Shown: piece by piece, positions 1 to 64,000 of the stretch
How positions within the stretch are numbered: position 1 is the stretch's first letter
Layout of the letters: every line of letters starts with the position of its first letter
Assembly: GCA_024679065.1 (NCBI GenBank)
Contig: JAGIQG010000048.1
Coordinates: 124,001 to 188,000 of the forward strand
DNA: 64,000 nt
Direction: 5' to 3'
Source of the DNA: Sphyrna mokarran
Lineage: Eukaryota
Made by a program: the position numbers and the translations under genes
Notes under the pieces: generated by a model
Told to the model about the DNA's origin: nothing
Database searches by the model: none
The model's input: only the letters and a program-made list of their open reading frames with translations

Positions 1-402
1 TAAAGCCTAATTAAACTCACCCTGAGGAGCCAGTGCCTGTGGGATCCAGCCCCTGGTTGTATGTCTGCTGTGTTTCATTCACGTGATATGGCTGACTGCT
101 CCATTCCCTGTCTATACCTGTCTCTCCTTGCTTCTGTGTATCAGCCTCAGTCTATTTCACTCTCTCTGTGCCTAGATCTCCTTTCCCAATTTTCCTCTTA
201 TTTCCCTCTAAGCTCTCACTGTCTGTGTAACCAAGGTTCACTGGATTGATTACTGTGCGAGGCAGTTACCCTCGGAAAAGGGATTTAATACCATGACACG
301 GTTCTCTCTGGGGTTTGGAATAATGAGATGGGATCTCATTGAAAAGTCTGGAACTACGAGGGAGAGTTTGGCAGTGTGCAAGCTGAGAGATTGTATATGC
401 TC

Positions 403-745
403 CTGATTCTGTGTGTACCCTTGTATCTGTGTACACTCCAGTTTCACTGTTTGTATACCCCTGATTCTGTGTACCTTTGTATCTGTGTACACTCCAGTTT
501 CACTGTTTGTATACCCCTGATTCTGTGTACCTTTGTACCTGTGTACGCTCCAGTTTCACTGTTTGTATACCCCGGATTCTGTGTACCTTTGTACCTGTAT
601 ATGCCCCAGTTTCACTGTTTGTATACCCCTGATTCTGTGTACCTTTGTACCTGTGTACACTCCAGTTTCACTGTTTGTATACCCCTGATTCTGTGTACCT
701 TTGTATCTGTATGTGCCCCAGTTTCACTGTCTGTATACCGCGATT
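403..745. repeat. 56-bp minisatellite, ~6 copies
   Basis: Unit CTGATTCTGTGTACCTTTGTATCTGTGTACACTCCAGTTTCACTGTTTGTATACCCC recurs (starts at 461 and 517 are 56 apart); explains the repetitive ORFs at 250-827. Confidence 0.9.
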
Positions 746-879
746 CTGCGTGTGCCCTTCTAACTTTGTAATTTCCAGTATCTGTGTGTGTGCTCGCCTG
801 AATCTTTGTGTGCCCCTGCATTGACATGTAGCCCTGAATCAGTATATGCCCCCTGTAGCTCTGTATACCCCTGTACCTG

Positions 880-2150
880 TGTGTGTGTGTGTGTGCTTAT
901 GTATTTGTGTGTGTCCGCTATCTCTGAGTGCTCCAGGACCTGTGTGTNNNNNNNNNNNNNNNNNNNNNNNNNNNNNNNNNNNNNNNNNNNNNNNNNNNNN
1001 NNNNNNNNNNNNNNNNNNNNNNNNNNNNNNNNNNNNNNNNNNNNNNNNNNNNNNNNNNNNNNNNNNNNNNNNNNNNNNNNNNNNNNNNNNNNNNNNNNNN
1101 NNNNNNNNNNNNNNNNNNNNNNNNNNNNNNNNNNNNNNNNNNNNNNNNNNNNNNNNNNNNNNNNNNNNNNNNNNNNNNNNNNNNNNNNNNNNNNNNNNNN
1201 NNNNNNNNNNNNNNNNNNNNNNNNNNNNNNNNNNNNNNNNNNNNNNNNNNNNNNNNNNNNNNNNNNNNNNNNNNNNNNNNNNNNNNNNNNNNNNNNNNNN
1301 NNNNNNNNNNNNNNNNNNNNNNNNNNNNNNNNNNNNNNNNNNNNNNNNNNNNNNNNNNNNNNNNNNNNNNNNNNNNNNNNNNNNNNNNNNNNNNGGTGTG
1401 GGGGGGTGTGTTTATGTGGTGTGNNNNNNNNNNNNNNNNNNNNNNNNNNNNNNNNNNNNNNNNNNNNNNNNNNNNNNNNNNNNNNNNNNNNNNNNNNNNN
1501 NNNNNNNNNNNNNNNNNNNNNNNNNNNNNNNNNNNNNNNNNNNNNNNNNNNNNNNNNNNNNNNNNNNNNNNNNNNNNNNNNNNNNNNNNNNNNNNNNNNN
1601 NNNNNNNNNNNNNNNNNNNNNNNNNNNNNNNNNNNNNNNNNNNNNNNNNNNNNNNNNNNNNNNNNNNNNNNNNNNNNNNNNNNNNNNNNNNNNNNNNNNN
1701 NNNNNNNNNNNNNNNNNNNNNNNNNNNNNNNNNNNNNNNNNNNNNNNNNNNNNNNNNNNNNNNNNNNNNNNNNNNNNNNNNNNNNNNNNNNNNNNNNNNN
1801 NNNNNNNNNNNNNNNNNNNNNNNNNNNNNNNNNNNNNNNNNNNNNNNNNNNNNNNNNNNNNNNNNNNNNNNNNNNNNNNNNNNNNNNNNNNNNNNNNNNN
1901 NNNNNNNNNNNNNNNNNNNNNNNNNNNNNNNNNNNNNNNNNNNNNNNNNNNNNNNNNNNNNNNNNNNNNNNNNNNNNNNNNNNNNNNNNNNNNNNNNNNN
2001 NNNNNNNNNNNNNNNNNNNNNNNNNNNNNNNNNNNNNNNNNNNNNNNNNNNNNNNNNNNNNNNNNNNNNNNNNNNNNNNNNNNNNNNNNNNNNNNNNNNN
2101 NNNNNNNNNNNNNNNNNNNNNNNNNNNNGGTGTGGGTGTGTGTTTATGTG

Positions 2151-2182
<32 letters not shown>

Positions 2183-2215
2183 TGTGGGTGTGTGTGTTTA
2201 TATGTGTGTGTGATG
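880..2215. repeat. TG-rich simple repeat, mostly N (948-1395, 1424-2128)
   Basis: (TG)n/GGTGTG flanks on both sides of the N runs. Confidence 0.8.
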
Positions 2216-2567
2216 TGTCCCTTGTAAGAGAAGTCCTTGAAAGCGTCTGACAAACGAAGTACAGAGGACAGAAAAGTTTCCCCACTAATATTCTGAAGCT
2301 GATGAACATTTGAGAACTGCATGGAATGTACAATTTGCAGTCTGAAATAATCCCAACTGCAATCTCCAGACAATATCCCCCTGTGGGGAATGAAGAACAC
2401 GATTTATGTGCGGTGTCTGGTTATAAAACAAAGGGCGAATTCCTCCTCCTCCTCCTGGAAACTCCAATCCCGGACAATATCGTTCAATATTCCCATTTTA
2501 GCCCCAGGTTTTGCAGATGTTCCCAGCGAGTGACTGACCTTCTCTGAGACCCCCGAACAGCAGCGCC

Positions 2568-2602
2568 TGCAGTTACAGTGGGCCGCCACCAGATGGTGGT
2601 GC
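2568..2602 (+). promoter_or_regulatory. candidate CTCF site (upstream TGCAG motif plus core)
   Basis: TGCAG-N13-CCACCAGATGGTGG resembles the CTCF core CCASYAGRKGGCRS with an upstream module; motif match only. Confidence 0.45.
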
Positions 2603-3084
2603 TGTACCAGTCTAATCACAAGATAGTGAAGCAGGTTTGAGGAGAGATTTGGGGGAAATTTTATTTCCCTCTTTCCCCAGAAAGCAAACAATTGGTAAAG
2701 CAACTGCATTAATCTCTCTGTCAGTAATATTCACAGGGAAAATGTACTTGCATTCATATTCCTCTTCCCACGAGTAAATATGTCGATTGCCAACTAATTA
2801 TTTTATAAGCTTACCTTGTATTGTTTGAAAGATTTCTCTATTTTCTCATCCAGATTTATTAAATAATTGTTCAGTATAATGGGACACAAATCTCGTTTAC
2901 GCTGAATTTTCCATTTTTTTTTAAACCCACATCTTTTTCCTCAGTCCCTCCAGAAATCCAGCTGAACCCAGTCTCTCTGTTATGTTCTCTGTACATTTAA
3001 ATACAGCTCCTTCTTATAATTTGTGACTTCAGCGCATTTCCAGCCCCTAACTCACTCTGATCTATAAAACACACACTGCAAATT

Positions 3085-3430
3085 GCTTGACGTGGACCAT
3101 TTGATGGGCAACACGACAGCTCAGTGACTATCGCTGTGCTGTGCAGATACATGGATTTGGGGCCTGTGTCTGTGGGAGTTTGCACATTCTCCCCGTGCTT
3201 GTGTGGGTTTTCTCCGGGTGCTCCGGTTTCCTCCCACATCCCAAAGATGTGCTCTTAGGCTAATTGGCAAAACAAATTCCCCCTAAATTGTCTCAAATTT
3301 GGTTTTTAATCCATAGATCTATAAACATGGACAGGGATCACGGGTAGAGGTGAGAACATCGGGGTGACAGCGCGGGCTCGTTGGGCCGAAGGGCCTGTTT
3401 CCCGTGCTGTTTTGTTCTTTGTTTGTTCTA
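3085..3430 (+). mobile_element. V-SINE (HE1-like) derivative, 5'-truncated
   Basis: V-domain GGAGTTTGCACATTCTCCCCGTG..CCGGGTGCTCCGGTTTCCTCCCACA, CR1-type tail GGGCCGAAGGGCCTGTTTCC and (TTCTTTG)n end. Confidence 0.85.
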
Positions 3431-3665
3431 ATACTTTGACAGAGAGACTTGCCTCTGGTGGAAATAGATCTGAGATGAAAATAATGAAATATAAAATCAA
3501 GCAAATTAGGTTAAACATCAAACATATTGGAAATACTGGGACATCCCATCCTATCAGAAATATTGGGTTCACACTAAGTGACATGAATTGATGTGATCAC
3601 AGATATAGAATTGGAATCCACCATCACACCGAGTGAATCCGCTGGCTGGTTAAATAGAACAACCA

Positions 3666-4010
3666 CAAAGAACAAAGAACAAAACAGCACGGGAAACAGG
3701 CCCTTCGGCCCAACGAGCCCGCGCCGCCACCCCAATGTTCCCATCTCTACCTGCGATCCCTGTCCATGTTTATAGATCTATGGATTAAAAACCAAATTTG
3801 AGACAATTTAGGGAGAATGTTTTGCCAATTAGCCTAAGAGCACATCTTTGGGATGTGGGAGGAAACCGGAGCACCCGGAGAAAACCCACGCTAGCACGGG
3901 GAGAATGCGCAAACTCCCACAGACACAGGCCCAAATCCATGTATCTGCACAGCACAGCGATAGTTACTGCGCTGTCGTGTTGCCCATCAAATGGTCCAGG
4001 GTCAAGCATA
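3666..4010 (-). mobile_element. V-SINE (HE1-like) derivative, 5'-truncated, inverted relative to the 3085 copy
   Basis: Reverse complement of the same family sequence. Confidence 0.85.
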
Positions 4011-4356
4011 CAATGTGGGTGGAAGGAGCACTGAGCACACGTTAGAGAGATGTGTATTGTCTCCAGACAGCGCAGTAAGTGAGGTTTTTTTGCTAACCCA
4101 GGCAAGTCATTGGGGGATTACAGATAGTGTGACATGAAGCCAAGACTCACATTGTTAGCCACTTTAAGACTTGAATAGCAGGTTAGATGTAAAGATTCAC
4201 ATTCTAATCGGCAATCTGTAAACTGTCTGTGCTGTTATATGCTCTGTCTGAGGCCAGAACTCTCCATTCACCTGACGGAAGGGCAAACCCTGAAAGTTTC
4301 TGAGTTTACTATCAAATAAATCAGTTGGACTTTAACCTGGTGTTGTCAGACTTGTT
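4011..4356 (+). mobile_element. Penelope-like element 3' remnant with 5' inversion
   Basis: 4146-4325 is collinear with 35095-35272, while 4011-4145 is the reverse complement of 34972-35105; ends CACCTGACGGAAGGGCAAACCCTGAAAG..AAATAAA..GTTGGACTTTAACCTGGTGTTGT. Confidence 0.7.
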
Positions 4357-4529
4357 TCAAAACCATCCAGGGGGTGGTGTATTCACTGGTTTTTCTCTCC
4401 ATCTACTTTCATTGCCTCTCCTTTGTTAAAACTGTCTCTGAATCCTTGGGCAACATTAAAAAGAACATATCATGTGTTTTTCCCTCCACTGTTAGCCGTC
4501 ATTAGTTTATTGAACATTTATCTTTAACA

Positions 4530-5035
4530 TATTCGCCTCATTATAGGAAGGATGTAGAGGCTATTGAGAGAGTTCAGAGGAGATTTACAAGGATGCTGCC
4601 TGGATTGGGAGGCAGGCCTGATGAAGATAGGTTGAGGGAGCTGGGACTCTTCTCACTGGAGAGATGTAGGTTGAGAGGCGACATGATAGAGGTTTATAAA
4701 ATGTTGAGAGGAATAGATAGGGTGGACTCTCAGAGACTATTTCCCCGAGCTGAAATGGTCACTACGAGAGGACACAGATTTAAGGTGCAGGGAAGCAAAT
4801 ACAGAGGGGATGTTAGGGGTAGGTTTTTCACTCAGAGGGTGGTGAGTGAATGGAATCGGCTGCCATCGGTGGTGGTAGAGGCGAACTTGCTGAGGTCTTT
4901 TAAAAGACTTCTGGATGAGTATATGGGAACGAATGGGATAGGGTCTTATAGATAGGTCTGTGGATTGGTAGAGGTATAGATGTGACCGGCACATCGTGGG
5001 CCGAAGGGCCTGTTTGTGCTGTAGTGTTCTATATT
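4530..5035 (+). mobile_element. CR1/HER1 LINE 3' fragment (RT C-terminus and 3'UTR)
   Basis: [40 protein letters not shown] is the CR1 ORF2 C-terminus. Confidence 0.92.
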
Positions 5036-5325
5036 ATTTGTTAAAAGTTATGTATTTTAAATATTATTATGCCCAATAACTGAAGTTGAAAATTTAACCC
5101 AATTTTGACGAGGGATAAAGTTAAGGTTTATCACATTCAGTAAGGTTTCCATTTTCCCGCAGATGGAACAGGAATCTGTCTGTCCCAACCTGAAATGTAT
5201 TCAATTAAATAAATACACAACAAGGCGGCAAAAATCAGTGCAATGATGATGGAGTTAAACTTGCTCCCGAAAGCTGTTTTGTTTCTAATTGCCAAGACCT
5301 GAGATTGAGACCAGATTATTCACAA

Positions 5326-5510
5326 TTCAGTCCTTTGAGAGAGAGAGAATGTCTGCCGCGTTTTACAAGGAAATTTCAGTCCTTTGAGAGAGAGAATGTC
5401 TGCCGCGTTTTACACGGAAATTTCAGTCCTTTGAGAGGGAGAGAATGTCTGCCGCGTTTTACAAGGAAATTTCAGTCCTTTGAGAGAGAGAATGTCTGCC
5501 GCGTTTTACA
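5326..5510. repeat. 47/49-bp minisatellite, 4 copies (96-bp dimer)
   Basis: TTCAGTCCTTTGAGAGAGAGAATGTCTGCCGCGTTTTACAAGGAAAT starts at 5326, 5375, 5422 and 5471. Confidence 0.92.
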
Positions 5511-6198
5511 ACAAAAGATTCACAGCATCAGCAATGATGAGATTGGTGGGTTTTGGAAATTGAAAGTTACGCGCAAACAGCTTGTGGGACTATTTCATTT
5601 CTCGTTCCCATCTCGTGTTTTATGTTCTGTATTTATAAAACAATCATTAGATGGTGCAAATTCTCAGCAGATTTGGCAGAATCTAGAATGAAATTCTAAA
5701 CATTTCCATGTGTTCCTGAAGGATACTGATTATTGTATTAAAAAAGACTGACAAAACCTTTTCAAAACTGTCGTCCCATCTCTCAGTGTTATTGAATATT
5801 AAGGGATCACATTATTTTCGCAGCCGTGTGGAATTTACATTTCCCCAATGCTTGAATAATATTCGGCAACTGTAGTCATGAAGGAAGAGGTAACATTGGG
5901 GACAAATTTTACTTTCTGAATCTTATGTTAGATTGACGACTCTGCCACCTGGATTAGATTTTCAACAGAAATATAATTCGACAAAACAAGGATTTAAATT
6001 GCAATCAGACTGCACGGTTTGATGATCTAGGCCGGTTATATTGGTCATGAGCAGAGTTTCTGGATTGACGATCTGACCATAATATCACCAGGCCATCCTC
6101 TTTCCTCGTTATAAGTGGATATGTTGACAGAATTTGGTGTCTTTGTACAAGGAAAGTAGAAAGATGGCATTGAGGTCCAGGAAGGGAAATGGGCATTT

Positions 6199-6684
6199 TG
6201 ATATTGATGTACTTGTTTTTATCCTACAGGTGCTTTGGTCCACCTTGTTGTCTACCAAGGGACATACACGCAATGGGTCGTGAGAGGGCTGCTGTTGGAG
6301 TTTTTTCGAGAGTATCCTAGTGCTTCACGTCGTTAGTGTACGCTTGACGTGGACCATTTGATGGGCAACACGACAGCTCAGTGACTATCGCTGTGCTGTG
6401 CAAATACATGGATTTGGGCCTGTGTCTGTGGGAGTTTGCGCATTCTCCCCATGCTTGCGTGGGTTTTCTCCGGGTGCTCCGGTTTCCTCCCACATCCCAA
6501 AGATGTGCTTTTAGGCTGTTTGGCAAAACAAGTTCTCCCTAAATTGTCTCAAATTTGGTTTTAATCCATAGATCTATAAACATGGACAGGGATCGCGGAT
6601 AGAGGTGGGAACATCGGGGTGGCGGTGCGGGCTCGTTAGGGGGAAGGACCTGTTTCCCGTGCTGTTTTGTTCTTTGTTCTTTGA
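6199..6684 (+). mobile_element. longest copy of the 5'-extended V-SINE derivative
   Basis: ~165-nt 5' extension, degenerate A-box head, V-domain, CR1 tail; same 5' start as the 46828 copy. Confidence 0.85.
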
Positions 6685-7659
6685 TCTTTATTGCCAACTG
6701 ATTGTTGTATTAGAATAAAAATGCTAATTTACAGGGTTTTGTTGTGTGAAATATTGGGTGTGTTTTTGAGATCCGCAATGCTCTTCTTTGGAAAAAAAGG
6801 CTCCCCTTTCATGAGAGATGGTCCAATTGGTAGCTTCCTGAATTCTGATGAGTGAATTCTCCTGGAATGAGAGACTGTATCAATCTGTCTGAAATTGCCT
6901 GGAGTTTAGGAGACGGAGGGGCAATTTTACTGAAACCTGCAGAATATTGAGAGATTGTTTCCCACTGAGGATATATATCAAAGAACTGACACACATCCAG
7001 ACTAGACAGTAATTCTGAACATTAACTGCATATTTGTAATAAGTACATATTGTACCATGTAATGTGTTCGATATAAATATTCATTAAATAATTATTGTTG
7101 GCAGCACCTGACAACAGCAGCATTAGAGAGATATTTTTATTGTTGCCTAGATTCACAATCCGGAACTGCGCGGGAATGTGTGGATATGTGGAAAATTAAA
7201 GTACAACCTCTGCCCCTGGATGGTCCTGAGACACCAACCATTTGTGGTTAAGAGTGGAACGCAGTAATGAATTCCCCCACTCAGACTAAGGGATAATATA
7301 TTAGGGCGTCAGTAAGTGTTGGGTGTATCCAAACCTAATTCTCTTTCCGTAAAACATAGTCTAGAACTACAATATGACCACAATATCGTTCTCAATACTA
7401 TACAAGCCCCCTTGATGTTTCTCTCCCTACAGTATTGCTGCCATTTAGTGGTTACTCGCTTCTCCTAACATGGGAAAGGGCCACTTGATCGAGTAGATAG
7501 AGACAAACTGACAAGGGTCGGTAACCAAAGGATTGGGATTGAAGGAAGATCGACTTGTATTTGTGTAGCGCCTTTCCCAGTTGCTGAACGCGCTTTGCAA
7601 CAAAAGAAAGACAGTTAGAATAGAAAAAAAAGTATCCATTAAACAAGGAAACGGGGAGA

Positions 7660-7732
7660 GGGGGGCACTCGGATTTGAACTGAGGACCTCTTAAAACTGC
7701 AGTCAAATGCTCTACCGCTGAGCTACACCCCT
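7660..7732 (-). pseudogene. tRNA-Cys(GCA) pseudogene
   Basis: AGGGGTGTAGCTCAGCGGTAGAGCATTTGACTGCAGTTTTAAGAGGTCCTCAGTTCAAATCCGAGTGCCCCCC; A and B boxes present, but A1:C72 mismatch, disrupted anticodon 3' stem and an internal TTTT Pol III terminator. Confidence 0.85.
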
Positions 7733-9367
7733 TCCGATATTAACTGGAGGTGGGGATCCAGCATGGTTTTATTAAGGGGGAATCGCGGTCAGATTGCATC
7801 CCTCTTTGCCTCAACAAAGAACAGCACAGGAAACAGGCCCTTCGGCCCTACAAGCCCGTACCGCCCATTTTAACACTCAGTGAGGGCCTCATTTCAATCC
7901 TTCTTCTACCTACAGACTTTTGTCTACACCTCTTGGACACCACAATAAATTTATAAGTGCGCCAGTTACTGGAGAGCTTAGTGTTTAAGTTAGTGAGATG
8001 TTTTCTTGTGATTTGGCTGAGATTTGGATGCAGGCCTAGGAGATATTTGTGTCAATGTAATCGATAAAATCTACCCCATTGTCCCTACATCCCCATCTCT
8101 ATTGGCAACATTTTGAAGTGTGGGCTCGTTGGGCCGAAGGGCCTGTTTCCCGTGCTGTGTTGTTCTTTGTAATCAGTTCATGACTGATCTCTCCCAGGTC
8201 TCAAATCCATCTCCCCACCTGTTCCAATATCCCCTCATCCCTCTTACTCTCAGGAATATATACGTCTCCTTCTTCAAAAATCATTTAATGATTGAAACTC
8301 CACAGCGCTATGGGGCAATGCATTCTACAAATTCACCATCCTCTGTGAGAAGCAGAGATGCTTTAAATCTCTGATTTAAATCTACCATCTCCTCAAGCTA
8401 TACATTTGATATGCAACTCTTGATTGTGCATACGAAAAAATTGTCTACATTTACACTTTTCAATTTTGTTTACTGCAATCACTTCCAGCATCTTGTGGGA
8501 ATATTCCTCCTCGCTGTTGATGGGCTGAGTATCCTCCTTCTGGACTGTAGGGATTCTATGAGCTGAGGCGGAATTCCTTCACACGGGGGTAGGGGGGAGG
8601 AGGGGGTGGTGCTGAATCTGTGGAACTCATCGCCGCAGAGGCCTGTGGGGGAATCAGGTCACTGGGTGTCTTTCAGACAGAGTTAAATAGGTTCTTGGTC
8701 AAGAAAGTGATCTTGGGTTATGTAGAGAGGGCAGGAAAATAGGAATGAGAAACCCATCACGATTGAATGGTGGAGTGTAATTGATTTTAAACTAATATGA
8801 GGCGGGAATGATCGGTATGAAATCGATAATTGATTAGTTTTTGACTATAATTGATTAGTTTTTGATTGTAGATGTTAGATTGTAGATGTTAGATGTTATG
8901 ACTGCCTTGGAAGTATTCAATCGGAGGATATATTGAGAAATTCTGTTAACCCCCGCTGCAGCGACACTGCTGGTGTTTTACTGGGGCAGTGTGAAGGAAA
9001 TTATCTTCTGCCGCACACTCTCCTGCATCGGCCTCTGAGGAAGCAGAGCCTTTTGCTGTTTAGAATTACCTGAAACTCTGTCAGTGACAGACCAGTTTAT
9101 GAGTGAAATGACTGAGGTTCTCCTCCTTCTTAATTCATTCCGTCCCTGGATTTTCTTATTAAAAAGGCAGAGATGAAGGTGTCTTTACACAGATGGGTCA
9201 CTGGACGGCGCAGTGGCTAAAGGGTTTTGAGTTCAACCACATCCCACACATAACTGGGGGGAATATTCCTGTCTGGGAAAGGGGGCAAAAACCATATAAT
9301 AGGGAAATGGAACGGTGTGGATGGGTTTAGCAGAACGGAATTAAGGCAAACCAGAGATAGTTAAATT

Positions 9368-9384
9368 TTTATTTAAAATTTATT
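9368..9384 (-). terminator. candidate poly(A) signals for membrane IgM mRNA
   Basis: Two AATAAA on the minus strand (9368-9373, 9379-9384), ~450 nt after the TM2 stop. Confidence 0.5.
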
Positions 9385-9829
9385 TAAAAATTAAGAGAAT
9401 ATTTTACAGCGAAAGTATTTTTTTTAAAGTTAGAAAAATGAACAGAGCGATCGTGCTTCACACTAAGAACAGAACACGTCCAGGGAATCCATCAATATTT
9501 GTACATCTGTTACATACACCAGAAAGAGAAAACAGGACCGTAATAGAAAGAGGAATTAACAAACATGAATAAGGAATGAGAAAAGTTTCTTATTTATACA
9601 TGATCTTTAAACTAGAGGGAAACTATTAACCACAATTACATTATAACAAAAAAAAACTGGTATATTTCACATTGAAAACTGAAATAAGCTCTATGATTGC
9701 CTCAGATTCAGAATGATAAACTGAGAGAATTTTACTGATAGATTCACCAAGAGCAGATATTGTATATGAGCCGTACAGAGGTGTTGATCATCAGCTGAGG
9801 GAAATCTGCAGTTTCCAAAATTCAACCCA

Positions 9830-9838
9830 TCATTTGAT
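9830..9838 (-). CDS. IGHM: IgM TM2 exon, coding part (IK-stop)
   Basis: TTTTACAG|ATC AAA TGA; completes a cytoplasmic tail KIK. Confidence 0.88.
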   Translation of the reverse strand: MK

Positions 9839-9978
9839 CTGTAAAATAAAGAGACAATAATGAAGCAGATGTTTGTGATGTGGGACATTAATGTTACAGT
9901 TTTTAATTAGTGAAACATTGAGAGATCTGTCAAATCCATTCTGCCAGTTTGAAATGTGAGTGAACTGAACCATCTCAC

Positions 9979-10106
9979 CTTCACCAGAGTGACTGCGGTG
10001 CTGTAGAAAATGCTCAGGAAGAACAGGACGATGAATGTGGAAGCGGTTGTCCAGATGTTGCTGTTATCGTCCTCATTGTCTTCAATCCAGGTGCGGTCGG
10101 TGGGGT
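9979..10106 (-). CDS. IGHM: IgM TM1 exon
   Basis: CTAG|..DPTDRTWIEDNEDDNSNIWTTASTFIVLFFLSIFYSTAVTLVK|GTGAGA; conserved antigen-receptor TM motif; missed by the ORF track. Confidence 0.96.
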
Positions 10107-10669
10107 CTAGGGGACGGAGACCAGAAATTGAAATTAGATTACTCTATTTATCCCGGGAATGTTATTGTTATTTTTCTGTTCCCTGTTCTCCTTCATAAAC
10201 CGTTCATTCGGTCTCTTGTATAGTTTTCAATGTATGTTTACCATTAAGTTCAGGACACTGAGTAACCGATCTCTGTAAATATTTTCATGCCTGATCCTTA
10301 TGTACATTCCTTGGACTGTTTGTGTCAGGAAGCGCTGAAGATGTTCCCTTGAGAATCAGTTCATTTTGAACTATTTGCCAGTATCCCTTATTGAAGAATG
10401 TTATGATTGATATGGAGAAACTGATGATTGTTCTCACAGACGGTGTCAGATCTGTAACTGTGCATGCTGCTGTTTAAGAGTTGGGATATAATTTCCGATC
10501 TTTGTTTATTTACGGTGGGTTTGTTTAGTAAATCATGAGCTCAATTCAGTTTCTCAACGTGTTTGGCGGTGCGTTGTGCATCAGGATAGTTGTGGGTGGA
10601 TATGACCATTAAAATTCACATTTAAATGTTACTTTCATCATTTGCCTGCCGCTTGTATTTAAGATTGTT

Positions 10670-12720
10670 TGTGTGTGTGTGTGTGTGAACACTTTGTGAG
10701 CTACATTAATCTTTGGTCCTGAGTTAAATGTGTGTGTGTGTGTTAATGAAATTGTTCATTTGCCTGTGTTTGTTGATTTGTGTAGTTGCTGTTTTTGGTT
10801 GTATGTTTTGTTCTCCAGATATTGTGGATAAATGATTATTACTGTGTGAAGTCTCTGTGCATTTATTAACGTCTCTCTTAATGTGTGCACGTGTCTCTGC
10901 CTTTTTCAATGTGTTAATTTCTGTCAGTCGAGTAACGTTTCCTTCCCTTTCTGTGTGTTTGTTCCTTCGTGTATCTGTTAACATGTTACTGCATGTATAG
11001 CCATGTTGTTAGTTATTTATAGCGATGTGTCAGTGTATGTATATGTTTCCATGTGTAGTATTATGTGCTGTGGTGTTCTGTATGAGCATGTGAATGTTTG
11101 CATCCACATGTTTGCGTTTGTTCATCTATATGCTCTCTGTTCATCTATTTGCAGTGTGTTTATATTGTTATCTGTATCTCCCCGTATAAGTGATAATATG
11201 TATAACATTGTGGGTCTCTATTCATATCATTTCATTTCAGCGTGAACGTGTGAGAATATGTATTTGTTTGAGTGCATGTATGTGTTTGTATGTTTTGGAT
11301 CTGCATCAATGTTATCTGTTCGTATAGCACGTGTGCATACATGTGTTTGCGTTCAGGTCTGTGTACCCTGTCACATATGTTCAGGTGTGTGTGTACTTGT
11401 GTGTTTGTATGTGTTTCTGCATGTGTTTGTACATATTTGATAATTTGTGTGCATTTTTTTGTGCTTTCTTGTACAAGTACCTGTCTGAAATGTGTAGAGT
11501 ATAGGGCTAATGGTAGGACTCTTAATAGTGTTGATGAACAGAGGGATCTTGGTGTATATGTGCATAGATCCCTGAAAGTTGGCAATCAAGTCGATAAGGT
11601 TGTTAAGAAGGCATACGGAGTCTTAGCTGTTATTGGTAGGGGGACTGAATTTCGGAGCCGCAACGTCATGTTGCAACTGTACAAAACTCTAGTGCGGCCG
11701 CACTTGGAGTATTGTGTGCAGTCTGGTCCCCGCATTATAAGAAAGATGTGGAGGCATTGGAGAGGGTACAGAGGAGGTTTACCAGGATGTTGCCTGGTAT
11801 GGAGGGGCAGGTCTTATGAAGAGAGGCTGAGGGATTTGAGGTTGTTTTCGTTAGAAAGGAGGCGGCTAAGAGGGGACCTAATCGAAACATATAAGATGAT
11901 TAGAGGTTTAGATAGGGTGGACATTGATAGCCTTTTTCCTAGGATGGAGAAAGCTAGCACGAGGGGACACAGCTTTAAATTAAGGGGTGGTAGTTATAGG
12001 ACGGATGTCAGAGGTAGGTTCTTTACCAAGAGGGTGGTAAGGGTATGGAATGCCCTGCCTGCTGCAGTTGTAGATGCGCCAAGTTTGGTGGTGTTTAAGA
12101 GGTTAGTAGATAAGTTTATGGATGAAAAGGGAATGGTTTAGGTTAGAGGGTCACTGCTTTTTTCTAATTGGTTGGAGCAACATCGAAGGGCGAACAGCCT
12201 CTTCTGCGCTGTAATGTTCTATCTGTGTGGGTGTATGCCTGTGTGTTCTGTATATGTGTGGGTGTGTGTGTGTACATGGTGCGTGTGGGACAGAGAGAGA
12301 CCGAGAGCAAGAGAGAGTATTTGTGTATGGATGTATTTTTGTTTGTAGATGTGGTCCATTAGTGTATTTGTGGGACCGTGAGTGTTTGTACAGAAATTGT
12401 GTGTACTTATGGTCCGTGAATGTGCATTTGTATTTATGAATTTATCTGTGCTTTTTGCGTATGTATTCGTGTGTGTTGTGTATTTGTGTAAATCTGTGTC
12501 TGTATTTGAATGTGCCTGTCCATATTTCTGTGTGTGGGGCTATGTGTATGGGTTTGTGTGTATATTTATGTCCTATATTTGTGTGCATGTGTATTTGTGT
12601 GTATATTTGTGCAATTGTGTCCATGTGTCTGTATGTGTGTGTGTGTCAGTGTGAGTATGCGTGTGTGTTTGTGAGTGTGTCTGCACGCCCATGTGTGTAT
12701 TTATAATTCTGACAGTTTTC
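10670..12720. repeat. degenerate TG-rich low-complexity tract interrupted by a CR1
   Basis: (TG)/(TGTA)-rich sequence giving spurious CV-rich ORFs. Confidence 0.8.
11485..12225 (+). mobile_element. CR1/HER1 LINE 3' fragment
   Basis: EQRDLGV..LYKTLVRPHLEYCVQ..RLRGDLIETYK..WNALP; same subfamily as 36200-37250. Confidence 0.92.
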
Positions 12721-13705
12721 TGCAGCATTAGCAGTGTGTGTATTTTTTAAACTGTTGCACCAAGTTTTACCGACAATTGTTAAATGAATGTGATCCAGAG
12801 AACCTGAATAATGGAGCATATTTTCAGAGTTGTGCTGTATAAATGTACTGTGTGAGGGTGTTTTCAGGAGAGCAAATGAATAATTCATTGATGGATGGCA
12901 GGGACAGAACAGTGAAAACCAGGGAGGATTCTATTATCTGTTTAAATTTGTATTATGGGAAAATCAATGCCAGCACATGATTAACAGGAACAGTGTTGAA
13001 ATAGTTTTGAATTATGTTGCATATGTATGTATTACAATGGTTAAGATAATGATACTTCAACATCTGTAAGAAATTAACGAATTTGTACTGTTGGCAACTG
13101 GGTCCTTGTAGTAGACAGCCGTTCCCTTCCAAACACGGGAGAGAGAGCTCAGAGTTTACTTCTCTCTGATGGTTCTAACCATTGAGGAGGTGGAGGGAGA
13201 GTGAATTAAATAATGACATTCCCCCTCTTTTCATTGAGGAAGTTGTGGTGCATGGGTTAGCTGCTGCTCCTCCCCTCTCTTTGCTGGGTTAGTGGGAATC
13301 TAGGATGTTAACAATTTCACTCTCCCTCAATCCGATGGGGAGGGGGATGATTTCTCCATGTCTTTGTGTGTGACCCTCACTTCAGTTCCCAGTGGGTTTG
13401 GTGCAGCAGTTTAAAGCTGACATCTAAATTAAAGACATGGACAATGAGAGAAGCAGGGACACACAGAGGTCAAAATGTGTTTGTCAGAAGTGTTGAAATT
13501 ATCTTTTCCTCAGCTGGAGGAAAGTCAGTGAAGATATTTTGCAATGAACGGGCTCAACTCTAACCCTAACCCGTTGGGAGCCCTGGTTCAGCAATTTTAG
13601 GTCAAAGACCTGAGAATATTTGACTCAAATCAAAGATACTTAATGGAACTGAAAAACAACCAATTAAACAATTGGGTATTTCATTTCTCGTTAGAGGAAA
13701 ATGTT

Positions 13706-13720
13706 TTTATTATTTTTATT
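13706..13720 (-). terminator. poly(A) signals for secreted IgM mRNA
   Basis: Two AATAAA on the minus strand, ~30-40 nt after the secretory stop. Confidence 0.8.
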
Positions 13721-13747
13721 GAAGTTTTTAATGGAAGTGAGTGATTC

Positions 13748-14139
13748 TCATTGACAGGAATTAACAGTGTCCATCAGTGCAAGAGAAATGTTCACAAAAC
13801 TGGGTTTACCGCTGGATTTGTCAACTGTTCTGTTGATGATCTTCAAGGGGATGGCTTCATGTCCCACCACACAGGAGTAAGAAGCACCGCTGGACCATTC
13901 CTCTGCTGCAATGGATAACAGGCTGTACATGAAGAAGGAGTTATTGCCGTTCTCCGCCACCACCTCGGTGTTCCTGTAGTTCCCGGGATTCACCGGCTTG
14001 TCGTTGACGGTCCACTTGACGAAGATCTCTCGGGGGGAGAAACGTCTCACTAAGCAGCTGAGGGAGACGAATCTGTGAGCGGAGACTTCTTCTGCCGAGG
14101 GCAGGAGGACAGAGACCAACGGTTCCCGGGGGTTTGGAT
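13748..14139 (-). CDS. IGHM: IgM Cmu4 exon plus secretory tailpiece (internal donor to TM1 after 13810)
   Basis: CTGCAG|[56 protein letters not shown]|[21 protein letters not shown]; tail N-glycan NIS and penultimate Cys. Confidence 0.98.
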
Positions 14140-14574
14140 CTGCAGAAAATGTACAATGTCAATAAACTGGAGAATTCTGGAGACAATGAATGCTGGTTAG
14201 ATATCAGGAAAACGTGCTTGGCTGTTGATTTTAACTATTTCCATTTTTGAATTCCAGCTTGGAGGAGAGGTGAGCACAATTGTTTTCTCAAATAACCCAG
14301 AGGGGGGGCGGATTGGAAAGTTTACAGCCCAGAATCAGGCCACTCAGCCCAACTGGGCCACATTTTAGTTTTTGGTTTTTATGCTCCACATCAGGCTCCT
14401 CACTTCTTTTGCGATCTAAACCCAATAACATCGTCTTCAGTTCACTTTTTCATTCATCAAACTTCCCCGTAAAAATATCCATCGGCCCAGTTGGGGGCGA
14501 GACCATTCATGCACTGAATATTAACTATTGACCAGCAAACTTCCCCTGGAGATAGACACAGTGATGCAATTATA

Positions 14575-15300
14575 TAGAAACATAGACCAGGACAGCATAG
14601 CACAGGCCCTTCGGCCCCTCGATGTTGTACCGAGCTATGTCCCAACTTAAGATCAAGCTATCCCACTCCCTATCATTCCGGTGTGCTCCATGTGTCTATC
14701 CAATAACCGCTTGAAAGTTCCTAAAGTGTCCGACTCCATTATCACAGCAGGCAGTGCATTCCACACCCCAACCACTGAGTGAAGAATCTCCCTCGGACAT
14801 CCCTCCTATATCTCCCACCATGAACCTAATAATTCATGCCCCCTAGTAACAGCTACATCCACCTGGGGAAATAGTCTCTGCACATCCACTCTATCAATCC
14901 CCCTCATCATCTTATAAACCTCTACTAAGTCACCTCTCATCCCCCTCCACTCTAAAGAGAAAAGCCCCAGCTCCCTCAACCTTTCCTCATAAGACCTACC
15001 CTCCAAACCCAGGCAGCATCCTGGCAAATCTCCTCTGCACTCTCTCCAATGCTTCCACATCCTTCTTATAGCGAGGTGACCAGAACTGAACAATATTCCA
15101 AAAGTGGTCTCACCAAGGTCCAGTATAGTTACAGCATAACCCCACGGCTCTGAAACTCAAACCCCCTGTTAATAAACACTAACACACTAAAAGCTTCTTC
15201 ATGGCTCTATCCACTTGAGTGGCAACCTTCAGAGATCTGTGGGTATGAACCCCAAGATCTCTGTTCCTCCACATTCCTCAGAACGCTGCCATTGACCCTA
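14575..15300 (-). mobile_element. CR1/HER1 LINE 3' fragment in the Cmu3-Cmu4 intron
   Basis: [23 protein letters not shown]. Confidence 0.9.
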
Positions 15301-15327
15301 CATTATTGTCTCAATCTCTCAGCTCAC

Positions 15328-15636
15328 CTGTTTCCTTGTGGATAGATGTTCTTAAAGGAGTCGGCAGGTCCTGATGGCTCACCACACACTCAAACACAAC
15401 CGCGTTCAGCCAGGCTTGTGTCGAGGCGTTTAATTTGCTGATCACACTGTCAGGATTCGTTCCTGGCTTTTCAGCAATCTCTGATTTCACATACTTCCCC
15501 TCTTGGATCCAGGACACGTTAACTCCATAAGGAGCATTGGAAATGATGCAGGTTAAAGTCACGGGCGCCTCCAGTAAGACCTGCTCTACTCGGGGTGGCT
15601 GGATCTTCACTGTGGAATCAGGGCACGGATCAGGAC
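15328..15636 (-). CDS. IGHM: IgM Cmu3 exon
   Basis: CACAG|[47 protein letters not shown]|GTGAG; 309 nt, phase 1/1. Confidence 0.97.
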
Positions 15637-15709
15637 CTGTGAATGAGAAATGAAAATGAACCCCAGTTCCCTCTTCAGAAGCAGGACAGTAATCTTCATC
15701 CTGAAGGAG

Positions 15710-16190
15710 AAGGTTGACCAGGCTGATACCGGAGATGAAGTGGCGGTTAGCCTATGGGGAGAGATTGAATAGACTGGGCCTGTACTTGTTAGAGTTCAGA
15801 AGGTTGAGGGGGGGGAATCTTATAGAGACATAAGATAATGAAGGGGATGGATAGGGCAGAGGGAGAGAGATTCTTCCTACTTAGAAAGGAAACCAGAACC
15901 AGAGGGGGCACAGCCTCAAAATAAGGAGGGGCCGCTGTTTAGAACAGAGTTGAGGAGGAACTTCTTCACTCAAAGGATGGTGAATCGTTGGAATTCTCAT
16001 TGAAGTGGTGGAGGCTCCCTCGCTGAATGTATTTAACTCACGGGTAGATGGGGTTCTGATAGACAAGGGCATTGAGGGTTCTGGGGAGAAAGTGGAACTG
16101 ATCCACTTCAGTTCAGTCATGATCTTATTGAATGGTGGGGCAGGCTCGAAGGAGCAGGAGTCGGCCGTCCAACCCTATTTCTTATGTTCT
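15710..16190 (+). mobile_element. CR1 LINE 3' fragment
   Basis: Same subfamily as 37505-38230 and 43600-44237. Confidence 0.85.
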
Positions 16191-17035
16191 TACGAGGCGA
16201 GATTGCCTTCAATATATCGATCTCTAACTATCACTTTTCAACTTCCATGGCGAATGGAAAACCAGCTTGCTCTATGAAATGATTCCCTGTATTAAATATT
16301 GTAGCAGCGGTACCATTTCCACGAATCAGCATTGCAGAATTCCCAAACAAATACACCATCCTGAACTCAGGGGAAAAACACCGACCATTGGTTTATAAAC
16401 AGGGTGGTAAAATATTGGAGAAACTTTCCAATATTTTACCCCTGTGCTCTGAGCTGTGAAACAGTCTGACCTCTACTCTCTCTCCAAACCTTACCAGCTG
16501 TCTCAGGAGAAGCTGACATCAAGGCCACCTCGCTCACTATATTAGTTCAAACCGGAAGGGGGCTCTCTTTCAAGGGGAGGCAGTGATATATGGCGTTGTC
16601 AATGAACTTGTAACCTTGGGCAAGACTTTGGAGGCACAGATTCAAATCTCATCATTGCAAATGTGAAATTTGAATTTTATAAACATCTATAATTTGAAAT
16701 GGAAATGGTTATCGTGAAGCCATTGCTCTCAAACCCCTCCAAGTTCACAAATGCTCCTTAGCAAAATAAACCTGCTGTTTTTATCTGGCCTGGCATGCAT
16801 GTGACTCCAGATTCACAGCAACCTGGTTGACATTTAAGTGCCCCTGGGTTTGGGGAGTAAATGCACATCTCATGAAGGAATAACAAGGAATTGTTTTTCC
16901 TAATTAAACTCTGAAGGAGGCATTGTCCTAATGCAGCAAACTGCATGAAGTTGTTCTACGTGTTGTATTGACTTTAATAGATCCCTAATTCCAATTAACA
17001 TCGGAATGATAAATTTTGTCCTCTGAGTCTCTTAC

Positions 17036-17353
17036 CCTGAGATGCGCTGATGTTCTGACTCTGGGTGACTCCGTCCTGAGTGACCTGGCAGGTATAGACC
17101 GCTTTGCTGTACCATTCCCCAGCGAAGACTGTCAACCGACTGCTGGCCGAGAAGTTCCCGTTCACTTCACAGGGGGCAACAGTGACAATTCCTGAATCCA
17201 CACGTTGTCCATTCTTCAGCCACTTCACCGTCATTGATCCTGGCTGGAAATCGAAGATTGAACAGACCATGGTTGCTGATTTGCTGCTTGAGATTTGTTC
17301 ACCGGAACTCACGGTGAGGATAACGGTTGGATGGATAGGATGCGGCCCAGGGC
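17036..17353 (-). CDS. IGHM: IgM Cmu2 exon
   Basis: GAAG|[51 protein letters not shown]|GTAAG; 318 nt, phase 1/1. Confidence 0.97.
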
Positions 17354-17566
17354 CTTCAGGAAAAAACAAAACATATTAGTCATTTCCTGCAGAAGATGTG
17401 GATCAATTCAACTTTTGTCTATATTACTAATGCATTTGCAGTCAATAGACACTAACCGGACCAATCCAGAGGGCCCGATTATGCACATCTATTTAAATGA
17501 GCTATAACCAAAGCCCAACATGTTAACCACAGTGTTTCTCTTTTACACAAGCTGCACAACACTTAC

Positions 17567-17866
17567 ATGGAATTGGAACGGTCTTGGAAAAGTCAAGATG
17601 TCGAACCTCACAGCCAATATTGGGGCATTTTCCCGATGAGTCGCTGATGGTGAACTGGCTGCTCAGGGTGTAGGTTCCCTTAGTGTTTCTCACTGATGGG
17701 AAAGTCTTAAACCCAGAGTTGATGGTCTGCCCATCTTTCTTCCAGGTCAGTTTGGAGACATCTGGATTGTAATCCATCGCCAAACAGCCGTAGGTGATGG
17801 AGCTGTCGGAGCTCTGTTGCCCACAGGAGGAGATCAGGCCGTAGACAGTGGGTGAAGATGGTGTCG
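17567..17866 (-). CDS. IGHM: IgM Cmu1 exon
   Basis: CTAG|ATPSSPTVYGLISSCGQQSSDSSITYGCLAMDY..WKKDG..GCEVRHLDFSKTVPIP T|GTAAGT; 300 nt, phase 1/1. Confidence 0.97.
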
Positions 17867-18419
17867 CTAGGAAAAAAAAATAGCCAATTGAACAAGTTAG
17901 ACTCTTATTTGTGTTTATTCAGTCAACAAACTTGTTACAACTAGGTTTCTATAGTAGATATAGCTCTTGGTGAGAAAGGGATGAAGGGATATGGGAAATA
18001 GGCATGATCAGGATATTGATGAGCTCTGTGAATGGCAGCGTAAGCTCAAAGTGCCGAATGGCCTACTCCTGCTTCTATCTCGAACGTTGATTGGAATTAG
18101 AGGGCCGAAGGGCCTATACTGCACTGTAATGTTCTATGTTCCATTCTGAACTTATCCCAACATTTCTCCATTGAAACTTCCATCCACCTTTGAGATTATG
18201 TTACTTCTTTCATTTGGGAATCGTCATCTCTGTAGGAACTCAAATCCCTGTCTCCGCCTCCATCAAATTCAGAAGGAAATAAACATTCCAATAGTCTCTA
18301 AATGACGTCTCATTCATTGGATTAATAGAGAACAGGAAAGATTCTCTCTATTATTTGTAACCATTTGTTTCTCAAACAACAGCACTTTGTGATGAAGAAG
18401 TTCTCTTCATTCAGATCAT

Positions 18420-18532
18420 CCACTCACCTGATGAAGGAGCTCCAACAGCTCGTGATTCCAAATAAACTTTAACCCGGTGTTGGGAGATTCCTTACTGTGT
18501 CCACACCAACCTATCACCGGCATCTCCACACT
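18420..18532 (+). mobile_element. Penelope-like terminal remnant
   Basis: CACTCACCTGATGAAGGAGCTCC..AAATAAAC..CCGGCATCTCCACA; hammerhead core damaged. Confidence 0.6.
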
Positions 18533-19369
18533 AGTTTTGGAAATTGCCTGTGTTCAAACTGATTGATGTCCCTCCCTCTCTCCAACTCACTGCCTCTCAC
18601 TCCACAGAAAGATTAGTGACTTTGCTTCAAAAATACCTTTGGAATGAATACTTACTGAATGATCAGGAAATTCTAAACGTGATTACAGATTCAAATAAAT
18701 GCAACATTGAAGGATCACACGTTAATGTTGAGCCCGATTGAGTGCCCCATCTTTCAGAGTTGGCCCATTCGGCCCTGAAAGGCCTCCTCCTCATTCACTC
18801 CTCTTTCCTCCTTTCTCCCCAACTCTGACCTTCTCCCCCTGACTCTCCTGCCCTTTCCCTCAGCTCTCTGCCTTTTCTTCTGCCTCCCTGCCCCTTTATC
18901 GTGCCCCCATTTTTCCCCCTTGTTCTCTCCCCTTTCCCTGGTCTCTCTCCTCTTTCCCCTTACTCTCTGCCCTTTCCTCCGGCTGTGTGGCCTTTCCCCC
19001 CGCTCTCTGTTCCCCTTCCCCTCAGCCCCTGTCCTTGCCTGGCTCTTTGCCATTATCCCCTGGCCCCCGAGCTCCCAGCGATTCCCTCCAGCTCTCTACT
19101 CTCCCAGGGCAGCTCGCGACATGTTGAATCGCCAAACTGCTACTTGAGCTCTTTCTTTGCCTGTTGTCGACTCCCCACACAGATTCAGTGAGTCTGAGTG
19201 AGGATGTCACGTGGGCTGGAGTGAGTGAATTGACTGCGAGAAGAGTGGATGAGTTGGTGGTGCTCTCATGAATGACAAGAAGGTGGGGTAAGTGAATGAC
19301 GGTTAGTGAGGGAAGTGTTGAGTGGGATGAATGATTGAGGATCTTGAGTTACGGTGCCTGCATTTTACC

Positions 19370-19690
19370 TAGAACATTACGCACAAACAGGCCCTCAGCC
19401 ACAAGTTGTGCCAATCTATCTATATCTGTAACTCCCAATCCCATTAAATCCCATGTACTCATCCAGAAGTCTCTTAAAAGACCCCAGCGAGTTCGCCTCT
19501 ACCACCACTGACGGCAGCGACCATTTCAGCCCTGGCAAATAGCCTCTGAGAATCCACTCTATCTATTCCTCTCAACATCTTATAAACCTCTATCAGGTCG
19601 CCTCTCAACCTTCGTCTCTCCAGGGAGAAGAGTCCCAGCTCCCTCAACCTAAGGCCTGCCCCCCAATCCAGGCAACATCCTTGTAAATCT
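19370..19690 (-). mobile_element. CR1/HER1 LINE 3' fragment, internally deleted
   Basis: Reverse complement of the 4530-5035 subfamily. Confidence 0.85.
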
Positions 19691-19929
19691 AATATTGGAT
19701 GGAATGTCCCATTGATGAAGCGATAGAAGATTGTTGGTCCCAGAACAGTCCCCGGCCAAACTCCTGCAGTGATATCTCAGCTGAGATGTTTGACCTCCAA
19801 CAACCATTACCATCTTGCTTTGTGCTAAGAATGACTCCAAACAGAAGAATTTCCCACTGGAACTTATCTACTTGAATATTAATCAGGCTCCTCGATCCCA
19901 CTTCATTCAAATGTTACGGGAGGGGGTGG

Positions 19930-20220
19930 GGAGGCACAGCACTGCTGCTTCACAGTTCAAATCCTGACTTGGGTCACCGTCTGTGTGGAGTTTGCAAGTT
20001 CACCCTGTGTCTGTTTGGGTTTCCTCCGGGTGCTCCTGTTTCCTCCCACAGTGCGGGGTTTAATTGATTGACCGCGTTAAGTTGCCCCTTGGTGTCAGAG
20101 GGAATTGTAAATACTTTACGTTACGGGGATAGGGCTTCCGTGGGATTGCTGTTGGTGCAGAGTCGATGGGCTGAATGGCCCCCTTCTGCTCTAGGATCCT
20201 ATGATTCTATTCTATGTTAT
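19930..20220 (+). mobile_element. HE1/V-SINE
   Basis: GCACTGCTGCTTCACAG head remnant, V-domain, (ATTCT)n tail. Confidence 0.75.
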
Positions 20221-20229
20221 CAAAAATTG

Positions 20230-21965
20230 TCACTGACGTATGTGAGATGGAAAGTGTGAGAGAGGGTGTGTGGGTGTAAGTGTGTGAGAGAGAGATAATG
20301 TGCGTGTTATAGTGCCTGTGTGTGATAGACCATATTGGCACACGTGAGACAGTGGGCTGTGTGTGCAAGAGGGGAGAGTGTACATGACAGCAAGTGTGTG
20401 AGAGATGATAATGTGTGTGAGAATTAATATGTGTTTGAACAGTTGTTTATGTCAGGGTGTCCCTTCTTGAAAGTGTGTGTGTGAGAGAGTGTGTGTGTAG
20501 AGGTGGGGAGAGTGTGCATGTGTGTGTGAGGAGGTGGGGAGAGTGTGCACGGTGGGGGGTTTGAGAGAGACAGTTCTTCAGTGTGTGATTGAGTGTGTGT
20601 TAATGTGAAATGAAGTGTGTCTATAGGAGATAAAGTCTGTCTGTGAAACAGAGTGTGTGTGCTTGAGAGGAAGGGTATGTGTGTGTTGAAGAGACTGTTG
20701 TGTTCATGAGAGACAGGGAGTACCTATTGGGAAACAAAATAATAGTTTGATGAGTGTCTGAAAGTGTGCAAGGGATTGCACCCGAGTGAGAAGGATGTGT
20801 GCAATGTGTTCGATTGTGTGAGGCAGAGAGAGATGTTTATTAGGTGTGAGAGAGAGAGGTTGTGTGTGGTTTATGTGTGAGTGTCAGACATATGAGTGTT
20901 TTTGTAAATGTGTGTAGGAGACAGTGGTCTGTGTGTCCAAGAAGAGAGACAGGATATGTGAGAATGTGATATGTGAGAAAGAGAGTGTGTTTAATGAGTT
21001 ATTCTTTATGTGTGAGAGAGTGTGTCTCTGTTCTTCAGTGTGTGTGTGTGTAAAGGCAGGGAGAATGTGTGTGAGAGAGAAAGTGTGAAAATTAAACAGA
21101 GGGGATGTGTGAGTGAAGTAACTGTTGTGAGAACATGTGTCTGTGATAGGTGGAGTGTTTGTGTTTACATTTGTGTCCGTGTGTGAGACGGAGAGAGTGT
21201 GTGCATGTGAGAGAGAGGCTGTTTGTGGGAGACAGTGTTTGAGAGCAAGATTGTGCATGTGTGAGATTATGTTTAAGGGAGGGAGCGTAAGAAAGAAATC
21301 TATCTTGAGAGAGAGAGAATGTATGTGTTTGTATGAGAGAGCGAGCATGTGAATGAGAGAGAGAGGAAGTGAGAATACGGAAGGGGGAATGTGAAAGAGA
21401 TAGTGTGTGTGTGTGAGAGAGAGAGGGAGAATGCGTGCACGCATCTGCTTCTGTGAGAGACAGTGTCTGCGTTTAAGAGGGTGTGTTAGAGTGTGTTTGA
21501 GAGAGAGTGTTTGTAAGAGAGCCAGTGTGCGAGGGCAAGAATGTGTGAGAGAGTGTGTGCAAGAGAGATAAATTATATGCATGGGTGTTTGTGAGAAAGA
21601 GAGAGACATGTGTGTGCAAGAGAAATTGTGAAAGAGCGTGGGTGAAAAAAATGAGAGACAGCTTGAACATACATAAGAGAGTGTGGGACACAGAGAGAGA
21701 GCGAAAATGTGAGGGACTGTTTGTGAGAGAGTGTGTCTGTGTGTATGGCAGAACGCGTGTGGTTGTTTGTACGTTTTGTGTGTTGAGCATAAGACGGTGA
21801 ATGAGCGAGCGAGTGTAAGTATGTATTCAGATTTGAGTGTGTGCAGAACGAGAGAGAGAGAGAATGTGTATAGTTGTGTGTGAGAGAGACAACAAGTGTG
21901 AGTATGTATGTGTGAGAGAATATGAGTGTGTGTATGTGGATATTTACGTGTGGGAGAGTGTGTAA
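20230..21965. repeat. ~1.7-kb degenerate (TG)/(GA) tract in the JH-Cmu intron
   Basis: Continuous GTGTGAGAGA-type sequence. Confidence 0.85.
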
Positions 21966-24900
21966 ATCTCTATCTGGCTGATTCAGTCTGGAAAAGCACC
22001 CTCACTACACACACACTCACCCAGTAAGTGGGGTTGTCAAGCGAGCACAGTATGGATTGCGGGGCAAGAGTTGGAAAAACATTTACCAGTCACGATTGAA
22101 TACATTCCTCTCTTCTCAAGGGGATAAACTTGTAAAATCCTCAAGAAATTTGACACAATCCAGGGTAAAGCCACCCACAAGTTTACCCGCTCCCCGCCCA
22201 GCCCTCATTCATCCTATTTGCTCTCTCCATCACTAACAAGCAGGGCGTATTATACACAACATGCACTGCAGCAACTCACCAAGATTCCATACAATACACT
22301 GTCTAAACCCGCTGCCTTTACGTCCCAATAGGATCAGGGCAGCAGCTACATATGAACACTACTACCTGCAAACTCCCCTCCATAACACACCATCCTGAGT
22401 TGGGACAAGATCTCAGTTCCTTCACAATCACTGGGGCAAAATCCTGGAACTTCCTGTCTAACAGCAGGGCGGATGCCTGCGACATATGGACTGCAGTTAT
22501 TCAAGGATGCTCCACTTTGTGAAGGAAAAATTAGGGAAGGTTAAAAATTCTGGCCGAGCAAATGGCTCGAAAATGCCTTTAGAAGGTTAAAAATAAGATA
22601 CAAATGAATTTGACCCTTCAACTATCCCTAAACAGTTCAGGGACTGCTGTAGTACTGAGCACAACATAGGAAATCTCACTTTCAACTTAGTCATCGAACA
22701 TTCCCAAGGCTGGTACACTACTGCTTAAAAATCATCCAATTCTCCCTCTACAATCTGAAGTTTCTGCTCCCTCTGACGATCACAATATGCTTCAGGGATC
22801 TAATTTCTGACTTGCCGAGTCTAGCAGGCACATTTCTCACAAATACAAGTCTATTGAAGAAATAAATAGAATCTCACTTCCTGAAATACAGCAGAAGGAA
22901 CCAGAAGATTTAACCAGTCAGACACATTCCTGGTCCCAACACAGTGACCCAAGCTCAGAGAAACAGAACAAACACCAACGGTTCAGAGAGATCTCTTCAA
23001 TCTGTAAATTCCATTCAAACTGTTGGATTCGAATTGATCAATAGTCAACTTACAACAACTGAAAATCATTAACCTATTTTAAATTAAACTGATATTCATT
23101 TCAGAACTCCTCTCGACCTTTAATTATTTCTCTCTGCCTGTGTCACTTCTCAAAAACTTCATGTAAAAATGTAATTTTGCTGAAAATGAGCCAAAATAAC
23201 AGATTCAACTCAGTTCAATGTCCCCCAACACAGTAAGAATTAAACAAACAGGAAAACATTTACATTACATTAAGAAATTAGATCCAATCAACAAATTAAT
23301 CAAGGCAAAACACTATCAAGCCAAGCAAAGAAATGGTTTGTTTTTGAATTCATTTTGGTACAATTAAATATTCTCTAAAACTGATGATATTTTGCACGCT
23401 AGTGCAATATTCAAGGTCTTTTGTTTTGAATTAATCAGCATCAATATTACATTTTAAGTTATCATTAATTGTCAATTAGTTTTCCTGCCAGCTGTTTTGT
23501 ACTCTGTAATAAAATGAGTTTTCAATCATTCAAAAACCTGCTTCTGCCCCCAACATTGTTAAATAATTAGGTTACATGAAATTATAGTTGAAAATTGAGA
23601 TTTAAAATTACTGAACAGAAACATTCATTTACTTAAATCTAATCACATTGAAAATGGAATATTACACTTTTACTAGATATGTCTTAAAGGTGTTAAAAAC
23701 ACATACTTCTGAGTTTATATAGACTGTAACAGTCTGGCCGTTTGAAATCAATAATACTGCTTCCCAGATTTAATAATTTAGACCATCCATATAGTTCTGT
23801 TATGTTATATGGATGGTCTAAATTATTAAGTCGAGGAACACATTAATTAAAGAGGATCTGAATTAAATATTGCAAACACAAAGAGAGCAACTGATTCAAA
23901 TCCTCTAATGCTAAAAACACGATGCAGAATATAAGTCTGGACCTTTTTTCATTATAATATTTAATAAGAATTAAACATAAGCTTCAGTTAGTATGAATTC
24001 TTCCATTCTGTCATTTATTCTTGCTGTAATTCTATTTTGTGTTTAGCATTAATGGGAGACTTGTTAAGTGCAGAGCTAATATTATTTTTATGATATTTAT
24101 CATACTATTTTTATATAAAATCATCTTCTTGAATTTCAAGCATTTAATTGTCACTGTAGCCAGTTTCTGTTGACATTTTACTACAATTCAAACACAATCA
24201 TGTAACAAATTTGCTTGTGTCAGCGAATTCCGTCTGTCAGAAAACTGTTCAGTCTGTCAATTTTTTATTAACTGTTTGATTCTACCTGATCAAAAGGTCA
24301 AATTGCAACAAAGAAAAAAATCATCAATAAACATTTTAAATTAACCCAATGTTCTTTTTAAAATTCCCTTTGCCTTTCAACTCTCTCCCCGACTGTCTCA
24401 AATCCCCAAAACTGGGCAATTTTTTTCCTCGAAAATGAGCACTTCAACTGTAATAGATTCAGGGTAGTGTAATGTCCCTAACAGAGATACAGTGAATTGT
24501 AATTCATGTTTTAGTTTAATATGTAAGCATCAGTTAACATGAATAAAATGCCCTAACATATTTATTTTCCAATACTTTTCTGCTTTTTCCCCTACAAGAA
24601 TATTCAAACGCAATTTTATTTTCATTTAGTCCGAAGTGCTCAGTGAGTTGATACAATGCAAAAACAATTGAGGGACGCCAAACCAATTCACAAATTGAGA
24701 TGAGATAAGCAATTAATTATCTCGGTATCTAATTAAAAAATACCGAGAACGAATCGTCTGGCTGCAATTGCATAGAAAACATTATAATCGGATACAAAAT
24801 TTTCCAAAAAGGAAATTATTCTGCAAAACTCGTATTCCAGTGAATGCGAATTTAATCTGGGATATAACCATTAATGCAAAGTATCTTGTTCAACTGAGCG

Positions 24901-26585
24901 CTGCTGTGAAAACAGCGTGTTATCATTCAAATAGCTTCTGGAATTGTCCCAAAATATTTCCTGTCTGGAAAATGCTCTGATCATGTTAATTGCATGAACA
25001 CAGCAAAGCTATTAAAGGGGATTCTTGCTAACTCAATGTAAAATAATCTGTGATGAATATGGAGTTATATTACCAATTAATGATTCTCTGATTTATATTA
25101 ATTTTACTATTAAACTTGTTAATGAAAAGTTGGTATTTGCAGCAACGATTTAGTCTCCGAATGAGCGAATAAGTCACGATTTACTTGAATTTGTTAAAAT
25201 TTATAAAAACGCTGTGATATCTTCCAGGTTTTTTCCCCCAAACTTGCTTGTTTTCTCCCGACAGGGATTTTCAAACTCAAAGATTGTTTGTGTTCAACCA
25301 GAAAACATCTAAGCTCTCAACGGCACCGTTAAAACACTATTTAAACAACGCAGCAGCAATAGTGCCACAAAACTAAACCATTTCACACATTTTAAACATT
25401 CACAGTGACCCACCCACAGAATCTCCTCCACAGAAACACAACAAAACACAATGAATCCGTCTCATAGAAAAGCAGCCCAATTATCTATTCAACACAATCA
25501 AATGTAACATTGCAAAATAAAAATCTCAATATCGAATCTAGCAAACCAGCTCTTAAACAATTATTAAATCAAACAGAAATCTGGAATAATAGCAATAGCA
25601 TTGCGAGAATATACCCAACAAATTAGTATGGAAATTTTATCACATTTTATTCCTATTGGGTCATATTTCAAACATATTTAAACATTTGGATGGTAAAAGT
25701 TCCAGCCATCAAATGCCACCGAGATTAAACATTGCAGATACCCCCAACTGTGACAAACTATGTTCTGAACGAGTGGTGTAAGCCATTATCACTAAAGATT
25801 TTTAAAACTAGGCATACAATAAAGCCTGCTTCATTTCTGTCTGCAGTTCTGCGTCAAGCAGTGGCAAACAGCAGTATGTTTGTACTCAATCACAAAACGT
25901 GTCACAATTCAGTCTCACTGAGTTCAAACGACGCAGAAACACCAAATTAAGTCACAATTTTTACGTCTTTAAAGTCACTCAGGCACAAACTCACCACTGA
26001 GAGACTGAACCCCGCTTCATGCAGAAGCAGCACAGTTCTGCAAACACTTCCAGCAGAAAGAAATGTAACATTTACAGAAATGTTTACTGTAAATTCCAGC
26101 CAATTCGCCCACCACCAACCTAATCAATGTTTCCAATAAGCAGAAATATTGGACAGCATTGAGAGAGAGGGGAACATTTTCACTGGATCAATTTAGAAAT
26201 GAGATTTTGTTTTTCAGTTTAGGTTTAAATTTCAAACACTTGTACAACCCGTAGCCACCAGATGTCACCAAGATTAAACATTGCAGAAACGCTGAATTGT
26301 TTAACAGATGTTCGGCTTGTAAAGTCACCCAGCCACACAGTAACCTCAACAGACAAACACAAAATCACAACAATTTGGGATTGAAGCCCTCAGCAGCACC
26401 CACTGTCAAGGAAGAGCGGAATTCTAAACCCCCTTTGCAGCAGAATCATAGAAAACATTGTAAAAATTCTCAACGGAGAATCCACCGAACGCATATTTAT
26501 GTTACCAAATGGATTATTAGTACAGATAAAAATTATAAAACAAAGACACATTTAAACCAGTTATTCAGTAAGTGATGGTTCTTAC

Positions 26586-26633
26586 CTGAAGTCACCGTCA
26601 CCATGGTCCCTTGTCCCCAGTAATCGAAGTAGT
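26586..26633 (-). CDS. IGHJ: JH segment
   Basis: YFDYWGQGTMVTVTS G|GTAAG; WGxG motif. Confidence 0.98.
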
Positions 26634-26672
26634 CACAGTGTCACATTCCCTGGGCTGTGTCATACAATAACC
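26634..26672 (+). promoter_or_regulatory. JH 23-RSS
   Basis: CACAGTG-23 nt-ACAATAACC. Confidence 0.95.
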
Positions 26673-27000
26673 GTCCCTGCACTAAATAGACACGCAAGCA
26701 CCATTATTTTAAATATCCACAAACCCAAGGAAAAACAAAGTCATTTAATGTTCAGTAAATTATAATTTGGGATTTCTGGATACCATTTGATATTTATAAA
26801 TGACCCTAATGTTTTATATTTCACAGAGTAATTCATGAACGTGTTATCGAAAACGCCAATTAATTATTGAGTAATTATCAAGATTTTCCATGTTTATTTT
26901 TCTCAGGTGGTCTGTGCTGGATATAAATAATACTGTCCTGTGATTAAAGCTGGAATTTAAAAGTGACACTGATCCAGCTTCAATCAAATCAGTGCTGAGG

Positions 27001-27028
27001 GGTTTTTGTATTGACAGTAACTGCTGTG
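27001..27028 (-). promoter_or_regulatory. D2 3' 12-RSS
   Basis: CACAGCA-12 nt-ACAAAAACC. Confidence 0.93.
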
Positions 27029-27041
27029 CTATACCAGCCAT
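27029..27041 (-). CDS. IGHD: DH2 segment (ATGGCTGGTATAG)
   Basis: 13 nt between two 12-spacer RSS. Confidence 0.93.
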
Positions 27042-27069
27042 CACAGTGAGACACAGCATGACAAATACT
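27042..27069 (+). promoter_or_regulatory. D2 5' 12-RSS
   Basis: CACAGTG-12 nt-ACAAATACT. Confidence 0.93.
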
Positions 27070-27361
27070 GAGACAGACTGTTCACTGTAAAATGCAGATA
27101 ATTAATTTCGCTGCAATTTCAAAAGCCTGTTTCCAGCTCGGTAAGAGTGAGATATTTCAATTTTTACTGGTCATGATATTGATAAAGGGGAATTAGAAAC
27201 TTTTACACTATCTGTGCACATTCAGCGTGCAAAACAATAACAATAAGATTGAAGCATTTTACATCTCAAAACAAAAAACAATGCTGTTTCTACCTATTAT
27301 TTTGTTGAACCCTCATTTAGTCTGGCATTCGGCAGTGGCATTGTAAGCAATGTCCTTCTGA

Positions 27362-27399
27362 GGTTTTTGTATGAGGATGTCGTTTTTCACAGCACAGTG
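27362..27399 (-). promoter_or_regulatory. D1 3' 22-RSS
   Basis: CACTGTG-22 nt-ACAAAAACC. Confidence 0.93.
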
Positions 27400-27416
27400 A
27401 CCCACTGCTATAGTAT
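27400..27416 (-). CDS. IGHD: DH1 segment (ATACTATAGCAGTGGGT)
   Basis: 17 nt between 12- and 22-spacer RSS; frames YYSSG / TIAVG / stop. Confidence 0.93.
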
Positions 27417-27444
27417 CACAGTGACACACAGCCATACAAAAACT
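27417..27444 (+). promoter_or_regulatory. D1 5' 12-RSS
   Basis: CACAGTG-12 nt-ACAAAAACT. Confidence 0.93.
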
Positions 27445-27770
27445 GCATTCAGTCCTACTGTTCAATATTCACTTCAAATGGACCATTAGTTTTGGTCTAA
27501 TGCGAAATGTTTCTATAACACAGTCTGTCAGAAATATTAAGAAGACTAACATATTGGAGTGTCGTTCCTGCTGACACTCCAATGAATATAAAGTCGGTGA
27601 AAAGCTCAGCAGTGATATCCGTGAGTTTGTGAAGTTTTACTGTGAAATGTTTTGTGTTACTTTATTTAAAGGCGATTATAGTTTGGTTCTGACCACAGTC
27701 GATCATATTGCATTTGAAGCAGACGCTGACCTTCAGGTTACGGAGGAAGATGCTGAATTCCCTCTGCAGT

Positions 27771-27809
27771 TGTCCTTGTACAGTTCCAGCCCTGGTTCCT
27801 CTCGCTGTG
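27771..27809 (-). promoter_or_regulatory. VH 23-RSS
   Basis: CACAGCG-23 nt-ACAAGGACA. Confidence 0.92.
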
Positions 27810-28114
27810 GTCTCCTGCACAGTAATAGATGGCGGTGTCTTCAATACTTAGACGCGTCATCTCCAAAGAGAAGATGTTGTTTGAAGTGTCTTTGGACGCC
27901 GTAAATCGGCCCTGAATTCCGGGGGCGTAATAGTTGTTGGATGAAGTATAGTAGCTAACCAGCCACTCCAGTCCCTGTCCGGGAACCTGCCGGATCCAAG
28001 CCATGGTATAGTCGCCAAGGTTAAAGCCGCTGGTTTTACAGGTCAGTTTCAGGGAGGCTTCGGGACGGCCGGTCTCTGCCTCTTTCTGGGTCAACACAAC
28101 CTCCGACTGGACAC
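27810..28114 (-). CDS. IGHV: VH exon (unrearranged)
   Basis: TTACAG|[71 protein letters not shown]; both Cys and the Trp intact, no stops. Confidence 0.98.
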
Positions 28115-28239
28115 CTGTAAATAAAAAATCAAAAATTCTAAGGGTTAATCCTGGTGGAATGATTCTGGAGCATTCCAGAGATAGACTAACATTGAGACAG
28201 TAAAATGAGAGTCTTGGACAATGAAAATAAACTACTCAC

Positions 28240-28285
28240 CGGATAAGAAAGTCAGCAACAAACTGAGACAAATCGCCGACCTCAT
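28240..28285 (-). CDS. IGHV: VH leader exon
   Basis: ATG..MRSAICLSLLLTFLS G|GTGAGT; 125-nt intron to the V exon, in frame. Confidence 0.95.
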
Positions 28286-28374
28286 CTTTCTGGTGATTTG
28301 GGGGAAATGGTTGTGTCAGGAACTCAGTGAACAAACCAGCTCCCGGGCTGTTGGATTGCGGTGCTGGTGAGCGG

Positions 28375-28384
28375 TATTTAAATA
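28375..28384 (-). promoter_or_regulatory. VH promoter TATA box
   Basis: TATTTAAATA ~90 nt upstream of the ATG in a GC-rich patch. Confidence 0.7.
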
Positions 28385-29292
28385 GCCGGTAGAAGGGGAC
28401 GGCTTTCCGGGCACCGCCTGTTGATTCCCTGCTGGAGGCGGCGCCTGGATCCACCTTCCACACCCCCAGATAGAATGGACTCCCCAGATTGACAAGAATT
28501 CATACTCAAATGGACATTTGATCTGTGTCGGGCTATTTGTTTGGCTGAATCTGTTCATGGATTATTCCTGATGGTGATATTACAATTCATCATTTATTTA
28601 TTAAAATGACCAATTCCGTTGTAAATACGGTGATTTTATTACCCCGCCCACAACAAGAAAACAAATCGAAAAATGATGGAATCACATTTGGGGAAATTAG
28701 ACAATTTTGCAACAATTCCGTGTCTCTGCCACATTGGGATAATAAAACACAATTTATCCGAAGAAATAACGTCGATTTCTGGAACTAAATGTGTGGAATA
28801 TACAAAGTGATTGTATTTCCAGTGTGGATTCAGGTTTGAAGATGAGAAACAGCTCACACAGTACTTTTCCTTGTATTTTTTTTCAAACTGTCCCAATCTG
28901 GAAGACAGCCCTCTGAAAATAATATGAATTCCTGAGAATTATATAATTAATTGACAGAGAAACATAACATTAAATTGAGTTTTGACTGAGAAGTGAATGA
29001 ATTGGAATGCACACGAAGATCATTAAAGTTCTCCTTCAGCATCCAAATCATTGCAGCTCATTCTATTGGCCACCGGCTGTCCAACATTCGCTGGTATCAG
29101 GAACACACATTGTACATTGCACAATGTCACAAGAATAAATGTTTTACCTTCCATTCAAGCAGCTTATGAAATGATCATTTCTCCACTCATTGGCAACTAC
29201 GAGAGGAACTCTTTAATAACAGAAATCAGCTTATACTGTACAATAAAACACGGTGCAAATCAGCTACAGGAGATGCTGCTGTTTTAATAGGG

Positions 29293-29502
29293 GTCATGAT
29301 GTAAAGATGCCGGCGTTGGATTGGGGTAGTAAGAACTCAGTAAGAATTTAGCAACACCAATTATTAATCCAACCGATTTATTTGATACTAAATCCGCGAG
29401 TTTTCAACACTCGTGTGTCTTCCTCAGGCAAGTACAGTGTTCTGGATTTACTATCAAATAAATCGGTTGGATTAATAATTGGTGTTGCTAAATTCTTACT
29501 GA
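29293..29502 (-). mobile_element. miniature Penelope-like insertion with inverted terminal segment and hammerhead core
   Basis: 12-bp direct repeat GTTTTAATAGGG (29281-29292, 29503-29514); 62-bp inverted arms; minus-strand CTGAGGA-AGACACACGAGTGTT-GAAA; end CCAACGCCGGCATCTTTACATCA resembles 18420-18532. Confidence 0.75.
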
Positions 29503-29699
29503 GTTTTAATAGGGTGCAGAACTTTCACAATATTACAGGAATCGCCGTTGTTCATGTCAGTTTTATGTTGCTGGTTTAATATTTCAATTCACTGGGGAAC
29601 TGTTACCATCAACATCTCTCTCTCTCTCATTTCATGATGTGGTTAATACACATTAATTAATAGAATGAAATTTACTTGGAAACTATACAATTGGAAAAA

Positions 29700-32600
29700 A
29701 AAGGTGACTTTATTGTTTTGTAATACTATTTACTCACATAACGAACAGGGCATTGAATGAAAATGCTTGATTAGAATGATTACCATTTTCTTGAGGGAAT
29801 GAAACATTTATTATTAAAATGCCTGAATCCGTTTTTGTCCATTCAGGTTCACGCTAATCTGTGCCACGCAGTATTTGGCAGCAATCCAGGCTGCTTTCAG
29901 ATACTCAGTTATTGACAGGAAGCATCTGGGAGTGTTTGTGCAGTAGATCAAAGATCTGTTTCCTCAGTACTGACCGCTTGGCTGCAAGTCAACTTGAAAC
30001 TCTTCACGTTGTCAGTGTGGACTATTTATAAACAAATCTACCCAGCAACAGTGCGGGGGGGGCACTTGAATTTTTGGAAGTTATAAATCGAGATGATGTG
30101 TTCCCATCTCTAAAGAAGGGATTAATATACACCTTCTTTGGCACCTTATTAATAACAGTGATGATTTATACATGAGGAGATTGTGATGGACGGATAGAAA
30201 GAATCACAGGCAGATGGAAAAGTGGCTCACAGAGAGCTTATATGTTGTTATATTTGAACATGCACATTTATATTTTATTTCCTTTTATCTTTCCCTGGGA
30301 TGTTTGGTTGGAAAGACCGACACTTTTTGCCTTTCCCAAATTCCCCTAAATTGATTGTTTTTCTGGGACACTTTCGAAGATATTAAAGAGTTAGTTATTT
30401 CAATTCATTCATTCTTCATTCAATTTGTGTCCGTCTAATGCTTTCACTCCTTCCAGAGTGTCTGGGTGAAATCCATCCCGAGTTTCTCGGGAGTTTGAAA
30501 GCTGATCCTCGCGAAGAGAAGGAGGAGATGGTCCTGGGGCTCAGATGGTTCATTTCTCTGCTGATGTTGAATCTTCGTATCCAAGACAGGAAGAAGGAGC
30601 ATCATGTAGTTGAGGAGGGATGATTGTACTGTACAAAATACTGACTCTTTCATCGAATCAATCAACATACCTTCACCCAAATTAGTGAAGGCAACAGGGC
30701 GAAAAGTAAATACGGCAACAACAGAAATATTTGTGAAACTCACTGGCCAACTACAGGTGTGACATTACTTCCCAAAACAGTGAAATAATGAATCGGAATT
30801 TAAAGATTTGGTAACTTCACATGAGGTACAGGTGACTCCATTTATATCATCACTTTGAAACCCACCCAGCTTTGTATCAGGACTTTCTGTGTGATGATGA
30901 GGTGCTGACTTGTCAATGAAGTGCAGAGGCTGCTGGTTCATTATCCTCCATCTGAATTAATTCCATTCCCCACTGAATTCTGGGACGGATTTTATTCCTT
31001 GGTGGCAAAAAAGCCAATATATTGTCTATAAGTTTTAATACCAATAAATGATACGAAGCAAACTGCAATTATACAGAAGGAAATACTGAAAAGGAACAGA
31101 AAATACTGGATTATCTCAGTAACATCTGTGGAGGCAGAACAGATCCTTTGTTTCAAATCTGGATGATACTTCGGCAGAGAATTCCTGATGCTTTGGAGAC
31201 ATAATCATTGTGTCAGAAAAGCCAGATAAATTTCCTGCGAGATGGGAATAACAGAAATAGTAGATACTATTTCAGACAAACACAAGCTGCATCAATTCAC
31301 AGAGTGATCCCAAATATCAGAACAAATTTCTTCATCCTAACCTAATCAACAACTCAATCACGAACGATATCCTTAAAAAAATCCTAATCCCTATCCACTC
31401 ACATCATTTCTCAATTTCATTACTCTCTTCAATTTCCTCCAAATAAAAAAAAATCTCACTGACTGGAAACTTTGGTTCTATTCTCTCTCCACAGATGCTA
31501 TCAGACCCGTTGAGATTTTCCAACATTCATTATTTTTGTTTGTGTTTCCAGAATCTGCAGTATTTTGCTTTGATCAAACTGATGAACATAATTGGTGATC
31601 TAATTGTATGAATTGATGATAACTGGAGAATTGGAACAACCTCGCTTATAAATTCCTCTCCAAGATACTCACAAGCCCCACTTGGACCAATCCTTTCCTA
31701 ACGCTGCCTCGGGATCTGGGGGGAATCCTCCCTAAGAGCACTGTCGGTGTACCTACACTGCAGGTTCTGCATTGAATAAGGCGGCTCCCCACCAGCTTGC
31801 CGAATGCAGCTGGCAATGGGGAATAAGTGGGGGCCTCGACAACATCGCCTTCCGACTTTAAAGTCATTTTAAATATACTCCTCTTTATGTATGAATGAGA
31901 GCTGATGAATGAAATGATTAAATTGCAAACAGATTGTAATTGGTGAAAAGAATTACTCTCTTTCTGAACTTTATTTTGACATTCTCCTTCTTTGCTCCAG
32001 GATCATTAATTACTCGGCGCTGTCTCAGTTCATGCTAAGAAGTTCCTATATCAGTAAAACTGTGTGTGTGAGACACTGTCTCAGTTTTATTTCCCTTGGC
32101 ATTGTCATTTTTCAATATGTTTCATTCACGGGATCTGGGTGTCATTGGGATTTGACATTTGACCACCCCCCGACTCGGCACTAACTCACTTCTATTTTCT
32201 TGTATCAGGCCCCCGTTTATATTAAAATAAGTCTGGCTCTGTTAATACTCTGCTGGACCAGAGCTCAGTTTACATTGCACACGGCATTCTCTCTGGTTAT
32301 GTATATTTGATACTGACCCTGTATTTCTCTCACTAGACGGGGTCAATTTTGTTCCTGCACTTAACTACGCCTCTCTTTGAATTATGTTGGTTTTACTCCA
32401 CTGTTTTGTGAGAAAAACAAATCATATGTTGGGATATAAAAGATTGCAATCAGGCAAGATGCAGAACCAGGCATATTGGTTCACCAGTATTTTATTGTGC
32501 TGTAATTTGCTTTTCTTTTGTTTTTCATTGACAGTGCACAAGACTTGATATCCATTTTCAATGCAGTCAGCAGAAGTAGATTTCAGATATCGCTTCTTCT

Positions 32601-34450
32601 TTTCCACTGTTCAAAACCTGATAGAGTTTGCATTTGTAGAAGGATGCAGAGATTTGTGTTCTGCCAGCTAGTTTCATCATTACTGCCCTTGACCAGTGCA
32701 ATAAAAACTGAGCCCATGTCCCAATGCAATAAAAACATGGAGACGGTCAATTACAGAAGTAAAACTGCATCTAGTTTGATACAAACAGAGACAGCTCTAA
32801 AATAATATAAACACAATTAACATCTAGTTTAATATAAACAGAAACATAAACCGGAACAGTGTCTAATTTAGTACAGATAATACATCCAATTTACTGTGTG
32901 TAGAGACTTAAAATTCTACGTGCGAGATAAAAAGGGTCTAGTGGATGTGGCTTATCATATAAGCTGACACAGGCTGCATTTACTGTAATATAAAGAGACT
33001 GGTTCAATCCCCATGAAATTTGTAGAGACAGTTGACTGTCCCACTGAAAACTTACAGGACAGGAGTAACACGGGGTTAGCTGCGGAATTTCCCCTCTGCT
33101 CTGGCAAATGAATAACTCCCAAAGCAGAATAGCATGATTTGGATGCAAAGTGAATCGCCTTCGATTCAAACATTCCAAGAACAGTCTACTGTCTATAAAC
33201 AGAGTGAAACTCCGTCTACAAATCTGTTCAAACAATATTAAGGCAGAAAGGGCATGGACGCTCTTCTATGTAAAAACTCTCCTGCTCTCTCCCTTCAGAG
33301 ATTCAGGAGGCAGGTTTCAATTAGCGTTAGGAATAGGGGAAAGAGCCACCTGCACAGTTCCACAAAACACACCCAGGCCAGGTACGGCAGAGATTAGATA
33401 CGGATTAAATCTTCCTTGACAAAGATGCATCAAACGTCCATAAGCCAAATACAATGAGTTGAGACGCAGAGTAAATATTCCTCGACTCTGTCAGGTCAAA
33501 TACTCCAAGGACAGGGACAGCACTGGCTAAATATAGGGAAAAGTTCCACATTGAATCCTTACCACCAGGTTAGACGCAGAAGAAAATGTATCAAGTATTT
33601 CAAGATCATAGATTTCTCAAGAGATCTGTTTGAGTAATTCTCAGTCACAGATTGCAATTTATTGAATTACATTATTTTAGAAGCCTGTAACTCTGGCTGA
33701 GAGAGGACATTGGGCTGACATGGACTTTATGCTGTGGAGTTAAGACAATGAACCATCTTGGAGAGACAGGACACAGACAGGAGAAAGACAGAGATAGAGA
33801 TGAAACACGGGGAGATTTACAGGAACACATTTGCTGTGTCATTACATTTAGGATCAGAGGGATTATTCCTTAATTCTGAACATTGATATCATCATGATGT
33901 TTTTTTCCTCACATAACTGATGAAGAAATAATGTTGAAAACAATCCTCACTGGAATCCGTTGATTGATTTGCATGGTTGTCTCTATTTCTGGGCTGTGTT
34001 GGTGGGGAAATATTTGCTGTGTTTTTATCAGTCAACAATCTAATTCGGAATTTCTATTTTCGTATTTATTTACATAAATACCTCAGTGTTTACAATGAAA
34101 TGTCCGGGACAACAAAACCAGATAAACCCTCACTTATTGATCAGTTTCAATTCAAAATTGTGGTTTATTTTAAGAATTTTAACGGTTGGTTCAAAATGAA
34201 TCGAAACTTTTTGAACATTTATAACACCAGTTGCATTTAATTCAAAGAAAATGATACATTCCATTTCAGAATTAGTTCTGAAAGTTCTGATATCACAATA
34301 AAGCATTTGTGAACAGCCAGATATTCCACTAAATGTTAATTTGATTGAGGATTTGATCTGTTTAAATTAGACAAGTTAAATTTTAAAAAAATCTGATGTC
34401 TGAAGTATTTCTGTCACAAATATTGATCAAACTCACGTGAAGGAAGAGTA
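29700..34450. repeat. old segmental duplication, unit A
   Basis: Collinear diverged blocks shared with 35700-42750 (see findings). Confidence 0.75.
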
Positions 34451-34969
34451 AAAAAATCCAACGTGGTTATCACTAAGAGATGCAATTAGCTTTGCTGCCT
34501 CACAGGCGACAGGGAAGCGGGATCGATTCCAACACTGGGTGACTGTGTATGGTTTTCAAATTCTATCCATATCCATGTGGGTTTCCTCCGAGTGCTCCAG
34601 TTTCCTTTCACAGTCCCAGGATTTGCAGTTTAGGTGTATTGGCTGTGATAAATTGCCCCTTAGCTTCCAATGATGCGCAAAGTAGAATCATAGAATCCCT
34701 ACAGTGCAGAAGGAGACCATTCATCAAGCCTGCACCAGTTACCCTGCAGAGCATCCTTCCCAGATCCAGTGTAAATTGTCTTTGCTAAATTTCCTGTTAG
34801 TGTCCAATAATGTGTAGGTTCGGTGGATTAGCCTATGAATATGTGTGGTTGTCTGGATCTAATGAGGATTTGCCGAGGTGGGATGCTCTGCTGGAAAGCC
34901 CGCTGCAGGATTATTGCAGTGAATGACCTCCCTGTTGAACTGCAGGGATTCTATGATTCCATGTTATTA

Positions 34970-35275
34970 CAATCTTAGCTTCATGTCACACTATCTGTAA
35001 CCCCCACGACTTGCCTGGGTTAGCAAAAAACCTCACTTACTGTGCTGTCTGGAGACAATACACATCTCTCTAATCTGTGCTCAGTGCTCCTTCCACTCAC
35101 ATTGTCAGCCACTTTAAGACTTGAATAGCAGGTTAGGTGTAAGGATTCACATTCTAATCAGCAATCTGTAACTGTCTATGCTGATATGTGTGCTATTGCA
35201 GACCAGAACACCTCATTCGCCTGACGAAGGCACAAACACCGAAAGCGAGCAAGTTTACTATGAAATAAATCAGAA
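34970..35275 (+). mobile_element. Penelope-like 3' remnant with hammerhead core
   Basis: TTCATGTCACACTATCTGTAACCCCCACGACTTGCCTGGG..CCTGACGAAGGCACAAACACCGAAAGC..AAATAAA. Confidence 0.7.
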
Positions 35276-35289
35276 TGACATTTATTTGG

Positions 35290-35650
35290 AAGTTAGAACA
35301 TAGAACATTACAGCACAGTACAGGCCCTTCGGCCCTCGATGTTGCGCCGACCAATGGAACCAATTTTATGACCCTCTATCCTAAAGTATTCCCATGCTAT
35401 CCATCTGCCTATCCACTGACCATTTGAACGCCCTTAAACTTGGTGAGTCCACAACTGCTGTAGGCAGGGCATTCCATGCCCTTACCACCCTCTGAGTAAA
35501 GAACCCACCTCTAACATCTGTCCTAGAACTACCACCCCTTAATTTAAAGCTATGTCCCCTCGTGTTAGCTTTCTCCATTCGAGGAAAAATGCTCTCACTA
35601 TCCACCCTATCTAACCCTCTGATCATCTTATACACCTCAATTAGATCACC
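35290..35650 (-). mobile_element. CR1/HER1 LINE 3' fragment
   Basis: GDLIEVYKMIRG..TRGHSFKL..FFTQRVVRAWNALP. Confidence 0.9.
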
Positions 35651-36199
35651 AAATGGATCTACACAAATGGATCGATCCAATTTACCCATTTCTGTTACTG
35701 TTTAATCACAATACAGTCCCTGAAAATATTGCTTGGAGTGAATACCATTTAAAACGTGTCTTTATTGTGGGAATCAAGTATTTATTGTGGGACTGGTTAA
35801 GTCCCATTTTATCCCTACATGTCCCCGTTAATCCGTCCTACGCAGTATTTGGCTCCAGTCCAATTTGCTCCCAAATACGCCAAGATATTTACAGGAAGCA
35901 TCCGACGCTGTTTGTTCAGTAAGTCGACAATCTGTTTCCTCAGTGCTGAGCGATTGGCTGCAATCCAACTTCAAACTCTCAGCATTGTCAATGGAGCCTA
36001 TTTCTGAACAAATCTGCCTAGTAACAGTACTGGAGCTAACTTAATGATTTTTTTAAATCTGGAAAGCTGATGCATGCTTTCCATTTCCTTGGGAAAAGAA
36101 AGGTATCTCGATTCTCTGGCACCTTGTTAGTAACAATGATGATTTCCCCAACCCAATACAACACTGGGATGGGAAATAATTACCGGCAAATTTTGGCTA

Positions 36200-37250
36200 G
36201 CAGATAGAAGACAGAGGGTGGTGGTTGATGGGAGTTATTCATCGTGGAGTTCGGTGACAAGTGGTGTACCTCAGGGGTCTGTTTTGGGGCACCTGCTGTT
36301 TGTAATTTTTATAAATGATCTGGATGAGGGTATTGAAGGATGGATTAGTAAATTTGCAGATGACACTAAAGTCGGAGGAGTGGTAGATAGTGAAGAGGGG
36401 TGTTATAGTTTGCAGAGGGACTTGGACAAGGTGCAGAGCTGGGCCGAGAGGTGGCAAATGGAGTTTAATGTGGAAAAGTGTGAGGTAATGCACTATGGCA
36501 GAAATAATAAATGTGTAGAGTATAGGGCTAATGGTAGGATTCTTAGTAGTCTTGATGAACAGAGGGATCTTGGTGTGTATGTGCAAGATCCCTGAAAGTA
36601 GGCAGTCAAGTCGAGAAGGTTGTTAAGAAGGCATATGGAGTCTTAGCTTTTATTGGTAGGGGGATTGAATTTTGGAGCCGCAACGTCATGTTGCAACTGT
36701 ACAAACTCTAGTGCGGCCGCACTTGGAGTATTGTGTGCAGTTCTGGTCCCCACATTATAAGAAAGATGTGGAGGAATTGGAGAGGGTAAAGAGGAGGTTT
36801 ACCAGGATGTTGCCTGGTATGGAGGGCAGGTCTTATGAGGAGAGGCTGAGGGATTTGAGGTGTTTTCGTTAGAAAGGAGGCGGCTAAGAGGGGACCTGAT
36901 CGAAACATATAAGATGATTAGAGGTTTAGATAGGGTGGACAGTGATAGCCTTTTTCCTAGGATGGAGAAAGCTAGCACGAGGGGACACAGCTTTAAATTA
37001 AGGGGTGATAGTTATAGGACGGATATCAGAGGTAGGTACTTTACCCAAAGGGTGGTTCGGGAGTGGAATGCCCTGCCTGCCGCAGTTGTAGATGCGCCAA
37101 GTTTGGTGGCGTTTAAGAGGTTAGTTGATAAGTAAATGGAAGAGAAGGGATTGGTTTAGTTTGGAGGGTCATTGCTTTTCATATTGGTCGGCGCAACATC
37201 GAAGGCTGAAGGGCCTGTTCTGTGCTGTAATGTTCTATGTTCTATGTTCT
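36200..37250 (+). mobile_element. CR1/HER1 LINE fragment including the RT core, frameshifted
   Basis: SGVPQGSVLG..FINDL..KFADDTK..LVRPHLEYCVQFWSP; (GTTCTAT)n tail. Confidence 0.95.
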
Positions 37251-37504
37251 AAATTGTGAGAGTTGATTCAGAGAGGTGATATATCTTATACTGTATAAAC
37301 ATTGTTGTGTTTTATTTCACTTTATTCTTCCAGGGGACGCGGGAGTCACTGGAAAGAACACCATTTGTTTCCTGTGCTAAATTCCTTTTCAGCTGAGTGG
37401 TGTGGGAGGGCATCTTAGAAGGCATTGTCTAGTTATGTACATGGCGGCCCATCTTGAGTTACAGCCCGCTGAGACATGTAGGGACGGCAGATATCCTTCA
37501 CTGG

Positions 37505-38230
37505 GGAATCAGGAGGTGGAGAGGGACCTGGGGATCCTTGTGCACAAATCACAAAAACCCAGTCTGCAGCTACAGCAGGTGATCAAGAAGGTGAATGGGA
37601 TGGTGGCCTTTATTGCGAGGGGGATAGAATATAAAAGCGGGGAGGTCTTTCTGTAACTGTACAGGGCACTGGTGAGGCAGCAACTGGAGAACTGTGTGCA
37701 GTTTTGGTCCCCGCGTTTGTGTAAGGATATATTGGCCTTGGAGGGAGTGCAGAGAACATTCACCAGGCTGATATCGGAGATGACGGGGTTAGTTTATGAG
37801 GGGAGATTGAATAGACTGGGTCTGTACTCGTTAGAGAAGGTTGAGGGGGGATCTTATAGAGACTTACAAGGTAATGAAGGGGATGGATAGGGTAGAGGTA
37901 GAGAGATTCTTCCCGCTTAGAAAGGAAACCAGAATTCGAGGGCACAGCCTCAAAATAAGGGGGGGTGGTTTAGATCAGAGTTGAGGAAGGAACTTCTTCA
38001 CTCAGAGGATGGTGAATCTGGAATTCTCTGCCTGTTAAAGTGGCAGAGGCTCCCTCGCTGAATATATTTAAGTCACAGGTAGATAGGTTTCTGATAGACA
38101 AGGGAATTACGGGGAGAAAGCAGGAAAGTGGAACTGATCCACTTCAGATCAGCCATGATCTTATTGAATGGTGGGACAGGCTCGAGGGGCTGGATGGCCG
38201 ACTCCTGCTCCTGTTTCTGATGTTCTAATG
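37505..38230 (+). mobile_element. CR1 LINE 3' fragment
   Basis: ERDLGILV..CVQFWSP..RLGLYSLE. Confidence 0.9.
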
Positions 38231-39654
38231 TCGCCTTTCTAGAGTAACAAAATCACTGAACAGAACGTTACACAAATCAGTGAAGAATGAATCAATAAAC
38301 AATATGGCAACTCAAATATTGTGAAAGTCACTGGACAATTTGAAGCTTTAAATTATTTGTCAGAACCGTGTAAAAATCAATCTGGATTTTGAAGCTTCTA
38401 TAAATTTATATTAGATAGAGATAGTTTCAGTCATACAGCCATTTTTAAAATGGTCACATACTCGTTATATATCAAGAGTTTCTGGGTGATGATGAGGTGA
38501 TTACTTGTCAATAAAGTTCAGAGGCTGCTGGGTAGCTACTACTATTTTGTCCTGATTTCATTCAATCTCCCGCTGAATTCTGGGGCAGAAAAGCCAATGC
38601 ATTTGAATCCTAATATCTTATGTTAAATATACTGCAATTAAATTGGCATCAGATAAAATATTGATAATAATTGGTGAAATATTAATTTATTTTTGTGAAT
38701 TGAAGATTATTGGTAATATTGGCACCAGGCAATGACCATCTGCAAAAAATGAAAAGTCTACTCTTTGTCATATAATGATATTGTGACACTGAATCACAGA
38801 CTACAAACATCGCTGGGATACCATTGGCTGGCATTAGTTCGGTATGTGAATACTCCGGCTGCAATATCAGGTCAACATGCTGTGGGTAACTCACCTCCTG
38901 ACTCCTCAAATCTCTGCACCACCTACATGACACATATCAGGAGACTAAAATGGTTCTCTCCGCTTGTTTGAGTAAGTGCAGTTCGAACAACATTCAAAAA
39001 TCTTCATTCCATTCAGGACAAAGCAACCGGTATAACATTTGCAAATATTCTCTCCCTCCACCAGAGAGAGTCATGATCTACAAGTTTCACTTCCGAACCT
39101 CATCAAGATTCCTCAGGCAGCACCTTCCAACCACGTGACAGTTACCATCTAGAAGGAACATGGTCACAGTTACTAGGGAATATCACTTATAAATTCCCCT
39201 CCCAGTCAGTTATATACCTGATGTGGAACTATATCATCCTTCTTTCATTGTCTTTGGATCAAATCCTAGAACTCCCTCTTAACAGGACGGTATGGGTGCC
39301 TACACCGCAGGATCGGCAGCAACTCAAGAAGGCAGCTTACCACCAGCTTACTAAACACAATTAGGGATAGGCAACAAATACTGACTTGGCCGGAAACACC
39401 CATATCCCTTCAATTAAAACGTCAATATATCAATGTTTATGAATGGATGATGACTAAAATTATGCATCTTTGAGAATGGATGGCAATTGATGGAAATAAA
39501 CACCTACTTTCTGAACATATATGACCTTCGCACTTGTAGTTCTCCTTTCGCTCTGGACTCGGATCAATATCAGTTGTTCCTCGATGAGACCAGGACCCTA
39601 TTTAAACTGTACTTTCTGAGTTATAACTGTGCTGAACTATATTTCAGTTAATAT

Positions 39655-39950
39655 GGGTAGCACGTTGGCACAATGATTATCACTGCTGTTTGACATCACC
39701 AGGGACCTGGCTTCACTTCCCAGCTATGGTGACTGTCTGTGTGGAGTCTGCCTGTTCTCCCTGTGGCTGCTGGTTCTATCCCCGTCCCCCGGTTTCCTCC
39801 CACAGTCCAAAGGACGTGCTGTTTAGGTGAATTTCGGCCATGCTACACTCTCGCTTAAATACTACCCCAACAGCCGAGTAGGGGATTTTTACAGTAACTT
39901 AATTACAGTGTTAATGTCGGCCTAATGACACTGATAAATAAGCTTCAAAA
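39655..39950 (+). mobile_element. HE1/V-SINE, degenerate
   Basis: tRNA-like head GGGTAGCACGTTGGCACAATG.. plus V-domain. Confidence 0.65.
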
Positions 39951-40119
39951 CTTCAATCTGACTGCGACTGAATTCCGACTGCATCAAAACATTTATGTGC
40001 GTGTGTACTAAACTGAAACAAAATTCTTGCATTACAAGTGTTTCGGTAACAGTATTGCTTGAACAGTTCATGAAATCAAATGCTCTCGATCTTGTTTTAG
40101 TTGGAGTTTGCTGTGTGAG

Positions 40120-40550
40120 GAACGGGTTGAGGATTCTGGGTCTGTACTCGTTGGGAGTTTAGAAGGATGGCGGGGGGATCTTATTGAAACTTCCAGGATC
40201 CTGCGAGGCCCTGGATAGAGCGGACACAGAGAGGATGTTTCCACTAGTAGGAACAACTCGAACCAGAGAGGGAACAACCTCAGGCTAAAGGGACGATCCT
40301 TTAGAACAGAGATGGGGAGGAATTTGTTCAGCCAGAGAGTGGGGAATGTGTGGATCTCTTTACCGCAGAGGAGGCCGGGTCACTGAGTGTCTTTAAGACA
40401 GAGATAGATAGGTTCCTGATTAATAAGGGGATCAGGGAAAAGGCAGGAGAATGGGGGATGAGAAAAATATCAGCCATGATTGAATGGGGGAGCAGACTCG
40501 ATGGGCCGAGTGGCCTCATTCTGCTCCTATGTCTTATGGTATGATCTTAA
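40120..40550 (+). mobile_element. CR1 LINE 3' fragment
   Basis: CTGTACTCGTTGGGAGTTTAGAAGGATG..GGCCTCATTCTGCTCCTATGTCTTATGG. Confidence 0.8.
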
Positions 40551-40944
40551 AGCTCCATCAGTCCATGTATGAGTTTATTTGACCCTGAATCTGCCCACAT
40601 CTCATGCGACCAGGTCACTGTTATTAATGCACTGGATTTTGCATTTGTTTGAATTATAGGCACATTAATCTACGGTTCTGTGAGAATAAGTTACTATGTT
40701 GTGCTAAAAACAATTGTATTCAGCAGGATCCTGAAACAGAAACTATTGCATCGACAGTGCAGCCAGCGCAGGGTTTGATATCCACTTGCAATGCAGAATT
40801 GGATTTCTAGAGATCCCTTGCTCCAGTGCCCAAGACCAGTCTCCATCCGAGAGAGTGGTGTCTGTAGGAGATCACAGAGAAATGTGTTCCCCAGCCATTT
40901 GTCACATTACTGCGCCTTGTCTAGAGCAGTAATAACTGAGTCGT

Positions 40945-41415
40945 AAGAACATAAGAAATAGGAGCAGGAGTCGGCCATCCAGCCCCTCGAGCCTGACCCG
41001 TCATTCAATAAGATCAGGGCTGATCTGTAATGGTTCAGTTCCACTTTCCCGCTTTCTCCCCATAACCCTTAATTCACTTGTCAATCAAAAACCTATCCAC
41101 TCTTGAACATATTCAGTGAGGAAGCCTCCACCACCTCATCAGGCAGAGAATTCCAAATAACCACCCTTTGCGTGAAGAAACTCCTCCTCAACTCCGATTT
41201 GAACCGCTCCCCTCCCCCTAATCTTGAGGCTGTGCCCTCTAGTCCTGCTATCTTTGCTAAGCGGGAAGAGTCTCTCAACCTCTACCCTATCCATCCCCTT
41301 TATTATCTTATACGTCTCTATAAGATCCTCTCTCAGCCTTCTAAACTCCAAAGAGTACAAACCTAGCCTATTCAGTCTCTCCTCATAATCCAATGCCCTC
41401 ATCTCCGGTATCCGT
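40945..41415 (-). mobile_element. CR1 LINE 3' fragment
   Basis: YEERLNRLGLYSLEFRRLREDLIETYK. Confidence 0.9.
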
Positions 41416-43599
41416 GTTCAATATGAAATAAACGTGGACATAGTCAAGTGCAGACTAAGACCGCATCCACTTTAGTAGAGAGACAGGTCTACATTAATAA
41501 AAGCAGAGTGTCTGTCGAGCTTAATAGAAACAGATAAATGGTGGTGTGTCATATAAACAAAGACAGCATCTAATTTTGTATAAACAGAGAGCATATCTAG
41601 TGTAATATGAACAGAGAAATATCTTCATTTAATATAAACTGGCATACTGATTAGTTAATTTAACATCAACAGAGCAGGGTCACGGAGGAGTGTTATATAG
41701 AGACTGGGCCTAGTGTCCCATCAAACATTCCAAGCTCAGGCGCAGCATGTGTTTAGGTGCTGAGTGTTAAGCTCCCTCCACATTGCAATATTAAACGTTC
41801 CCGAGGCACGGGATAGATACGAAGTGAATCTTCTTCCCCACTGTCTCAATTTAATATTGGCTGTTGAGAAATAATCAAACTCTCCATTCAAACAGGCGGG
41901 TGGCCGGGACAGGACGGGTTAGATTTCCAGGGAATGTCCAATATACACTTTGGAGAAAAGCTGCCCTGATATATTCCAATTAATTGAATTAGATCCATTT
42001 AGTTAGAAGCCTATTGATTTGGCTGAGGGAATACAATAACTGGAGCTTGACCTGATGTTGTTGAAAATGATCTATCGTGAGAGACAAGACAGAGAATCAG
42101 ATGGGAGAAAAACACAGGGACATAAAACACAAGAAATCTCCACAAGTATATTTGCGGTGGCGTTCTATTTCGAGATTACAGGGAATCTTTCCCACAGAGA
42201 TGATCATAGTCCTTTTTGTGTAAAATAACACATGAAGAAAAATGTCCAAGGAACGATCAGGATTGGAATCCGTTGATTTATATCCACGTTTGCCTATTTC
42301 TGTACTGTGTTGATGGAGAAATTTTTCTTGTGATTTTTCTCAGTCAATAAATGTATTCTGGGATTGCTATTTCTCTGTTTATTTACACAAACGCCTCATT
42401 GGTTGGGATGAAGTTTCACGACCGCAAAACCAGATAAAGAGTCACTTTTCAATTCATTTTAACTCAGAATAACGGTTTGATTTAAGTACATTGACAGTTG
42501 ATTCAAAATGAAGAGAATCTTCCTGAATACCCATTAGAGCAGGTGCTGTTTAATTCAAATAAAGAGATCCTTTCTAAATAAACATTTGTTCTGATGTCAA
42601 AATAAATAAAACGTATTTGAACAGGTTGGTATTCCACTGAATGTCTAATTTGATTGACGATTTGATCTACTTAAATTGGACAAGTTAAAGCATCAGCCGC
42701 CGAGTGAGTACAATCTCAGAGCTTTCAACATATCAAATATTGTATTGTGTGTTGGCAACATATGGAAAGAGCTTGCATTTAGTTCATGGAAATATAGAAA
42801 CCATACATTGCAGAAGGAGGCCATGCAATCCGTCATGTTTGTATTGATAACAGTCTCACCCAGGTTCTACCCCTTTAACCCAATTCACCCTGTCAATCTC
42901 ACTAACCTGTACATTCTAAGGCACTAAGGGACAATTTAGCAATCGGCCTAACCCGTTACATCTTTGCACTGTGGGAGGAAACCGGAGCATCTGGAGGAAA
43001 CTTTGCCAACTTGTGTCGAATGTGTGAACTCTGCACAAACAGGGGACCCCACGCTGGGAATCGAACCCAGGGCTCTGGAGCTCTAAGATAGCAGTGTGTC
43101 ACCATGCCATCTCACTGTGCCACCGTGCCGTCCACGTTTATATAACGCTTTCCCCGAACTCAGGTCGCGCCAAAGCATTTAAAACTCTCTGGCGTATTTT
43201 TGTGGAATTTATGCGTTGCTGTAATATTGGGAATGCAGGAAGTGTTCGTGGAACAACAGCCTCCCAAGTTTGATAAACAAACAGCAATTTTGTGATTTTG
43301 GGTTGAAGAATGAATGGCCCACGGAGAGTTTAGCATGGACAATGCACCTAACCAGCACATCTTTCCAGACGGTGGGAAGAAACCGGAAGGAAACCTACCC
43401 AAACTGTGGACAGGCAGTGGCCCAAGCTGGGAATGGAGGCAGCAGTGCTAGCCACATGTCCCACCCTCATGTTATGGAGTCTGCACCTTCTCCCCGTGTC
43501 TATAAGGCTTTCTTCCGGGTTCTCCCACACACCCACAGGTACACCTACCTAACTCCGATCTCAAATCTTCTTGCAAACGAAGGTCTTCATAATTGCTCT

Positions 43600-44440
43600 T
43601 CATAAGAACTAGGAGCAGGAGTCGGCTATCCAGCCCCTCGAGCCTGCCCCGCCATTCAATAAGATCATGGCTGATCTGAAGTGGATCAGTTCCACTTTCC
43701 CGCTTTCTCCCCGTAATTCCCTTGTCTATCAGAAAACTATCCACTCTCGACTTGAACATATTCAGTGAGGAAGCCTCCACCACCTCATCAGGCAGCGAGT
43801 TCCAAAGATTCACCACCCTTTGCGTGAAGAAACCCCTCCGCAACTCCAAATTGAACTGCTCCCTGCCCCCCTAATCTTGAGGCTGTGCCCTCTAGTCCTG
43901 CTATCTTTGCTAAGCGGGAAGAGTCTCTCAGCCTCTACCCTATCCATCCCCTTCATTATCTTATACGTCTCTATAAGATCCTCTCTCAGCCTTCTAAACT
44001 CCAAAGAGTACAAACCTAGCCTATTCAGTGTCTCCTCATAATCCAACGCCCCCATCTCCGGTATCAGCCGAGTAAACCTTCTCTGCACCTCCTCCAAGGC
44101 CAATATATCCTTCCTCGAATGTGGCGACCAAAACTGCACACAGTACTCCAGCTGCGGCCTCACCAGTACCCTATACACCTGCAACAGACCCTCCCTACTT
44201 TTATATTCGATCCCCCTCGCTATAAAGGCCAACATATCAGAGGGTGGTGAGTGAATGGAATCGGCTGCCGTCAGTGGTGGGAGAAGCGAACTCGCTGGGG
44301 TCTTTTAAGAGACTTCTGGATGAGTACAGGGGATTTAATGGGATTGGGAGTTACAGATAGTTCTATGACCTGGTAGGTATGGATATGATCGGCACAACGT
44401 GTGGGCCGAAGGGCCTGTTTGTGCTGTAGTGTTCTATGTC
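43600..44440. mobile_element. two abutting CR1 fragments (43600-44237 minus, 44238-44440 plus)
   Basis: VYRVLVRPQLEYCVQFWSP..; mirrored at 62215-63000. Confidence 0.88.
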
Positions 44441-46827
44441 CTAGAACTTCTCCCACCCTTGAATATTATTTTGACACAATGACCCTGACTAATGGGAATC
44501 CACGTCAAAGTTCCATCATGGAGAAACACGCGAGGTAAGAGGTCTTTATGGAGCTTGACGTTAACCATACATGAGGTGCACTATCAGAACAGCTGGGTGC
44601 TTGGTCTGGTTCCCTTCGAACGGAGCAGTTTATTGGGAGGTTTAGTACAGACTTTCAAAGTTATTAATGGGAATGTTTTACTCGTTGGAAAGAAACTGTT
44701 ACCCTCTGGCAAAATGGGAGGCCTACGGTAGAGACTGCTTGATTGCATTACACAAGACCATCTTTCTATTTGTGTTGTACCAGACCAAGCTTTCATTGTA
44801 TGACAGCAAACCTTGTCTCTTTTCACACTACATTCGCTCCTTTCTCTCCTTATGCTACACTGGGCCATCTCTCTAGTTATGCTACATTGAGTCCTCTCAA
44901 GAGAAAGCCATGTGTTTGATGATACCCATAGAATCTCATCTCTTTATATATTACATAATATTTCTCTCTTTACATTAGATCAGAACCTGTAGCTGTTAAT
45001 CCAACATACAACGATGAGAATGTTGCCTGCCGAATATTATCAATCATGATATAATATGGGTGTGCCTGTGGAACACCAATCATTCCTGTTTGAAAGTGTA
45101 GATTTCATTTTTTTTTTGCTAATTTCTATAAGTAGCTGTGAGAAACTTCTAGTTACTCTGTTATGGTGTGGGTAATGTGTAGCTTGAACGTTATAATAAT
45201 TTCTCAGCGATTAACTGGGAGACGGGTCAATCTCTGAACAATCGTGCAGTGCTCCTTGCAAGACCTTCAAGCAGCATCTGTTGTGATACATTTCATTAGT
45301 TGAACAGTGTCGCACTGTGTGTCAACTTGCGACAGATTTTGGCGACAAAGGTTGTTTCGCTTCTCCTGTTTCATTTATACCGTTCATGGACAGTGTGAGA
45401 CAGAATTGTGTACTCGCAATATCGCCAAATGGACTCTCATAGGCTAAATGTCTATCCAATCATTAATTGTTCATCTGTTTCAGAGAGAAATGGAATGAAA
45501 TGGCCCCAGGACAAGAAAGAAGGCCTTACTTTTTTTCCTGAATACAATTTAAAATATATATTTTCTGCAATTTGAATTGTTTTCTTCAAAATGATTTTTC
45601 AGTTTGGGATATCTTCATCTGCCTGGACCCTAATCTTTGTCATTCCCTCCCTAAATCTCCTGATCTCACTTCCTTCGTCTAAATCAAACTGTAAAATTGT
45701 CCCTTTATCGGTCATCCGGTCAATATCCTGATCAAATATTCCGTTGTTCAAAAACAAGGTGCTGTGGATAAATGAGACCTGGGAAAAATAAAATGCCAGA
45801 AACACTCAGCAGATTATTCATTGTTAAGTGGAATGGTACTCGTGTGCATCTCTCTCCCTCTCTCTTTCTCTGTGCCTGCCTCTATCTCTCTTGCCTCCTT
45901 TCTCTCTCTCTCTCTCACACACACATTTGTAACAGTTATATCCAACAATGCATTAGGCTATGCCTCTTTAATTACTCATTTGAATCATTATTGCAATAGG
46001 TTTTATAATATGCCGTTTTATTTATTATTATATGATGGCACGCTGTGGGAAATGCTACAAATCATCACTTTTGAACTTCTGTTCATTCAAAATGTCATTT
46101 CTGTTACATTAAGCTCCACTTCAGATGTAATTGTGCTTGGCTTATTTGACTCTCCTTCGTATTATACTGGGCCCTGATCATAAATCCAACACTGTCTCAG
46201 CAATTGTTTTTCTATAAAATGCTAAAAGAAAGAAGGAGCCAGCGAGATGAACAAATGGATATTAGCTTCAAAATATATTTGTGTTGATGAATGGGGTTCG
46301 AGGAATGTGTTGTTAATAACTACTAGCAGTTGGCTAGAATATCTAATTGCTCTCGTATTGCCTGCAATATCTTGTACAGAGTTTGGAATCCAATGTGTAA
46401 CATCCTCTTGTTCAAAAGCGATTGAGGAACACAATAAAGGTGTGCCACGTTGCACTGCAAATGGACACTAAGGAGCAGTTTGGTCTGCCATTCCTACAAA
46501 CCTGGACATCTTTGGACTGTAGGGGAAAAACAGTAAATCTGGATGAAACCCACATGGGGTGAATGTGCACACAGTTACACACGGTGGAAATGGACTCTGT
46601 GTCCGTCACAGTGTGAGGTACCAGTGCTAATCACTGTGTAAATAACTGCTGTTACTTTCAAGTTCATTTATTCAGGATTTACCTGCACATTTTTTTGCCA
46701 GTCGATGTCGAAATTTACTGAATGTCTTGAACGTTCTTAAAGTGATGGGAATGGAGGGGTATAGAAAGCTGATTTAAAATAGGGATCATGAGCCTTGGGA
46801 GTCCCTGGGAAGTGTGTAAATAGATGA

Positions 46828-47312
46828 TGATATTGATGTACTTGTTTTTATCCTACAGGTGCTTTGGTCCCCCTTGTTGTCTAACAAGGGGCATGCACGC
46901 AATGGGTCGTGAGAGGGCTGCTCTTGGATTTTTTTCGAGAGTATCCTAGTGCTTCACATCGTTAGTGTACGCTTGACCTGGACCATTTGATGGGCAACAC
47001 GACAGCTCAGTGACTATCGCTGTGCTGCGCAGATACATGGATTTGGGTCTATGTCTGTGGGAGTTTGCGCATTCTCCCCGTGCACGCGTGGGTTTTCTCT
47101 GGGTGCTCCGGTTTCCTCCCACATCCCAAAGATGTGCTCTTAGGGTAATTGGCAAAACAAATTCTCCCTAAATCGTCTCAAATTTGGTTTTTAATCCATA
47201 GATCTATAAACATGGACAGGGATCGTGGGTAGAGATGGGAACATCAGGGTGGCGGCGCGGGCTCGTTGGGCCGAAGGGCCTGTTTTCCATGCTGTTTTGT
47301 TCTTTGATCTTT
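46828..47312 (+). mobile_element. full-length 5'-extended V-SINE derivative
   Basis: Same 5' start (TGATATTGATGTAC) as the 6199 copy. Confidence 0.85.
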
Positions 47313-50300
47313 GATGGCCATTCCACTGCCCAAGGCAATGCGTCCTTCAAATATCTCACTGAACTTCTCTCCTTCCTCTCTCCGTCTCAGACTGCACATG
47401 AATTAAGTAACTTCTCTCCCCGTCAACCTTCATTAACTCAATCACAAGGTGCCCAGGAGAGGGATACAGCTACTCGTTAAAAACCAATCTTTATTTATTA
47501 ATTTTGCTTAATTGTTTTATTTTGCTCCTTGGGACTGAGAAGGATGAAGCACAAAAATCTCATCAGTAGAAAATTCCATGTTGGAAACAGACCAGTTCAC
47601 CCACTTAACCCCTCTCCTCGAATTCCCTCACACAACACCCGAACGGATTTTCTATTTTAAAAACACCTCGGCGGAAAAAAAAATGTTTTAAATTTCCCTC
47701 TTGTGTCTCAGTGATAGTGTTCCCTTCAATTAAACACAAATATGATCATTTTACTTGCTACATTAAAATGGGAATGGAGGTGAATATAATGCTGAGACCG
47801 ACAGCAATATCTGTGTGGTTGTTCTTGACGTTTTCAGAGTGAGTTCACCCTCACAGGCAGGAAGACTGTTCACGGTGATAACATCAAACTGGGCCCGGTT
47901 GGTTCATTCTCCTGTTTCTTGCTGTCGCTTCCAAACCGCACATCTCGCTTCTGAGCAGAAAATAAACCCAGGGACCACAATCTGGTGAGAACATCTGTCA
48001 GTGCAGCCTATATCTGTCCACAGAGTCACACAGGTCACACTGCGATGACATTTACAAATGGGTCTGATGTGATCTGTTCAGAGTTTCCAGAACTGAATGG
48101 GCAGTGGATCAGTCACTGAGCTCTCCCAGATTCCATGTAGGAAGGGAATGATAGCTGTTATCTTGTATTTGTTGATCATTTTCTCCCCATCTATTTTCTT
48201 TTTGTTTCTCAGTTTTTATATCTATCAGCACTCTTTTTCCCTCCTAACCCTCCCGCTGTCCCTGTCTATCTCCTTGTCAAGCTTTTGAACACTTTTATTA
48301 GTCTTCAAAATCATGAGGTTGGGAGAGGGGTGATTAAAGAGAGAACAACTCCAAGGACGGTCGGTAAACAATGGGCAAAAAATAAAATATTTTATTTTAC
48401 CGAACAGGGAGGCAGAATTTTAATTTTTCACCTTGACCCAAGAGTTGGCATGAACAGGAATAAAGAGCTTGGAAGGCGGATGGAATCAGATTTCACAGTA
48501 ACTTATCCTTCATGGAGTTAAAATGTGAAGGATTTTCGAGAATAGGTCCATTTTAATGGTTCTTATCTATCATTGCCCTGGCAACGTGTCTGTGTCTCCC
48601 CTGTCCTTCATTGAGACTGAATAAAATGCAGTATTTATACAATTGTATAATTCTTCTGTTANNNNNNNNNNNNNNNNNNNNNNNNNNNNNNNNNNNNNNN
48701 NNNNNNNNNNNNNNNNNNNNNNNNNNNNNNNNNNNNNNNNNNNNNNNNNNNNNNNNNNNNNNNNNNNNNNNNNNNNNNNNNNNNNNNNNNNNNNNNNNNN
48801 NNNNNNNNNNNNNNNNNNNNNNNNNGAGGCGGTTGGGGTGGGGAGTGGACTATTCTGAATTCCCAATTATCCAATTCTATTTATAAACCATCACTTTGAA
48901 CGAATTAGCACTGGATCGAACTGGTTTAGGAAAATCACATTACTCTTAACGTTTATTACACTGTTCTTTTTTCCCTCTGATGATATTCTCCAACTTAGTC
49001 CTTTCAATCCTCACGTGTCTGAATTCTATCTGTAAATGTGGAACTGTTTGTAATAATGAAAATTTCTTTTCCTCTGAAAGATTCACTATTGTTACCCCAG
49101 GGAACAGAACTTTATGGATTCTGCCATGTCTGTTCCCCCTCCTTGGGAATAACAGGCTCTTAGTCAGGTGGAGTCAATCATAGGATTTCCAATCCCTGTT
49201 TGCTCCACAGATCCCTGCGTCCCTCATCATGACAAAGAAACCTTCCCCAAAGCCCTAGAAACGATTGTTTCTTTATATCAGATTCCAGTCTGACCCCGAA
49301 TCCAGCTCTTAGTGATACAATGGAGCCGGTTATTCAAATTATAATGTTCTCATTCTCTATGATTATTTTGGACACCGTTACCCAATCCGTTGTGAATTAG
49401 AACCTGTACCTCATCTAGCTTCATTCCACACCTGCCGGTTATTATTGGACAAATTACTTTTTCTAGAATTATCACACGCACAAAAAATATTAATTTAAAT
49501 GTTCTACCACGTTCTCTCTCTTGGAAATCTCACACATTGGTTTACAGGACTCTCCCAGTCAGTTAATGTTATCATTGTGTTAGAATCTCTGTTTATATTG
49601 GATTAGATTCTGTCTCTGTAGTTAGAGATAATTTTTAATCATTTATAGGATGTGGGAAACACTGAATCTCTTGCCCTTCTCTAATTGCCCCTGAGCTGCT
49701 ATCTTGAATCGCTGCAGTCCATGTCCACCAGGCAATGTCACTGTTTATATCACACAAGGTCTGGCCAACCTCATGATACACCTGATCCTGATTGATCGTA
49801 TTACAGAGGTTGTACAACCTACACACAGTAGAAAATATTTAGGATGGTTACCATGAACTGGGGAAGGTAACGGTTAAACAGAAATATTGCTCCTTCTCTG
49901 GACAGTAGCAGATGTTTCAACTCTTTGCATCAGAAATAAGAAGTCTGAGAATTACAGATGTAATTTTGAGCTGTCGGCAATATCTCCAGGGTCCTTTTTC
50001 GCCATTCTGTTCACAAATCAGCACACAACTGAGTCGTACATCAGGAAGTTTAGTAAAACACTGAGCAGATCAATTTCCGTCATTGGAAATGTGATTTATT
50101 CATTTTCCAACAGATTTCTAGAGGCAGAGAAGTCAACGGCAGGAACAAAACAGTGGGGCATTTTGTACACAAGAGCGCACAGCAGAATGGCTGTCAATAA
50201 ATAGTTACATGTTAAATGTTGAAACACGTTTGGTGTTTTCACGCATTCGTGGAAAGCAGGGATGGGCTGAAGGTTAGCACTGGGAAAACTGAAGGGGAAT

Positions 50301-50774
50301 TGCTAAAGGAGATCATTTCACCAAAGGGGGTTATTAGAAAATAGGATATTTAAAATAAATTAGCACGGAAATGTCTCTGATATTTGTTAGACAGAGAACC
50401 ATAGAATTCCTACAGGTCAGGGAAAAAAGGCCATCTAGTCTACCGAGTTTGTATCCCACCCAGGTCCTTCTCTCCCGGTGAGCACCACACATTAACCAGG
50501 GCTAATCCACATACTGTAAGGGAAAATAACGGGCAATTTTGCATGGTCAATCCAACTAATACTATGTGTTATAATATGAACAAGGGACAGTGTTTGTGCA
50601 GTGATACAGAGACAGGGCCGAATGCACCAGGTATGGATCCAGCACCTGTACTGATATGAATGCAGACTGGATCCAGGTCAGTCATTACTGAGAGAGTGTA
50701 TACAGTATATTACTAACCAGCGTGGTGTTTTCTCATATAAACAGAGACATGCCATGCTCAGTCTTGACAAAGAC

Positions 50775-51510
50775 AATGTCTATTCAACGGTAGGAGTCTT
50801 AGCTGTGTTGTAGAGCAGAAGGATCTTGGGGTCTGGGTCCATCGGACACTTAAATCGGCCTCGCAGGTGGAGGAAGTGGTCAAGAAGGCGTACGGTGTAC
50901 TGGGTTCATTAATCAAGGAATAGAGTTTAGGAGTCAGGAGGTAATGATGCAGCTCTGTATGACTCTTGTCAGACCCCACTTAGAGTATTTTGCGCAGTTC
51001 TGGTCGCCTCTCTATAGGAAGGATGTAGAGGCTATTGAGAGAGTGCAGAGGAGATTTACAAGGGTGCTTCTGGATTGGGAGGCAGGCCTAATGAAGATAT
51101 TTTGAGGGAGCTGGGACTCTTCTCCCTGGAGAGATGTAGGTTGAGAGGCGACCTGATAGAGGTTTATAAAATGTTGAGAGGAATAGATAGGGTGGATTCT
51201 CAGAGACTATTTCCCCAAGCTGAAATGGTCAGTACGAGAGGACACAGATTTAAGGTGCAGGGAAGCAAATACAGAGGAGATGTTAGGGGTAGGTTTTTCA
51301 CTCAGAGGGTGGTGAGTGAATGGAACCGACTGCCGTCGGAGGTTGTTGAGGCAAACTCACTGGGGTCTTTTAAAGACTTCTGGATGAGTATATGGAAAAG
51401 AATAGGATAGGGGGTTATAGATAGGTCTTTGGATTGGTAGATGTGATCGGCGCAACTCGTGGGCCGAAGGGCCTGTTTGTGCTGTATTGTTCTATGTTCT
51501 ATGTTCTATT
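50775..51510 (+). mobile_element. CR1/HER1 LINE 3' fragment
   Basis: [23 protein letters not shown]; (GTTCTAT)n tail. Confidence 0.92.
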
Positions 51511-52349
51511 CTAATATATGCAGAGAGAATGTGCTCTGTAATTTAAACTGAGACTGGTTCCAGCGCTATCAGGAAATAGGGACATGATCCAGTGTGATAT
51601 AAACAGAGATGTGGCTGAGTGGAATAAAAAGTGAGGGAATGCAGAGTAAAGCAATAATTGAGAAAGGATGATGGGTAAAATGAACAGAGATATGGTTTGG
51701 TGCATGAATAAAGGAGAGAGCATCCAGTGCAATAAAAACTATCACCGAATGTAATTTTGTCTGATTCTGGCCATTGTATAATATAAACGGAGACAAATCC
51801 GATGCAGTAATTCCAAACCAAACCTCTAGATTGATATAAGCTTTGACAGGAGCAATTGCAGCAATAAATAAATCATGAAATAGAATACTAATTAGAGACA
51901 GGATATTATTCGGTATAAACAGGGAGGTGCAGCAGTGATTGAGATATTGTCAATGTTCCTTTATACCCGGCAGGTTCCAGCAATGTAATAACTGAGACTG
52001 AGCCTCATGTGATACAAACAGTAACATGTCCTGGTGTTTTATCAGGAGGGAGAGGGTCCAGTGAAGTAACAGCGCAGATATAGAGTTTCATGGCCTTAGA
52101 CAAGAATTAATCCCGTTCTGTTATAACAGCCAGACTGAACGGTGTAATGTCAAATGAGGCTTGTTGCAATATAGTAACAACTGGGATTTTGCTCAGCACA
52201 GAATCAACTGAGAATTATTGCCATTTAATCTGAAATATGATTTCCTGTCATATAAACTGGGTCAGGTTTAAGATGGCCAAAGACTGAGTCTATTATAGAA
52301 ATAACCGGGATGATCATCCGTATCGTTTGTGTTAAAAAGCACTGATTCA

Positions 52350-52363
52350 CTGCCATCTCCTGG
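52350..52363 (-). promoter_or_regulatory. candidate CTCF site
   Basis: CCAGGAGATGGCAG on the minus strand, one mismatch to CCASYAGRKGGCRS. Confidence 0.4.
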
Positions 52364-53959
52364 ACTAGCTTTGCTATTGTTGGTGTGGGGAAATGCTGAT
52401 TTCAGTCTCTGTTTCTTATTCTGTCCTGGGCTGTATACCCAGCTGGTAAAGGCCACCATATATTAGCAATCGCTAATACACTGAATTTACTGGTTTTCTA
52501 GAACATCATAGAAAGCAGGTAATCGCCACGCACTTGTGCGCCTGGAGTCACTTCTGGGCCAAACTGGGGAATGATGGAAAGTTTCCTTTCCTGCTGGGCA
52601 TTAGAGAATCTGATACATTTCTTGTCAAGGCCGCAATTATGGAAATGGCCTTTAAATTCAAAATTGCAATCTTAAAACTTTTTACGGTTGGATTCGAATA
52701 TATATCTTGAGAGATTTGCCTACCCTCGGAATTACTCTCACAGAGATATTGTCACTCTGCCACTGTCTCCCTTTTAATATTGATAAAGTATTTACAGCAG
52801 TGAAGAAGGCCATTTTGAAGCGTCATGTGTGTGTTGACTCTATAAAGGATCAATTCATCCAATAACAATCTGAAGCCCACAGTCCAGCATTTTGTTCATT
52901 TTCAGACAATTCTCCAATCCCATTTTGAAACCATTCATTGATGCTGCCTGTACCACACTCTCAAACAGCACATCCCAGACCTGGATCACTCACTGTCTGA
53001 AGATGTTCTTTGTGATGTCTCTATGCTCCTTTCACCAATTTACTTCAACCCGCGCCCTGTGTGTCAAGATCCTTCTGTCATTAAACAGTTTCCCTCGATC
53101 GACTCTGTCAAGACCCCTCGGGAGTTTGAATGCCTCATCAAAGTCACAACAGCAACTTCCCGTCAAGGAAATTAGTCCGAACCTCTCCAAAATACATTCC
53201 TCACTGAAGTTTCTGATCTCTGGAATTACTCTGGTATTTTGCTCCTGCATCCAGTCTCCTAATGTTCAATTCTGCCTTAGGTTCGGGCAGTTAGTGTCTG
53301 TTTGAACACAATCTTTCCTCATGCCTTGAAGTGAAGATTCTGAGCAAATTCATTTCTCATTTCTGGCGGATTATTGGGAATCAGACAAGGTTAAGCACGA
53401 CAGTTGAAATGGTCCTTCACTGCAGCTCATTCTGTTTGTGACTCGATGTGATCTCTGTTTAATTCCACAGTTCAGGATGAATTGATTCAGTGAAGGAACA
53501 GGCTCAAGACTACTCTTGGCCTTTCTCAGCTCCTTCGCTGCGTATGTCACTGAGGGTCTAGTGATCAGGATCGGCACCGTGACACTGTTTCCATTCCCAG
53601 TCACGGAGTGGATAAGCTATTTGTTCAATTCTTCATTTAGTGAAAAACAAAACGCCTCACAGCATCTGTGAAGGGAGCAACATCGAAACCTTCCGGCTGG
53701 ATGAACTTGCAACGGGAGCTGGAAAAGTCAGAGATGTAACACCAAAAATAAAGTCGGAACACTCACATGGGACACACACAACATATATGTCAGATACACC
53801 CACAGCACACATGTCAAATCATGTCACTTTCAAGTTGTGTCTTTTAACTTCCTGCTCTCCACCTCAGACATTCCCACATTCATCAAAAATCTCCAACCTC
53901 AATCCTGTTCTACAACCCACTGATAACACTACACATACAGGAGTCAGCTTGTAGCATTT

Positions 53960-54032
53960 GGCTCCATAGCTCAGTGGTTAGAGCACTGGTCTTGTAAACC
54001 AGGGGTCGTGAGTTCAATTCTCACTGGAGCCT
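53960..54032 (+). tRNA. tRNA-Thr(TGT)
   Basis: GGCTCCATAGCTCAGTGGTTAGAGCACTGGTCTTGTAAACCAGGGGTCGTGAGTTCAATTCTCACTGGAGCCT; acceptor, anticodon and T stems pair fully. Confidence 0.95.
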
Positions 54033-54726
54033 CTGGGCAAAATTTAGCTGATATCAACTGTGGGGAAAAGGCAGGACACAAAACAGCGTTTCCTCCACAA
54101 CCAAAGGAGATCATAACCAATCCCAAGAGTCAACATCAATTTCCAAATGTATCCCGATGACCTTTAGATTCCAGAAATATCTCCCTCTGCACCTTCAACA
54201 TTAACTGAGGATTTACAGATTTCTGACTAAGGGTCATCGAGACTTGAAACTGCTGTCTCTATTTTCTCTCCACGGATGCTTCCAGACCTGCTGAGATGTT
54301 CCAGCATTCTCTGTTTTTGTTTCAGATTCCAGCATCTGCAGTATTTTGCTTTCACCGCCACCAGTTACATTCTGTTTGATTTCTTTTTCTCTCTATCACA
54401 ACTTTGCCAACTCTTATCCACAGCTCCCACCCTCACCCCCAATGTCTCCCACACTTAAAGTGTAAATCTCGTCCTCTTTTCCCGCCTTGATGACTAGCTG
54501 TACAAATTTGAAATGTTGCTTCTATTCTCTCCGCAGAGATGCCGTCATGAGATTTTCCAGCATTTTAAGTTATTAAGTTCCAGCATCTGCAGTAACTTGC
54601 TGTGGGCTGAAGCACTCATTCCTGGTTCTATCTAAACATGAGGGTCTTTTCCCCCAACAAACCTTTTCTTGCGAACTTGAAAAACTCTGCAATCTATCAA
54701 TCAGATTAAGGCTCTTGCTTGTAGCT

Positions 54727-54798
54727 TCCCTGGTGGTCTAGTGGTCAGGATTTGGCGCTTTCACCACCGCGGCCCGGGTTCGATTCCCGGTCAGGGAA
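54727..54798 (+). tRNA. tRNA-Glu(TTC), anticodon stem weakened
   Basis: TCCCTGGTGGTCTAGTGGTCAGGATTTGGCGCTTTCACCACCGCGGCCCGGGTTCGATTCCCGGTCAGGGAA; anticodon stem has U-G and C-A. Confidence 0.88.
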
Positions 54799-55234
54799 TG
54801 TAAGCTTTATTGCTGCCGACCAGCAGAAGAGTTAGGAGGGGCTGAAATAATTTCCTGATGGAAAACAGGAGTGATTATTGTGTCAGTTTGAACTACCTGG
54901 AGAAACAAAAATAAATCCATTGGCCCAATCCCGGCAATTTCTATTTCCATTCCCCTTGCTGCTTCCTCCTGTTAAAATGAATAATAATACATTCTACTCC
55001 ACTACATTTCACCACATTCAAAGATCATTCGTAGCCTCTGCCTCTTCTATAGCTTCTTGTGGGAAATCTGCTGAACAACATTAGTTTTTCCCAGCCCTGC
55101 TCTGATATCTGAGATTTGTATCTCATTAATCATCTTTATGGTCCCTATTGCTTCATCCCAGGTCACTGACACTACAGATATAGTCACACAGTCATTCTAT
55201 CGTCAGTAGCTAATAATACACTCTGCCTTTGAAT

Positions 55235-55845
55235 ATAGAACATAGAACACTACAGCACAAACAGGCCCTTTGGCCCACAAGTTGTGCCGATCATACCCAT
55301 ACCTAGCAGGCCATAGAACTATCTGTAAATCCCAATCCCATTAAATCCCATGTACTCATCCAGAAGTCTCTTAAAAGACCCCAGTGAGTTCGCCTCCACC
55401 ACCACTGATGGCAACCGATTCCATTCACTCACCGCCCTCTGAGTGAAAAACTTACGCCTAACATCTCCTCTGTACTTACCCCTAAGCACCTTAAACCTGT
55501 GTCCTCTCGTAGCGACGTTTCAGCCCTGGGAAATAGCCTTGGAGAATCCACTCTATCTATTCCTCTCAACATCTTATAAACCTCTATCAGGTCGCCTCTC
55601 AACCTACGTCTCTCCAGGGAGAAGAGTCCCAGCTCCCTCAACCTATCTTCATAAGGCATGCCTCCCAATCCAGGCAACATCCTTGTAAATCTCCTCTGCA
55701 CCCTTTCAATAGCTTCCACGTCCTTCCTGTAGTGAGGCGACCAGAACTGCGCACAGTACTCCAAGTGTGGTCTGACAAGGGTCTTATAAAGTTGTAGCAT
55801 TACCTCCTGACTCCTGAGCTCAATCCCTCTATTAATGAAGGCTAA
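55235..55845 (-). mobile_element. CR1/HER1 LINE 3' fragment
   Basis: LYKTLVRPHLEYCAQFWSPHYRKD..RLRGDLIEVYK. Confidence 0.92.
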
Positions 55846-56055
55846 ATCTGTACTTTGCTTCTGAATTCACAAAGGAATAGCCCATCATTCAAACAGGAAG
55901 GAAGTGAGAAAATATGGAATGATGGACTTCTGAGCCTAGTGTTGGTTGCAGGGAAGTTACTCGAGTTTATTATCAAGGAGCTCAGCATTTGGAAAGCAGT
56001 GACATAATCTGACAAAGCCGACATAGATTTACAAAAGGGGAATCATGCTTGACAA

Positions 56056-56513
56056 CAACAAAGAATAAAGAACAAAACAGCACGGGAAACAGGTCCTTTG
56101 GCCCAACGAGCCTGCGCCGCCACCCCGATGTTCCCACTTCTACCCGTGATCCCTGTCCATGTTTATAGATCTATGCATTGGAACCAAATTTGAGAGAATT
56201 TAGGGAGAATTTGTTTTGCCAATCAGCCTAAGAGCACATCTTTGGGATGTGGGAATAAACCGGAGCACCCGGAGAAAACCCACACAAGCACAGGGAGAAT
56301 GTGCAAACTCCCACAGACACAGGGCCAAATCCATGTATCTGCACAGCACAGCGATAGTCACTGAGCTGTCGTGTTGCCCATCAAATGGTCCAGGTCAAGC
56401 GTACAGTAACGACGTGAAGCACTAGGATACTCTCGAAAAAAAAATCCAAGAGCAGCCCTCTCACGACCCATCGCGTGTATGTCCCTCGTTAGACAACAAG
56501 GTGGACCAAAGTA
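56056..56513 (-). mobile_element. 5'-extended V-SINE derivative inserted into an older CR1
   Basis: Flanked by the 8-bp direct repeat CTTGACAA (56048-56055, 56514-56521); the CR1 sequence GGGGAATCATGCTTGACAA..ACCTACTGG resumes across it. Confidence 0.85.
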
Positions 56514-56607
56514 CTTGACAAACCTACTGGGATTCTTTGATGATGTAAGTCGTAGAGTTGACCAGGGAGAACTGATGGACATTGTTTAGATTTTCAGTTG
56601 GTTTTGT

Positions 56608-59600
56608 GATTAGCCCTGGTTAATGTGTGGGGCTACGGGAGAGAAGAGACTGGTGGGATCACAAAACTCGTAGGTACTAGTGGCCTTTTTTTCCTGACCT
56701 GTAAGGAATTCTATGGTCTTGTCTGACAAATATCAGAGGACATTTCGGGCTAATTATTTAAATATCCTATTTCTAATGAACACACTTTGGTGAAATGATC
56801 TCCTTTAGCCATTACCCCTTCAGTTTTCCCAGTGCTAACCTTCAGCCAATTCCTGCCTTCCATGAATGCGTGAAAACACCAAACAGTTCATGTGTTTCAA
56901 CATTTAACATGTAACTATTTATTAACAGCCATTCTGCTGTGCGCTCTTGTGTACAAAATGCCCCACTGTTTTGTTCCCGCCGTTGACTTCTCTGCCTCTA
57001 GAAATCTGTTGGAAAATGAATAAATCACATTTCCAATGACGGAAATTGATCTGCTCAGTGTTTTACTAAACTTCCTGATGTACGACTCAGTTGTGTGCTG
57101 ATTTGTGAACACAATGGCGAAAAGGGACCCTGGAGATATTGCCGACAGCACAAAATTACATCTGTAATTCTCAGACTTCTTATTTCTGTAGATGCAAAGA
57201 GTTGAAACATCTGCTACTCTCCAGAGAAGGAGCAATATTTCTGTTTAACCGTTACCTTCCCCAGTTCCATGGTAACCATCCTAAATATTTTCTACTGTGT
57301 GTAGGTTGTACAATCTCTGTAATACGATCAATCAGGATCAGGTGTATCATGAGGTTGGCCAGACCTTGTGTGATATAAACAGTGACATTGCCTCGTGGAC
57401 ATGGACCGCAGCGATTCAAGATAGCAGCTCAGGGGCAATTAGAGAAGGGCAAGAGATTCAGTGCTACCCACATCCTATAAATGATTAAAAATTATTTCTA
57501 ACTACAGAGACAGAATCTAATCCAATATAAACAGAGATTCTAACACAACGATAACATTAACTGACTGGGAGAGTCCTGTAAACCAGTGTGTGAGATTTCC
57601 AAGAGAGAGAACGTGGTAGAACATTTAAATTAATATTTTTTGTGCGTGTGATAATTCTAGAAAAAGTAATTTGTCCAATAATAACCGGCAGGTGTGGAAT
57701 GAAGCAAGATGAGGTACAGGTTCTAATTCACAACGGATTGGGTAAGGTGTCCAAAATAATCATAGAGAATGAGAACATTATAATTTGAATAACCGGCTCC
57801 ATTGTATCACTAAGAGCTGGATTCGGGGTCAGACTGGGATCTGATATAAAGAAACAATCGTTTCTAGGGCTTTGGGGAAGGTTTCTTTGTCATGATGAGG
57901 GACGCAGGGATCTGTGTAGCAAACAGGGATTGGAAATCCTATGATTGACTCCACCTGACTAAGAGCCTGTTATTCCCAAGGAGGGGGAACAGACATGGCA
58001 GAATCCATAAAGTTCTGTTCCCTGGGGTAACAATAGTGAATCTTTCAGAGGAAAAGAAATTTTCATTATTACAAACAGTTCCACATTTACAGATAGAATT
58101 CAGACACGTGAGGATTGAAAGGACTAAGTTGGAGAATATCATCAGAGGGAAAAAAGAACAGTGTAATAAACGTTAAGAGTAATGTGATTTTCCTAAACCA
58201 GTTCAATCCAGTGCTAATTCGTTCAAAGTGATGGTTTATAAATAGAATTGGATAATTGGGAATTCAGAATAGTCCACTCCCCACCCCAACCGCCTCNNNN
58301 NNNNNNNNNNNNNNNNNNNNNNNNNNNNNNNNNNNNNNNNNNNNNNNNNNNNNNNNNNNNNNNNNNNNNNNNNNNNNNNNNNNNNNNNNNNNNNNNNNNN
58401 NNNNNNNNNNNNNNNNNNNNNNNNNNNNNNNNNNNNNNNNNNNNNNNNNNNNNNNNNNNNNNNTAAGTAACAGAAGAATTATACAATTGTATAAATACTG
58501 CATTTTATTCAGTCTCAATGAAGGACAGGGGAGACACAGACACGTTGCCAGGGCAATGATAGATAAGAACCATTAAAATGGACCTATTCTCAAAAATCCT
58601 TCACATTTTAACTCCATGAAGGATAAGTTACTGTGAAATCTGATTCCATCCGCCTTCCAAGCTCTTTATTCCTGTTCATGCCAACTCTTGGGTCAAGGTG
58701 AAAAATTAAAATTCTGTCTCCCTGTTCGGTAAAATAAAATACTTTATTTTTTGCCCATTGTTTACCGACCGTCCTTGGAGTTGTTCTCTCTTTAATCACC
58801 CCTCTCCCAACCTCATGATTTTGAAGACTAATAAAAGTGTTCAAAAGCTTGACAAGGAGATAGACAGGGACAGCGGGAGGGTTAGGAGGGAAAAAGAGTG
58901 CTGATAGATATAAAAACTGAGAAACAAAAAGAAAATAGATGGGGAGAAAATGATCAACAAATACAAGATAACAGCTATCATTCCCTTCCTACATGGAATC
59001 TGGGAGAGCTCAGTGACTGATCCACTGCCCATTCAGTTCTGGAAACTCTGAACAGATCACATCAGACCCATTTGTAAATGTCACCGCAGTGTGACCTGTG
59101 TGACTCTGTGGACAGATATAGGCTGCACTGACAGATGTTCTCACCAGATTGTGGTCCCTGGGTTTATTTTCTGCTCAGAAGCGAGATGTGCGGTTTGGAA
59201 GCGGCAGCAAGAAACAGGAGAATGAACCAACCGGGCCCAGTTTGACGTTATCACCGTGAACAGTCTTCCTGCCTGTGAGGGTGAACTCACTCTGAAAACA
59301 TCAAGAACAACCACACAGATATTGCTGTCGGTCTCAGCATTATATTCACCTCCATTCCCATTTTAATGTAGCAAGTAAAATGATCATATTTGTGTTTAAT
59401 TGAAGGGAACACTATCACTGAGACACAAGAGGGAAATTTAAAACATTTTCTATGGATTAAAAACCAAATTTGAGACAATTTAGGGAGAATTTGTTTTGCC
59501 AATTAGCCTAAGAGCACATCTTTGGGATGTGGGAGGAAACCGGAGCACCCGGAGAAAACCCACGCAAGCACGGGGAGAATGCGCAAACTCCCACAGACAC

Positions 59601-62600
59601 AGGCCCAAATCCATGTATCTGCACAGCACAGCGATAGTCACTGAGCTGTCGTGTTGCCCATCAAATGGTCCAGGTCAAGCGTACACTAACGACGTGAAGC
59701 ACTAGGATACTCTCGAAAAAAATCCAAGAGCAGCCCTCTCACGACCCATCGCGTGTATGCCCCTTGTTAGACAACAAGGTGAACCAAAGCACCTGTAGGA
59801 TAAAAACAAGTACATCAATATCATCATCTATTTACACACTTCCCAGGGACTCCCAAGGCTCATGATCCCTATTTTAAATCAGTTTTCTATACCCCTCCAT
59901 TCCCATCACTTTAAGAACATTCAAGACATTCAGTAAATTTCGACATCGACTGGCAAAAAAATGTGCAGGTAAATACTGAATAAATGAACTTGAAAGTAAC
60001 AGCAGTTATTTACACAGTGATTAGCACTGGTACCTCACACTGTGACGGACACAGAGTCCATTTCCACCTTGTGTAACTGTGTGCACATTCACCCCATGTG
60101 GGTTTCATCCAGATTTACCGTTTTTCCCCTACAGTCCAAAGATGTCCAGGTTTGTAGGAATGGCAGACCAAACTGCTCCTTAGTGTCCATTTGCAGTGCA
60201 ACGTGGCACACCTTTATTGTGTTCCTCAATCGCTTTTGAACAAGAGGATGTTACACATTGGATTCCAAACTCTGTACAAGATATTGCAGGCAATACGAGA
60301 GCAATTAGATATTCTAGCCAACTGCTAGTAGTTATTAACAACACATTCCTCGAACCCCATTCATCGACACAAATATATTTTGAAGCTAATATCCATTTGT
60401 TCATCTCGCTGGCTCCTTCTTTCTTTTAGCATTTTATAGAAAAACAATTGCTGAGACAGTGTTGGATTTATGATCAGGGCCCAGTATAATACGAAGGAGA
60501 GTCAAATAAGCCAAGCACAATTACATCTGAAGTGGAGCTTAATGTAACAGAAATGACATTTTGAATGAACAGAAGTTCAAAAGTGATGATTTGTAGCATT
60601 TCCCACAGCGTGCCATCATATAATAATAAATAAAACGGCATATTATAAAACCTATTGCAATAATGATTCAAATGAGTAATTAAAGAGGCATAGCCGAATG
60701 CATTGTTGGATATAACTGTTACAAATGTGTGTGTGAGAGAGAGAGAGAGAGAAAGGAGGCAAGAGAGATAGAGGCAGGCACAGAGAAAGAGAGAGGGAGA
60801 GAGATGCACACGAGTACCATTCCACTTAACAATGAATAATCTGCTGAGTGTTTCTGGCATTTTATTTTTCCCAGGTCTCATTTATCCACAGCACCTTGTT
60901 TTTGAACAACGGGATATTTGATCAGGATATTGACCGGATGACCGATAAAGGGACAATTTTACAGTTTGATTTAGACGAAGGAAGTGAGATCAGGAGATTT
61001 AGGGAGGGAATGACAAAGATTAGGGTCCAGGCAGATGAAGATATCCCAAACTGAAAAATCATTTCGAAGAAAACAATTCAAATTGCAGAAAATATATATT
61101 TTAAATTGTATTCAGGAAAAAAAGAAAGGCCTTCTTTCTTGTCCTGTGGCCATTTCATTCCATTTCTCTCTGAAACAGATGAACAATTAATGATTGGATA
61201 GACATTTAGCCTATGAGAGTCCATTTGGCGATATTGCGAGTACACAATTCTGTCTCACACTGTCCATGAACGGTATAAACGAAACAGGAGAAGCGAAACA
61301 ACCTTTGTCGCCAAAATCTGTCGCAAGTTGACACACAGTGCGACACTGTTCAACTAATGAAATGTATCACAACAGATGCTGCTTGAAGGTCTTGCAAGGA
61401 GCACTGCACGATTGTTCAGAGATTGACCTGTCTCCCAGTTAATCGCTGAGAAATTATTATAACGTTCAAGCTACATATTACCCACACCATAACAGAGTAA
61501 CTAGAAGTTTCTCACAGCTACTTATAGAAATTAGCACAAAAAAAATGAAATCTACACTTTCAAACAGGAATGATTGGTGTTCCACAGGCACACCCATATT
61601 ATATCATGATTGATAATATTCGGCAGGCAACATTCTCATCGTTGTATGTTGGATTAACAGCTACAGGTTCTGATCTAATGTAAAGAGAGAAATATTATGT
61701 AATATATAAAGAGATGAGATTCTATGGGATATCATCAAACACATGGCTTACTCTTGAGAGGACTTAATGTAGCATAACTAGAGAGATGGCCCAGTGTAGC
61801 ATAAGGAGAGAAAGGAGCGAATGTAGTGTGAAAAGAGACAAGGTTTGCTGTCATACAATGAAAGCTTGGTCTGGTACAACACAAATAGAAAGATGGTCTT
61901 GTGTAATGCAATCAAGCAGTCTCTACCGTAGGCCTCCCCTTTTGCCAGAGGGTAACAGTTTCTTTCCAACGAGTAAAACATTCCCATTAATAACTTTGAA
62001 AGTCTGTACTAAACCTCCCAATAAACTGCTCCGTTCGAAGGGAACCAGACCAAGCACCCAGCTGTTCTGATAGTGCACCTCATGTATGGTTAACGTCAAG
62101 CTCCATAAAGACCTCTTACCTCGCGTGTTTCTCCATGATGGAACTTTGACGTGGATTCCCATTAGTCAGTGTCATTGTGTCAAAATAATATTGAAGGGTG
62201 GGAGAAGTTCTAGGACATAGAACACTACAGCACAAACAGGCCCTTCGGCCCACAAGTTGTGCCTATCATAGCTATACCTACCAGGTCATAGAACTATCTG
62301 TAACTCCCAATCCCATTAAATCCCATGTACTCATCCAGAAGTCTCTTAAAAGACCCCAGCGAGTTCGCTTCTCCCACCACTGACGGCAGCCGATTCCATT
62401 CACTCACCACCCTCTGATATGTTGGCCTTTATAGCGAGGGGGATCGAATATAAAAGTAGGGAGGTTCTGTTGCAGGTGTATAGGGTACTGGTGAGGCTGC
62501 AGCTGGAGTACTGTGTGCAGTTTTGGTCGCCACATTCGAGGAAGGATATATTGGCCTTGGAGGAGGTGCAGAGAAGGTTTACTCGGCTGATACCGGAGAT

Positions 62601-64000
62601 GAAGAAGGCTGAGAGAGGATCTTATAGAGACGTATAAGATAATGAAGGGGATGGATAGGGTAGAGGCTGAGAGACTCTTCCCGCTTAGCAAAGATAGCAG
62701 GACTAGAGGGCACAGCCTCAAGATTAGGGGGGCAGGGAGCAGTTCAATTTGGAGTTGCGGAGGGGTTTCTTCACGCAAAGGGGGGTGAATCTTTGGAATT
62801 CGCTGCCTGATGAGGTGGTGGAGGCTTCCTCACTGAATATGTTCAAGTCGAGAGTGGATAGTTTTCTGATAGACAAGGGAATTACGGGGAGAAAGCGGGA
62901 AAGTGGAACTGACCCACTTCAGATCAGCCATGATCTTATTGAATGGCGGGGCAGGCTCGAGGGGCTGGATGGCCGACTCCTGCTCCTATTTCTTATGAAG
63001 AGGAATTATGAAGACCTTCGTTTGCAAGAAGATTTGAGATCGGAGTTAGGTAGGTGTACCTGTGGGTGTGCGGGAGAACCCGGAAGAAAGCCTTATAGAC
63101 ACGGGGAGAAGGTGCAGACTCCATAACATGAGGGTGGGACATGTGGCTAGCACTGCTGCCTCCATTCCCAGCTTGGGCCACTGCCTGTCCACAGTTTGTG
63201 TAGGTTTCCTTCCGGTTTCTTCCCACCGTCTGGAAAGATGTGCTGGTTAGGTGCATTGTCCATGCTAAAGTCTCCGTGGGCCATTCATTCTTCAACCCAA
63301 AATCACAAAATTGCTGTTTGTTTATCAAACTTGGGAGGCTGTTGTTCCACGAACACTTCCTGCATTCCCAATATTACAGCAACGCATAAATTCAACAAAA
63401 ATACACCAGAGAGTTTTAAATGCTTTGGCGCGACCTAAGTTCGGGGAAAGCGTAATATAAACGTGGACGGCGCGGTGGCACAGTGAGATGGCATGGTGAC
63501 ACACTGCTATCTTAGAGCTCCAGAGCCCTGGGTTCGATTCCCAGCGTGGGGTCCCCTGTCTGTGCAGAGTTCACACATTCGACACAAGTTGGCAAAGTTT
63601 CCTCCAGATGCTCCGGTTTCCTCCCACAGTGCAAAGATGTAACGGGTTAGGCCGATTGCTAAATTGTCCCATAGTGCCATAGAATGTACAGGTTAGTGAG
63701 ATTGACAGGGTGAATTGGGTTAAAGGGATAGAACCTGGGTGAGATTGTTATCAATACAAACATGACGGATTGCATGGCCTCCTTCTGCAATGTATGGTTT
63801 CTATATTTCCATGAACTAAATGCAAGCTCTTTCCATATGTTGCCAATACACAATACAATATTTGATATGTTGAAAGCTCTGAGATTGTATTCACTCGGCG
63901 GCTGATGCTTTAACTTGTCCAATTTAAGTAGATCAAATCATCAATCGAATTAGACATTCAGTGGAATACCAACCTGTTCAAATATGTTTTATTTATTTTG
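56608..64000 (-). repeat. large inverted duplication, right arm (runs off the window end)
   Basis: Reverse complement of 42598-50507 up to the last base of the window. Confidence 0.95.
59450..59823 (-). mobile_element. mirror copy of the 46828 SINE derivative, tail removed by a deletion
   Basis: Junction AAACATTTT|CTATGGATTAA. Confidence 0.85.

Follow-up and report, generated by a model that had tools for sequence, protein, structure and literature searches.

The DNA analysed here, a 64,000-nt stretch of Sphyrna mokarran (GCA_024679065.1, contig JAGIQG010000048.1, positions 124,001-188,000 of the forward strand; hereafter, the window), is best explained as the middle of an array of eight intact IgM miniloci that alternate in direction and likely stem from a multiplied tail-to-tail inverted pair. 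We give this account, which includes a real joint at window position 56,605, an even chance of being correct. The host contig is 436 kb long and carries eight IgM clusters that are ~98% identical and lie in the strand order + - + - + - + -. Were the directions independent, the chance of this order would be 1 in 128 (one contig, examined whole). Tail to tail, neighbours in three of the four pairs lie 16 kb apart; from V to V, the distance is 36-54 kb. The remaining 372 kb of the contig, fetched from outside the window, contained no N, so the mirrored runs of N in the window cannot be read as assembly gaps and may be masked letters; apart from these runs, the contig is gap-free as assembled. Folding pervades the whole contig, the zinc-finger region included.

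The minus-strand cluster in the window is the fourth of the array, and its exons and segments are listed in the table. Elasmobranch IgM miniloci carry RSS in the arrangement 23, 12/22, 12/12, 23. Indeed, this was the layout found, with L-V-D-D-J contained within ~2 kb. Leader, V, D1, D2 and J were present in all eight clusters, as were a TM exon and four Cmu exons with a secretory tail containing the penultimate Cys, in an open frame free of internal stops. The best matches were mostly mu chains. The V exons, open in 8/8 clusters, represent six distinct alleles, and every copy has private variants. Variable bases amounted to 20 of 63 in the CDRs vs 12 of 231 in the framework, and the variant V codons comprised 28 replacement vs 3 silent changes. 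Based on the six V alleles and the concentration of differences in the CDRs, the IgM expansion looks real. A candidate second J with a cryptic RSS at 25,401 was rejected: no J motif was present in the sequence after it.

Table. Features of the window, in window coordinates.
Feature	Position	Strand	Remarks
Right edge of tail-to-tail fold-back, clusters 3/4	1..47	.	Loop mostly just left of window
IgM transmembrane exons, TM1 (~9979-10106) and TM2 (~9830-9838)	9830..10106	-	Boundaries read off sequence
Cmu4 exon with secretory tail	13748..14139	-	Ends VNSCQ-stop
Cmu3 exon	15328..15636	-	AG/GT, in frame
Cmu2 exon	17036..17353	-	
Cmu1 exon	17567..17866	-	
JH segment YFDYWGQGTMVTVTS	26586..26633	-	23-spacer RSS
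D2	27029..27041	-	12/12 RSS on flanks
D1	27400..27416	-	12/22 RSS on flanks
VH exon	27810..28114	-	CDR1 DYTMA; followed by 23-spacer RSS
Leader exon MRSAICLSLLLTFLS	28240..28285	-	
Left arm within window	42598..50507	.	Far upstream region of cluster 4
56-base stretch missing from right arm	43996..44052	.	Marks end of block common with cluster 3
478-base stretch	47203..47679	.	Present in cluster 4 and contig C1196; missing in clusters 3, 5, 6 and 7
Spacer (6.1 kb)	50508..56607	.	Further upstream region of cluster 4
Head-to-head joint (~56,605), then ~300 indel-rich, error-like bases	56605..56924	+	
Right arm within window	56608..64000	+	Far upstream region of cluster 5; continues past window into mirror cluster 5
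Inner right arm	56608..62602	+	Start base is that of the cluster 3 head; near-identical to cluster 3

A palindrome upstream of cluster 4 was identified using self-BLAST and a repeat search, far above chance (E = 0; 4.6 kb in a single block). Its left arm, 42598-50507 (7.9 kb), aligns in three blocks of 97.3, 99.3 and 96.2% identity with the right arm, 64000-56608 (7.4 kb). These searches reproduced the arm and spacer lengths of the original prediction, according to which the right arm, still matching at base 64000, should lead to a plus-strand IgM cluster ~14 kb past the window. Indeed, the homology continues beyond the window, and inspection of the contig for the expected plus-strand L-V-D-D-J-C revealed a complete cluster lying head to head with cluster 4. 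This cluster 5 is an intact L-V-D1-D2-J-Cmu1-4-TM minilocus on the plus strand at contig ~202,382-220,754 with CDR1 SYAMA. It starts 14.4 kb beyond the window end, and its V starts at contig 202,564, equivalent to window position 78,564. The mirror about the window joint extends ~95 kb each way, with 92,738 of 95,195 left-arm bases on the mirror diagonal; in full, the left arm takes in clusters 3 and 4 and extends as far back as contig 79,313.

Details of the palindrome differed from those predicted. Two deletions had been ascribed to the right arm specifically. Both stretches are absent from it, but the 478-base loss is common to clusters 3, 5, 6 and 7; a homologue on another scaffold, C994, covers most of this stretch. 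A 129-base insert likewise marks cluster 4. The 56-base site shows losses from an identical first base in two clusters, of 50 bases in cluster 3 and of 56 in cluster 5, and 43996-44052 is possibly an assembly seam. Two tRNA genes and fragments of LINEs and SINEs lie in the spacer. The spacer had been called unique, which holds inside the window only: the assembly contains four copies of it at 99-100% identity, and other IgM clusters have many copies of 76-85% identity upstream of them. The spacer is DNA of the ordinary kind that lies upstream of IgM clusters. The clean part of the inner right arm differed from cluster 3 at 2 of 5,230 aligned bases and from its mirror partner, cluster 4, at 60 of 5,223 bases adjoining the joint. 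The head-to-head geometry is as predicted, but a single inverted duplication of cluster 4 is unsupported: the inner right arm matches cluster 3, and three further copies also have the 478-base loss.

The contig contains fold-back joints of two classes. The tail-to-tail loop between clusters 3 and 4 is 141 bases long (contig 123,888-124,028), and a mirror-image repeat of this joint links clusters 5 and 6, with a near-identical loop of 143 bases at contig 230.8 kb. The two joints are clean and share 99.6% identity over 1.5 kb. Because this clean fold-back recurs, the multiplied unit was likely a back-to-back cluster pair. The three head-to-head joints all differ, having loops of 1.1, 6.1 and ~7 kb and error-like bases on one side of each. 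A further fold-back, in the zinc-finger region, has a loop of ~100 bases and occurs in two places at the same base, with a common short insert and noisy bases adjoining. As it recurs exactly despite its noisy neighbours, noise adjoining a joint is no proof of falsity.

According to the array account, a tail-to-tail fold-back would have made a two-cluster inverted unit, perhaps by a replication template switch of the inverted-dimer amplification (ODIRA) kind. Multiplication of this unit would then have set unit boundaries, such as that at 56,605, head to head, and later one-sided deletions may have given the three head-to-head joints their different loops. The 56,605 joint would accordingly be a real fold-back, secondarily trimmed, with badly polished flanking bases. 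Exchange presumably took place across the whole set of copies and not between mirror arms, with selection perhaps acting on the CDRs. As assembled, the contig resembles ODIRA as described in the available part of PMC10766186: copies alternate, fold-back joints lie at both ends, and one joint class, the putative primary one, is short-looped and recurring (141/143 bases tail to tail; ~100 bases in the zinc-finger region) while the others have kb-size loops. The same source describes secondary deletion as lengthening the spacers of palindromic joints. ODIRA is known there from yeast and human CNVs, mostly triplications. The ODIRA model also calls for a replication origin within the unit and, at the switch, a short inverted repeat already in place.

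The evidence on the joint at 56,605 is about evenly balanced between a real joint and a false one, and the joint bears marks of an assembly seam. Somewhat short of an even chance is the reading in which the assembler made this joint, the IgM expansion and tail-to-tail pairs being real. The head of cluster 4 would then continue through the spacer into zinc-finger DNA, as in contig C1196, and the head of cluster 5 would follow one of the cluster-2/8 type, a collapsed 6-kb block having been pasted twice. The 21-kb palindrome would be two paralogous upstream regions set back to back. Consistent with a seam, C1196 has cluster 4's indels and passes the 56,605 point without turning, into other DNA. 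The ~300 error-like bases after 56,605 are missing from public contigs, and the window letters at 56,700-56,924 were replaced at full depth in run X1 and likewise, in X2 and X3, at the majority of places listed. The next 5.2 kb are a near-exact copy of cluster 3's head (2 differences), a block that ends where 50 vs 56 bases are lost from a common start. The starts of clusters 3 and 5 coincide to the base, with a different partner ahead of each and independent noise, and clusters 2 and 8 end at most 2 bases apart, cluster 8 at the contig end. Both coincidences would follow if one real type of joint occurred twice (2|3 and 8|5), and the window joint would then be false. Depth in X1, which is not a copy number, was 277 on the spacer side (one bin) vs ~280-500 on the arm. 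The spacer-side value is not half that of the arm, as 3 vs 6 assembled copies would predict, which argues weakly for a seam.

Several observations favour a real joint instead. Joining without homology requires a chimeric read or a real breakpoint, and the contig passes the joint without a scaffold gap, whereas C994 contains one 100-N gap. The mirror pairs like tail types (4 with 5, 3 with 6) over 95 kb, although the chance of this is even. Noise likewise flanks the exactly recurring zinc-finger fold-back, and Nanopore reads are described as less accurate at inverted duplications in the available text of PMC7229812. Against a real joint, no bridge across 56,605 was found among the public contigs listed; this is no proof, as contigs break in the SINE beside the joint. 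Two specific origins of the joints were rejected. One was a RAG cut where the right arm has its shared start: the site has a CAC but no nonamer at 12 or 23. The other, a deletion between SINEs that would convert the 4/5 joint to the 2/3 joint, would retain ~330 spacer bases, which are absent.

The original prediction had further proposed that one cluster was copied in inverse beside itself and that its arms were kept alike by arm-to-arm gene conversion. Palindromes of the primate Y type have long arms and a spacer and are kept alike in this way. The window resembles them in its long arms, spacer and mirror-image genes, but its arms are 98.3% alike, no closer than other paralogues. Specifically, substitutions between clusters 4 and 5 amounted to 1.67% vs a median of 1.71% over all 28 cluster pairs, and cluster 5 was nearest to cluster 4 in only 7 of 31 valued 1.5-kb windows, some of these ties or near-ties. 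Lineage-marking indels also separate the arms. The head-to-head geometry and the mirror cluster do suit the proposal, and pair 4/5 shares 22 two-copy variants, third among the 28 pairs; however, non-neighbouring pairs match this, sharing 25 (4/8) and 19 (2/8). Arms that are more alike, and so homogenised or young in appearance, were found only for clusters 6/7 (0.96% divergence; 99.9% identity for 1.8 kb beside their loop) and one pair on C994. As assembled, the relationships among all copies form a mosaic, with a four-gamete incompatibility that rises from 0.19 under 100 bases to 0.57, and mosaic signals in a collapsed repeat can stem from assembly and polishing. Arm-to-arm homogenisation is thus largely refuted for pair 4/5, and we consider this origin of the pair very improbable.

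Still more improbable is that the whole structure is an artefact of two haplotypes joined in inverse or of fold-back chimeric reads copying one molecule: the entire contig is folded, the zinc-finger region too, the 6/7 arms are near-identical beside their loop, and amplified DNA gives artificial palindromes in long reads (available text of PMC6218980), but an inverse join of two haplotypes cannot account for eight copies that have six V alleles between them and each carry private variants, the 4/5 arms differ right beside their joint, joints recur at identical bases, and the X1 arm depth with variant contigs from 14 upward (a rough figure, among the contigs listed) is as expected of many copies.

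The array shares its unit with the miniloci of the nurse shark, in which a single VH, two D and a single JH lie within 2 kb, followed by Cmu exons, and which form many loci per genome (available parts of PMC2435157 and PMC5192425). Those loci are described as lying no less than 120 kb from one another, their linkage being unknown, whereas the neighbours here are separated by tens of kilobases, nearly identical and alternating. A 2025 map of shark and ray antigen-receptor loci (PMC12227049) likewise has IgM clusters together and on both strands, as on C994; in its table S1, five of nine great white IgM rows with C regions are minus and four plus. In the available part, the map gives linkage and does not discuss direction, the word "orientation" being absent from its main text, and a near-identical inverted array with fold-back joints, as found here, is not described there. 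In birds, IGH genes alternate in strand through locus-expanding inverted duplications, for which template switching has been proposed, according to the available text of a preprint that calls this architecture unique to birds (bioRxiv 10.64898/2026.09.05.749481) and that contains neither the word shark nor the word cartilaginous. Strand alternation from inverted duplication is common to both systems. The avian inversions are many, short (mean 2.8 kb) and mostly of V pseudogene donors that supply somatic conversion, whereas the units here are whole open miniloci of ~50 kb.

We tentatively suggest, as a possibility that falls short of probable, that inverted amplification by fold-back is how sharks or rays multiply whole IgM miniloci. 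A back-to-back two-cluster unit would have expanded into a real, dense array of alternating, functional loci with nested palindromes as long as 200 kb. The youngest palindromes (6/7 and the C994 pair) would homogenise V and the upstream region, with the CDRs of older copies diverging. If so, inverted-duplication IgH architecture would not be peculiar to birds, limiting the 2026 claim, and adjacent loci would be predisposed to exchange by inversion and not by deletion. A mechanism could be read from a young array whose joints can be traced: a fold-back, then multiplication of the inverted pair. If the array is real, its opposite-direction loci 16-50 kb apart would make the rule of V(D)J joining within the minilocus, and switching between clusters, testable. 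If the 56,605 joint is a seam, head-to-head Ig palindromes in such assemblies require read support, and the tail-to-tail pairs still stand.

Finally, IgM loci elsewhere in the genome were compared. On C994, a 12.3-Mb scaffold, four clusters of 70-90% identity alternate within 200 gap-free kb; inverted neighbours are therefore real in the Sphyrna mokarran genome. Alternation of the C994 clusters in general was not above chance: 12 of 19 close V neighbours and 10 of 17 close Cmu4 neighbours were opposite (p ~0.2), and the longest alternating run was 8 (p 0.09). The C994 counts are lower bounds, with 150 candidates scored per search. The first search left out matches on C1082 and other contigs, those of ≤45% identity, one partial match containing a stop and the latter half of a split match; the second left out matches on C1082 and one on C969. 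The palindromic C994 pair, with the 100-N gap in its spacer, differed by 0.2-2.3% per kb over 14 kb and by 12-14% thereafter. C1048 carries a different, partial cluster that is 75-78% identical to the window around Cmu4 and TM.

Comparison of the window with itself confirmed the palindrome perceived by eye in the sequence: positions 42598-50507 match 64000-56608 in inverted orientation in three blocks, with gaps of 478 and 56 bases interrupting the match and a spacer at 50508-56607. The mirrored N runs are likewise present and are uninformative, as the rest of contig C1082 has zero N. The minus strand of the window carries one complete IgM minilocus (cluster 4 of the array below). Its Cmu4 matches mu chains in comparison with solved structures, and its layout is that of cartilaginous fish IgM miniloci as outlined in part of PMC2435157.

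Beyond the window, which spans positions 124,001-188,000 of C1082, the remainder of this 436,136-base contig and a separate 23-kb contig of the same assembly, C1196, were examined. C1082 contains eight complete IgM clusters of alternating direction, all eight with leader, V, two D, J and an open Cmu1-4 frame. Thus, the original prediction of a plus-strand mirror cluster past the window end was borne out in the assembly by cluster 5. The head-to-head V-to-V spacings are 36.5, 50.5, and 54.0 kb, and the tail-to-tail TM-to-TM spacings are 15.9, 16.0, 15.7, and 74.7 kb. Of the 95,195 bases of contig 79,313-174,507, 92,738 belong to the mirror around the window joint, so that each arm holds two clusters. 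The arms of the palindrome of clusters 6 and 7 are 99.9% identical across the 1.8 kb adjoining its loop, and between clusters 7 and 8 the contig is folded and carries C2H2 zinc-finger exons. A 56-base minisatellite flanks the tail-to-tail fold-back on both sides; its copy number varies between clusters.

Positions of features in contig C1082 and in the window
Feature	Position	Strand	Details
Cluster 1 V exon	contig 11,301	+	
Cluster 2 V exon	contig 63,459	-	
Cluster 3 V exon	contig 99,956	+	
Cluster 4 V exon	contig 152,103	-	window's cluster
Cluster 5 V exon	contig 202,564	+	14.6 kb beyond window end
Cluster 6 V exon	contig 254,865	-	
Cluster 7 V exon	contig 308,899	+	
Cluster 8 V exon	contig 420,766	-	
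Cluster 4 V-region parts		-	leader; V, 23-RSS; D1 (12/22); D2 (12/12); J (23)
Cluster 4 constant parts		-	Cmu1-4 with secretory tail, then TM
Palindrome block 1			4,608 bases, 97.3% identity
Palindrome block 2			982 bases, 99.3% identity
Palindrome block 3			1,701 bases, 96.2% identity
Head-to-head joints	contig 79,313; 180,605 (= window 56,605); 282,447		
56-base minisatellite	window 391-809; contig 121.6-123.5, 231.2-232.9, 331-334 kb		
Palindrome of clusters 6/7	contig 231,987-331,779		49-kb arms, 1.1-kb loop, 98.6% identity
Zinc-finger region	contig 335,000-392,000		folded; 3 C2H2 exons of 11-12 fingers; fold-backs at 350.4 kb and at 375.8 kb, both at one and the same base, loops ~100 bases, common short insert
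tRNA-Cys(GCA) gene	window 7660-7732		behind TM exons
Short imperfect palindrome	window 29334-29505		82%, ~170 bases, 1 kb upstream of leader exon

Elasmobranch miniloci are textbook knowledge. A description of a near-identical alternating IgM array was not found in the literature listings on shark IgM arrangement, a negative of limited reach, as subscription papers and key nurse shark papers were thinly covered there. The accessible part of a 2025 paper (PMC12227049) places every IgH class on a single chromosome and leaves direction undiscussed; its table S1 has IgM rows on both strands. A 2026 preprint (bioRxiv 10.64898/2026.09.05.749481) describes, in the part available, an inverted-duplication architecture of bird IGH that it claims is absent in other vertebrates; the comparison there is of birds with mammals and reptiles.

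The tail-to-tail joint of clusters 3 and 4, at the first bases of the window, forms a fold-back whose loop has 141 bases. That of clusters 5 and 6 is the mirror image of this sequence with a 143-base loop, the two being noise-free and 99.6% identical over 1.5 kb. In a comparison coarser than base-by-base alignment, related folds seem to be present in the tails of clusters 7 and 8, and the loop between 1 and 2 is larger. Since a back-to-back two-cluster unit has a head at each end, we infer that any chain of such units would alternate and show head-to-head palindromes at its borders.

The three head-to-head joints are all unlike. The right arms of clusters 3 and 5 start at the identical base with different partners, and for ~550 (cluster 3) and ~300 (cluster 5) bases thereafter each departs, independently and with many indels, from four copies that agree with one another. 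The block common to 3 and 5 stops at a site where, counted from a single starting base, 50 bases are missing in one and 56 in the other, and the heads of clusters 2 and 8, the latter at the contig end, end within 2 bases of each other. Only 58 of 2,988 300-base tiles had at least four gap openings relative to the best paralogue; these lie at the head-to-head joints, at two folds of the zinc-finger region, and mostly within low-complexity sequence or tandem repeats. The spacer is the upstream region of cluster 4 continued: a 1.95-kb probe from it found four copies at 99-100% (window, C1196, and each arm of 6/7) as well as many of 76-85% identity next to IgM clusters on C994, a 12.3-Mb scaffold. 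C1196 tracks the cluster 4 arm and spacer up to 56,605, followed by 2.1 kb of other DNA and then the zinc-finger region, a head-to-tail arrangement. This link (C1196 420-2540), joining the zinc-finger region to an IgM upstream region head to tail, is single copy in the assembly and has a 4-finger zinc-finger frame. The spacer also carries tRNA-Thr(TGT) and tRNA-Glu(TTC) genes; these and the tRNA gene behind TM may travel with the amplified unit.

With evenly balanced confidence, we favour a history in which a fold-back behind the tail would have produced an inverted two-cluster unit that was then multiplied, head-to-head centres would later have been trimmed on one side, and sequence would have been exchanged broadly among copies while the CDRs diverged, the window joint being real. 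The fold-back and one-sided trimming are modelled on ODIRA as presented in part of PMC10766186. The joint itself has about an even chance of being physically real. It is quite possible, at a probability short of even, that the same array history holds and the 56,605 joint is an assembler's join, cluster 4 continuing as in C1196. Such a join is more parsimonious for the same-base coincidences; a real joint is favoured by the contig being gap-free, by the joint lacking homology, and by a noisy fold recurring in the zinc-finger region. At inverted duplications, nanopore reads lose quality (PMC7229812, in part).

At least 14 public DNA runs shared words with the sequence, the best holding 0.67 of them, and three (X1, X2, and X3, the last two from other organisms) were compared with window 55,900-58,200. 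At 56,700-56,924, X1 had other letters at full or near-full depth at no fewer than 8 substitution and 9 indel sites, and X2 and X3 agreed with X1 at most listed sites; the window letters there are thus most likely consensus errors. Among the contigs listed for X1-X3, none bridged 56,605, where a SINE breaks contigs. Spacer-side depth (277, one bin) was not half of arm depth, though the assembly has 3 copies versus 6, a weak hint of head-to-tail copies.

Substitutions between clusters 4 and 5 amount to 1.67% over 33 kb around V, where all 28 cluster pairs range from 0.96% to 2.23% (median 1.71%) and the sole outlier is 6/7, at 0.96%. In the stretch next to the joint, cluster 5 has 60 differences from cluster 4 over 5,223 bases and 2 from cluster 3 over 5,230; clusters 3, 5, 6, and 7 all carry the 478-base loss, which neither cluster 4 nor C1196 has. 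The original prediction had envisaged inverted duplication of one cluster, with arms homogenised by arm-to-arm conversion. For the pair 4/5, with its near-median divergence and cluster 5 nearer to cluster 3 beside the joint, neither the homogenisation nor the mechanism was supported, and we consider that model very unlikely. Four-gamete incompatibility rose from 0.19 for sites less than 100 bases apart to 0.57 for those more than 8 kb apart (508 informative sites), relationships shift along the unit, and long identical tracts join 3/5, 3/6/7, 1/6, and 2/8. This mosaic fits exchange among all copies; assembly and polishing of a 98% repeat could mimic it.

The V exons of the eight clusters encode six protein sequences. 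Of 294 bases, 32 vary, with 20 falling among the 63 of CDR1/2 and 12 among the 231 of the framework (CDR limits were our own), with 28 residue-changing and 3 silent variant codons; V differs even between cluster 4 (DYTMA) and its mirror partner 5 (SYAMA). Judged from sequence, the eight copies are therefore distinct genes rather than errors, two haplotypes or one folded read. A pure artefact is scarcely credible, for all that artificial palindromes are on record (PMC6218980, in part). In X1, which may be the assembly source, arm depth was ~280-500 (variant contigs, 14 to 152), in keeping with many copies, the tool's depth being no copy number. One V protein is common to clusters 3, 6, and 7. 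The proline-rich first residues of Cmu2 (window 17,336-17,353 and paralogues) vary in length and sequence across the eight copies (PGPHP, PPLHI, PPPPI, SPPPI); an L/P difference in Cmu4 marks clusters 2, 3, and 5.

Scaffold C994 adds no fewer than 25 Cmu4 exons and no fewer than 27 V exons. Four of its clusters alternate within 200 gap-free kb at 70-90% identity, so inverted neighbouring IgM clusters are real and old in this genome; scaffold-wide, cluster direction alternates no more often than chance would give. At 9,018,872 and 9,130,128, a V exon has no Cmu4 match behind it and a Cmu4 no V match before it; these are partial clusters inside the alternating run. A head-to-head pair on C994 (10,202,906-10,221,527 versus 10,278,759-10,260,201) has 18.7-kb arms that diverge by 0.2-2.3% per kb across 14 kb upstream of a nearly identical V, by 12-14% past V (D-J onward), and by ~16% around the C exons. 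This pair, with the caveat that its 38.7-kb spacer contains a 100-N gap, is the best candidate here for arm-to-arm conversion, a partial inverted copy, or a swap of V onto a different C region.
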